Below are positions 1 through 43,902 of a DNA stretch of 43,902 nucleotides, one piece after another; position 1 is the stretch's first letter, and each line of letters opens with the position of its first letter. The DNA is from Synechococcales cyanobacterium. Its GTDB lineage: Bacteria > Cyanobacteriota > Cyanobacteriia > Cyanobacteriales > Chamaesiphonaceae. Both the position numbers and the translations under genes were made by a program. The notes beneath the pieces are model-generated. The model saw only the letters and a program-made list of their open reading frames with translations. It was not told where the DNA came from and searched no databases. The DNA lies in contig JAYUSV010000358.1 in assembly GCA_043755495.1 (NCBI GenBank), positions 1-43,902 on the forward strand, given 5' to 3'.

Positions 1-1
1 C

Positions 2-1816
2 GACTTACAGCCGATCCAAAATCTGATTGCTGGCGGTGATACTTTATCGCTACCCCATGTGCAAAAAGTTTTATCCACACTGAACTGCCGGTTAGTAAAT
101 GGCTATGGCCCTACCGAAAATACTACATTTACTTGCTGCCATCCGATTTCTGCCGGTTCATTATCTACTTCTGTCCCGATCGGACGACCCATCGCTAATA
201 CTCAAGCTTATATCTTAGATTCTCTGCTACAACCAATCCCGATCGGCATTCCTGGAGAACTATATATCGGCGGCGACGGTTTAGCCCGAGGCTATCTTAA
301 GTTGCCAGAATTAACCGCCGAAAAATTCATCTCGAATCCTTTTACTGGATCGGCAAAGCTATATAGAACCGGTGATTTAGCCCGTTATCTGGCCAATGGA
401 GATATTGAGTTTTTAGGCCGCATCGATAATCAAGTCAAAATTCGCGGCTTTCGGTTAGAACTGGGAGAAATCGAGACTGCCCTGATTCAGCATCCCGGCT
501 TACGAGAGGTGATTGTAATCGTTCGAGAAGATCGCCTAGGAGACAAGCGATTAGTAGCTTACCTGGTTACTGAGCAATCCGCCAATCCACCAACAGAAAA
601 AGATTTGCGGGCATTTTTGCGATCGAAGTTGCCCGACTATATGGTTCCATCTGCCTTTGTGATAGTAGATAATTTGCCCCTGACTCTAAATGGTAAGGTC
701 GATCGGCGGGCTTTACCCATCCCAGAATACCAGCGGCGAGATGCTAAGAATGAACCAGTTGCACCCCGTGATGATTTAGAGGTACAGCTCACCGCAATTT
801 GGCAGCGGCTACTGGGAGTGCAAAATATCAGCATCCAAGATAATTTCTTTGAACTCGGTGGCCACTCATTGATTGCCGTGCGGTTATTTGCTGAAATCGA
901 GCAGATTTGGGGACAAAATTTACCACTGGCCACATTGTTTCAACAGCAAACGATCGAGGAACTAGCGGGTGTCTTACGACAGAAGAAGTGGTCTGCTCCT
1001 TGGTCTTCGTTGGTGTTGATTCAAGCAGGTGCAGAGCAACCACCGTTGTTTTGCATTCACCCAGTGGGCGGCAACATTTTAGAGTATTACAACTTAGCCG
1101 GTTATCTTGGTCAAGATCGCCCTATATATGGATTGCAATCTCAAGGGCTAGATGGCAAACAGCAGCCTTTGCGTAGCATAGAAGATATGGCCAAGCACTA
1201 CATTCAAGAAATTCAAACGGTGCAATCTCACGGCCCTTATTTTTTGACTGGTTACTCTTTTGGGGGCTTAGTAGCTTTTGAAATGGCTCAGCAGCTACGG
1301 GCTAATGGTGAAGAGATCGGGTTATTAGCTTTGTTAGACAGTAGTGCACCTAATCTACCAAGTCGCCGCCCTGCTTTTACTCAATCTTTAGGAATTCATA
1401 TTAGTAATCTTTGCCAACTTACCTTCAAAGAACAGTCCAGCTATATTATGGATCGGATTGCTTATCGGCTTAGTAGCAAGGATCAAGAAGATTTTCTGGC
1501 CAAGAGTCTGTATAAATTAGAGGATTTAACTCCTCAACTATTAAATGTGTTGAACTGCAATATTCAAGCTGGTGAGAATTATGCGGCCAAAAAATACCTC
1601 GGTAAAATGGTACTATTTCGTTGTCAGGTGCAAGATTTAGAACATTATCTTCATCCAGAGTTTGGCTGGCCAGACATAGTAGATGGCGGGGTGGACGTTC
1701 ATCCTGTTCCTGGGCCACACTTTAGAATGCTCAAGGAACCTCGTATTCAGTTTCTGGCCGCAGAGCTAAAGCTCTGTATACAAAAAACATCCATAGAATT
1801 GGAGTCAATAGATTGA
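2..1816 (+). CDS. Non-ribosomal peptide synthetase, end of the terminal module (3' part of adenylation domain, then PCP/thiolation, then thioesterase); 5'-truncated by the window edge
   Basis: The frame is open from nt 2 (DLQPIQNLIAGGDTLSLPH precedes the tracked Met at 59). A-domain core motifs: NGYGPTENTTF (A5), GELYIGGDGLARGY (A6), YRTGDLA (A7), GRIDNQVKIRGFRLELGEIE (A8), LPDYMVP (A9), NGKVDR (A10). PCP motif FFELGGHSL (about nt 770-974). TE domain with GYSFGG (GxSxG), about nt 1004-1740. Confidence 0.92.
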   Translation, partial: DLQPIQNLIAGGDTLSLPHVQKVLSTLNCRLVNGYGPTENTTFTCCHPISAGSLSTSVPIGRPIANTQAYILDSLLQPIPIGIPGELYIGGDGLARGYLKLPELTAEKFISNPFTGSAKLYRTGDLARYLANGDIEFLGRIDNQVKIRGFRLELGEIETALIQHPGLREVIVIVREDRLGDKRLVAYLVTEQSANPPTEKDLRAFLRSKLPDYMVPSAFVIVDNLPLTLNGKVDRRALPIPEYQRRDAKNEPVAPRDDLEVQLTAIWQRLLGVQNISIQDNFFELGGHSLIAVRLFAEIEQIWGQNLPLATLFQQQTIEELAGVLRQKKWSAPWSSLVLIQAGAEQPPLFCIHPVGGNILEYYNLAGYLGQDRPIYGLQSQGLDGKQQPLRSIEDMAKHYIQEIQTVQSHGPYFLTGYSFGGLVAFEMAQQLRANGEEIGLLALLDSSAPNLPSRRPAFTQSLGIHISNLCQLTFKEQSSYIMDRIAYRLSSKDQEDFLAKSLYKLEDLTPQLLNVLNCNIQAGENYAAKKYLGKMVLFRCQVQDLEHYLHPEFGWPDIVDGGVDVHPVPGPHFRMLKEPRIQFLAAELKLCIQKTSIELESID

Positions 1817-1906
1817 TTCTAAAGTCATGAAATTGTGCTAGCACCAATTCAAGGCTGATCACTGCAATCAAACTGTAAAATTAGGTTTTTATAAAACCCT
1901 CGATTA

Positions 1907-3343
1907 ATGTCACCGAAAAACAAGATTTTCAGTAATTCGCTATCGATGTTGATCAACAAGTTGACTCAAGGGATCGCTACTTTTTTGCTAAGTGCCGCGA
2001 TCGCTCGGACTTTGGGGGCATATTCTTTAGGACAGTATCTATTAGCTATAAGTTACTACAACATTTTTGTTAATCTTTCATCTCAAGGGTTTAAGACACT
2101 GTTTACCAGAGAGATTGCTCGCACCCCAGAATCAACTGCGGTATATTTAGTGAGTGGTACTCTATTACAGTTGTTTTTTAGCCTCATTGGCTACATTGCC
2201 TTGGTAGTAGTGGTGTATATATTGCCATATAATAATGACACATCTTATGTTTGTTACATTTTGGGCTTGACAGTTATTCCATTTTCTCTTTCTAATATTA
2301 CTGAATCAATTTTTCAAGCTCAAGAGAAGATGCACTTAATTGCTTTTTCCACCGTGCCAATCTACATCTCTCGATTATTAGTAATGCTCTGGATGATGCA
2401 AAAGACTCATGATGTGGGGCATTTAGCCATAGTTATTGCCGTCTCTGAAACTATTATTTTGTTGATTGAATGGGCACTCATTATCAAGATAGTCAAACCA
2501 ATCTGGCAGATCGATCGAGAGTTTATGTGGAATACTATCAAAGCTGTAAAGACATTGGTGGCGATCGAAGGCATGGGCATATTTGCCGCCAAGATAGATG
2601 TACTGATTTTATCACTTTTGGGTAATGAAATTTTAGTGGGGGTTTATGGCTCTGTAATGCAGCTAATTCAACCATTTTTCATTGTGTCTAATAGTTTAAC
2701 GCTAGCTTCCTTCCCCCGAATGTCTAAAGCCGTTGCCTTGGGCAAAAAGCAGCAACAGCAAGAGGCAGAACATATCATTAATGTTTTGCTCTGTATGGGA
2801 TTACCATTTTTAATTGGCATTCTTTTTCATGGTAGCGAGTTACTGCTATTTATTTATCAAAAGCCAAGTTTTGCTGAAGCTGGAATTATTCTTGATATTG
2901 CATCAGTAGCAATTGTTACTTTGACTTTTTCTCAAGTTTGCAGCTATGTCTTAATATCTAATGGACTAGAAAAATTTAATCTTTTAGAGGTGTCAATTAC
3001 CACTGTCATCGGCAGCCTAGCTGGAATATTGCTGATCGCCGAATACAAATTGCTGGGTGCGGCATTCATGGGGTTAATCATGAGTATTAGTAGCTTCTCA
3101 GTACTAGTATATACTGTTCACCGTAGGATATTCCCCATTCGGTTGTTAAAAATATTTTGGTTACCGTTGATAGTTAGTAGTTTGATGCTAACGGTCTTCT
3201 TTCTGCTTCAGCGAACGAGTCTAGATCTTTTGCCACAAATAGCTGTGGCTGTTTGTGCTTATACTATTTTAATCTCCTTTATAACCTTACAGAAATTAGG
3301 AGGATTAGAATATGTAAGAAAAAGAATATCAAGAATAAGGTGA
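1907..3343 (+). CDS. Multi-pass membrane protein, MOP-superfamily flippase/exporter (Wzx/RfbX polysaccharide-biosynthesis-protein-like)
   Basis: 478 aa and hydrophobic throughout, with about 12-14 predicted TM segments. The N-terminus (NSLSMLINKLTQGIATFLLSAAIARTLGAYSLGQY) is typical of the Polysacc_synt/Wzx family. No cytoplasmic domain. Family call is from pattern only. Confidence 0.6.
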   Translation: MSPKNKIFSNSLSMLINKLTQGIATFLLSAAIARTLGAYSLGQYLLAISYYNIFVNLSSQGFKTLFTREIARTPESTAVYLVSGTLLQLFFSLIGYIALVVVVYILPYNNDTSYVCYILGLTVIPFSLSNITESIFQAQEKMHLIAFSTVPIYISRLLVMLWMMQKTHDVGHLAIVIAVSETIILLIEWALIIKIVKPIWQIDREFMWNTIKAVKTLVAIEGMGIFAAKIDVLILSLLGNEILVGVYGSVMQLIQPFFIVSNSLTLASFPRMSKAVALGKKQQQQEAEHIINVLLCMGLPFLIGILFHGSELLLFIYQKPSFAEAGIILDIASVAIVTLTFSQVCSYVLISNGLEKFNLLEVSITTVIGSLAGILLIAEYKLLGAAFMGLIMSISSFSVLVYTVHRRIFPIRLLKIFWLPLIVSSLMLTVFFLLQRTSLDLLPQIAVAVCAYTILISFITLQKLGGLEYVRKRISRIR

Positions 3344-3421
3344 GTTTACTTATTGGGTGGCAACGCAAAGCGAGGTGAGATTTGTTGTACGAGCTAGCTA
3401 TTGCTATATTTTGCCCAGGAC

Positions 3422-3526
3422 TTAGCCTATTTGTAAGAGGAAAGGCACAATTAGATTGACTGTAGCAATAAGTATCACAGGGACTAGAATTAGTTCAACT
3501 GTTTCCATCGGGTTAAGATTTGCCAT
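3422..3526 (-). CDS. Possible 34-aa single-TM micro-protein (MANLNPMETVELILVPVILIATVNLIVPFLLQIG)
   Basis: I translated this by hand from the minus strand; it falls below the 60-aa cut-off of the ORF track. ATG start, TAA stop and one clean hydrophobic helix. It has no convincing Shine-Dalgarno sequence and does not match any small photosystem/cytochrome b6f subunit I can recall. Confidence 0.2.
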   Translation of the reverse strand: MANLNPMETVELILVPVILIATVNLIVPFLLQIG

Positions 3527-3917
3527 TTTTGGAGTATTACCTCGCTTGTGTTGGTTTACTGAGCTTTTTCGGCAACTAAAGACTCTGAATCACCCAAATT
3601 TCGATTGGTGAGAGCGCCGCTGATACAGCTCTTAAATGTAAGATTCCCGGTAGTGAGGCTAAAGTTTCCAGGTAATCGATATCATTATTGATCAAAGTGT
3701 GACCGACCGCACATTTATTTACTGTGACCCCGATCTTCTTCTGTCAATTGTTTTTTTTGTCTGATGCTGCCTAAGTGGAAAGCATCCGCCAATGGCAGTG
3801 TTTGGATTGATCCCCGCCACCCTATATTATTATTTCTGTCCTTTTGTCAGGGGATCAGGACAATAAATAAAGTCATGAACTTTTTTATCTCTGGATAAAG
3901 TTTTATCCGAACGAGTC

Positions 3918-6900
3918 CTAAGATTTCACTTTGACCTTGAATTTAATAGATCCATAAGCTCCGCCCAAAATCGGATTGCTACTATTAGCGGCATCCACAA
4001 CTACTGTATTAGTTGATTGATCGGCAGTGGTGTTACTTACCAAGTTGCAGTCGGTGGGACTGGTGCTAGAGTATTCTCCTCGATCATCTCCAGATATATT
4101 AGTGAGATATTGGCTAGTGCTGCCATTAGGGCTAAGCAAGATACCTTTGGTAGTATTACTACTGTTAAAATCCGGGACAAACTCGAGATTTTTGTTAAGG
4201 GCATCACAGATTTTGGCTTGGCCGATGCGGTTTTCACCACTGTTTAGGTAATAGATAGCGTATTCAATTTCATCACCAGGGCGTACTTGGCCGGGGTCGA
4301 TCGCCCCTAGCAGATAGCTGTTAGGCCAACCTGGATCGTTATCTTTGCTAGAGCCAGATTCATGGATATAGCTACTGTAATCTGTCCTCAATCCAGTAGC
4401 AGCAGAAGTAATAGCCGTGATGCGTTTCACCAAAATCAAGTTGGCTTTACTGCTAGGGATAGCACTAAATTCGGAGGTGTTACCATTGCTATCGGTGGCA
4501 GTGGCAGTGATATTGGTGGCGGTGGTTAAGCCCAAAGTGCCAGCGTTACTAAAAGTACAAGGATTGGTGCTGTTGCCAAAAATACCGTTGGCATCGGTGG
4601 TACAAGCGCCGAGATAGATTTTACCTTCGCCGTGGGGTTTAGATCTGCTATCGCCTGCCACGACTTCACCATTTTGGTCGGCGGGGCTGTTATCGGCAAT
4701 AAAAAATTCTAGGGTGAGATTGCCAAAAGTGTTGTTGCCGGCAGGATTATTGCCCACATAGCCTTTGGTGGTGAGATTACCACTGTTGATGGTGGCCAAG
4801 GTAATTAGCGGATAATCCAAATCTTGGTTGCTGATGGTGGTAGATATGGTGCCGTTATTGGGGGTGATGCCATTAGCAGTATTACCCAAGTCGATGCCCA
4901 CGCCCACATTGCCGAAAATAGAGTTTTGGGTGATTTTATTTTTCTGTTTACCTGCTTCGATCGCAATGCCGTAGCTACCCAAAGAATTACTCACTACATT
5001 TCCTGAGATAGTAACGGCAGTCTGTTGAGAATTAATGCCTCGGCGGTTTTGGTTTAAGATGTTTTTGTCGATTTTAATGCCCTGTAAATCATTAGTGCCA
5101 CTGGCTTGGAGTAAAATGCCGAAACCACTGGCATTACTAGCTCCATTGCGCAAAATAGAGTTGTTTTGCACCAAGAAATTACTACTAGTGCCGCTGACGG
5201 CGGGGCGAATAGCGATGCCAGAGTCGGCTTGGGAGTCGGTTAATAAGTTACGGGTGATGCTGATGTTGCCAATAGTGCTGGGGAAAAGTTCGATCGCGCT
5301 ATGTTGGCCAGCAGTGCCCGTGACATTTCCCGGCTGCTTGATTTCGTTTTCACGAATAACTAATCCCGATAGGTCAATAGCTGATCTGCCACCTAATATG
5401 CCGCGCTCACTGGTAAAACCAATGATGTTATTGGTAATAGTGGCATTGTTAGATCCATTAATCACAATGCCAGACTGGGATTGATTAACAGTGGGTGCTG
5501 TGAAGTTATTGGCTGTAAAGCCGATCGCATTTTGTGTGACTATAGGATTTGCAGCTTGCAGTAGAATATCACCTCGGTTGTTGCCAACTGTGCCAAACCC
5601 ATGAATAGCAATGCCTTGGATGGTGGCATTGGCTCCATCTACAGTGATGCCATGAATGACACTACCACTATTAATGAGTTCTACTTCGGGAGCATTGAGC
5701 TTAGCTAAAGATAGGTTGTCTACCCCGACATTGCCACCCCTGCCCAGAGTTAAACTATTGGTATTTCCGATATTATTAGTTTGAGTCCGACCATCGATCG
5801 AAGTATCAGCATCAGTGATTCTCAACGTTGTACCTAATTTGATAACCGCTACTCCGGCAGTATTCAACTGATTAATGACTCCGGTTCTCAGTCCTGCCGG
5901 AACTGGTAAACTTGCTGGCAAGGGAATCATGAAAATGGAGACTTCTTTGCCTGCCGGTTGTCCGACTTGGACTAAACCATTGTTAGTAAAGGCATTGCTG
6001 TTGATCACGAATTGGCGCAGTGAACCCTGTCCAGTGTCTCGGGTATTGACAATCGTATCAAAATTGAAACCAAAATCTAGACCATTAATATTAGCAGTAC
6101 CTACAGTTACTGGTGTCAATGACAACACTTCACTCTGGGTGATGGCGTTGAGCGCCGCTAGGGTCTGGGTGCCAGTATTTACGGCTGGGTCACTGTTTTC
6201 AGGCTTTTCTCCACCTACTCGATCGACGATGGCTACCGCAGCTCCACTAGTACCATCGGTGCGAAATGTCTGCACTGGTAATAAAGTATCTGTCGGTAGG
6301 GAGGCGGTGAGGTTACGACTAGAAACAACAGTTCTATTCACTACTCTAATTTTAAAATTACCAGAGCCAACAGTGAAACTGTATTTACCACTAGCATCGG
6401 TAGTGGTGGTGGCTACGAAGCTACCAAGAGAGTCGTATAGTTCTACAACTACTCCCGAACGGACAATAGTGCCAGTAGTGCTTAATGGCCGACCAGCACC
6501 GCCGCCATAGTTAGGATCTTCAAAAACCGTACCAGATATTTTGGGGTCGATCGGCAGCGCAATTACCCTAACATCTTCGCCGCTGTTGGCGATCGAATCA
6601 TAACTGGTCGTAATGGTACCGCTAGGAGTGAGCCGTTTCGGATCAAAGTAAGTGGCAGTAACTGGATTATTGTAAGTTCCAGGGGCGATCGTGTTATTAG
6701 ATAATGCCTGAAAGGTAATTTCAACCTTTTTATTAGTAGGAATTGAAAAAGTCCCCCAGTTGGCAGTAGTACTACCAACTGTCGGGCTCACCGGATTAGT
6801 GCGAGTAACCCCAGTATCCATATTTACAGAAATACTCGCATCAAAGGTAAAACCACTGGGAAGCACGTCTTGAATATTTACATCAGTAGCCGTCGTTCTA

Positions 6901-9044
6901 CCCGGTGCATTGGTTATGGTGATTTTATAAGTAGCTTTGCCTCCCTGAGTAATTTGAGGGGTAGTGGTATTTTTCCATACCGAAACCAACGGTAAACAGG
7001 AGTCATCATTGACCGTAGCAAAAGGATCGCTAGTAGTTTGTACCGTGACAATTTGGCCACTTGCCCCAGCAGTAGCACCATGGGCAACACCAGCACCATT
7101 GCCAGTTTTACCACTGGCTCCACCAGCCACATTCGTAATCAAAGTTGCACCAGGAACATTCTGAACAATTACCCCACCGCCACCACCACCACCTGGGCCA
7201 TGCGCTGTAACACCATTACTATTATCGTTCAGAGTATTACCACCTAATCCACCTTGAGCATTAATATTAATAGTGGCGGTGGGGCTATTTTGGCGAGCGC
7301 TAATGTACACAGAACCGCCAGCACCACCACCGCCAGCTCCATCTGGCGCACCATTAAAAACTCCCGGGTCTCCATCACTACCGCTGATGTTAATTGTTCC
7401 GTTACCTACGATGGTGCCTGATCTAATCAGTACAATGCCAGCCCCCACACCACCACGTACTCCATTAGTCGCATTATTGGCATCTCCACCACCGCCGCCG
7501 CCACCCAATACTAGGCGATTTAAGCTAGCAGTGCTGCTGACAATATCGCCCCCTCTGCCGCCACTATCGATTGCTCCACCGGCACCTTCCCAGGGCAAAC
7601 CGCCTTGACCACCCCTGCCTCCATTACCGCCACCACCACCACCGGCGTTGTGAACGTTTCCACCACCGCCAGCATTACCCGGTGCACCCCGCCCGACATC
7701 TCCATTGGGGTATCCTTGACTGTTGTTATTTAAAGCCGTTGTACCACTCCAGACATACTGTGGTGTACCTGCTATACCTTCCCCTTTACCAGAGCCAATT
7801 CCGTTGGTTAGTGAAAGAATTCCGCGATAATCTAAAGTTGAGTTACCAGAAGGCTTAGTAGGTAGATAGCCCCCCCGAAAACCTCGACTTCTACTATCAA
7901 TTGTGCGCCCATTTAAATTTAATTGCCCGGCTACATCTATTAAAACTATGCCACCAACACTGCCATTCCATTCTTGAGCGCTGACAGTATTATTAAGTGT
8001 GAGATTGGCATACTGTGGCACCCGAACAACTTGGAACTGCCGTCGTCCTCTGGTACTAGTAGCAATATCATTAGTATAACTATAAAGCAATCCACCACCT
8101 GCCCCGGCTCCGGCAAAAGTCAATGATCCACCAGTAGCTGGTACGGTATTGGTAGCTGCTACATACTCATATAACCCAGAGTTTCCTAAAGAAGTGTAGC
8201 CACTACCATTGTTACCCGCTAAGCCAGAGCCATAGGAGCTGGTATTACTGCTGTCGATCGTGGCATCTTGCATTTGAATAATTAATAGCAAATCTCCTGG
8301 TGTGATAGGGCTGCCAAGACCGATCGAACCTCCCACCGTCATGGTTTGGGTACCCGGAGCAAGGGAGAGGTTATTTCCTGGGTAGTAAGTATTCAGCACT
8401 CCACTCAAGTTTCCGTCACCATCTTTACCAGGCAACGCACAAATTCCGGTACCGGTTCTTACCGGTGCTGGTGGTGGTGCTGGAACCGTTGGTGCTGCTG
8501 TAACAGTTACATCTTCGCTGTTGCTGGTGAGGGGGTTATAGCTGGCAGATTGGTTAATACTGGTGCCATCATAGGTGATATTAACTGGGTTTTGATAGGT
8601 GCCCAGAGCTTGGCTGGCGGGAATATTAACGACGAAAGTAATGGCGACGCTGGCAGTGGGCGGCAGGGTAAAAGTTCCCCAGTTGGGGTTGATGCTTCCG
8701 GCAGCAGGATTCGTTGTGCCGGTGCGGGTGGCGGAGTTTTGGAGTGTGGGGAGGCCAATTGTGGCATCGTAGATAAAACCTGCTGGTAGGGTGTCGGTGA
8801 TCGCAACGTTACTAATTGTCCCGCCAGAAGAATTGGTGACTTTGATTGTATAGGTAGCAGCGCCACTAGCAGCCACGCTGGGAGTGCTGGTAGTTTTGGT
8901 GACTGTGACGGCTGGGCTGGCGGTTTGGGCAAAAACAGGCCGCATAATCGGTTGTGCCATCAAGTCGGTGAGGGGCAATGACAAGATGATGGCTAATCGG
9001 AGGCTCAATCCACATAGGCGAGAGAAGGATGGCATAGCGATCAA
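3918..9044 (-). CDS. Giant secreted beta-rich surface protein, paralogue A (1708 aa): DUF11, Gly-rich solenoid-like module, DUF11, SdrD-B-like, CSLREA-like motif, parallel beta-helix repeats, GNTSEFS module, shared C-terminal domain
   Basis: The ORF starts with TTG at 9044; ATG at 9035 (MPSFSRLCGLSLRLAIILSL, signal-peptide-like) is the more likely start. Domains:
- DUF11 signature VTKTTSTPSVAASGAATYTIKVTNSSGGTISNVAITDTLPAGF (aa 46-183, nt 8496-8909)
- Gly-rich module, aa 200-670 (nt 7035-8447)
- second DUF11, aa 688-830 (nt 6555-6983)
- ISGTVFEDPNYGGGAGRPL...GKYSF...FKIRVV (SdrD-B/CnaB-like, nt 6315-6539)
- QGSLRQFVINSNA
- PbH1-type repeats (NNIIGF, IRENEI, ITRNLL, VQNNSI, IDKNIL, ISGNVV, ITQNSIFGNVGVGIDL; nt about 4875-5672)
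- ITATATDSNGNTSEFS
- C-terminal domain, nt 3921-4448. Confidence 0.88.
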   Translation of the reverse strand: MIAMPSFSRLCGLSLRLAIILSLPLTDLMAQPIMRPVFAQTASPAVTVTKTTSTPSVAASGAATYTIKVTNSSGGTISNVAITDTLPAGFIYDATIGLPTLQNSATRTGTTNPAAGSINPNWGTFTLPPTASVAITFVVNIPASQALGTYQNPVNITYDGTSINQSASYNPLTSNSEDVTVTAAPTVPAPPPAPVRTGTGICALPGKDGDGNLSGVLNTYYPGNNLSLAPGTQTMTVGGSIGLGSPITPGDLLLIIQMQDATIDSSNTSSYGSGLAGNNGSGYTSLGNSGLYEYVAATNTVPATGGSLTFAGAGAGGGLLYSYTNDIATSTRGRRQFQVVRVPQYANLTLNNTVSAQEWNGSVGGIVLIDVAGQLNLNGRTIDSRSRGFRGGYLPTKPSGNSTLDYRGILSLTNGIGSGKGEGIAGTPQYVWSGTTALNNNSQGYPNGDVGRGAPGNAGGGGNVHNAGGGGGGNGGRGGQGGLPWEGAGGAIDSGGRGGDIVSSTASLNRLVLGGGGGGGDANNATNGVRGGVGAGIVLIRSGTIVGNGTINISGSDGDPGVFNGAPDGAGGGGAGGSVYISARQNSPTATININAQGGLGGNTLNDNSNGVTAHGPGGGGGGGVIVQNVPGATLITNVAGGASGKTGNGAGVAHGATAGASGQIVTVQTTSDPFATVNDDSCLPLVSVWKNTTTPQITQGGKATYKITITNAPGRTTATDVNIQDVLPSGFTFDASISVNMDTGVTRTNPVSPTVGSTTANWGTFSIPTNKKVEITFQALSNNTIAPGTYNNPVTATYFDPKRLTPSGTITTSYDSIANSGEDVRVIALPIDPKISGTVFEDPNYGGGAGRPLSTTGTIVRSGVVVELYDSLGSFVATTTTDASGKYSFTVGSGNFKIRVVNRTVVSSRNLTASLPTDTLLPVQTFRTDGTSGAAVAIVDRVGGEKPENSDPAVNTGTQTLAALNAITQSEVLSLTPVTVGTANINGLDFGFNFDTIVNTRDTGQGSLRQFVINSNAFTNNGLVQVGQPAGKEVSIFMIPLPASLPVPAGLRTGVINQLNTAGVAVIKLGTTLRITDADTSIDGRTQTNNIGNTNSLTLGRGGNVGVDNLSLAKLNAPEVELINSGSVIHGITVDGANATIQGIAIHGFGTVGNNRGDILLQAANPIVTQNAIGFTANNFTAPTVNQSQSGIVINGSNNATITNNIIGFTSERGILGGRSAIDLSGLVIRENEIKQPGNVTGTAGQHSAIELFPSTIGNISITRNLLTDSQADSGIAIRPAVSGTSSNFLVQNNSILRNGASNASGFGILLQASGTNDLQGIKIDKNILNQNRRGINSQQTAVTISGNVVSNSLGSYGIAIEAGKQKNKITQNSIFGNVGVGIDLGNTANGITPNNGTISTTISNQDLDYPLITLATINSGNLTTKGYVGNNPAGNNTFGNLTLEFFIADNSPADQNGEVVAGDSRSKPHGEGKIYLGACTTDANGIFGNSTNPCTFSNAGTLGLTTATNITATATDSNGNTSEFSAIPSSKANLILVKRITAITSAATGLRTDYSSYIHESGSSKDNDPGWPNSYLLGAIDPGQVRPGDEIEYAIYYLNSGENRIGQAKICDALNKNLEFVPDFNSSNTTKGILLSPNGSTSQYLTNISGDDRGEYSSTSPTDCNLVSNTTADQSTNTVVVDAANSSNPILGGAYGSIKFKVKVKS
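3921..4448 (-). other. Shared C-terminal domain (CTD), copy in paralogue A (aa 1533-1708)
   Basis: ANLILVKRITAI...DPGWPNSY...VRPGDEIEYAIYYLNSGENRIGQAKICD...SQYLTN...TDCN...NTVVVDAAN...GSIKFKVKVKS-stop. It aligns with the C-termini of the other four paralogues. Confidence 0.8.
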
Positions 9045-9242
9045 AAAATGCGGCAGTTGTATTACCTATCATTCCCGATTTTGATCAATCCATATCAGTC
9101 AATTTTTATACTGTAACAGTACTACATGTAACTACGGTGCTGCTAAAAGATTTAGGAAGAAAAAATAAAACTGGCTTTCACATTGGTAGGGTTCGTAGAA
9201 CGTTCCCTAAGAACGGATCGCCAGTCATCATTTGTTTTTTTA

Positions 9243-12200
9243 TTAATTGACTCTGGTACGGAAACGCATGAAACCGGCAGATTTTTCGGTAAGGGTACTA
9301 TTGATGGGGTTAACTATCGTACCTAAATCTACTACTACAGCGCCATTAGTATTGGTGTAGATTGGGTCTGCCGGAGATTTCCGGCAGGCGTTAGGCAGGG
9401 TGATTCCGGGTGGATAGTAGCGAGCTTTATCGCTATCGGTGAGATTGGTATAAGCCAGTGGCTGGTCGTTGATCTGAGCTACTATGCCTCGATCGGCTCC
9501 GATGTTACCACCTGCTGCTGATGGCACTGCTGCTGTCCCAATCCACTGGGCGATCGAAGGCACGAAGACTTGTTTATCAGGTATCAAATCACAAATACTG
9601 ACGTTGTTAGCTACGCCTTCGCCATTAGACAAGAAATAGATGGTGTACTCTACCATGTCACCCGGTCTGACGTTACCGCCATCGGTACCGCCAACTAGAA
9701 AGTTAGCAAGATCTGGCCATTGATTGGTATCGGGTGGAATAATTGCTGGTACGGTCAGGGTGTTGTCGTCGTAGGGGTTGCTAGGTTCATCATAGTAGTT
9801 AGATAGGTTCTGGCCATTTAAGGTAGAAGTAGAACCATTAATGTTGGTGATTCGTTTTACTAGTAGTACGCCAGGAGCATTTAGTGGTGTGCTACTAAAT
9901 TCGGAGGTGTCACCATTCAGGGTAGCGGTGGCTGTAATAGCAACTGCATCGGTGATGCTGACAGAGAAATCACAGCTAAAAGTGCTGTCGGCTAAGGCAA
10001 GGCAGTTGCCTATATAAGTACGACCTTCACCATGAGATTTATTTTTGCCATCACCCAGTAACACTTCACCACTTTGGTTGGCAGGGCTATTGTCGGCAAC
10101 AAAAAATTCTAGCTTGGCTCCAGCGAAGGCGCTACTGCCATTTGGCTGGTTGCCTAGGTAGCCTTTGACTGTTAATGTACCACTACTAATCCGTGAAGAG
10201 GTAATTACGGGGTAGTCCAGACCAATGTTAGGAATAGCTGGAGCAGTACTACCATTGTTGGCTGTCACTCCATCGCCTAATAACCAACTGCGAGGGTCAA
10301 TATCAATGCCTAAGCCGCTGTTCCCATAAATGCTATTTTCGGAAATAGTGTTTTGGATCGGTGTAATTGAAGTGGTTGCTGGTAAAACACTGCTACTAGC
10401 GCTGAGTAAAATCCCTGCTCCAGCATAGTTGGTGCCAGTGCTGACGGGTGTAGTGCCGTGGATGATATTACGGAGAATTGTGTTGCCGATTGCATTATTA
10501 TATAGACCAATCCCGGCTGTAGATGAACCTTCGATCGTGTTGTTTTTAATTTGATTGCCAGAAGTGGGAGCAACCAAGGTACTTACTAGCTCAATGCCTT
10601 TGCCACTATCTAAGGTATTACTACTCACCCCTCGTGTATTGGCAATCAGGTTGTTTTCCACCAAAACATTGGAGGCGCTCCATAACGCTACGCTGTCGCC
10701 TTCGGCTGATTTTTGGGGGCTATTGGGTGCTGCATTAGGGCCGTTAGATTGATATTCGTTGCCAGTGATTTTGGAGCCATTGGCACCAGCGCCATACAAA
10801 ATTGTACCGTAACCATTGTAGGCAATGAAGTTATTTTTGATTTCGCAGGCGGCAAAGCAAATGGTGCCATAGCGTTGGTTTTGTAAGGATGCTCCCGGAT
10901 CAGAGCCATCAGCGAAAGTACCAATGAGGTTTTGCTCAATAATCGCTGCCCCCGCTGGTGAGACGTTGCTGCCATTACTGCTGCCGACTCTAACAGCACC
11001 GCTATCACCACCGGCAGCAGTGGAGTAGTTACCCTTAGTTCCATAGACTGCAACGCCTTTAAGAATGGCGAAGTCAGCGTTGAGGGTAACGGCATATTGA
11101 TCAGCGTTGGTGGAATCGGTGAGATTGCGACCATCAATGACAATTTCTGGTCGATCGGTCTTAGCCACAGCTTGGTTGCTAATGCCTACCCCCACACCAC
11201 TACCAACTTGGCCAGCATTAGAGTTGCCAATATTGGTGGTTTGGGTAAAGCCGCTAATTGTTGTATTGCTATCAGTGACTGCATCTAGTGGTGATGTTAA
11301 AGTAATGACCGCCGCCCCATTGTTATTAGCAGTACCTGCAACTTGGTTGAGCAGACCAGTTCGTTGGCCAGCATTGCTGCTGCCATCAGGAATCATAAAA
11401 ATACTAACTTCTTTACCAGCAGTTTGTCCAACTTGAGTTAATCCGGTATTGGGAAGAGCGTTGCTGTTGAGAATAAACTGGCGCAGGGAACCTTGACCAG
11501 AGTCATTGGTATTGACGATCGAGTCAAAATTATAGCCAAAGTCTAGGCCACTAATAGCAGCCGTATTTACCTGAACCTTAGTCAGAGACTGAATGTAGTT
11601 ACCTGTTGCTACTGTGCCACCAGCCGTAGTGAACTTTGCAGTTACTGGGTCAAGGATAGCCCCAGCACCAGCAATACCAGCATCTAATTGATTTGGTGTT
11701 TCACCACCAACCTTATTAATTACCGCAGATGGTAGACTAGTGGCGGCACTTGCATCGGTCAGAAAAGTTTGGACAGGTACTAAGCCCGTAGCAGTAGTTG
11801 AGCGGGAGGAAACAACTGTTTTGTTAACTACCCGCACATAGAAATCACCTACTGGCACGCCAGGGAAAGTGTAGCTGCCACCGCTACTTGTTGTAGTTAA
11901 TCGAACAAATTTACCCGTACTGTCATAAATCTCTACGGTTGCTCCATCCACACCAATACCGCCAGAGGCCGTTTTGCTGCGACCTGCACCACCACCATAA
12001 TTTACATCATCAAACACGTTGCCAGAGATATCTTTACCTAGGACTAATGCCGAACCGATCGCGCTGGCTTCACGGATACCGTTGGCTGGAGCACCAATGA
12101 CTTCTTGACTACTCGATGGGGTTCCGGCTGTAGCTGGGTCTCCGTTGTCTATGGTGTAGACATCTTGGCTGTTGTTATTTATGAATGACTGGTTTTGCAG

Positions 12201-12941
12201 TCTATTTTGAGGAGTTATAGTAGAAGCTGGATCTATCGGACTATTACCAAGCAGCACTGTAATATTTGTGCCTGCGCTAGCCGTAATAGTCACCGGTACT
12301 CTTACTTTAATAGTGCCACCAGCATTTACTGAGCCACCGTTAGCTCCTGCTGTACTGCCTAATAAGACACCAGTGCTGTTAGTGCCAGCAGCAAAAGCTG
12401 TAGGTACATTTACGGGTGCAGGATTGCTGCCCACACCATCGAATACCGAGCTGCCGTAGCCAATAATTTGCAACTGACCGACTGTACCCCCGCCGGTAAC
12501 AGTGGCTGTGCTTGGAATCACAAATTGGGTGGGGTCATTACCGACGTTGGTAATAGTGAAGTCGAAGTAAACCACGTCGCCAGTGTGAATGCCGGGAGCA
12601 TTTTGGTAAGGTCCTGCTCCGGCGACTCCAGCGGGAGCATCTACCGCAATTTCTGATCCAATATTAATCCCGGCTACTTCGGCGACGGTGAGGGTGACAA
12701 TGTTAGATGTTACATCTTGCACTGCATTAGTTAAGTCATCGCCGTCTGTAAAAGTACCTGTGGCTTGGTTGTCGATCGTGGTACCAGCGACTGGAGGAGC
12801 CGCCAGCAGGGGCAAGATATACAGAGAGTTCCCAATTGTGGCTAAACCCAAGATCACTAACAATTTTGCCCAGGGACTGGGGCGAAGAGTAGTATTTTTT
12901 GAACGAGCGAGATTGTTAGTGGTTGGGTAAGGTTTCAACAT
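9243..12941 (-). CDS. Giant secreted beta-rich surface protein, paralogue B (1232 aa): shared N-module, SdrD-B-like, CSLREA-like motif, parallel beta-helix, GNTSEFS-type module, shared C-terminal domain
   Basis: ATG start at 12941. Signal-like LLVILGLATIGNSLYILPLLAAPP. N-module IDNQATGTFTDGDD...SNIVTLTVAEVAGI...VYFDFTITNVGNDPTQF (aa 54-300). ISGNVFDDVNYGGGAGRS; QGSLRQFILNSNA; beta-helix repeats (IKNNFI, ITGNEY, VENNLI, IKNNTI, ILRNII, ISENSIYGNSGLGIDI); ITATATLNGDTSEFS. CTD at nt 9246-9881. Confidence 0.88.
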   Translation of the reverse strand: MLKPYPTTNNLARSKNTTLRPSPWAKLLVILGLATIGNSLYILPLLAAPPVAGTTIDNQATGTFTDGDDLTNAVQDVTSNIVTLTVAEVAGINIGSEIAVDAPAGVAGAGPYQNAPGIHTGDVVYFDFTITNVGNDPTQFVIPSTATVTGGGTVGQLQIIGYGSSVFDGVGSNPAPVNVPTAFAAGTNSTGVLLGSTAGANGGSVNAGGTIKVRVPVTITASAGTNITVLLGNSPIDPASTITPQNRLQNQSFINNNSQDVYTIDNGDPATAGTPSSSQEVIGAPANGIREASAIGSALVLGKDISGNVFDDVNYGGGAGRSKTASGGIGVDGATVEIYDSTGKFVRLTTTSSGGSYTFPGVPVGDFYVRVVNKTVVSSRSTTATGLVPVQTFLTDASAATSLPSAVINKVGGETPNQLDAGIAGAGAILDPVTAKFTTAGGTVATGNYIQSLTKVQVNTAAISGLDFGYNFDSIVNTNDSGQGSLRQFILNSNALPNTGLTQVGQTAGKEVSIFMIPDGSSNAGQRTGLLNQVAGTANNNGAAVITLTSPLDAVTDSNTTISGFTQTTNIGNSNAGQVGSGVGVGISNQAVAKTDRPEIVIDGRNLTDSTNADQYAVTLNADFAILKGVAVYGTKGNYSTAAGGDSGAVRVGSSNGSNVSPAGAAIIEQNLIGTFADGSDPGASLQNQRYGTICFAACEIKNNFIAYNGYGTILYGAGANGSKITGNEYQSNGPNAAPNSPQKSAEGDSVALWSASNVLVENNLIANTRGVSSNTLDSGKGIELVSTLVAPTSGNQIKNNTIEGSSTAGIGLYNNAIGNTILRNIIHGTTPVSTGTNYAGAGILLSASSSVLPATTSITPIQNTISENSIYGNSGLGIDIDPRSWLLGDGVTANNGSTAPAIPNIGLDYPVITSSRISSGTLTVKGYLGNQPNGSSAFAGAKLEFFVADNSPANQSGEVLLGDGKNKSHGEGRTYIGNCLALADSTFSCDFSVSITDAVAITATATLNGDTSEFSSTPLNAPGVLLVKRITNINGSTSTLNGQNLSNYYDEPSNPYDDNTLTVPAIIPPDTNQWPDLANFLVGGTDGGNVRPGDMVEYTIYFLSNGEGVANNVSICDLIPDKQVFVPSIAQWIGTAAVPSAAGGNIGADRGIVAQINDQPLAYTNLTDSDKARYYPPGITLPNACRKSPADPIYTNTNGAVVVDLGTIVNPINSTLTEKSAGFMRFRTRVN
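9246..9881 (-). other. Shared C-terminal domain (CTD), copy in paralogue B (aa 1021-1232)
   Basis: GVLLVKRITNI...NQWPDLANF...VRPGDMVEYTIYFLSNGEGVANNVSICD...LAYTNLT...NACR...GAVVVDLGT...GFMRFRTRVN-stop. Confidence 0.8.
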
Positions 12942-13099
12942 AGTTGGGGAGATCGGGTATCGGGAAGTCTTGATAAATAAACTAAGATGGTAAAACTATC
13001 CTTTCTGTATTCATTATTCCCTAGCAACAATCGATTTGGTTCAGTAATTTCTCTAGACTATTGGTGCCCAAAAGGTCTCGGGATAGGGTGTCCGTCTTT

Positions 13100-16000
13100 C
13101 TACTGCCGTATTTTTACCTTGAATTTAATGTAGCCCCGTTCTTGTCTGTTCAATGGATTGCTGTTGCTAGCAATATCTGCCACAACGACGTTGTCAGACA
13201 AATTATTAGTGGTGTTGCTTGCTGTATTACAACCTGTCGGCAAGGTGGTGTTGCTAGAAAAAAAGCCATTGTCGGTATCGGTACTAGTATTGGTAAGATA
13301 GGTGGTAGTATTGGTATAGCTAATGGAAGGGACATAATCAGGAATAGCTTCTTTAACCAACTGGATGCCTTGTGTTGTGGTAGTTACCGCACTAAATTGA
13401 GGCTGAAAGATCAAGTCGGCATTGAGTCGATCGCATACACGAGCCTGACTAATGCGGTTGTCGCCAGCATTTAAATAGTACATCGTATACTCTACTTCAT
13501 CACCGGGCTTAGCGCTAACTCCATTGACTTCGCCTCTAATATAGCTATTGCCAGCATCATTCCAGCCGGGATGCTCGTCTAAGGTAGTACTAGAATCGTT
13601 TCTAAAACTATTGAATGTAGTAATAGCTCCAGTGGTTCCGTCCTTAATAGCAGTGATCCGTTTAGCCAAAACTAAGTTGGCTCGATCGTTTGGTATGGCA
13701 CTGAACTCAGAAGTGTTGCCAGCGCTATCGGTAGCAGTTGCCGTAATATTGTTGGCATCGGTTAAACCTCTAGCTCCGGCATTTGAAAACTCGCAGTTAA
13801 ATTGACTATTTGCATTCGTCAAGCATGAACCAATATAGGTTCGGCCTTCTCCATGAGGCTTTGCTTGGCCATCATTAATGATCACTTCACCATCTTGATC
13901 GGCGGGACTATTATCAGCAATAAAAAATTCTAAATTGGCACCAACAAATTTTGAGCTGCTCAGTTCGCTACCAACAAAGCCTTTTACGGTAAGCTTTCCT
14001 CCGGCCAGTACAGAATAAGTAATTACAGGATAATCCATCCCCTTATTGCCATATTCTTCCGCAGAACTAGTATCATCAACAATGCCATTATTGGCGGTAA
14101 GTCCTTGGTTGATATAAGACCCTGGATTTGGACTTAAATCTATACCAACATTAGTATTAGCATAAATACTGTTCTTAGTGATTCTGATTCCGGTAGCTCC
14201 TTTCTCAATTAATATGCCCACACCCGAGTTGTTGGCTATAATGTTTTGTTTGATAGTATGATCATGCTCTGCCGTATTAATTAAGATACCTGCGTTGTTA
14301 TTGCGTTCAATAGTATTTTGTAAAACAGTCGTATTAGAGCCAGTACTATTGCCATCCATCAAAACTCCCCACCCACAATTGTATAAATAGTTGTTTTGGA
14401 TGAGGGTACTACTCGCACTACTTGAATTTGTGCCCGCACTAATATGAATGCAAGCACCAGTAACAGCGCTGCCATCGGTCTTTCCAGACGTAATTTCGTT
14501 ATTTGTAATAATAATATTGGTTAGGTTATTAACATTTGCGGCATTAATCACAATAGGTTCATTTGTTGCCAGAAGCAAATTGTGATCAACTAGTGTGTTG
14601 CTACCACTAATTTGCAATGATTTGCCATAGCCCCCATTCGCTTGAACTTGGGTGGCTGAAATTGTGCCAGCAAGAATATTTTCGATGCGGCTATCGGTAC
14701 TGGTACTTGTCGTCTGAATCGCTGCTGAGGCATTACCAGTGAAACTAATGCTATTGATGTACGTGCCTCGTCCACTAGTGAAAATGGCAATATCATTGAT
14801 AGTTTTAAGCTCTATTTCTGGACCATTGATTCTAGTTAAGATGTTGCCACCTATACCGATCGACGTAGTAGTATTGCCAAAGGCAGTGTTGTTAGTATTC
14901 CCTTGATTAATAGTTTGAGTACGGCCATCGATCGCTGTAAAAGAATCTCTAATAATTAAACGCCCACCACTGGGAGAAGTTCCCAAGCTAATTAGGGCAA
15001 CACCATTGGCTGGTAGAGAGTTGGCTGGAATCATAAAAATGCTAGTTTCTACACCGAGCGCGGGATCGATTGCCGTAGTACCTGGTGCTGGGGAAGGGTT
15101 AGCAATCTGATCTAAGCCGGTATTGCTCAGGGCGTTGCTATTTGCCACAAATTGTCGCAGCGAACCTTGCCCAGTACTATTAGTATTAACAATGGTATCA
15201 AAGTTATAGCCAAAGTCGATACCAGTCACAGCAGCACTGCTTACTTGCACTGTCGTTATAGACTGTGCTTCTTGGGTACTAGTATCTAGAGTACTCAAAT
15301 TAGCATTTGTAGTATTAGATGGAGCATCAATCTCTCTGGGTTTTTCACCTCCTACTTTATCTGTCACATCAGTAGCTGTCCCTGTAGAGGCATTGGTACG
15401 AAAGGTTTGAACGGGAAGTAATCCCACGGTAGAAGCTGGATTTGGCCGCGAGGAAATGATCGTATTATTAACTACCCGAACTCTATAATCATCAGCTACA
15501 ATGCCACTGCTAATATTACTAGAGTCAAATTTATACACGCCATTAATACTAGTGAGAGTAAAGCCTTGCAAAATGCCCGCAGCGTTGTATAGCTCGACTC
15601 GAGCATTTCGCAACGGTACAGCGCTAGATGTACTTAGGGGGCGACCAGCTCCCCCACCATAATTAATATCTTCAAAAACTGTGCCAGCAATTGAGCCTGG
15701 GGGAGCTAATACTGCTGTGTTAAAACCAGCGCTGGCTTCTTGGCGGTGATTAGTAGCATCACCATTAATGGGCATACCGGCAGCTTCTCCAGGAGCACCG
15801 TCAGTGTTGTCAACAGTATATACATCGTTGGTACTGGCAACATAGGGAGTATTATTTGCAGATGGTGAACTGGCAGTATTACCTAGCGTAACAACCACAA
15901 AAGAATTAGCGGCAGCGGTAACAGTGACTGGCACCCGCACAATGATTGCGGCATCAACTGGAATAGAGCCTAGGATAGTATTGCCATCCAAAGTAGGGTC

Positions 16001-16516
16001 AGAGAGAGCACCAGTGTTGACGGCTGCGGTAATATTAATGGGCGTGGTTAAGTCGATTTTGGTACCAGTGCTAGTGATGTAGCTTACTACTTGCAATATG
16101 CCTGCTGTACCGCCAGTGATATTAGATGGTGCTATGGGCAAGAAAAATTTAGTGGGGTCATTACCAATGTTTTTAATTTGAAAATCAAAATTAGTAACTG
16201 TGCCGCTGATAGGACTGGGCGTATTGAAGGGCGTAATCAAAATTCCAGCCACTTCAGCTACGGTAATTGTAACAATGTTAGATACGACAGCTTCTTGACC
16301 AGCACTGCTGTCATCACCATCAGTAAATGTTCCTGTTGCTTGGTTGTTAATTATCACATTTGGTGCGGTAGGTGCGGCCAAAAGTGGTGCGACTTGAACA
16401 GAACTGTTTCCAGCAAATACGCCCAAGAAAATGATCAGATGAGTTAAATATTTATGGCATTTTCTAATATCCTTTTTTACAGAAGAACTTTTGGTAAAAT
16501 GTTGATATTTAATCAT
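13100..16516 (-). CDS. Giant secreted beta-rich surface protein, paralogue C (1138 aa): same architecture as B and D
   Basis: ATG start at 16516. Signal-like LTHLIIFLGVFAGNSSVQVAPLLAAP. N-module IINNQATGTFTDGDD...SNIVTITVAEVAGI...TNFDFQIKNIGNDPTKFFLP (aa 53-270, nt 15707-16360). IAGTVFEDINYGGGAGRPL; QGSLRQFVANSNA; beta-helix repeats (VDHNLL, ITNNEI, IQNNYL, LQNTIERNNNAGILI, IKQNIIANNSGVGILI, ITKNSIYANTNVGIDL); ITATATDSAGNTSEFS. CTD at nt 13103-13687. Confidence 0.88.
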   Translation of the reverse strand: MIKYQHFTKSSSVKKDIRKCHKYLTHLIIFLGVFAGNSSVQVAPLLAAPTAPNVIINNQATGTFTDGDDSSAGQEAVVSNIVTITVAEVAGILITPFNTPSPISGTVTNFDFQIKNIGNDPTKFFLPIAPSNITGGTAGILQVVSYITSTGTKIDLTTPINITAAVNTGALSDPTLDGNTILGSIPVDAAIIVRVPVTVTAAANSFVVVTLGNTASSPSANNTPYVASTNDVYTVDNTDGAPGEAAGMPINGDATNHRQEASAGFNTAVLAPPGSIAGTVFEDINYGGGAGRPLSTSSAVPLRNARVELYNAAGILQGFTLTSINGVYKFDSSNISSGIVADDYRVRVVNNTIISSRPNPASTVGLLPVQTFRTNASTGTATDVTDKVGGEKPREIDAPSNTTNANLSTLDTSTQEAQSITTVQVSSAAVTGIDFGYNFDTIVNTNSTGQGSLRQFVANSNALSNTGLDQIANPSPAPGTTAIDPALGVETSIFMIPANSLPANGVALISLGTSPSGGRLIIRDSFTAIDGRTQTINQGNTNNTAFGNTTTSIGIGGNILTRINGPEIELKTINDIAIFTSGRGTYINSISFTGNASAAIQTTSTSTDSRIENILAGTISATQVQANGGYGKSLQISGSNTLVDHNLLLATNEPIVINAANVNNLTNIIITNNEITSGKTDGSAVTGACIHISAGTNSSSASSTLIQNNYLYNCGWGVLMDGNSTGSNTTVLQNTIERNNNAGILINTAEHDHTIKQNIIANNSGVGILIEKGATGIRITKNSIYANTNVGIDLSPNPGSYINQGLTANNGIVDDTSSAEEYGNKGMDYPVITYSVLAGGKLTVKGFVGSELSSSKFVGANLEFFIADNSPADQDGEVIINDGQAKPHGEGRTYIGSCLTNANSQFNCEFSNAGARGLTDANNITATATDSAGNTSEFSAIPNDRANLVLAKRITAIKDGTTGAITTFNSFRNDSSTTLDEHPGWNDAGNSYIRGEVNGVSAKPGDEVEYTMYYLNAGDNRISQARVCDRLNADLIFQPQFSAVTTTTQGIQLVKEAIPDYVPSISYTNTTTYLTNTSTDTDNGFFSSNTTLPTGCNTASNTTNNLSDNVVVADIASNSNPLNRQERGYIKFKVKIRQ
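13103..13687 (-). other. Shared C-terminal domain (CTD), copy in paralogue C (last 195 aa)
   Basis: ANLVLAKRITAI...HPGWNDAGNSY...AKPGDEVEYTMYYLNAGDNRISQARVCD...TTYLTN...TGCN...DNVVVADIA...GYIKFKVKIRQ-stop. Confidence 0.8.
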
Positions 16517-16888
16517 GACTAGAATGCATTTATGGAGTGGGGAAATACCGAGTAAAAACAGTCCGATATTAACTCTTCGACTGAAAATATTTCGGTGGTT
16601 TCCCTATTCTAATTCTTAGTGATGTATGTTGAATATCGTATATATTCGGATCTTTGTTGCATTTTTACTTTTAACTGGAAGAATTTGTGTAATTACTTAG
16701 AGGCAGTCACATTTTAATGTAACAGAATAGCAAGATGTTACGTTTTGTTCTCATCCTTTGGCTTTTCTTGTTAGCAGAGAAGCAATTAATTATAACAACG
16801 AACAAATAAAGACAGCATATTATTTGTGCTACTTATCTACAGCATTTTTAGCTGTAGTAAATATACTGTCATAATAGATAGCAAATCC

Positions 16889-16921
16889 AACAAAAAAGGT
16901 GCCTCTGTAAACAGGGCACCT
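16889..16921 (-). terminator. Rho-independent terminator downstream of paralogue D
   Basis: The minus strand reads AGGTGCCCTGTTTACAGAGGCACC-TTTTTTGTTGG. It has a 7-bp GC-rich outer stem (AGGTGCC/GGCACCT) plus 3-4 inner pairs, followed by a U-tract, 17 nt after the stop codon of the 1186-aa gene. Confidence 0.65.
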
Positions 16922-16937
16922 AATGGATATCATTTTT

Positions 16938-19900
16938 CTATTTTTTCACTTTTACTTTGAAGCGAATGTAACCGTAAGAAGTGGCGGGCGCACCAGCGGA
17001 AGTAGAACCCATGAGGGGACTGCTGGTAGTGCCCACATCTACAACTACTACATCATTCGATAAATTAGTCCCGGAGTTGGCAGCTAAGTTACAGCTAGTG
17101 GCAAGACTAGGAGTCGTTAATCGTCCAGCATCTGCATCCGCGTCATTATTGGTGAGATATTGAGGAAGAGCACTAGTACCAGGAACCAAAGCAATGCCTT
17201 TATTTAAGGTGGCTGAGTTAGTGATGTCGAACTGAGTTTGAAAATCTAAGTTGGCATCTAGCTGGTCGCAGACACGGGCTTGGGTAGCTCTGTTTTCGCC
17301 ACTATTGAGGTAGTAGATGGTGTATTCTACTTCATCACCTGGTTTCACAGGTGAGGGAGTAATTTTGCCGACGGTATAGGTGTTGGTGCAGGCACCAGTG
17401 GAGCCAGTGGCAGTCGGCCAGTTACAGTTGTTGTCATCAGTTTTATTGGCAGATGTAGTATCATCGGTAAAGGCCGTGAAGTTAGTTACTGCATTGGTAT
17501 CAACATCTTTGATAGCAGTAATTCGCTTGACCAAGAGCACTTGGGCTTTTACTGGAGGTATGGAACTAAACTCGGAGGTGTTGCCAGCAGCGTCTGTAGC
17601 TGTGGCTGTAATGTTTCTAGCATTAGTTAAACTCAGGGTAGCTGTGTTGGTAAATTCACAGGCTGGGCTAATACCAAAGAGGCTGTTGGCATCGGTAGTA
17701 CAGGTGCCAATATAGGTCTTGCCTTCGCCATGAGGTCTTGATCGAGTATCGCCCAAAATAACTTCACCATTGTTGTTACCATCATCAGCCGCTACGAATA
17801 GCTCGACAACTTTATTGGTAAAAAGGGGATTGCCTGCGGAGCTGATTCCTACATAACCTTTGACCGTAAGTGTACCAGCACTTAATGTTGATGAAGTAAT
17901 GATCGGGTAGTCCATACCAATATTGGCAGCCTGGGTGCCCGTATTACTGGTGTTAGTCGCACCATCGTTGCCAGTTACTCCTGCCTGAAAAATGCTGCCA
18001 TTATAGATGCCTAGGTCAATTCCTAACTTGACGTTGCCAAACAAGCTGTTTTGAGAGATTTTGTTTCGCAAGCCGGAGTTGCTGTCAAGCTTCAAGATTA
18101 CTATGCCAGACCCGTAATTCCCGGCACCGTCTACCCGGCTATCGGTAATGATATTTTTCTCGATCGTGTCGTCGATACCCGCAGACATAATGCCTGCTTG
18201 GTAGTTGCCACTGAAGGTGTTATTTGTCACTTCGACACTAGAGCCAGTACTGATTTGGAGTCCTTTACCTTGAGAGAGAGCGCTGGCGACGCTAGTAGCA
18301 CCATGGATTAAGTTTTGATAAATCTTGATATTCTTGGCATTGATTTCTGTTTTTAGTTGATCGGCATATACGCCGCTGGCATCTGTGCCGATGTTTTTGG
18401 GGCCATTGGCAAAAACTTCATTGTTGTAAAAGTTAATTACGGCATTACTAATCACACCAGTGGAATTACCAAAGGTACCAGCATCGCCTAAGTAAGCAAA
18501 GTAGTTGTTGAAAATATCGGCGGCTCCGGTAGCTTGGAAGGCATAGCCCACGTAGGCATTGGCTGCTGGACTGCTGCCATTGGCAAGCGTGCCGCCCAGT
18601 AGTTGGGTCAGTGTGGCTTTGCCGCTATCGGTGACTGCGGGATTGATCCAAATTGCGCCATTGTTCATTCCTCCTAACCCTGCCTGAATGCGGTATCCAT
18701 AGAAGGAAAAGCCAGCCAGAGTGGTGTTTTGTCCTTGCACGACGATCGCGTTGCTACCACCGCCATTGGGGTTGAAGTTGCCGTTGACGATCGGCATGGT
18801 GCTAAAATCTAGAGCAATTTCGGGTTTGGGGATAACAGAGAGGGCTAGGTTATCGGTGCCGACTGTGCCGCCGGTGCCGACTGTGCCGGAGTTGGTATCG
18901 AAGACGTTTTGGGTTTGGGTGCGGCCATCGATCGATGTATTACTATCTGTAATGATCAGTTGGCTACTGAGGGCAATGACGGCTGTATTGTTGTTGCCGC
19001 CAGTGCCATTTATACCGGTGCTATAGCTACCCGATAGTCCGGCTCGGACTGAGCCGTCAGAAATCATAAAGATCGAGACTTCTTGGCCAGCAGTTTGACC
19101 TTCTTGAGCTAAATTAGTATTTGTTAGGGCGTTGCTATTGGTGACAAATTGACGGAGTGAACCTTGGCCAGCGTTACTAGTGTTGACGATTGTGTCAAAG
19201 TTATAGCCAAAATCAATCCCGGTAACGTTAGTAGTACTAACTTGCACAACCGTCAGTGACTGGGCTTCCTGAGTAGGCGTATCAAGGGTGGCAAGATTAG
19301 CGTTAGTGGTATTCGCCGAGGCATCAACTTCGGCTGGTTTCTCACCCCCCACATGGTCGGTGACATCAATAATCGACCCAGTGGTTGCGTCAGTGCGGAA
19401 GGTTTGCACTGGTACCAAAGTATTGACATAGCCCAGACGAGAGGATGTAACAGTACTGTTTACCACCCGAATTTTGTAGTTTCCGGCGATTACTCCCCCA
19501 ATGACGTTGGTGGCATCAAATTTGTACGCCCCAGCGCTATCAGTTGTGGTAAAGCCTTTGAATGCCCCGGTAGAATCATAGATCTCAACTATGGCATTGG
19601 CGCGACCTGATGTGGTGGGGGTATTGAGAGGACGACCTGCACCACCGCCGTAGTTGGGGTCTTCAAACACAGTCCCAGAAATAAATTTGGCTGTACTAAT
19701 TGCATTTACTGATTGGATGGCACTGGCTTCGCGCACGCCGTTAATCGGAGTACCGACCGCTTCGCCACTAACTGTTGATCCGACAGGATTATCGACAGTG
19801 TACACATCATTGGTACCAACAGTGTAGGTAATATTACTATCCCCAACAGTGGGTGTATCGCCTAAAATGACACTGACCGGACTACCCGTAGCAGCGGTGA

Positions 19901-20498
19901 CATTTACCTTGACCCGAACGACGATCGCAGCATCAGCCGGAATAGAACCCAATGTAATATTTCCCCCTAGCGTCACATCACTCAGGGTATTAGTATCACC
20001 TGCCGTACTCACGTCGATAGGAGTAGCTAGCACAACTGGCGTAGTACTCCCAGCCGGAACATAGCTAACAATTTGCAAGACTCCTGATTGAGCACCACCG
20101 ATAATTTTGGCAGTATCGAGAGTACTGGGTAAGAAGAATTTAGTCGGATCGTTACCAACGTTTTTGATGGTAAAATCGAAGTTAGCGATGGTTCCAGGAA
20201 TAGCATTAGCTATATTGCTATTAATGATCGAAATCCCGGCAACTTCAGCAACTGTGACTTTGACGACATCTGAGGCAACTGTTTTAGACAAATTATCAGC
20301 AGTATCGACAAATGAACCGGTCGCCTGGTTTTCGATCACAGTCCCAGGGGTAGGGCTAGCCGCAGTAGCCATCATGGTATTAAGTAGACCCCCACCAATA
20401 AACAACGATGCTAATAGTAAAGAGTGATAGCGCAAAAGCGGAAATTTCAGAGCGACAGAGGAAGCAAGACGTGGGGGGGTAAACATGGCAAGGTACAA
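16938..20498 (-). CDS. Giant secreted beta-rich surface protein, paralogue D (1186 aa): same architecture as B and C
   Basis: The ORF opens with TTG at 20498; ATG at 20486 (MFTPPRLASS...) is likelier. N-module VIENQATGSFVD...VVKVTVAEVAGI...ANFDFTIKNVGNDPTKFFLP (aa 52-265, nt 19704-20345). ISGTVFEDPNYGGGAGRPL; QGSLRQFVTNSNA; beta-helix repeats (IYQNLI, VTNNTFSGNYQAGIM, IEKNII, ISQNSLFGNVKLGIDL); ITATATDAAGNTSEFS. CTD at nt 16941-17555. Confidence 0.88.
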   Translation of the reverse strand: MYLAMFTPPRLASSVALKFPLLRYHSLLLASLFIGGGLLNTMMATAASPTPGTVIENQATGSFVDTADNLSKTVASDVVKVTVAEVAGISIINSNIANAIPGTIANFDFTIKNVGNDPTKFFLPSTLDTAKIIGGAQSGVLQIVSYVPAGSTTPVVLATPIDVSTAGDTNTLSDVTLGGNITLGSIPADAAIVVRVKVNVTAATGSPVSVILGDTPTVGDSNITYTVGTNDVYTVDNPVGSTVSGEAVGTPINGVREASAIQSVNAISTAKFISGTVFEDPNYGGGAGRPLNTPTTSGRANAIVEIYDSTGAFKGFTTTDSAGAYKFDATNVIGGVIAGNYKIRVVNSTVTSSRLGYVNTLVPVQTFRTDATTGSIIDVTDHVGGEKPAEVDASANTTNANLATLDTPTQEAQSLTVVQVSTTNVTGIDFGYNFDTIVNTSNAGQGSLRQFVTNSNALTNTNLAQEGQTAGQEVSIFMISDGSVRAGLSGSYSTGINGTGGNNNTAVIALSSQLIITDSNTSIDGRTQTQNVFDTNSGTVGTGGTVGTDNLALSVIPKPEIALDFSTMPIVNGNFNPNGGGSNAIVVQGQNTTLAGFSFYGYRIQAGLGGMNNGAIWINPAVTDSGKATLTQLLGGTLANGSSPAANAYVGYAFQATGAADIFNNYFAYLGDAGTFGNSTGVISNAVINFYNNEVFANGPKNIGTDASGVYADQLKTEINAKNIKIYQNLIHGATSVASALSQGKGLQISTGSSVEVTNNTFSGNYQAGIMSAGIDDTIEKNIITDSRVDGAGNYGSGIVILKLDSNSGLRNKISQNSLFGNVKLGIDLGIYNGSIFQAGVTGNDGATNTSNTGTQAANIGMDYPIITSSTLSAGTLTVKGYVGISSAGNPLFTNKVVELFVAADDGNNNGEVILGDTRSRPHGEGKTYIGTCTTDANSLFGISPACEFTNTATLSLTNARNITATATDAAGNTSEFSSIPPVKAQVLLVKRITAIKDVDTNAVTNFTAFTDDTTSANKTDDNNCNWPTATGSTGACTNTYTVGKITPSPVKPGDEVEYTIYYLNSGENRATQARVCDQLDANLDFQTQFDITNSATLNKGIALVPGTSALPQYLTNNDADADAGRLTTPSLATSCNLAANSGTNLSNDVVVVDVGTTSSPLMGSTSAGAPATSYGYIRFKVKVKK
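16941..17555 (-). other. Shared C-terminal domain (CTD), copy in paralogue D (last 205 aa)
   Basis: QVLLVKRITAI...NCNWPTAT...VKPGDEVEYTIYYLNSGENRATQARVCD...PQYLTN...TSCN...NDVVVVDVG...GYIRFKVKVKK-stop. Confidence 0.8.
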
Positions 20499-20558
20499 AA
20501 AGATAATGATAGTAATGGAGCAATTGCAAGGAAATCAGAGAATTAAGACCAGTTATTA

Positions 20559-23132
20559 TTAGGGGTTTACCTTGGTTTTAAATCTGAAATAACCATAAGA
20601 ATTAGTCGGCACCCCAGGAGCCGTACCACCAGGCAAGGCCAGTAGATTTTGCTGACCACTACTACCAGTGCCGGTAACATCAACAATTACCGTTCCATTA
20701 TTTGTCCCTGTAATACTGGGAATAGGACAGCCCACAATAGTACCTGTACTACTATTTAACTCCGCCCGATCGACTGAAGTCAAACTGGCTTTGGTGAGAT
20801 ATTGCACAGCATTAGCACCCAATTTATATTCAATATCTTTGCCAACTCCATAAGCATCTGCCAAAAACTGTTGCGCACCCACTATTTGATCACAGAATCT
20901 CACTGTATTGGCATCAGAACCCCGAGCATTCAAAAAATAAACAGTGTATTCCACCACATCTTTAGGGTTGATCAATCCAGCATTATAAGAGCCCACCAAA
21001 TAGCCACTCGGCCAATTTAGCCCTGGATCATCACTGGTGGTTGCTGGGTTGTTTAACACTTGGTCGAGAGCAAAACTTGTGTCATTAGGGTTTTTTAGTC
21101 GATCGCTATTAATTTCTGTAATGCGTTTGATGAGCTTAATATCTGCGGGTATTGCAACAGGTGGTGTAATTAATATCTGATAATCTTCCACTTCCCCATC
21201 AGCAGCAATTCCACTAGGGGTACTGGCTGTGACTGTGGCATCACTGGTGAAGCGAAAACGAGCGAAGGTATTTCCAGCAGCACCGGCAGTAATTCCTGTC
21301 CAGTTTAGATCGCCTGAAAGTGTATCACTCACAACCGCAGCGCTAGTATATTCGCCAACATCAAACGTACCGTTCTTATTGAAATCGATCCAGGCATGCA
21401 GTGTACCCGTTCCTGTTGCGGTGATATTTGCAGCAGGAATACTATAGCTGGTGCCTCCAGCAGTCAAAGTAGGAAAGCTACTGATGCTGTCGTCGTCGGC
21501 TCCATCACCACTTGCGTTAGCGTTGGCGATCGACCCTGTTTCACTATCGATCACGGCTCCTAACTTTATACCAGAAATAACTCCATGTATGGCTTGGCTA
21601 TAAGCATTTGTACCCGTCCCACTTGGTGCTGTTCCAGTAATAGGGGCATCTCCATAATCGCCAAGAACTACTACCAAAGTGCCAGTAGTACTACCCGGGT
21701 TATTCCCTGCCGTGGTCTTTAATTCTCCAGCCGCAATAGTATTAATAAAAGTACCCGTATTACTAGCCGTGACATTGACCGTCACGGTACAACCACCAGC
21801 CGGAACTTTTAATCCATTCAACAAGCTAATAGAGTTGCTGTTTGCCACGGCAGTTACTTTGTTGTTGTTGGCTGTATCAGCTAGGCACGTACCACCCAAC
21901 CCATTAGGAGATCTAACTGCTAACCCTGTTTGAAAGTTGTCAACTAATGTTGATATTAAATAAATAGGTACCTGGTTGGTATTGCCCAATGTCAATGTCA
22001 ACGTGCTGTTTGCCGGTATTCCAACAACATTATTTGGGTTAAATGCTTTGGTAATGGTTGGTAAATCTGGCACAGGTGAGCCACAAGCACCTAGGTCACC
22101 TGTCCCCGTTGCAGTTGTTAATTGAGTTGCGGAATTTGTAGCGGTGTTTAATTCATAAGTACCTAAGCTGCTGCTGATATAGAATTTGCCAGTCGCTGGA
22201 TCGATCGCCAATCCATTTGCTGCGGAACCGCCAAGACCGGTAATATTGCTAGCGACCACTGCGACAGCAGTCGCTGTAGTTCCACTAATTGTCAGAGTAT
22301 ACAGTCGAGAGGTGTAGGTAAGCACACCGCCAGTATTAATGGTGCTGGTGTCTCCTAATATATAGATAAGACCATCTGTACCGATCGCTATATCCCCATT
22401 TGTATTGCCACCAGTTACAGTAGTATTATTCGCAATAGTCCCTGGCGGTGGTGGCCCCCCACCAGGAATACCACTAATGCTGATCGTAACGCCGCTCTGG
22501 CCACCAGTGGTAGGATCGACTTCAATCAGCTTTTTATCTGAGTAATAAACATATAATTTACCACTGGCATTAAACGTAGCACCAATGACTGCACTTCCGG
22601 TCGTAATAGAGACAGGAATAGTTCCGGAAAGAGTAGTTTGTACATTGGTGTTGACATTGAAAACAACGACCTTGCCAGTAGTCCGGTTGACGAAATAAAG
22701 ATTACCGGTAGATGGTTGAACTGCGATCGCATTAATATTGTTACCACCTGTGTAATTAACAAGGGGTACATAAGAATTAGTGATGCTATTGAAGTAACCA
22801 ATTACACTGCTGGTTCCAGATGCTACCACTGCACCTGAAGCATCAATTGTCACCCCAGATCGACTAGAATACGTCCCAACGCAAGTGCTGCCAGCCCAAC
22901 TGCGCTGCGGATTGAAAGTAATACCAATTCCAATACTAGTACCGATCATTAGTAAAGATGTATACAGAGAAAGACTGATGCCAGGAATACCCTTTCTCAT
23001 AGATTTATCGATCACTTTTGAATTCTTGAACAAAGATGGCAATGCCTGAACTTGCTTAGTAAAAGCTGTTCGATCGCGGAGCACATCATTAGAAGAGTCG
23101 AGTTTATGCAGAGATGACAGAAAAGATTTCAT
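20559..23132 (-). CDS. Secreted surface protein, paralogue E (857 aa): beta-propeller-like region, DUF11/CARDB-like Ig domain, GEVED domain, shared C-terminal domain
   Basis: ATG start at 23132. An internal ATG at 23000 gives a classical signal peptide (MRKGIPGISLSLYTSLLMIGTSIGIGITFNPQRSWA). Propeller-like repeats: GNLYFVN, GKLYVYY, DGLIYILG, GKFYISS (aa about 85-340). Ig-like domain LPTITKAFNPNNV...STLTLTLGNTN...GGCTVTVNVTASNTG. GEVED domain (DYGDAP...WIDFNKNGTFD...ARFRF...DGEVEDY). CTD at nt 20562-21152. Only 60 nt separate its stop from the start of paralogue D. Confidence 0.85.
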   Translation of the reverse strand: MKSFLSSLHKLDSSNDVLRDRTAFTKQVQALPSLFKNSKVIDKSMRKGIPGISLSLYTSLLMIGTSIGIGITFNPQRSWAGSTCVGTYSSRSGVTIDASGAVVASGTSSVIGYFNSITNSYVPLVNYTGGNNINAIAVQPSTGNLYFVNRTTGKVVVFNVNTNVQTTLSGTIPVSITTGSAVIGATFNASGKLYVYYSDKKLIEVDPTTGGQSGVTISISGIPGGGPPPPGTIANNTTVTGGNTNGDIAIGTDGLIYILGDTSTINTGGVLTYTSRLYTLTISGTTATAVAVVASNITGLGGSAANGLAIDPATGKFYISSSLGTYELNTATNSATQLTTATGTGDLGACGSPVPDLPTITKAFNPNNVVGIPANSTLTLTLGNTNQVPIYLISTLVDNFQTGLAVRSPNGLGGTCLADTANNNKVTAVANSNSISLLNGLKVPAGGCTVTVNVTASNTGTFINTIAAGELKTTAGNNPGSTTGTLVVVLGDYGDAPITGTAPSGTGTNAYSQAIHGVISGIKLGAVIDSETGSIANANASGDGADDDSISSFPTLTAGGTSYSIPAANITATGTGTLHAWIDFNKNGTFDVGEYTSAAVVSDTLSGDLNWTGITAGAAGNTFARFRFTSDATVTASTPSGIAADGEVEDYQILITPPVAIPADIKLIKRITEINSDRLKNPNDTSFALDQVLNNPATTSDDPGLNWPSGYLVGSYNAGLINPKDVVEYTVYFLNARGSDANTVRFCDQIVGAQQFLADAYGVGKDIEYKLGANAVQYLTKASLTSVDRAELNSSTGTIVGCPIPSITGTNNGTVIVDVTGTGSSGQQNLLALPGGTAPGVPTNSYGYFRFKTKVNP
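20562..21152 (-). other. Shared C-terminal domain (CTD), copy in paralogue E (last 197 aa)
   Basis: DIKLIKRITEI...GLNWPSGY...INPKDVVEYTVYFLNARGSDANTVRFCD...VQYLTK...VGCP...GTVIVDVTG...GYFRFKTKVNP-stop. Confidence 0.8.
21168..21662 (-). other. GEVED domain within paralogue E (aa 491-655)
   Basis: GDYGDAP...YSQAIHGV...LGAVIDSE...ASGDGADDD...LHAWIDFNKNGTFDVGEY...NTFARFRFTSD...GIAADGEVEDYQI. This matches the motif pattern of the Pfam GEVED family as I remember it. Confidence 0.6.
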
Positions 23133-23479
23133 AGCAATCAGGAGTAATACATTAAAACGATGAACTGTTGGTACCGCAGAGCAGAATGGCCAAAATGAAA
23201 CTTGATGTGTTTCGATAGCAGGTTAGATGCACCCAGACCATAAATTACATTAGATTTTTGAGTGCCGTTATTTAAGGCTCTACTTCCACTGTTGTAAAAG
23301 CACAGATCCAAATACTGGCCATTATTATGATGCCCAACACATTAGCTGAATTCGTAGTAAAATTACCGAATTATTGAATGATGAAAATACCTAGACTCCC
23401 AATATTCTATGAGCTTCAGCGATTGTTTTTCAGCATGTTTGCGGAGCGTCTCTGGTAGGAGAATCGAAATCACAGCATC

Positions 23480-23509
23480 AATAAAAAAGTTCACTATAAA
23501 AGTGAACTT
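23480..23509 (-). terminator. Orphan intrinsic-terminator-like hairpin in the ORF-free region
   Basis: The minus strand reads AAGTTCACT-TTTAT-AGTGAACTT followed by TTTTATTG: a perfect 9-bp stem, 5-nt loop and U-tract. No ORF of 60 aa or more lies upstream of it on this strand. Confidence 0.45.
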
Positions 23510-23910
23510 AATCTAATTTTTCCATTTAAACCAAAGAAACTTAAACCTGCTAATTGCAAACACACCTCAATAAATTGGAGACTAAAGATCAAAACCACCA
23601 GAAAGAATACCTTCGAATTAAATCATGGATGTTTACCATTTCCTTCTTATACCTATGTTGTCATAGGCCATAGCCTAAAACAACCGAGAAATTACCTGAT
23701 CACCGGAGGTGCAAGCAAAGCTATCGATAACTGACTATTTCTGACCCACCTATAATACCTCCAGGTATATTCACTATGAGTCACCAAATCTCGGTGATTG
23801 CTCTACTAGCAGCCTTAAGACCACAGTACTGATAAAAAAAACTACCATAAAAAATGATTGCAAAATCTTTCTCGCACTCAAGATACAATTTGCCATGACT
23901 TCATTACAGC

Positions 23911-23944
23911 CAAAACAAAAATGCCACTTGATTTCAAGGGGCAT
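23911..23944 (-). terminator. Orphan intrinsic terminator in the ORF-free region
   Basis: The minus strand reads ATGCCCCTTG-AAAT-CAAGTGGCAT followed by TTTTGTTTTG: a 10-bp stem with one C/U mismatch, a 4-nt loop and a strong U-tract. The plus strand has no U-tract after the hairpin, so it is strand-specific. Confidence 0.55.
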
Positions 23945-24632
23945 CTAATGGCTTTCACATGAGCAGAGTTCGATCGCTGTAATCAAATCGGTCTCTAAGA
24001 ATGGATCACCAAACACTAAGTCAAATCAAAACATTCAGTTGAGTTAAAACACCAAACCCCAGGAATTTTAATATTAATTTATTTGAAACTATTGCCCCAA
24101 AGAACTCCTATCGTAACCCCAGAAAGTAGGACTTCCTACATGTATCTACTATCACAGGGTATTTCAACTTAAACTAGGAGGTAAACACCTAAATTTTATA
24201 TTAATACTACTTTGAATTCTCAGTGATTACGACACTATACGTTGGCCTGAGTTAAGTCAGCCCAAAAGACAACCGTATAATTATCCAAATCTGTCTCTGC
24301 TTTTTTACGTAGGCAATCGTACATTGATTAAAATTCTTCGTGGGCAGTGCCCACCCTACAATTGTTTAACTCCGACAAGCTGCTAGGTGATTATGCTTAG
24401 ACTAGTAAAGCCGTGATCGACATTCAAATAGCAACTCTACTTTACTCCGTTTACCCAATTTAATTGGGCAGGAGGTCAGCTCGCCGGAGGGTTGCTAGTC
24501 AACTAACTCCGCGATCGTCTATCATCTCAGTTTGATGGTAAGTCAAATATTCGGATTCGGCTGATCTGAATTGCTGGCGTTATGATCGAAACCCTCGTAG
24601 AATTAAAGTAGTTTGCTGGCAATTCAATAATT

Positions 24633-25229
24633 ATGGCATACAACAACTTCACATTAGATTCTGTCAAGAATCAATTTAAGTTAAAGATAACTGATGAACG
24701 GTTTTGTGAATCTTTGGCTTTGGTAGAGCCACAGCTAAGTATGTTAGATATTTTCAATCAATCGTTTCGTTTAGCTGAAGTTGCTAGAACCGAAAAGGCT
24801 AAGTCTGAATTATTGGTTAGTCCGATTTTAGTTGAAGCAAGAAGACTGACTAACGAACAAGTACAGTTGTTTTCTGGCGAAGAGTTTGATGTCGATCGAG
24901 AACGTGGCTTAAATGGGTTCTGTGATTTTCTGTTTAGTAAATCACAGAACCCGTTTACTATCGATGCCCCAGTGTTAATGCTAGTCGAAGCTAAACGAGG
25001 AGAGATAGAAACTGGATTGGGTCAATGTGTGGCTGAGATGCTTGCAGCGCAGTTTTACAATCAAAGTCAAGAGCAAAGTACTCCAGTTATCTATGGTTGC
25101 GTGACTAGCGGTACGATCTGGCAGTTTCTTAAGTTAGAAGGCAATAATGTCACGATCGATCCTACTAATTATTTTGTTATACCCGTCCAGAAAATTCTTG
25201 GCATTCTTAACTGGATCTTAAACCAGTAG
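24633..25229 (+). CDS. PD-(D/E)xK nuclease-fold protein (HsdR_N-like, conserved hypothetical)
   Basis: 198 aa. The catalytic-type motif spacing is D in GFCDFLF, about 20 aa, then LVEAKRG (E-x-K). No partner methylase or specificity genes are nearby. Confidence 0.5.
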   Translation: MAYNNFTLDSVKNQFKLKITDERFCESLALVEPQLSMLDIFNQSFRLAEVARTEKAKSELLVSPILVEARRLTNEQVQLFSGEEFDVDRERGLNGFCDFLFSKSQNPFTIDAPVLMLVEAKRGEIETGLGQCVAEMLAAQFYNQSQEQSTPVIYGCVTSGTIWQFLKLEGNNVTIDPTNYFVIPVQKILGILNWILNQ

Positions 25230-25385
25230 CTCACTGTTCTAATTAATCAGATTAAATACCCCTAGGTCTTATCTAACGCTGAAATCTAAATTATCCGCAA
25301 CCATTATTGTACTCCACCATGAAATAGACCCAAAAACCGAGATAATGACAGGCATGGTACTTAAGTCAAAATAACTCTTTCCACC

Positions 25386-25961
25386 ATGTCATTCCCCACC
25401 GTTGTAACCCATTGGTTGCCTACCGTAGCCTACTGGGTACTCCTAGCAGTCATGCTGCTGGGCGTAGTCGGAGCCTTTATCCCTGCTATTCCAGGGCCAA
25501 GCCTCATTGTCGGGGCGATCGTGGCCGCCGGTTTTATCTACGGTTGGCAGCAAGTAACCGTGCCACTAGTCGTTTCAATTATTGTCCTTGCCCTATGTTT
25601 TGCAATCGAATACCTGGCCGGAATACTCGGCGGCCAAAAAGCCGGAGCCAGTAATTGGGGGCAAGTAGGAGCCATGATCGGACTAGGACTGGGCTTCTTT
25701 GGCTTATTGCCAGCTCTACCAGTAGGTGGCCCACTGATCGGAATTTTCTTTGGCCCCTTTATTGGCGCAGTAATTGCCGAAATCTTTTATTTAATGCGGG
25801 ATAAAAGCTTGTCAGCACTCGATCGACTGCAAAGATCTTTGCGAGCGGGCATTGGCATCGTAGCTGGTTCAGTGGTAGGGCTGGTCATGCAAGGATTACT
25901 TTCACTGGGTGCTTTGCTTGTATTTGCATTCACTACATATAGCAATGCCTGGCCAACTTAA
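25386..25961 (+). CDS. DUF456-family integral membrane protein
   Basis: 191 aa with 4-5 TM segments. IPAIPGPSLIVGAIV and GGQKAGASNWGQVGAMIGLGLGFFG resemble the DUF456 signature. Confidence 0.55.
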   Translation: MSFPTVVTHWLPTVAYWVLLAVMLLGVVGAFIPAIPGPSLIVGAIVAAGFIYGWQQVTVPLVVSIIVLALCFAIEYLAGILGGQKAGASNWGQVGAMIGLGLGFFGLLPALPVGGPLIGIFFGPFIGAVIAEIFYLMRDKSLSALDRLQRSLRAGIGIVAGSVVGLVMQGLLSLGALLVFAFTTYSNAWPT

Positions 25962-26083
25962 TAGTTTTGGGGAACACCGTTCAGTTTGACCAACTCTAAC
26001 AGATAATGTTTGGGGATATCTCTCCTGGCAGAGATCTAGACATTTTGCCAACCTGCTACTTACCAATCTATTTTAGGGTGTGA

Positions 26084-26602
26084 ATGAACAATAAACTTTT
26101 CCAAGGATTTCTAATCGGATCCTTACTATTACAAGGGGTCGTGATTTTTGCCGCTGACGCAGCCCCAAAAAAAGAAACAGTTAAGAAGCCCACCACAGCT
26201 AAACCTGCCAAAGCTGAACCTGAACAAGTTGTGCTTGGTGATACCGTTGTGAGAGACAGCGGCGTTCTCTATGAGTTGACCTCCTGTAAACGAGAAGCAG
26301 AAACTTTAGTATGTCGTTTACTGTTGATCAATAAAAAGAAAGAAGATGTGTCTGTCTCTTTTAAAATTGCTGGCACCCGCTTCATTGATAAATCGGGTGA
26401 TGAATACAAAGCCACCAAAGTAAAAATCGGCAGTGTCGATGGTGACGAAGCCGAAAACTCGCTCATTCCTGGCATTCCTCTGAAAGCATCTGTGACCTTT
26501 GCTGCCCCACCGGCTAACGTGCGCACGATGTTGGTAATTGCCATTAGCCATTCTCCGGGCAGTAGCATGAAGTTCCGTAACATCATTATTGGCGGCAAAT
26601 AG
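26084..26602 (+). CDS. Secreted hypothetical protein (Ig-like/DUF4352-like beta-sandwich suspected)
   Basis: 172 aa. Signal peptide MNNKLFQGFLIGSLLLQGVVIFAADA, a Lys/Pro-rich linker, then a beta-rich domain. The family call is weak. Confidence 0.45.
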   Translation: MNNKLFQGFLIGSLLLQGVVIFAADAAPKKETVKKPTTAKPAKAEPEQVVLGDTVVRDSGVLYELTSCKREAETLVCRLLLINKKKEDVSVSFKIAGTRFIDKSGDEYKATKVKIGSVDGDEAENSLIPGIPLKASVTFAAPPANVRTMLVIAISHSPGSSMKFRNIIIGGK

Positions 26603-26608
26603 CGACCG

Positions 26609-27391
26609 ATGCAAATTGCTACCTGGAATGTCAATTCGGTGCGTACTCGCCTAGGAATTGTGACCGATTGGCTGCAACGCCAGCCAGTAGATGTGCTCTG
26701 CCTCCAAGAAACCAAGGTGACAGATGACCAGTTCCCTCGATCGGCCTTTACCGATATTGGTTATGAAGTATATATTTCTGGCCAAAAATCTTACAACGGT
26801 GTGGCACTCATTAGCCGCCAGCCCCTGACTAATGTTTCGGTGGGGTTTGCTGGTGTGCTAGGCGCTGAACCAGTAGAGGATTTAGACGAGCAAAAAAGAG
26901 TAATTTCTGGTCAGATCGGCGATGTGTCGATCGTTAATTTGTACGTGCCCAATGGTAGCGAAGTAGGCAGCGAAAAATATCAGTACAAACTGCGCTGGCT
27001 AGAATTGCTGCGGCAATATCTGGCGGCGCAGTCTGATAAATCTTTATGTGTTTGTGGCGACTTTAATATTGCGCTAGAGGCGATCGATATTCATACCAAA
27101 AAGAAAGATGACCATATTATGTATTCGCCCGTAGAGCGGGCAGCGCTGAAATCTGCCGTGCTAGATCTGGGTCTCAAAGACGTATTTCGGCATTTTGTCA
27201 GCGAACCCGGCCACTATAGCTGGTGGGACTATCGCCAGGGCGGCTATAGCCGCAATCGGGGCTGGCGGATTGACCATTTGTATCTGAGTCCAGAGTTGAT
27301 CGATCGAGCCACCGGTTGTACGATCGACAAAGTTCCCCGCGAATTAGAGCAACCCAGCGATCACACCCCGGTGATTGTAGAGATCGGGTAG
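26609..27391 (+). CDS. xthA: Exodeoxyribonuclease III (AP endonuclease, EEP fold)
   Basis: 260 aa. Motifs: QIATWNVNSVRTR, VLCLQETK, NLYVPNG, CGDFNIA, WRIDHLY, PSDHTPV. Confidence 0.92.
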   Translation: MQIATWNVNSVRTRLGIVTDWLQRQPVDVLCLQETKVTDDQFPRSAFTDIGYEVYISGQKSYNGVALISRQPLTNVSVGFAGVLGAEPVEDLDEQKRVISGQIGDVSIVNLYVPNGSEVGSEKYQYKLRWLELLRQYLAAQSDKSLCVCGDFNIALEAIDIHTKKKDDHIMYSPVERAALKSAVLDLGLKDVFRHFVSEPGHYSWWDYRQGGYSRNRGWRIDHLYLSPELIDRATGCTIDKVPRELEQPSDHTPVIVEIG

Positions 27392-27436
27392 TAACCTGTG
27401 TTAACGTAACGAAAGCCCATCCTCCTACCAAGTTCC

Positions 27437-27988
27437 ATGCTGTCTCGTCGCAATTTTTTTTCGGCTGTCTTAGCCGTTCTCATTAGTTTTTTGAGCTGGT
27501 CGAACTTTGTGCCAGCAGCCTACGCTTTGGGTGGGAAGCTGCCAACTCTGAATGCTCCGGCTCCGGGTTTTTCGCTACCAACTAATACAGGTGATGGTAC
27601 AGTATCGCTGCAAGACTATCAGGGCAAGTGGGTGGTGCTGTACTTTTATCCCAAAGATTTTACTTCGGGCTGTACTCTAGAAGCGCGTCGCTTTCAGCAA
27701 GATATGGGCGAGTATGCAACCAGAAATGCTCAGATTATTGGGGTAAGCGCCGACTCAGTAGATTCTCATGCCAAGTTTTGCGATTCTGAGGGCTTAAAGT
27801 TTCCGCTGTTGGCCGATGATGGCGGTAAGGTGAGTAAGTCTTATGGTTCTTGGCTAGGTATTTTTTCGATGCGTCATACTTTTATTATTTCACCAGACGG
27901 TGAGCTGAAAGCTACTTTTACTGGTGTAAATCCATCGATACATAGTAAGGAAGTATTGTCTAAGCTGGATGAGTTGAAGTCAGCGTAA
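27437..27988 (+). CDS. prxQ: Peroxiredoxin Q/BCP family thiol peroxidase with an N-terminal twin-arginine (Tat) signal
   Basis: 183 aa. The active-site context YFYPKDFTSGCTLEA has the peroxidatic Cys. The N-terminus MLSRRNFFSAVLAVLISFL...AAYALG fits the S-R-R-x-F-F Tat consensus plus an AxA cleavage site. Confidence 0.85.
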   Translation: MLSRRNFFSAVLAVLISFLSWSNFVPAAYALGGKLPTLNAPAPGFSLPTNTGDGTVSLQDYQGKWVVLYFYPKDFTSGCTLEARRFQQDMGEYATRNAQIIGVSADSVDSHAKFCDSEGLKFPLLADDGGKVSKSYGSWLGIFSMRHTFIISPDGELKATFTGVNPSIHSKEVLSKLDELKSA

Positions 27989-28025
27989 CATTCCTGTTCG
28001 CCAGCCAGTAAAAGCTTTTGAAGAC

Positions 28026-28619
28026 TTATAATTCATTGATAAATTCGATAACTGCATCATATTGATCATGATAGTTAATGTATTTTGACAATACGCCTAA
28101 GTTTAATTCGGGTAGAAAATGACTTCGATCGAGCAACCGATAACCAGTAATTTCCAAATAGTAAATATCCAGAACTCCATCCTGCCACAGCCAGACCTCT
28201 GGCACCCCCAAACGCTGATAGAGTTGCAACAAACTAATGCTGCCGCTTGTAATAATCACTTCCACCACTAAATCTGGAATTGGCTTTTTTACCTCAAAAT
28301 TATAGGATTCATCAGGTTCTTTCTGTCCCCCCAAAGATTTGTGGCCTAAAGTTGCGCTACCTCGCCGATAGAAACGTACACCAATTTTTCTCATGTACGC
28401 TTCGAGCAACAGACCGATCGTACTTTTGTAATCTTCATGGTCTGGACTAGGAGTCATAATCTCTAAAACACCATCAAAATAAATAAATCTGACTCCACCA
28501 ATTCCAACAAAAGCCGCCTCTACTAACTCAAATTGCTCCCAAGTAACACCGGACAAACTAAGCTGCGAGTTTTGGGCGATCGCTTTGCTTGCGCCATAAG
28601 CGCTCGAAGATAGCATCAT
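28026..28619 (-). CDS. Uma2-family (DUF820) putative endonuclease
   Basis: 197 aa. WEQFELVE...RFIYFDGVLEIMTPSPDHEDYKSTIG...PDLVVEVIITSGS matches the typical Uma2 pattern (E..G.l..MsP...H and PDl.vEv.S), a family that is abundant in cyanobacteria. Confidence 0.75.
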   Translation of the reverse strand: MMLSSSAYGASKAIAQNSQLSLSGVTWEQFELVEAAFVGIGGVRFIYFDGVLEIMTPSPDHEDYKSTIGLLLEAYMRKIGVRFYRRGSATLGHKSLGGQKEPDESYNFEVKKPIPDLVVEVIITSGSISLLQLYQRLGVPEVWLWQDGVLDIYYLEITGYRLLDRSHFLPELNLGVLSKYINYHDQYDAVIEFINEL

Positions 28620-28901
28620 AAAAAATCCTCTTATCGGCTAAGCAGACCCTGATATTTTATCAGTCTTTACTCAGAACCTGTATCACCAGTTTTTCAAGGT
28701 TTTATGCCCCACCAAAATACATTAAGAGCCAGTATCATACATAATAACGATATGTTATACGTTAATTCATAGAGTTTTGTCTATGAAGAAAGGGATTTTC
28801 ATTGCCATAACCTTTTGATTATGCGGAAAATCCTACGAATGACCCAGCAAATTTGCATCAATTAATCCACCAACGGCTGACCTTGTAACAGAAACACATC
28901 T

Positions 28902-31694
28902 ATGACTAGTCTCTCGAAACCACCTGCTAACTCCACCGCTTGGCATACTTTAGATGTCGATCGCACTATCGCTCAGCTAGAAACTAGCATTGACCAAGGA
29001 CTCAGCAGTAGCACCGTCCAGAGTCGCCTAATTCAGTATGGCAAAAATGAGCTAGTAGCCACCGCCGGACGCAGTCGCTGGCAGATTTTGCTAGACCAGT
29101 TTACCAACATCATGCTGATCATGCTGATGTTTGTGGCTTTTGTCTCGGGGGCAATGGATGTGTGGGGCATGATGTCTGGAGATGTTAAAGGTGTTCCTTT
29201 TAAAGACACGATCGCCATTTTGTCGGTGGTAATTCTCAACGGCATCATGGGCTACTTCCAAGAAAGCAAAGCCGAAGAAGCCTTGGCTGCCCTCAAAGAA
29301 ATGGCTTCTCCTCAGGTCAAAGTACGCCGTGATGGTCGCATCTCAGAAATAGATGGCAAAGAACTAGTCCCTGGCGACATTATTTTAGTAGAAGCTGGCG
29401 TAAAAATGGCTGCTGATGCCCGCTTGCTCTCTGCCGCCAACCTGCAAGTGCGAGAAGCTGCCCTTACCGGCGAAGCCACGGCATCTAATAAAGATCCTCG
29501 CCCCACCTTAGCCGCTGATATTGATTTAGGAGATCGAGTAAACAGCTTATATCAGGGCACCGAAGTATTGATGGGGCGGGGCGAAGCCGTAGTTACCAAA
29601 ACCGGCATGGATACAGAGCTAGGGCGTATTGCCGCTCAAATTCAGTCAGTAGTCAGCGAACCCACGCCCCTGCAAAAGCGCATCAGTCAGCTTGGCGATG
29701 TCTTGGTTAAAGGCTCTTTGGCACTAGTAGCAGTCGTAGTCATCGGCGGCATGATTCCCAGCTTAATCGCCCAAAAATTCGACATCAAACTATTCCGCGA
29801 GCTGGTTGAAGTATCTCTCAGTATGGCGGTAGCAGTAGTTCCCGAAAGTATGCCAGCGGTAATTACTATTACTCTCGCTCTCGGCACCCAGCGGATGGTT
29901 AAGCGCAATGCCCTGATTCGTAAACTGCCTGCGGTCGAAACTTTGGGCAGTGTAACTACAATTTGCTCCGATAAAACCGGTACCCTGACTCAAAACAAAA
30001 TGGTGGTGCAGCGAGTAGCTACCCTCCAACAAAACCTAACTATCACCGGTGAAGGCTATGAACCAAATGGTAAGTTTCAAGTAGATGGCCAAGAAATTGA
30101 TCGATCATTATATCCCGATCTCACCCGGTTACTCTGGGGCTGCGTCTTGTGTAACGATGCCATTTTAGAATGGCGCGACGAGCAGTGGCAGATTGTGGGC
30201 GACCCTACCGAAGGTGCAATGGTAGTGTTAGCAGAGAAAGGTGGAGTCGATCGAGCGGCCAGTATTAAGGCTTTACCTCGGGTAGCTGAATTTCCTTTTG
30301 ACAGCGATCGCAAGCGAATGAGCGTAGTCTGTGCTCAAGCCAACGGCTATATCACTTTCGTCAAAGGCTCTCCAGAATCGATCTTAGAACGCTGTGTTGG
30401 TGTGGTCTTTGGTCCTGAACCCCAAGTAATGACTGGCAATCATCGGGAGCAAATTATTCAACAAAATAATGACTTAGCCAGCAAAGGTTTGCGGGTCTTG
30501 GGCTTGGCCTACCGCGAAGGAGCCGAAATTCTTGCTAGCGAAGATGCTGCTGAAAGCGATTTGTTGTGGCTAGGGTTAGTGGGTATGTTAGATGCGCCGC
30601 GCCCAGAGGTAAGAGATGCCGTGAAAAAATGCCAGACTGCTGGAATTCGCACGGTAATGATTACTGGCGATCATCAATTGACCGCTCAGGCGATCGCCGA
30701 AGATTTGGGAATGACTCCTGTCGGTGGCAAGGCCATCTCTGGCCGCGAACTAGAGGCTATGAGTGAGCTAGATCTTTTAGAGGTGGTCGAAAAAACCAAT
30801 GTTTATGCCCGTGTTAGTCCTGAACACAAACTGCGCATTGTGCAAGCTTTACGCAAGCGTGGTCAATTGGTAGCGATGACCGGCGATGGAGTTAACGATG
30901 CCCCGGCTCTCAAACAAGCCGATATCGGGATAGCCATGGGGATCACCGGTACCGATGTCAGTAAAGAAGCCAGCGACATGATCTTGCTAGACGACAACTT
31001 TGCTTCGATCGTCGCGGCCACCGAAGAAGGACGAGTGGTGTACACCAACATTCGCCGCTTTATTAAGTACATTTTGGGCAGCAACATCGGCGAAATTCTC
31101 ACGATCGCCGCCGCTCCGCTACTGGGATTAGGTGGTGTGCCCCTCTCGCCGCTGCAAATTTTGTGGATGAACCTAGTAACTGATGGTTTACCAGCCTTGG
31201 CGCTAGCTGTGGAGCCACCCGAACCCAATGTGATGCAGCGTGCTCCGTTTGACCCCAAAGAAAGCATTTTTGCCCGAGGTCTGGGAGCCTACATGGTCAG
31301 AATTGGGGTGGTTTTCGCTATCCTCAGCATCATTATGATGAAAATTGCCTTCGACTATACCCATGGCAGCACCTATACCAAGTCTCCTGATACTTGGAAA
31401 ACCATGGTGTTTACGATGCTCTGTTTGGCACAAATGGGACATGCCTTGGCCATTCGATCAAATAGTCAACTGCTCATTGAAATTAATCCGTTTACTAACC
31501 CCTACTTGCTCTGGGCAGTAACGATCACTACCCTGCTCCAAATTTCTTTGATCTATTTCCCCCCATTCCAAAGCTTCTTTAACACCCATCCGCTGGACTG
31601 GTTAGAAATGGGCATCTGTATTGGCTTTAGCTTACTAATGCTGGTCTGGATTGAAGGTGAGAAATTGGTTGGTCGATCGCGGTCACAAAACTAA
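28902..31694 (+). CDS. Cation-transporting P-type ATPase, P2 subfamily (PacL-like Ca2+-ATPase)
   Basis: 930 aa. Motifs: LTGEA (actuator TGE), [13 protein letters not shown] (phosphorylation site), [30 protein letters not shown]4 VPESMPAV (compare PEGLPAV). The N-terminus WHTL...[19 protein letters not shown] is typical of P2A/P2B pumps. Ion specificity is inferred. Confidence 0.88.
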
Positions 31695-31935
31695 TTGGCA
31701 GAGACATTGCGAGACAAAGCTATTTTGCTCTCAGTAGCAGCGATTTGCCTTGGGCAACACTTCGTGGATGATGGCAAGTATTCTTAACAGTCTGTAATCT
31801 TTGAGAGCCTTACTCCGATTACGTTACGAACTTTTAACTTATGTACCAATTTAGCTATCATCTGACAATCCCTGATGTAAACTGAGCTTTGATTATGAGT
31901 TTCTAGGTGCCTAGACTCACATATTGGGAGTTTAA

Positions 31936-32187
<252 letters not shown>

Positions 32188-32222
32188 GTTTTATCTTTAA
32201 AGCAATCCCTTATTTAAGCCAT

Positions 32223-32255
32223 CCCGGCGACAGCCTCTGTCGATCGGGATTTCTT
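32223..32255 (+). terminator. Probable intrinsic terminator/attenuating hairpin after psaC
   Basis: CCCG-g-CGACAG-cct-CTGTCG-at-CGGG followed by ATTTCTT: 6-bp inner and 4-bp outer stems, starting 36 nt after the psaC stop. Confidence 0.45.
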
Positions 32256-32315
32256 GCGACTTAAAATCGCTAGAAATGTTACGATACCTAGGAATATCTC
32301 GGAGAGTTGCCCCAG

Positions 32316-32894
32316 ATGCTGAATTTTTTGAAGCAGGTCGTAGACTACGGTAAAGAAGCCGTACAGTCCGCCAAATATATCGGTCAAGGCATGGCCGTCA
32401 CCTTCGACCACATGCAACGTCGCCCGATTACTGTTCAATATCCATACGAAAAACTGATTCCATCTGAGCGTTTCCGAGGCCGGATTCACTTTGAGTTTGA
32501 TAAGTGTATCGCCTGCGAAGTTTGCGTGCGGGTCTGCCCCATTAATTTGCCAGTGGTAGATTACAAGTTCGACAAGGCCAGCAAGAAGAAAAAGCTAGAC
32601 AGTTACAGCATCGACTTTGGAGTCTGTATTTTCTGTGGTAACTGCGTAGAATACTGCCCCACCAACTGTCTATCGATGACCGAAGAGTATGAACTGGCGA
32701 CTTTCGATCGACATGAACTAAATTACGACAGTGTAGCCTTGGGTCGCTTGCCTTATAAAGTAACCAACGATCCGATGGTTACTCCTTTACGTGGCTTGGC
32801 TTACTTGCCCAAGGGCGTAATGGATCCTCACGATCTACCCGCCGACGTACAACGCGCCGGTAAAACTCCCGCCGAAATCAATGCTGAGAAGTAG
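32316..32894 (+). CDS. ndhI: NAD(P)H-quinone oxidoreductase (NDH-1) subunit I
   Basis: The tracked ORF opens with TTG at 32307. ATG at 32316 ([25 protein letters not shown]), 10 nt after GGAGAG, is the conventional NdhI N-terminus. Two 4Fe-4S motifs: [12 protein letters not shown] and [12 protein letters not shown]. Confidence 0.95.
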
Positions 32895-32900
32895 AAAAAC

Positions 32901-33488
32901 ATGAATATTGCTCAAGGTGTCCAGTTTGTCTCCTTTATAATTTTGTCTGCTCTGATGCTGGGTTCGGCTCTAGGAGTGGTGTTACTAGGGAATATTGTCT
33001 ATTCAGCCTTCTTGTTAGGCGGCGTATTTATCAGCATGTCTGGAATTTATATTCTGCTGAATGCTGATTTTGTCTCGGCAGCCCAGGTGCTGATTTATGT
33101 TGGTGCGGTGAATGTACTGATTTTGTTTGCAATCATGTTGGTGAACAAGCGGGAAGACTTTGTTCCGGCTAAAAATTCTTGGATTGGTAAAGTGCTGACC
33201 GGTGGAGTCTGTGCTGGCTTGTTTACTTTGTTATCGACAGTAGCAGTGGTGACACCTTGGCAGCCACCGACCGAAGTAGCCACTGGTGAGGGATCCTTGG
33301 TGCCTTTGGCCAAACACTTTTTCACCGACTTCTTGTTACCTTTTGAGTTGGCTTCAGTCTTACTGTTGATGGCCATGATTGGGGCGATCGTTTTGGCTCG
33401 TCGGGAGTTTATCCCCGATACCAATGAGATGACCGAAAAATCGGCTCTCACGCTGCCGGAACGTCCTAGAGAGCTGGCTGGCAAATAG
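32901..33488 (+). CDS. ndhG: NDH-1 subunit 6 (NdhG)
   Basis: 195 aa with 5 TM segments. AAQVLIYVGAVNVLILFAIMLV is a typical Nad6/NuoJ core. It sits between ndhI and ndhE, as in the conserved ndhA-I-G-E operon. Confidence 0.9.
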   Translation: MNIAQGVQFVSFIILSALMLGSALGVVLLGNIVYSAFLLGGVFISMSGIYILLNADFVSAAQVLIYVGAVNVLILFAIMLVNKREDFVPAKNSWIGKVLTGGVCAGLFTLLSTVAVVTPWQPPTEVATGEGSLVPLAKHFFTDFLLPFELASVLLLMAMIGAIVLARREFIPDTNEMTEKSALTLPERPRELAGK

Positions 33489-33506
33489 TTTTGAGATTCT
33501 AATAAT

Positions 33507-33821
33507 ATGATGCAATTACAACTTCCCTATTTTTTGATTTTAGCTGCGGCTTTATTTTGTATCGGCATTTATGGCTTGGTTTCTAGCCGGAATGCTGTCA
33601 GGGTTTTGATGTCGATCGAGCTAATGCTGAACGCCGTAAACCTCAACCTCATGGGTTTCTCTAATTATTTAGATCCGGTGGGCATTAAGGGCCAGGTCTT
33701 TGCGGTGTTTGTAATTTCGATCGCGGCAGCAGAAGCGGCTGTGGGTCTGGCGATCGTTTTGGCAATTTATCGGAACCGCGATACTGTGGATATGGAGAAA
33801 TTCAATTTGTTGAAATGGTAG
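33507..33821 (+). CDS. ndhE: NDH-1 subunit 4L (NdhE)
   Basis: 104 aa with 3 TM segments. [12 protein letters not shown] and [18 protein letters not shown] are NuoK/NdhE hallmarks. Confidence 0.93.
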
Positions 33822-33891
33822 GTTCGGCTTCGCTTACCGACCATTTCGGCGGCTCTCACCTAGCCAATTTGATTTGCTGGCATTATTCTTT

Positions 33892-34005
33892 CTAGTAGTC
33901 TGAGGCTTAAATAGCACCGCCCTCAAATAAACGATTTCTCTGAGAAGTCAAGGGCTTTGGCAACGTGAAGGCAAAAGTGGATGAACTTAAGCCTTGGTCT
34001 ACTAG
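33892..34005 (+). repeat. 19-nt terminal inverted repeat enclosing 76 nt (structured RNA or MITE-like element) in the ndhE 3' region
   Basis: CTAGTAGTCTGAGGCTTAA (33892-33910) pairs with TTAAGCCTTGGTCTACTAG (33987-34005): 16 Watson-Crick pairs, 2 G-U pairs and 1 mismatch. The G-U pairs exist only in a plus-strand transcript. Confidence 0.4.
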
Positions 34006-34206
34006 TGACCACCATGACAGAAAAATTGACTTCTTGAATCCGAGCAAGGGTGAAAGCAAAGTAACCGATGAAGGAGCTTATTGGTGCCCGATAAACTTTG
34101 CTGAAAGAGTCTAGCTATCGGCTTTGTCATAGCTGACTCTCTCATACGTATTAAGTAAAATTATTTGTAATTTACAGTATAATCGAGGGAAATTACAGGG
34201 AACATC

Positions 34207-34761
34207 ATGAAAGCTCACAAAATTCTTATTACTACCACGTTATTAACCAGTCTTTTGTTCTATGCGTCACCATTTGAAACCAAGAGTCAGGTATCCAGCA
34301 CAATTGCTTTATTTGCTGCCAGAGAATGCAAAAATACAACACCGACTGGTTCAGTGAAGCCTCAGAAAGGGGTTTTCAAAGGTAAGACGATTAACTATCA
34401 AGATGACCGGGGTAAGCACACGTGTTTTCATGACAAAACTCAAAGTCAGCTAGAAGCCCTAATCAAGAATCCCGGTCAAAAAAAGAATGAGCAAGACTTT
34501 TCAGTAGCTTTCAAAAACAAAGACGGCAGTTCGTTTGGTAGTCAGCTGAATAAGGAGATGGTAAGCAACTATGCAGGTTCTTTGACTGAGGCTCTGGAAA
34601 ATGGTGTATACGACGCTCAGAAGAAGAAGGTTTTTCACACGTTTGAATACAAAGTGGGAGCTGACAACTCGTCTGGCAAGTTTACTCAAAAGATTAGGGT
34701 CGATAGCCTAAGTGTCAATGAAGATGTCTCTTATGGAGTTCACATGTTTCCAGTTGAGTAA
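34207..34761 (+). CDS. Small secreted protein, full-length copy of duplicated cassette (T1)
   Basis: 184 aa. Signal peptide MKAHKILITTTLLTSLLFYASPFETKSQ. The C-terminal about 105 aa (KTQSQLE...FGSQLN...KIRVDS...GVHMFPVE) is paralogous to ORF 35902/35968-36246. No family recognised. Confidence 0.7.
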   Translation: MKAHKILITTTLLTSLLFYASPFETKSQVSSTIALFAARECKNTTPTGSVKPQKGVFKGKTINYQDDRGKHTCFHDKTQSQLEALIKNPGQKKNEQDFSVAFKNKDGSSFGSQLNKEMVSNYAGSLTEALENGVYDAQKKKVFHTFEYKVGADNSSGKFTQKIRVDSLSVNEDVSYGVHMFPVE

Positions 34762-35194
34762 TAGACACCTTAATTCGAGAAACAAGTGGGCATCAATTTC
34801 ACAATTTGGTATGTAGGCCTGGGTGAATTTCACTTGCCACAGAGGAAATTTACCAGCCTTGACTTCCCACTGGTGCTGCTAGTCGATCTGATTTTTATTT
34901 TCAGTAAAGCGACATGTACCCTCTTAGTGGTGAAGAAAACTTTTAAGCACCCTGCTAGACAAGAGTTTAGGTAATTTTTGAGGCCCGAAAGAGGTACCTT
35001 TGAGCGATCTTTTCCAACTTCCAGTGACCTGAAACCCAATGTTTTCATTGAGAAAATCCGTGAGTTCTTATGGCCTGAAGCTTTTCTGAGAAAACGATGC
35101 ACGAGTTTTCTGCCCCACTAGTGTGTACCCCACAGACTTCTCCCTAAAAACAAAATTTTTAGTCTAATTTCAAACCACTTACTTGTAAATCAAT

Positions 35195-35872
35195 ATGGAC
35201 AGTAAAAATTTAGAAACTCTACTAGTAAAAATTTCTCATAGTAATGAAGAGAATGCTCGTACTACAGCTTTCTGTATAATTACTAATGCACAAAATCCCA
35301 AATTCCTACAGAAAGCCTTGGAGTCTCTAGCACAATTAGCACCAGAAAATTACAATCGTAGGATTTTGGATACTGCAGTTGATGGACTCACAGACACAGT
35401 AACAGAATCTTTACCCGTGCTCATCAATTATGCACTCAGTTACCCTAACACGCCAGTGGGAAAAGATTGTATATATGTCCTAGGTGAAATTTCCTACAAA
35501 CAATGCTCACGCAAATTGTCAGACTATCCAGATGTTCGCATTCTTCCGGCCTTGCTTGATGTTTTGAATGGATCGACTGAAATCAGTCCTGACACCTTTG
35601 ATGCTTGCCTAGGTGCCATAGGACAGCATCAATACTATGGTGATATGCAAGCTGCCAAGCCCACCCTAGAAAAAGCCCTGGATTCTTTACGTACTAGTTC
35701 TTCAGAGCCACCTTATATATACGAAACCATATCTTATTTGATTGAATTATTAGCGCTAATTAATAGTTCAACTAAAATTACAATGCTACAAGATCAGCTT
35801 GGCCGATGTTTGCCAGAAAGCTGGTTAGCACGAAACATCCAAGCTGAAATAGCCACTACTAGCAACGGCTAG
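35195..35872 (+). CDS. All-alpha HEAT/ARM-like repeat protein, cassette partner I1
   Basis: 225 aa with no signal peptide. VLGEISYKQ...DVRILPALLDVL resembles PBS-lyase-type HEAT repeats. Paralogous to 36252-36926 (shared LGEISYKQ and D(V/I)RILPAL). Confidence 0.7.
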   Translation: MDSKNLETLLVKISHSNEENARTTAFCIITNAQNPKFLQKALESLAQLAPENYNRRILDTAVDGLTDTVTESLPVLINYALSYPNTPVGKDCIYVLGEISYKQCSRKLSDYPDVRILPALLDVLNGSTEISPDTFDACLGAIGQHQYYGDMQAAKPTLEKALDSLRTSSSEPPYIYETISYLIELLALINSSTKITMLQDQLGRCLPESWLARNIQAEIATTSNG

Positions 35873-35967
35873 TAGTACGCCAGAAGGTTCTGTCGCAGTG
35901 ACTCCAAGGATATACACAGGCTCAGCTTGAGCAAGCAGCTAAGAGTCCTGATCCTAAAAAGAAGCAA

Positions 35968-36246
35968 GTGCAACTTTTAGCGGATGCCATTAAAGCACAA
36001 GATACAGCTAACTATGGCAGCCAGCTTAACTCTGTAGCAATTGGCAAATATGCAGAACTAGTGAAAGATGCTGTTGAAAAAGGAATACCCAAACCACGAA
36101 GATCAGATATGTATTTCCATGAGGCAAGTTTTTTTATTGGTATTGATGTTGCTACTGGCAAAGGAACCAAAAGGTATAGAGTTGACAGTGTCCCAAATGG
36201 AGCACACGTTGTTCCTGTTGAATATACAGATAAAGATTTAAAATAA
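35968..36246 (+). CDS. 5'-truncated paralogue of the small secreted protein (T2', orphan C-terminal module; possibly a pseudogene)
   Basis: The tracked start is GTG at 35968, but similarity to T1 extends upstream to the in-frame stop at 35899 (YTQAQLEQAAKSPDPKKKQ versus KTQSQLEALIKNPGQKKNEQ). It has no signal peptide or N-terminal region. Conserved with T1: YGSQLN, RYRVDS, GAHVVPVE. Confidence 0.5.
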   Translation: MQLLADAIKAQDTANYGSQLNSVAIGKYAELVKDAVEKGIPKPRRSDMYFHEASFFIGIDVATGKGTKRYRVDSVPNGAHVVPVEYTDKDLK

Positions 36247-36251
36247 CATTT

Positions 36252-36926
36252 ATGAATACTGAAAAACAGAGATTTATTGCTAAAATAGCATCATCTACAA
36301 ATACGATAGACAGAACAGAAATTGTAGATAAAGTATCAAGATCTGGAGATAGCGAACTAATTACGGCAATGCTCGATGCTTTTAATGAATTGGATGCTGG
36401 AGAGAAGGGAAATGCTCTAGCAGTATCCACTGTTGGGTTGTTTGAGACATTACCAAATAGTTTAGATTCATTGCTTTATTGCTTACAGTCGTCTACACAG
36501 GTGCAAACTGTAGCAAGCGCAGCCAACCTACTGGGCGAAATATCTTACAAGCAAGGTGAACACAGAGATATTCGAATTCTTCCTGCCTTAATTCAAGGAC
36601 TTGAAAGAACCATGCCGGTGGGAATGGAATCATCTGGTAGCTATGTTTATAGTATCCGCGAATGTGCTAGGTCTGGAGCAGTTCGAGAGGCAGAATCAGC
36701 CATTCTGTCGTTTTTGGCGGCTGCTAAACAGCCGCACTACTATTTTAGCTGCTTTTATTTAACTATGGCGCTGGAGATATTAGCGATTAATGCTAAAAAT
36801 GATAGTAATAATTTTGCAAGTGAACTACCAAATCAATTAGCAAAATTAATACCCACAAGTTATGCTTATCAAGAGCTATCTGAGTGGTTAGATGAGCAAG
36901 AAAAAAAAATTGCTGATACAGCTTAA
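36252..36926 (+). CDS. All-alpha HEAT/ARM-like repeat protein, cassette partner I2
   Basis: 224 aa. It starts 5 nt after the stop of T2'. LLGEISYKQGEHRDIRILPALIQGL. Paralogue of I1. Confidence 0.7.
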   Translation: MNTEKQRFIAKIASSTNTIDRTEIVDKVSRSGDSELITAMLDAFNELDAGEKGNALAVSTVGLFETLPNSLDSLLYCLQSSTQVQTVASAANLLGEISYKQGEHRDIRILPALIQGLERTMPVGMESSGSYVYSIRECARSGAVREAESAILSFLAAAKQPHYYFSCFYLTMALEILAINAKNDSNNFASELPNQLAKLIPTSYAYQELSEWLDEQEKKIADTA

Positions 36927-37140
36927 TTTTTGATGCTGACCATCTCAGATGCCTGGTGTTGCCTCTACTGCTAGAGCAGAATAGAAATAAATGCCAACTG
37001 GTGCAACTGCATGAAAACGCCAGTCCATAACCCGGAAATTGAACTTGGAATTGTTTAGCTGCGGTTTCTCCGCACAAAAATTGCGATCAATACCAATAGA
37101 TCAATATCCTCGATTGATCAATCACCAACAAAAAAACAAC

Positions 37141-38253
37141 GTGAAGCGCAAACAATTTTTACAAGCATCGGTCGCCAGCATTGCAGCAGGCGGCACCCTA
37201 GCCTCTTGTAAGGCGCGGCGCAGCTCTTCGTCTGCTAGCGGCAATCTGCCTACGATTAGCTGGCAAATGGCCACGAGCTGGCCATTATCTTTGGACACTA
37301 TTTTTGGTGGAGCCAAAACCATCGCTGATCGAGTTAAAGCAATCACCGGTGGTAAATTTACCATCACGCCTCGGGCAGCGGGTGAACTGGCACCGCCCTT
37401 GGAAGTATTAAACGTTGTCTCTCAAGGTGGTGCCGCCTGTGGTCACACCGCTGGCTACTATTATTTGGGTAAGGCTCCAGCCGCAGCTTTTGGCACGGCA
37501 GTGCCTTTTGGCCTAAATGCCCAGCAGCAAAATGCTTGGCTTTACGAAGGCGGTGGATTGAAAAAACTACAGGCTATGTATGCTCGCAAATTTAACGTAA
37601 TTCAGTTTCCGGCAGGTAATACCGGTGCCCAAATGGGTGGCTGGTTTCGGAAAGAAATTTCTACTTTGAGCGACCTGCAAGGACTCAAAATGCGCATTCC
37701 TGGCCTGGGTGGCCAAGTAATGAGCAAGCTAGGAGTTACAGTGCAAACTTTGCCCGGTGGCGAAATTTTTCAGGCGCTCCAAACCGGGGCGATCGATGCC
37801 GCCGAATGGGTTGGTCCTTATGATGATGAAAAGCTAGGTCTGCACAAAGTCGCCAAATACTACTACTATCCCGGCTGGTGGGAGCCAGGACCGACCTTGG
37901 AGCTACAGATTAACCTCAATGAATGGCAAAAGCTACCGCCCGCATACCAAGCAGCGATTCAAGCGGCAACCTATGAAGCTAATTTGACCATGCAAATGCG
38001 TTACGATGCTCGCAACAATGAAGCTTTAGAAAGATTAATCAAAACAGGGACAATTTTGCGCCCTTACAGTCCAGAGATTTTGGCTGCCGCCGAAAAAGCT
38101 TCCTTCGAGCTGTATGAAGAATTCGCCGCCAAAGACAAAGACTTTGAGAATATTTTCAGAGACTGGAAAAAATTCCGCGATCGAGTTTATGCCTGGCACA
38201 ACATTAATGAAGGCAGCTTTGCCCGCCATAGCTATAGCAAGCTGAAGCTATAG
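37141..38253 (+). CDS. dctP: TRAP transporter solute-binding protein (DctP family), probable lipoprotein
   Basis: The tracked ORF opens with TTG at 37039 and has no ATG before the mature domain. In-frame GTG at 37141 gives [23 protein letters not shown], a signal peptide with a lipobox (LASC). The mature part ([10 protein letters not shown]...GGWFRKEI...LKMRIPG...[14 protein letters not shown]) is typical of DctP-type SBPs. Confidence 0.8.
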
Positions 38254-39612
38254 AACAACCGGGCTAGCAATATCTACCAGCCACCGCACGGTTTGGGGAA
38301 AAGCAATCACAATTAACAGCATTAAAAATTGGATTGCTATGAACGGCAAAGCCCCTTGGTGGATATCTTTGGTACTGACTTCTGGTGGGGCAACACTCTG
38401 GAGATAGAACAAAGAGAAGCCCACTGGTGGCGAGATAAAGGCAGTCTGCAAATTCACCGCCATCACTACCCCAAACCACACCATATCGATGCCTAAAAGC
38501 TGCGCCGCAGGCACCAATAGCGGCATAGCGATAAAACAAATTTCGATAAATTCCAGAAATACTCCCAGAAAAAAGATCACCAAATTACTAACCACCAAAA
38601 AAGCCCATTTACCACCTGGCAAGTTGACCAGCATATCGGTGATTAGCTCTTTGCCACCCAAAGCATCAAACACCAAAGAGAAAAAAGAAGAACAGATCAA
38701 AATGGTCATCACCACCGATGAAACTACGGCAGTGGCATGACCAGCCGATCGAATTAATTCCCAGTTCAGCTTGCGATTTAGAGCAGCCAATAAACAGGAA
38801 CCAACCGCTCCTACGGCTCCAGCCTCGGTAGGAGTTGCCAAACCAAAGAAAATACTGCCCAACACCACCATCACTAGTAATAGTGGGGGCACGACGGCCT
38901 TAAACACCTTGCGCACCAGAGCCATACCAGTGAGATTTCGCTCGGCCAAAGGCAATGCTGGTGCAATCTCTGGGCGAAAATAAGCCAAGACTAGCGCATA
39001 GACTATGTAAAAACCCGAAAGCATCAGACCCGGGATTAACGCTCCCAAAAATAGATCTCCTACCGATACCCCGATTTGATCGCTCAGTACTAGCAGTACC
39101 AAACTAGGCGGAATCAACTGTGCCAATGTTCCGGAAGCTACAATTACCCCGGTAGCAAACTGTTTATCATAGCCATAGCGCAGCATTACTGGTAACGAAA
39201 TCATTCCCATAATAATTACGGTGGCGGCGACTACACCAGTGGTCGCTGCTAACAGAGTGCCAACTAAAATTACTGCTAAAGCCATTCCCCCACGCAAAGA
39301 ACCCAACACAATTCCGATCGTTTCTAATAGTTCTTCTGCCAATCCAGATTTTTCGAGAATCGATCCCAAAAAGATAAAAAAGGGAATGGCCAACAGCGTG
39401 AAGTTAGACATAGTGCCAAACCAGTTGTTGGGCAACAGCAGCAATCTACTAGGGTCGAAGCCATCCATCAACCATCCAATAAAACCAAACACGATTGCTG
39501 TCCCGGCAAAAGAAAAAGCTACCGGATAGCCACTCATTAAAAAGATAAAAAACCCCAGAAACATGCCGATCGCTAGCCATTCTGAGTCGATGATAAACCA
39601 GGTAGATTCCAT
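38248..39612 (-). CDS. dctM: TRAP transporter large permease (DctM)
   Basis: 454 aa with about 12 TM segments. The sequence is typical of DctM and lies immediately downstream of the small permease gene. Confidence 0.85.
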
Positions 39613-39635
39613 AACTAAACTCTAAAAAATAATTG

Positions 39636-40220
39636 TTATTCTAGGGGCAGGTTTTCAGCTTCGGTCAAGAGCTGCTCAGCCACTTGGGTATAGCCTTTAA
39701 CCACCGCTAAATACTTGATCGCTTGCGAAATTGCTTGGAGCAGCAGTAAAAAAAATCCGACCAACAACATGGTTTTAATCGGCGCACGGGGCAACCCCCC
39801 AGCATCCAGGGAGAGTTCTGCTGCCCCCCAAGTACCATCTGGCATTCTGCCCCAAGATTGCAATACATAATTAAAACTAGTCGCAAACCCCAGAACGCAA
39901 AATGGAATCAGAAAAATAACGGTGCCTACTAAATCTATTAGTGCTTTGCGCTGCTCACCCCAGTTGGCGTAGAGAAAATCTACTCGCACATTAGCGCCAT
40001 GCTTCAAAAGGTAAGGGAATCCGAGCAAAAACATGACCGAAAATAAATACCACTGCAACTCAATTAAAGTATTAGAAGAAAGCTGCACCCCAATAAAGCG
40101 GCCAGCATAACGAGCAACTACGTTATAGAACCCTACTCCGATCGTCAGCACCACCAACCAGCCACTCAGCCAGCCGTTAAATTCGGCCAGCAGATCTAGG
40201 CGCTGAGAAAAATTGAGCAT
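39636..40220 (-). CDS. dctQ: TRAP transporter small permease (DctQ)
   Basis: The tracked ORF opens with TTG at 40247; ATG at 40220 (MLNFSQRLD...) is likelier. It has 4 TM segments and lies 23 nt upstream of dctM. Confidence 0.75.
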   Translation of the reverse strand: MLNFSQRLDLLAEFNGWLSGWLVVLTIGVGFYNVVARYAGRFIGVQLSSNTLIELQWYLFSVMFLLGFPYLLKHGANVRVDFLYANWGEQRKALIDLVGTVIFLIPFCVLGFATSFNYVLQSWGRMPDGTWGAAELSLDAGGLPRAPIKTMLLVGFFLLLLQAISQAIKYLAVVKGYTQVAEQLLTEAENLPLE

Positions 40221-40530
40221 TCGACGTAGGTGATGAGGTTTTAGCAAAGTAGATTTAAAAATGACAGCAGTATCGACCCAATATTATCATGGGTCTTCTA
40301 TCACTTTATTTGCACCTGTGGCGACCCTACCTTACACACCACCGTTTTGTGTTGCTTGCGAAAAATACTCCTGGGACGATCTATGATCTACTTTAGATAT
40401 CCAAATAAAGCACGGAAGACCTAAATAATGCACTGTTGAAGCCGGTAAGTTAGTCATGCAGCGTATTCAAGCATTGCCAGAATTTACCCTGAGGTTTCCT
40501 CAGATTCGAGAGCGGCATGTAATGCAGATT

Positions 40531-40953
40531 CTAATTCTGGCCTTCTAGTCTGCTAAACCTTACCCGGTCGGATTGGTTATCCCTGATGAGGATTCCAATC
40601 ATCTGCTTCAATTCGGCGGTGTCTTGCTCTTGCCGATCGAGATTCCTAGAAGTGTTTGCCGATAGTTCTAAGGCAGCAGCGGCTGTGACTTGTGATGCAG
40701 CGGCTGATTCTTGGGCTGCTGCGGCTGTCCTTTGAGAGATAGCCGCTAATTCTAGAGCCGTAGCCATTATGTCGGTATTGTAAGAAATACTTTCCCGCAT
40801 AGACTCAATGCTTCGAGCTTGGCTTTCAAAGGCTTCCGTCATGGTGATTCTCAGCTCTCTAATAGACTCGGCTTGTCTAGTAATGGCTTCGGTGTTACTG
40901 GCTGCGGTTGCCGCCAAGTTTGCTAGATATATCCTTAGTTCGTCATCAGTCAT
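40531..40953 (-). CDS. Hypothetical coiled-coil, Ala-rich protein
   Basis: 140 aa with a heptad-like, Ala/Glu/Ser-rich sequence (TAAAAQESAAASQVTAAAALE). No enzymatic motif and no signal peptide. Confidence 0.5.
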   Translation of the reverse strand: MTDDELRIYLANLAATAASNTEAITRQAESIRELRITMTEAFESQARSIESMRESISYNTDIMATALELAAISQRTAAAAQESAAASQVTAAAALELSANTSRNLDRQEQDTAELKQMIGILIRDNQSDRVRFSRLEGQN

Positions 40954-41534
40954 GATGTTATCCTTTGTTTATGAATTTGTTTATTCTTCGATCGCGCTGC
41001 TGTTAACAGTCCGTTCGATTGAGTAAAGCCCTCGCCTTCATTGGTGGGGGCTTTCTCGATTATAGGGTCAGTGGGGTGTCAAGAAGTCGATCCCGAAAAT
41101 GGACAGTAATGCAGTTTTTTTATTGTCGAAAGCATTACCGCGCTTGACTAACATCGCCATTAATTGACGATAGTATTGAATACCGATCGGCGTTCAGTAA
41201 ATGGTTTGGGTCGCTGCTTTGACCCTGTTCAATGGTTTGTAGCGGGTGTCGACTGCGCCAGTTTGCTATCTTTGGCCTGAAACTTGGTGAAGCAATCGAA
41301 CAACTCCGGGGCTGAAATCTCAGTGGCATTGCTCCCAGTGGTGCGAGGTCTATACTTCAGCAGTGTTGGGTCATACTGTTTGATAGGCCAATCCCATTCA
41401 ATTTCTGCTTTGGTCTTTTCTGCCAAGACTCTAGCCGGTAGAGTGTCAGGCAAGAAGTCCTTATTGACAATAGGAAAGGCTCCACAGAGAATTGCTATCT
41501 CTTAGGAACCCTCCATAGTCTTAACTTCAGCCCA

Positions 41535-41608
41535 ATCGGAACGGCGGGATTCGAACCCACGACCCCTACTACCCCAAAGTAGTGCGCTACCAGGCTGCGC
41601 TACGTCCC
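41535..41608 (-). tRNA. tRNA-Pro (anticodon GGG)
   Basis: The minus strand reads CGGGACG-TA-GCGC-AGCCTGGTA-GCGC-A-CTACT-TTGGGGT-AGTAG-GGGTC-GTGGG-TTCGAAT-CCCGC-CGTTCCG-A. This is a complete 74-nt cloverleaf. The anticodon loop TT-GGG-GT has G37, as is typical for tRNA-Pro. CCA is not encoded. Confidence 0.9.
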
Positions 41609-41663
41609 GACACCAGCATTTCATCATAGCAAACAAATGTGCCCATCGCAACCAAAAATAAAA

Positions 41664-42890
41664 TCAAGAATTACAAGCATTTTGCCGCACAAAGTCTTGC
41701 ATCCGCTCATAAAAAATCCGAGCAATTGCTATCGATCCACCGGGCTGACCAACTCGTTCTAGACCATTGATATGACAACGTTTCAAATATTCTTGATCGG
41801 CCAAAGTGCGATGTATCGCCTGAGCCGCCTCTGTAATAACGTGAGGTGAAGCACATCTGCCGATCGTCTGTACTGAATCACCCAACAACCGCATTTGAGC
41901 TTCGGCAAAATGATAGGTAAACTGTGGGCCATTGCCAGGAATTTGGATCACTGGTTTACCAAGACCTACCGCCTGCTCGATCGCCGTTCCAGCCATCCCC
42001 ACCACAATAGAACTTTGCACTAAAATATCTGCAAAAGCTTTGGTCGTATAGTAAATTTTGATTTGCTGGGGTACATAGCAGAGCCAACCAGCACCCAAAT
42101 CTTGCCAGCCTTTGTTCAGAGCTGTTCGTTGTAAGGGACTCGTACCCTGTTGATCAATTTCAAGCAAGTTGGAGGTGAGTGCTAAACGGAACTGAACAGC
42201 ATTTTTTTCGTTGTGGGTGGCAACCGCCAGATCGAGCAAAATCCCCAAATTGACTGCCGATTCTGGTAAGCGACTACCAGGAAGCATTGCCACCAAAGGT
42301 TCTGTCAGAGACAAATACAAATCTTGGCCAGTAGAGTTTAACACATCCATCACTGGATAGCCTGCAAAGATTGCTTTAGTTAAACCCTGTTTGTGCAAAA
42401 CTTCGGCAGTGTAACGATCTCTGGTAAAAATCGTTTGGCAGCGATGCGACCTCATAAACCAGTTAGTAAATAAGGGTAGGCGAATTTCATTTTCATAGTA
42501 AGCAGAAGAAGAGACCATAAAAACAGTAAAAGATTTACCGGTTAAATAAGCCATAAATAAAACCACAATATCGCCAGTAGCAAAAATCGTGGTGCAGTTT
42601 TGGCTGTATTCTCGAATAGCTTGAATCTGTCGCCATAAAAGACCCAATAGCCCAGACTGGAGGTCTTCTACAAATTTCCAGCGATTCATATAAATAAAAC
42701 CACCAGATGGTAGATTCTTAGTTGGGCCAATAATGATTGCCCCCATCTGTCGATAAGTGTTTCCTTCTCCAACAATTGGCATAGCAGCAAGCTCCAGCTC
42801 TGGCCGCTGTTGACTCAGAGCTTTTAGAACCAGACCTCCATTGAGATCTTCTCCATGTCCATTGCTAATAAATAAAACCTTTTGTCTCAC
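41664..42890 (-). CDS. Lipid-A-disaccharide synthase-related (LpxB-like, GT-B fold) protein
   Basis: 408 aa. The N-terminus VLFISNGHGEDLNG and the C-terminal GMAGTAIEQAVGLGKPVIQIPGNGPQFTYHFAEAQMRLLG fit the cyanobacterial LpxB-related family as I recall it (the family name is from memory). Confidence 0.6.
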   Translation of the reverse strand: MRQKVLFISNGHGEDLNGGLVLKALSQQRPELELAAMPIVGEGNTYRQMGAIIIGPTKNLPSGGFIYMNRWKFVEDLQSGLLGLLWRQIQAIREYSQNCTTIFATGDIVVLFMAYLTGKSFTVFMVSSSAYYENEIRLPLFTNWFMRSHRCQTIFTRDRYTAEVLHKQGLTKAIFAGYPVMDVLNSTGQDLYLSLTEPLVAMLPGSRLPESAVNLGILLDLAVATHNEKNAVQFRLALTSNLLEIDQQGTSPLQRTALNKGWQDLGAGWLCYVPQQIKIYYTTKAFADILVQSSIVVGMAGTAIEQAVGLGKPVIQIPGNGPQFTYHFAEAQMRLLGDSVQTIGRCASPHVITEAAQAIHRTLADQEYLKRCHINGLERVGQPGGSIAIARIFYERMQDFVRQNACNS

Positions 42891-42985
42891 GGTTTTCCTG
42901 ATGTGTATACAAAGAAACAGGTAGGTTGAACAAAATAGCTTCTAGCAGCATTTTATTGATTGCAAAACCGAATAATCATCAGATT

Positions 42986-43264
42986 TCAATCAGTTTTTTT
43001 GGTTGATTCTGGTAATGGTTTTTCTTTGTCCCAACGATACAAAGTAATCATCAAAACTACTACACCGATCTGGAGGGCAAGATTAGGAATAGTGGTTTCT
43101 AATTCTCTGCCAGCAGCTAGTCTGGCTAAAAACACCACCCCACCGATAAATCCAGAACCAGCAAAGGCTAAATAAAAGAAGCGACGCAGACTTCGATAGG
43201 GCGATTTAGCTTCAGCCCGGAGGCGACGATAGAGTTCTGGGTCTAGAGAAGGTTTATTAGTCAT
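42986..43264 (-). CDS. Small two-TM membrane protein (DUF3493-like)
   Basis: 92 aa. SPYRSLRRFFYLAFAGSGFIGGVVFLARLAAG, then a second TM IPNLALQIGVVVLMITLY. The pattern resembles the DUF3493 domain of photosynthetic organisms. Low-certainty family call. Confidence 0.45.
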   Translation of the reverse strand: MTNKPSLDPELYRRLRAEAKSPYRSLRRFFYLAFAGSGFIGGVVFLARLAAGRELETTIPNLALQIGVVVLMITLYRWDKEKPLPESTKKTD

Positions 43265-43367
43265 TATAATATATTAATATTTAATTAACAGGATAGTGCC
43301 GATATAGCTCAGGGGAGAGTACCCAATGCGAAGTAGCGATGATTCCAAACTTTATTTTGCTCATTAT

Positions 43368-43901
43368 TCAAATCCAACGCAAAATTTCTTGTGCCATTTT
43401 AGCTGCGGCACCTTTACCTCCAACACGTTCTTGACCATGTAGAGAACAGTACCTCAATCGCACCGGATCGGATAATATTCGATCGATCACCTCTGCTGCT
43501 GCCTGAATACTTTCCGTATTAGCGGGCTTGGTACCAATAGTTTCGATCGAGTCTCCCAGCAACCGCATTTGGGCCTCGGCAAAACTGTAGGTAAACTGTG
43601 GTCCCTCGCCTGGTAGCTGCACAATCGGCTTACCCAGACCAACAGCCTGTTCGATCGCTGTGCCAGCCATGCCACAGACCAAGTTACATTTTTCTAAAAT
43701 ATCCGCAAAAGCATCCGTAGCGAAACCAACTTTTAGCTTCAGCGGCGGATAGTAAAGCTGATTTTCATGACAGTCCCAGCCTTCTGCCTTGGCCACGGCC
43801 TGTAAAGGATGAGGATCTCCTAGCTCAAAGTTGGGAGTCAAAGCTAGCCATATCTGTGGCTGCATCCGCAGGCGAGATAGCTCGATCGCCAGCCGCAACA
43901 A
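43368..43901 (-). CDS. Second LpxB-related protein (paralogue of 41664-42890); N-terminus lies beyond the window end
   Basis: The frame stays open to the window edge. GMAGTAIEQAVGLGKPIVQLPGEGPQFTYSFAEAQMRLLGDSIETIG is near-identical in motif to the neighbouring paralogue. Confidence 0.7.
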   Translation of the reverse strand: MLRLAIELSRLRMQPQIWLALTPNFELGDPHPLQAVAKAEGWDCHENQLYYPPLKLKVGFATDAFADILEKCNLVCGMAGTAIEQAVGLGKPIVQLPGEGPQFTYSFAEAQMRLLGDSIETIGTKPANTESIQAAAEVIDRILSDPVRLRYCSLHGQERVGGKGAAAKMAQEILRWI

Positions 43902-43902
43902 A

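Follow-up and report, generated by a model that had tools for sequence, protein, structure and literature searches.

Giant cyanobacterial exoproteins end in a truncated CLIPPER (DUF11) domain that may be completed head-to-tail by the N-terminus of partner proteins

Five consecutive genes on the minus strand, designated E, D, C, B and A, lie in the window, by which we mean the whole stretch of 43,902 nucleotides of cyanobacterial DNA that was analysed. The encoded proteins all carry a signal-like N-terminus and an alignable C-terminal domain (CTD), and three of them (B, C and D) carry a short additional motif just after the signal peptide (N-motif). In the list below, donor and acceptor denote the roles that we propose for the N-motif and the CTD.

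20559-23132, minus strand: gene E, 857 aa; signal-like N-terminus, DUF7933 and GEVED, putative acceptor CTD (CTD profile E 1.9e-68)
20562-21152, minus strand: CTD of E, a CLIPPER truncated to strands 1-7; Lys encoded by 21126-21128, Cys747-Asp748 and a second Cys (residue 802)
16938-20498, minus strand: gene D, 1186 aa; signal-like N-terminus, putative donor N-motif, passenger (CLIPPER-like, SdrD_B-like and beta-helix-like), putative acceptor CTD
20223-20363, minus strand: putative donor N-motif of D, residues 46-92 (TVIENQATGSF...DVVKVTVAEV); Asn57 codon 20328-20330
16941-17555, minus strand: CTD of D; Lys991 codon 17526-17528
13100-16516, minus strand: gene C, 1138 aa; signal-like N-terminus, putative donor N-motif, beta-helix passenger, putative acceptor CTD
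16232-16381, minus strand: putative donor N-motif of C, residues 46-95; Asn58 codon 16343-16345
13103-13687, minus strand: CTD of C; Lys952 codon 13661-13663
9243-12941, minus strand: gene B, 1232 aa; signal-like N-terminus, putative donor N-motif, SdrD_B, beta-helix, putative acceptor CTD
12660-12806, minus strand: putative donor N-motif of B, residues 46-94; Asn58 codon 12768-12770
9246-9881, minus strand: CTD of B; Lys1029 codon 9855-9857
3918-9044, minus strand: gene A, 1708 aa; signal-like N-terminus, two canonical CLIPPER/DUF11 domains, AgmC_N-like Gly-rich region, SdrD_B, beta-helix, putative acceptor CTD
3921-4448, minus strand: CTD of A; Lys1540 codon 4425-4427

The N-motif was not found in A, and E gave no match to the N-motif profile. 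A polysaccharide flippase gene adjoins the five-gene cluster.

The original prediction had placed five minus-strand open reading frames here and had proposed that they end in one shared module, and this proved correct: the five CTDs (176-212 aa) gave an alignment of 243 columns, 26 of them invariant, with identities of 32-50% to the first sequence of the alignment. All of the landmarks that it had read from the translations are present (LVKRIT, W(P/N), PGD-x-VEY-x-IY(Y/F)L, CD, a second Cys, VVV(D/A) and a terminal G-x-I-K/R-F-K/R-x-K/R-V). The Sec-type signal peptides assigned to all five proteins stand to the extent that visual inspection and a crude hydrophobicity rule showed a hydrophobic signal-like stretch in each of them. 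The N-motif of B, C and D was not among the features listed at that time.

A search with the profile of the five CTDs retrieved 3,283 proteins at E<=1e-3, 619 of them at E<=1e-30, and the named source genomes of the CTD relatives were cyanobacterial in all but one. Among 265 fetched proteins, every one of the 210 full-length matches ended 0-7 residues from the C-terminus, with one CTD per protein and no internal copies. The same obligate terminal, single-copy placement was found in 126 ORFs from 78 genomic loci, which come from the best 80 of 335 ranked by similarity to protein A and include many related Nostocales. The invariant C-terminal position that had been anticipated is a property of the family, and the CTD, never internal and never repeated, is not an ordinary stalk repeat. 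The passengers and N-terminal heads to which it is attached are very diverse, in multidomain proteins that reach 2,500 aa. Near-invariant positions across 106 family members are K14, R15, T17, W47, G54, D65, E68, Y69, Y72, C87, D88, C140, G172 and F176; the Cys pair is conserved across the family, and an insertion of 35-55 aa follows strand 1, with the conserved loop residues D42, W47 and G54. The C-termini lack a hydrophobic helix and are amphipathic beta-strands whose last residue is K, N, Q, S or P, and a tripartite anchor of the PEP-CTERM or GlyGly-CTERM type (motif, TM helix and basic tail) was not found at the CTD ends, in agreement with the earlier statement that LPXTG, PEP-CTERM and GlyGly-CTERM signals are absent. 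We also considered the terminal strand as an outer-membrane beta-signal and rejected this, the final residue being K or N and not aromatic.

The CTD is a truncated CLIPPER (DUF11) domain with a CnaA-like fold, which comprises strands 1-7 of nine. In a Pfam scan, PF01345 matched four of the five window CTDs (best E 1.5e-4; CTD A with 20.6 bits against a cut-off of 24.6 bits), and TIGR01451 gave a best E of 6.3e-7 (CTD B with 24.4 bits against a cut-off of 24), so most scores stayed below the curated thresholds of the two families. At E<=10, the five CTDs matched DUF11, TIGR01451, DUF7619 and DUF7927 and nothing else in Pfam and NCBIfam. An hhalign comparison of the CTD with canonical CLIPPER repeats gave a probability of 97.4% (E 4.5e-11), which, together with the sub-threshold matches, supports the DUF11-like core that had been suggested. 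The alignment spans template columns 1-97 of 129, and since the final residue of the CTD lies at column 97, nothing in it corresponds to the Asn strand or to strand 9; the protein ends at strand 7 because strands 8-9 are absent. Two of the three residues of the isopeptide chemistry are nevertheless present, namely the isopeptide Lys (K14, strand 1, LVKRIT), kept in 105/105 CTDs, and the catalytic Asp (D88, strand 3, CD), kept in 106/106, whereas the strand with the bond-forming Asn (strand 8) is missing from the CTD and found in the N-motif. In canonical repeats the Lys-to-Asp spacing is +34 and the Lys-to-Asn spacing +90, and in the 9IFR crystal structure (K715/D748/N806) they are +33 and +91 (PMC12617251). 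Sequence-based searches for relatives of solved structure, with the CTD profile and with the canonical DUF11 domain of A, gave nothing useful, and 9IFR was not matched by them. Literature searches on DUF11 or TIGR01451 in cyanobacteria turned up no description of the CTD or of the c1 operon presented below.

At position 158 the CTD has an Asn, Asp or Glu in 99/106 members, and this residue, judged from the alignment, could in principle provide the partner of an internal, intramolecular bond. A bond within the CTD between K14 and the Asp of 'VVVD' was nevertheless set aside as a minor alternative, as this position is conserved only as N/D/E and sits, in the profile alignment, on the canonical strand-6 Trp of CLIPPER.

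The N-motif of B, C and D corresponds to orphan CLIPPER strands 8-9, with the consensus ..PGT-V-I-(D/E)-N-Q-A-T-G-(S/T)-(F/Y)-x-D ... S-N-x-V-x-V-T-V. It aligns to template columns 97-128, which is the portion absent from the CTD; the hhalign E-value of 0.0078 is weak taken alone, because the motif is short. In 76/82 matches the motif falls among the first 150 residues, and its Asn is kept in 76/81. Eight minimal proteins of 260-280 aa consist of a signal peptide, the N-motif, a linker of 4-5 aa and the CTD, and this linker resembles the ordinary junction between neighbouring domains in a tandem array. The N-motif is detectable by HMM in about 25% of CTD proteins, so the donor for most heads would have to come from other genes, and one operon protein, c2, has the N-motif and no CTD.

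Hence, we propose, with a probability of roughly 55%, that the CTD is the acceptor of a split CLIPPER domain that is complemented head-to-tail by the strands of a partner protein and probably locked by an isopeptide bond. After Sec export, the donor strands at the N-terminus of one protein would enter the C-terminal acceptor of another, and this insertion would generate a complete CLIPPER domain from two chains, which would then probably lock itself by an intermolecular Lys-Asn isopeptide bond, in the manner of a natural SpyTag/SpyCatcher. We infer both the pairing in trans and the covalent bond from the complementary parts and the conserved residues. Since A and E have no donor N-motif, they are predicted to be head (tip) subunits, as would be the other acceptor-only proteins, which make up about 75% of the family. 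Proteins with both acceptor and donor (B, C and D, adaptors of 716-740 aa and minimal subunits of 275 aa) would be stalk subunits, and the donor-only c2 could be a chain terminator or an anchor.

The original prediction had seen no machinery gene in the window, and indeed there is none; it had also expected partner machinery, and a conserved operon with c1, upstream of the CTD genes, was found in other genomes at 40 of the 56 loci having a full upstream flank. All 41 c1 genes are followed by a CTD gene on the same strand, and a search seeded with c1 found the Anabaena variabilis ATCC 29413 locus, where the next gene downstream encodes a CTD protein; this strain and many Nostoc strains possess the system. 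The c1 operon is absent within 10 kb at the window and at its closest relatives (L001, L003, L004, L006 and L008). The c1 protein, currently labelled 'TonB-dependent receptor' or 'hypothetical', is a 1,200-aa Ig and beta-barrel protein with matches to DUF2490, Porin_4 and the Invasin_D3/Big_1 Ig domain. It has no usher similarity (PF00577 was not detected), chaperone families, including the PapD-like PF00345, were not found in c2, c3, c4 and c6, and sequence searches of solved structures with c1 alone and with a c1 profile gave nothing useful. At some loci there is also c4, a beta-helix-OmpA protein with a weak beta-helix similarity to protein B (E 0.004) and a generic OmpA-domain similarity to PorE that is far below the cut-off. 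The c1 protein, with c4 at some loci, is a candidate for the outer-membrane assembly and anchoring apparatus. The OmpA domain of c4 points to the periplasm, and the product may be either a surface fibre or an envelope-spanning tether. At three loci the gene order is c4, a head (CTD only), a protein of 716-740 aa (N-motif, GEVED, CTD) and a minimal subunit of 275 aa; the window order E, D, C, B, A follows the same pilus-like logic.

The link to a large outer-membrane barrel bears on another explanation, that the CTD is a secretion or anchoring signal comparable to that of the type IX secretion system (T9SS), read and possibly removed by an outer-membrane machine, perhaps c1, with the subunits remaining unjoined. 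A strictly C-terminal, single-copy domain on very diverse passengers, with apparently many CTD genes per single barrel operon, would fit such a signal. However, neither Pfam and NCBIfam nor Foldseek gave any likeness in sequence or fold to known sorting CTDs, and a sorting signal leaves unexplained the isopeptide Lys and Asp in a fold that lacks the Asn strand, as well as the complementary N-motif and the minimal proteins in which motif and CTD are combined. We therefore consider it rather unlikely, and the T9SS analogy of the original prediction finds no support. Its broader proposal of a sorting/anchoring or fibre-assembly module survives in the part that concerns attachment or fibre assembly, for which we infer pairing in trans, and not as a sorting tag; the Cys pair and the conserved final strand that it had taken as sorting-tag traits are both real, but the final strand is strand 7 of CLIPPER. 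The sorting and split-domain ideas are compatible, as c1 could also recognise the CTD.

Structure predictions are consistent with the CTD being the acceptor of a split domain. The AF2 model of the CTD of A alone (3921-4466) had a pLDDT of 92, and Foldseek found no PDB match for it at E<=1e-3, only weak matches to CBM3 modules, which ranked highest, and MG domains (best E 8.6e-3, TM<=0.42). When the CTD of D was joined to the mature N-terminus of D in a single-chain chimera, for which the N-motif part of the alignment held only three sequences (window-derived chimeras), the pLDDT was 92.7 and the pTM 0.90, and the 40 added residues formed two strands with a pLDDT of 87-94. Foldseek then gave 74 PDB matches at E<=1e-3, among them CnaA-type pilin domains (SpaD, BcpA and S. 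sanguinis PilA/B) and Cna/ACE, with a TM of 0.62 to the CLIPPER structure 9IFR. The CnaA/CLIPPER fold was recognised by Foldseek only once the N-motif had been joined to the CTD.

As the chimera docks the two parts confidently within one chain, and as B, C and D carry both of them, the N-motif might instead fold onto the CTD of its own protein and loop it, leaving CTDs without a motif open or non-functional. This is quite improbable, since most complete CTD proteins (105-127 of 169) have no N-motif and yet keep the invariant Lys and Asp, and since in the minimal subunits only 4-5 aa, as in a tandem array, join strand 9 to strand 1; the existence of a donor-only protein (c2) also argues against it. 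An ordinary terminal stalk or binding domain, that is, a divergent last CLIPPER or Ig domain of fibrillar adhesins that might retain the protein by binding sheath polysaccharide or LPS, with the N-motif as an unrelated conserved leader, could draw on the CBM3 and MG-domain matches, the neighbouring flippase gene and a conserved insertion loop that could be a ligand site, but it is just as improbable, because these matches are not significant and the way in which CTD and N-motif together exactly cover one canonical repeat, the rise to 74 significant matches in the chimera and the total absence of internal copies are left unexplained.

If complementation in trans and the covalent lock are real, no earlier diderm fibre system would have used covalent donor-strand exchange and lock, and the domain would be the first natural split CnaA/CLIPPER isopeptide domain, the counterpart of the engineered SpyTag/SpyCatcher. 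Giant cyanobacterial exoproteins that now lack annotation, thousands of them, would gain a function, as would the 1,200-aa c1, and there would be a partial answer to how very large Sec-exported proteins are delivered to the cyanobacterial surface. The system has a bearing on adhesion, on the formation of sheaths and mats, on gliding and on symbiosis, and it might be a source of new orthogonal protein-ligation pairs. More tentatively, and with the odds somewhat against it, one may envisage a new class of surface fibres across most cyanobacterial orders, built from split, isopeptide-sealed CnaA/CLIPPER domains and assembled and anchored by the new barrel c1 without sortase, PapD-like chaperone or classical usher, in which a common stalk would carry interchangeable giant heads, dozens of them in each genome.

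Among known systems, the CTDs of T9SS substrates (type A, TIGR04183; type B, TIGR04131/PF13585) are likewise folded beta-sandwiches that form the very end of a wide range of secreted proteins. However, the families TIGR04183/PF18962 and TIGR04131/PF13585 gave no Pfam or NCBIfam match at E<=10 and were not among the top Foldseek matches, and no T9SS machinery (PorU, PorV, SprA) is encoded in the window or the conserved operon. To our knowledge, T9SS is confined to Bacteroidota-related phyla. The CT pili of Microcystis were rejected as a counterpart, since their 12-kDa pilin is unrelated and its fold unique. Sortase-assembled pilins (SpaD, BcpA, RrgB and S. sanguinis PilA/B/C) have covalently joined subunits and CnaA Lys-Asn domains, and provide the best structural matches of the completed domain, but their inter-subunit bond is made by sortase at LPXTG. 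No LPXTG was found in the five proteins or in the homologues read, which end in ...F-K/R-x-K/R-V-K/N right after the last beta-strand, and there is no sortase gene in the window or the operon.

Archaeal threads (Saci_0406), for which intermolecular isopeptide bonds without sortase have been proposed, also use head-to-tail complementation by an N-terminal tail (PMC9715654), but they are small homopolymers of an unrelated fold in monoderm archaea, and it is the N-terminal alpha-amine that bonds to an Asn of subunit n+2. In chaperone-usher pili (type 1, P and archaic), the N-terminal extension of each following subunit completes the Ig-like fold of the one before it, tip adhesins are acceptor-only, and tip, adaptor and major subunit are encoded in a cluster together with an outer-membrane pore. 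The subunits of these pili lack one strand, have no covalent lock and need a PapD-like chaperone and a PF00577 usher, whereas in the system proposed here two strands would be donated, to an acceptor at the C-terminus of multidomain proteins. BsaA/TasA fibres resemble the proposed system in mechanism only: in BsaA of Clostridium perfringens, donor-strand exchange is locked by a spontaneous Asn-Lys bond, with an Asn-bearing N-terminal strand that enters the sheet of the next subunit and an acidic acceptor residue that catalyses the bond (PMC11580942). These fibres differ in their TasA/camelysin-like fold, their Gram-positive host and their SipW- and type IV pilus-associated secretion, and they are homopolymers of small subunits without an outer-membrane barrel or giant heterologous heads. 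Neither TasA nor Peptidase_M73 had a Pfam match in the window proteins or CTDs, and no SipW-like gene was seen in the window and operon.

CLIPPER/DUF11 itself (PF01345; 9IFR; Costa et al., bioRxiv 10.1101/2025.04.25.650565, PMC12617251) shares with the CTD a homologous core, the PGD-x-V-x-YTI and x-D-x-(L/I)P motifs, the same Lys in strand 1 and Asp in strand 3, and its occurrence in giant extracellular proteins with signal peptides; its survey mentions neither split or intermolecular CLIPPERs nor cyanobacteria (PMC12617251). Canonical CLIPPERs have all nine strands, usually form internal tandem repeats and make an intramolecular Lys-Asn bond. The CTD, in contrast, is always last and single, has the insertion of 35-55 aa and the Cys pair, and ends after strand 7, and the strand with the Asn would be provided by the N-terminus of a partner protein.

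The five genes A-E, which lie in tandem on the minus strand of the window, encode giant exoproteins that share an alignable end module of 176-212 aa (the C-terminal domain, CTD), with 26 invariant columns and 32-50% identity in the alignment of the five CTDs. The original prediction of five tandem ORFs with one shared end module is confirmed, and every landmark that it listed was found. The presence of signal peptides was assessed visually and with a crude hydrophobicity rule. The regions upstream of the CTD are the following.

3918-9044, minus strand: gene A, two canonical DUF11 domains, an AgmC_N-like Gly-rich region, SdrD_B and a beta-helix
9243-12941, minus strand: gene B, SdrD_B-like and beta-helix/NosD regions
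13100-16516, minus strand: gene C, SdrD_B-like and beta-helix/NosD regions
16938-20498, minus strand: gene D, SdrD_B-like and beta-helix/NosD regions
20559-23132, minus strand: gene E, DUF7933 and GEVED

Gene E is also present on one other contig, of 5.6 kb. The Gly-rich region of protein A (residues 217-645) matches the NCBIfam family gliding_AgmC_N, the source of which is the Myxococcus adventurous-gliding protein AgmC (E 5.5e-39; 134 bits against a curated cut-off of 275), and a homologue fragment, P0001, carries the same AgmC_N-like region directly before its CTD.

We then compared the CTDs with known families. In Pfam and NCBIfam, the five CTDs matched DUF11/TIGR01451 below threshold, DUF7619 in two cases and DUF7927 in one; no sorting-domain family was among these matches, and the analogy to a T9SS-type sorting tag that had guided the first reading was abandoned. 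DUF11 is named CLIPPER in newer Pfam releases, and in the CLIPPER structure 9IFR nine strands form a CnaA-like sandwich in which Asp748 catalyses an intramolecular isopeptide bond from Lys715 on strand 1 to Asn806 (10.1101/2025.04.25.650565). Canonical repeats taken from the giant matches have the same spacing as 9IFR (K to D +34, K to N +90), and their strand order ends with a W-strand, 'GTLTVTAVL', the Asn-bearing 'TTLTNTAVV' and a last strand. The profile-profile alignment of 106 CTDs against 95 such repeats gave a probability of 97.4%, which bears out the predicted DUF11-type core, and placed the last CTD residue at template column 97 of 129. Hence, the terminal amphipathic strand of the CTD is canonical strand 7, and the CTD proteins stop before the Asn strand and strand 9; the strand is present and conserved as predicted, while its proposed role as a special sorting feature is not supported.

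The isopeptide Lys (LVKRIT) is kept in 105 of 105 CTDs and the Asp at the catalytic position (CD) in 106 of 106, as is the predicted Cys pair (C87 and C140, 106/106). The insertion after strand 1 is 35-55 aa long, with conserved D42, W47, P48, L52 and G54. In D, the variable insertion of the CTD ('NNCNWPTATGSTGAC') contains an additional Cys pair, at residues 1025 and 1037 (about 17388-17426 in the window), which recurs in several relatives from other genomes. Judged from these alignments, the CTD is a CLIPPER homologue in truncated form, with Lys and Asp retained; it departs from two structural definitions of the family, the complete fold and the intramolecular triad.

A profile of the five CTDs matched 3,283 proteins at E<=1e-3 and 619 at E<=1e-30 in a library of 1.84 billion representatives. 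The matches fell into two classes, full-length ones, which always lie at the protein end, and giant multi-repeat DUF11 proteins that match in the core only (profile positions ~55-110). Upon local re-scoring of 265 fetched proteins, the full-length match occurred once per protein and ended 0-7 residues from the C-terminus in 210 of 210. Among the matches listed, all named sources were cyanobacteria; those listed for the 176-aa profile query were proteins of <=371 aa, many of them contig-edge fragments, and multi-domain architectures were taken instead from the representative search and from genomic loci. With one genome per species scanned, 335 sites were confirmed, the best 80 of which returned 78 loci, a sample skewed toward relatives of protein A and Nostocales. 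These came from Synechococcales MAGs, Chamaesiphon, Nostocales, Pleurocapsales, Oscillatoriales, Pseudanabaenaceae, Chroococcidiopsis and others, the closest among the 78 being Synechococcales MAGs with 83-88% identity. The CTD was found in 126 ORFs of these loci and was terminal every time, so that the predicted invariant C-terminal position stands, and 31 of the 78 carried tandem same-strand arrays like that of the window.

The strands missing from the CTD have a counterpart at the other end of some of the proteins. Right after the hydrophobic signal-like segment, B, C and D, and only these in the window, begin with '..PGT-V-I-(D/E)-N-Q-A-T-G-(S/T)-F-x-D ... S-N-I-V-x-(L/V)-T-V-A-E-V' (the N-motif), and the predicted cleavage site lies 6-8 residues ahead of the motif Asn. 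An iterated HMM of this motif gave 82 matches, 76 of them inside the first 150 residues, with the Asn kept in 76 of 81, and hhalign placed it on canonical CLIPPER columns 97-128 with the motif Asn on the isopeptide Asn (E 0.0078 over a short alignment). One canonical CLIPPER domain is therefore covered, without overlap, by the CTD (columns 1-97) together with the N-motif (columns 97-128). By sequence comparison, a complementary Asn-bearing two-strand motif is located at mature N-termini, and the CTD and the N-motif are each positionally obligate.

The structure predictions are in line with this complementarity. AlphaFold2 modelled the CTD of A with a pLDDT of 92.1 and a pTM of 0.88 from the 106-sequence alignment, and Foldseek found no PDB match to this model at E<=1e-3, the best being CBM3 and pilin fragments with TM<=0.42. 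A single-chain chimera was made by joining the 40-residue mature N-terminus of D to the C-terminus of its CTD, in which the 6-8 natural residues before the Asn strand match the length of the canonical strand 7-8 loop; its alignment held three window-derived chimeras and natural homologues and was shallow in the motif region. The chimera was predicted with a pLDDT of 92.7 and a pTM of 0.90, the added segment (pLDDT 87-94) forming two strands, 218-229 and 234-247. This model had 74 PDB matches at E<=1e-3. At the top were CnaA-type domains from sortase pilins (S. sanguinis PilA/B/C, SpaD, BcpA) and Cna/ACE, and CLIPPER 9IFR was also among the 74 (E 2.1e-4, TM 0.62 normalised to the target). Such a gain of CnaA/CLIPPER matches is the outcome expected if the N-motif fills the vacant strand positions within this single chain.

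The N-motif might complete the CTD of its own chain or that of another. In 169 CTD proteins the N-terminus appeared to be complete; the N-motif was detected by HMM in 42 of these and by a loose pattern in another 22, and 105 had none. In the latter, an ordinary signal peptide precedes heads of great diversity, and Lys and Asp are retained. In eight proteins of 260-280 aa, the whole chain is made up of a signal peptide, the N-motif, a linker of 4-5 aa and the CTD. Such a linker is the usual junction between successive domains in a tandem array, where strands 8-9 before the junction belong to the preceding domain. Since motif-less proteins keep Lys and Asp and the minimal proteins have an array-type linker, complementation between chains is favoured.

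The gene order was examined as well. Three independent Pseudanabaena-type contigs share the order beta-helix-OmpA protein, head (a large protein with signal peptide and CTD, lacking the N-motif), a 716-740 aa protein (signal peptide, N-motif, GEVED, CTD) and a 275-aa minimal subunit, which is how chaperone-usher operons arrange tip, adaptor and major subunit. The same logic can be read in the window, where the head E is followed by D, C and B, each with donor and acceptor, and finally by the head A. Genes for Uma2-family putative endonucleases (PF05685) lie near the window array (28026-28619, minus strand), and in two unrelated contigs they directly follow the minimal-subunit gene (L082:10923-11666; L083:11048-11812 and 16808-17392); as Uma2 genes are abundant in cyanobacteria, this proximity may be a coincidence.

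As predicted, annotation of the neighbour ORFs revealed no assembly or secretion machinery in the window. The first two genes below diverge from the exoprotein array. No Pfam family was assigned at E<=1e-3 to several ORFs of 172-408 aa, among them three same-strand neighbours of similar size that might be paralogues.

59-1816, plus strand: NRPS module end (AMP-binding C-terminal part, PCP, thioesterase), the ORF extending to within 58 nt of the window start
1907-3343, plus strand: Wzx-like polysaccharide flippase (PF01943)
34207-34761, 35195-35872 and 36252-36926, plus strand: adjacent Pfam-less ORFs of 184, 225 and 224 aa
24633-25229, 26084-26602, 41664-42890 and 43368-43901: further Pfam-less ORFs
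41535-41610, minus strand: tRNA-Pro (GGG)
Other neighbours: DUF456 protein, Exo_endo_phos protein, peroxiredoxin, Uma2 nuclease, P-type ATPase, TRAP transporter, and two NDH-type genes with Fer4 and NADH/plastoquinone oxidoreductase chain 6 (Oxidored_q3) domains

Clustering of all ORFs of the 78 loci identified a conserved same-strand operon upstream of the CTD genes, with these protein clusters.

c6: N-motif and DUF7925, with a divergent CTD-like end '..TFTFQRKVN'; 857 aa in A. variabilis, where the copy is complete, most of those in the 78 loci being truncated at contig ends
c3: ~190 aa (L018:1257-1829, L079:7778-8320), signal peptide and a single CLIPPER-like body that stops at strand 7 ('..TYQTQVR')
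c2: ~510 aa, N-motif, DUF11 and SdrD_B, no CTD
c1: ~1,240 aa, Invasin_D3/Big_1 Ig domain and outer-membrane barrel family matches
c4: in 18 loci, beta-helix and OmpA peptidoglycan-binding domain

Cluster c1 was present in 40 of the 56 loci with a full 10-kb upstream flank and was followed by a same-strand CTD gene in 41 of 41 cases (median gap 296 nt). Its family matches were Invasin_D3/Big_1 (18/18), DUF2490 (15/18) and Porin_4 (4/18); neither usher nor TonB-receptor families matched, and sequence searches of the PDB found no relative. NCBI labels it 'TonB-dependent receptor' or 'Ig-like domain-containing protein'. A reverse search from c1 recovered the order c6-c3-c2-c1-CTD protein in Anabaena (Trichormus) variabilis ATCC 29413. 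In c3, Asn replaces the catalytic Asp and the N-motif is absent; this protein could cap or chaperone donor strands non-covalently. In summary, the CTD and the N-motif co-occur in pilus-like gene orders and beside an outer-membrane barrel operon.

One locus binned as 'uncultured Acetobacteraceae' (L061, CAZZZY010000029.1) contains a complete cyanobacterial-type c6-c3-c2-c1-CTD operon; it is probably cyanobacterial DNA placed in the wrong bin, not a case of the operon outside the cyanobacteria. A conserved ORF of ~195 aa with a weak match to IS200-like Y1 transposases (PF01797, 23.8 bits) occurs in 12 loci from different cyanobacterial orders (L012, L026, L030, L031, L037, L040, L047, L054, L056, L063, L077, e.g., L047:5300-5887, and, on the opposite strand, L020), usually between c1 or c4 and a CTD gene or between CTD genes, and may mark a recurrent insertion site or be a domesticated gene.

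We propose that proteins exported by Sec would pair, with the donor strands of one completing the acceptor CTD of another, whereupon a Lys-Asn bond would form spontaneously. Proteins with an acceptor only (A, E) would be tips, those with donor and acceptor (B, C, D and the minimal subunits) would form the stalk, the donor-only c2 may serve as a terminator or anchor, and c1, with or without c4, would be the platform for assembly and anchoring. A T9SS CTD, a chaperone-usher or sortase pilin, and a relation to Microcystis CT pili were each rejected as identities of the CTD system. The CLIPPER survey paper mentions neither cyanobacteria nor split or intermolecular forms, and full-text literature searches found no description of the CTD or its operon. 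If the biochemistry holds, the interest is high, since the system would define an appendage of the whole phylum and, in its split domain, a natural ligation pair.

As proposed, the system would belong with donor-strand-complemented, isopeptide-locked fibres. Its precedents are the 'exchange and lock' of BsaA, with an N35-K74 bond catalysed by E56 (PMC11580942), and the archaeal threads (PMC9715654), both of which are alike in mechanism but have other folds and occur in other organisms.
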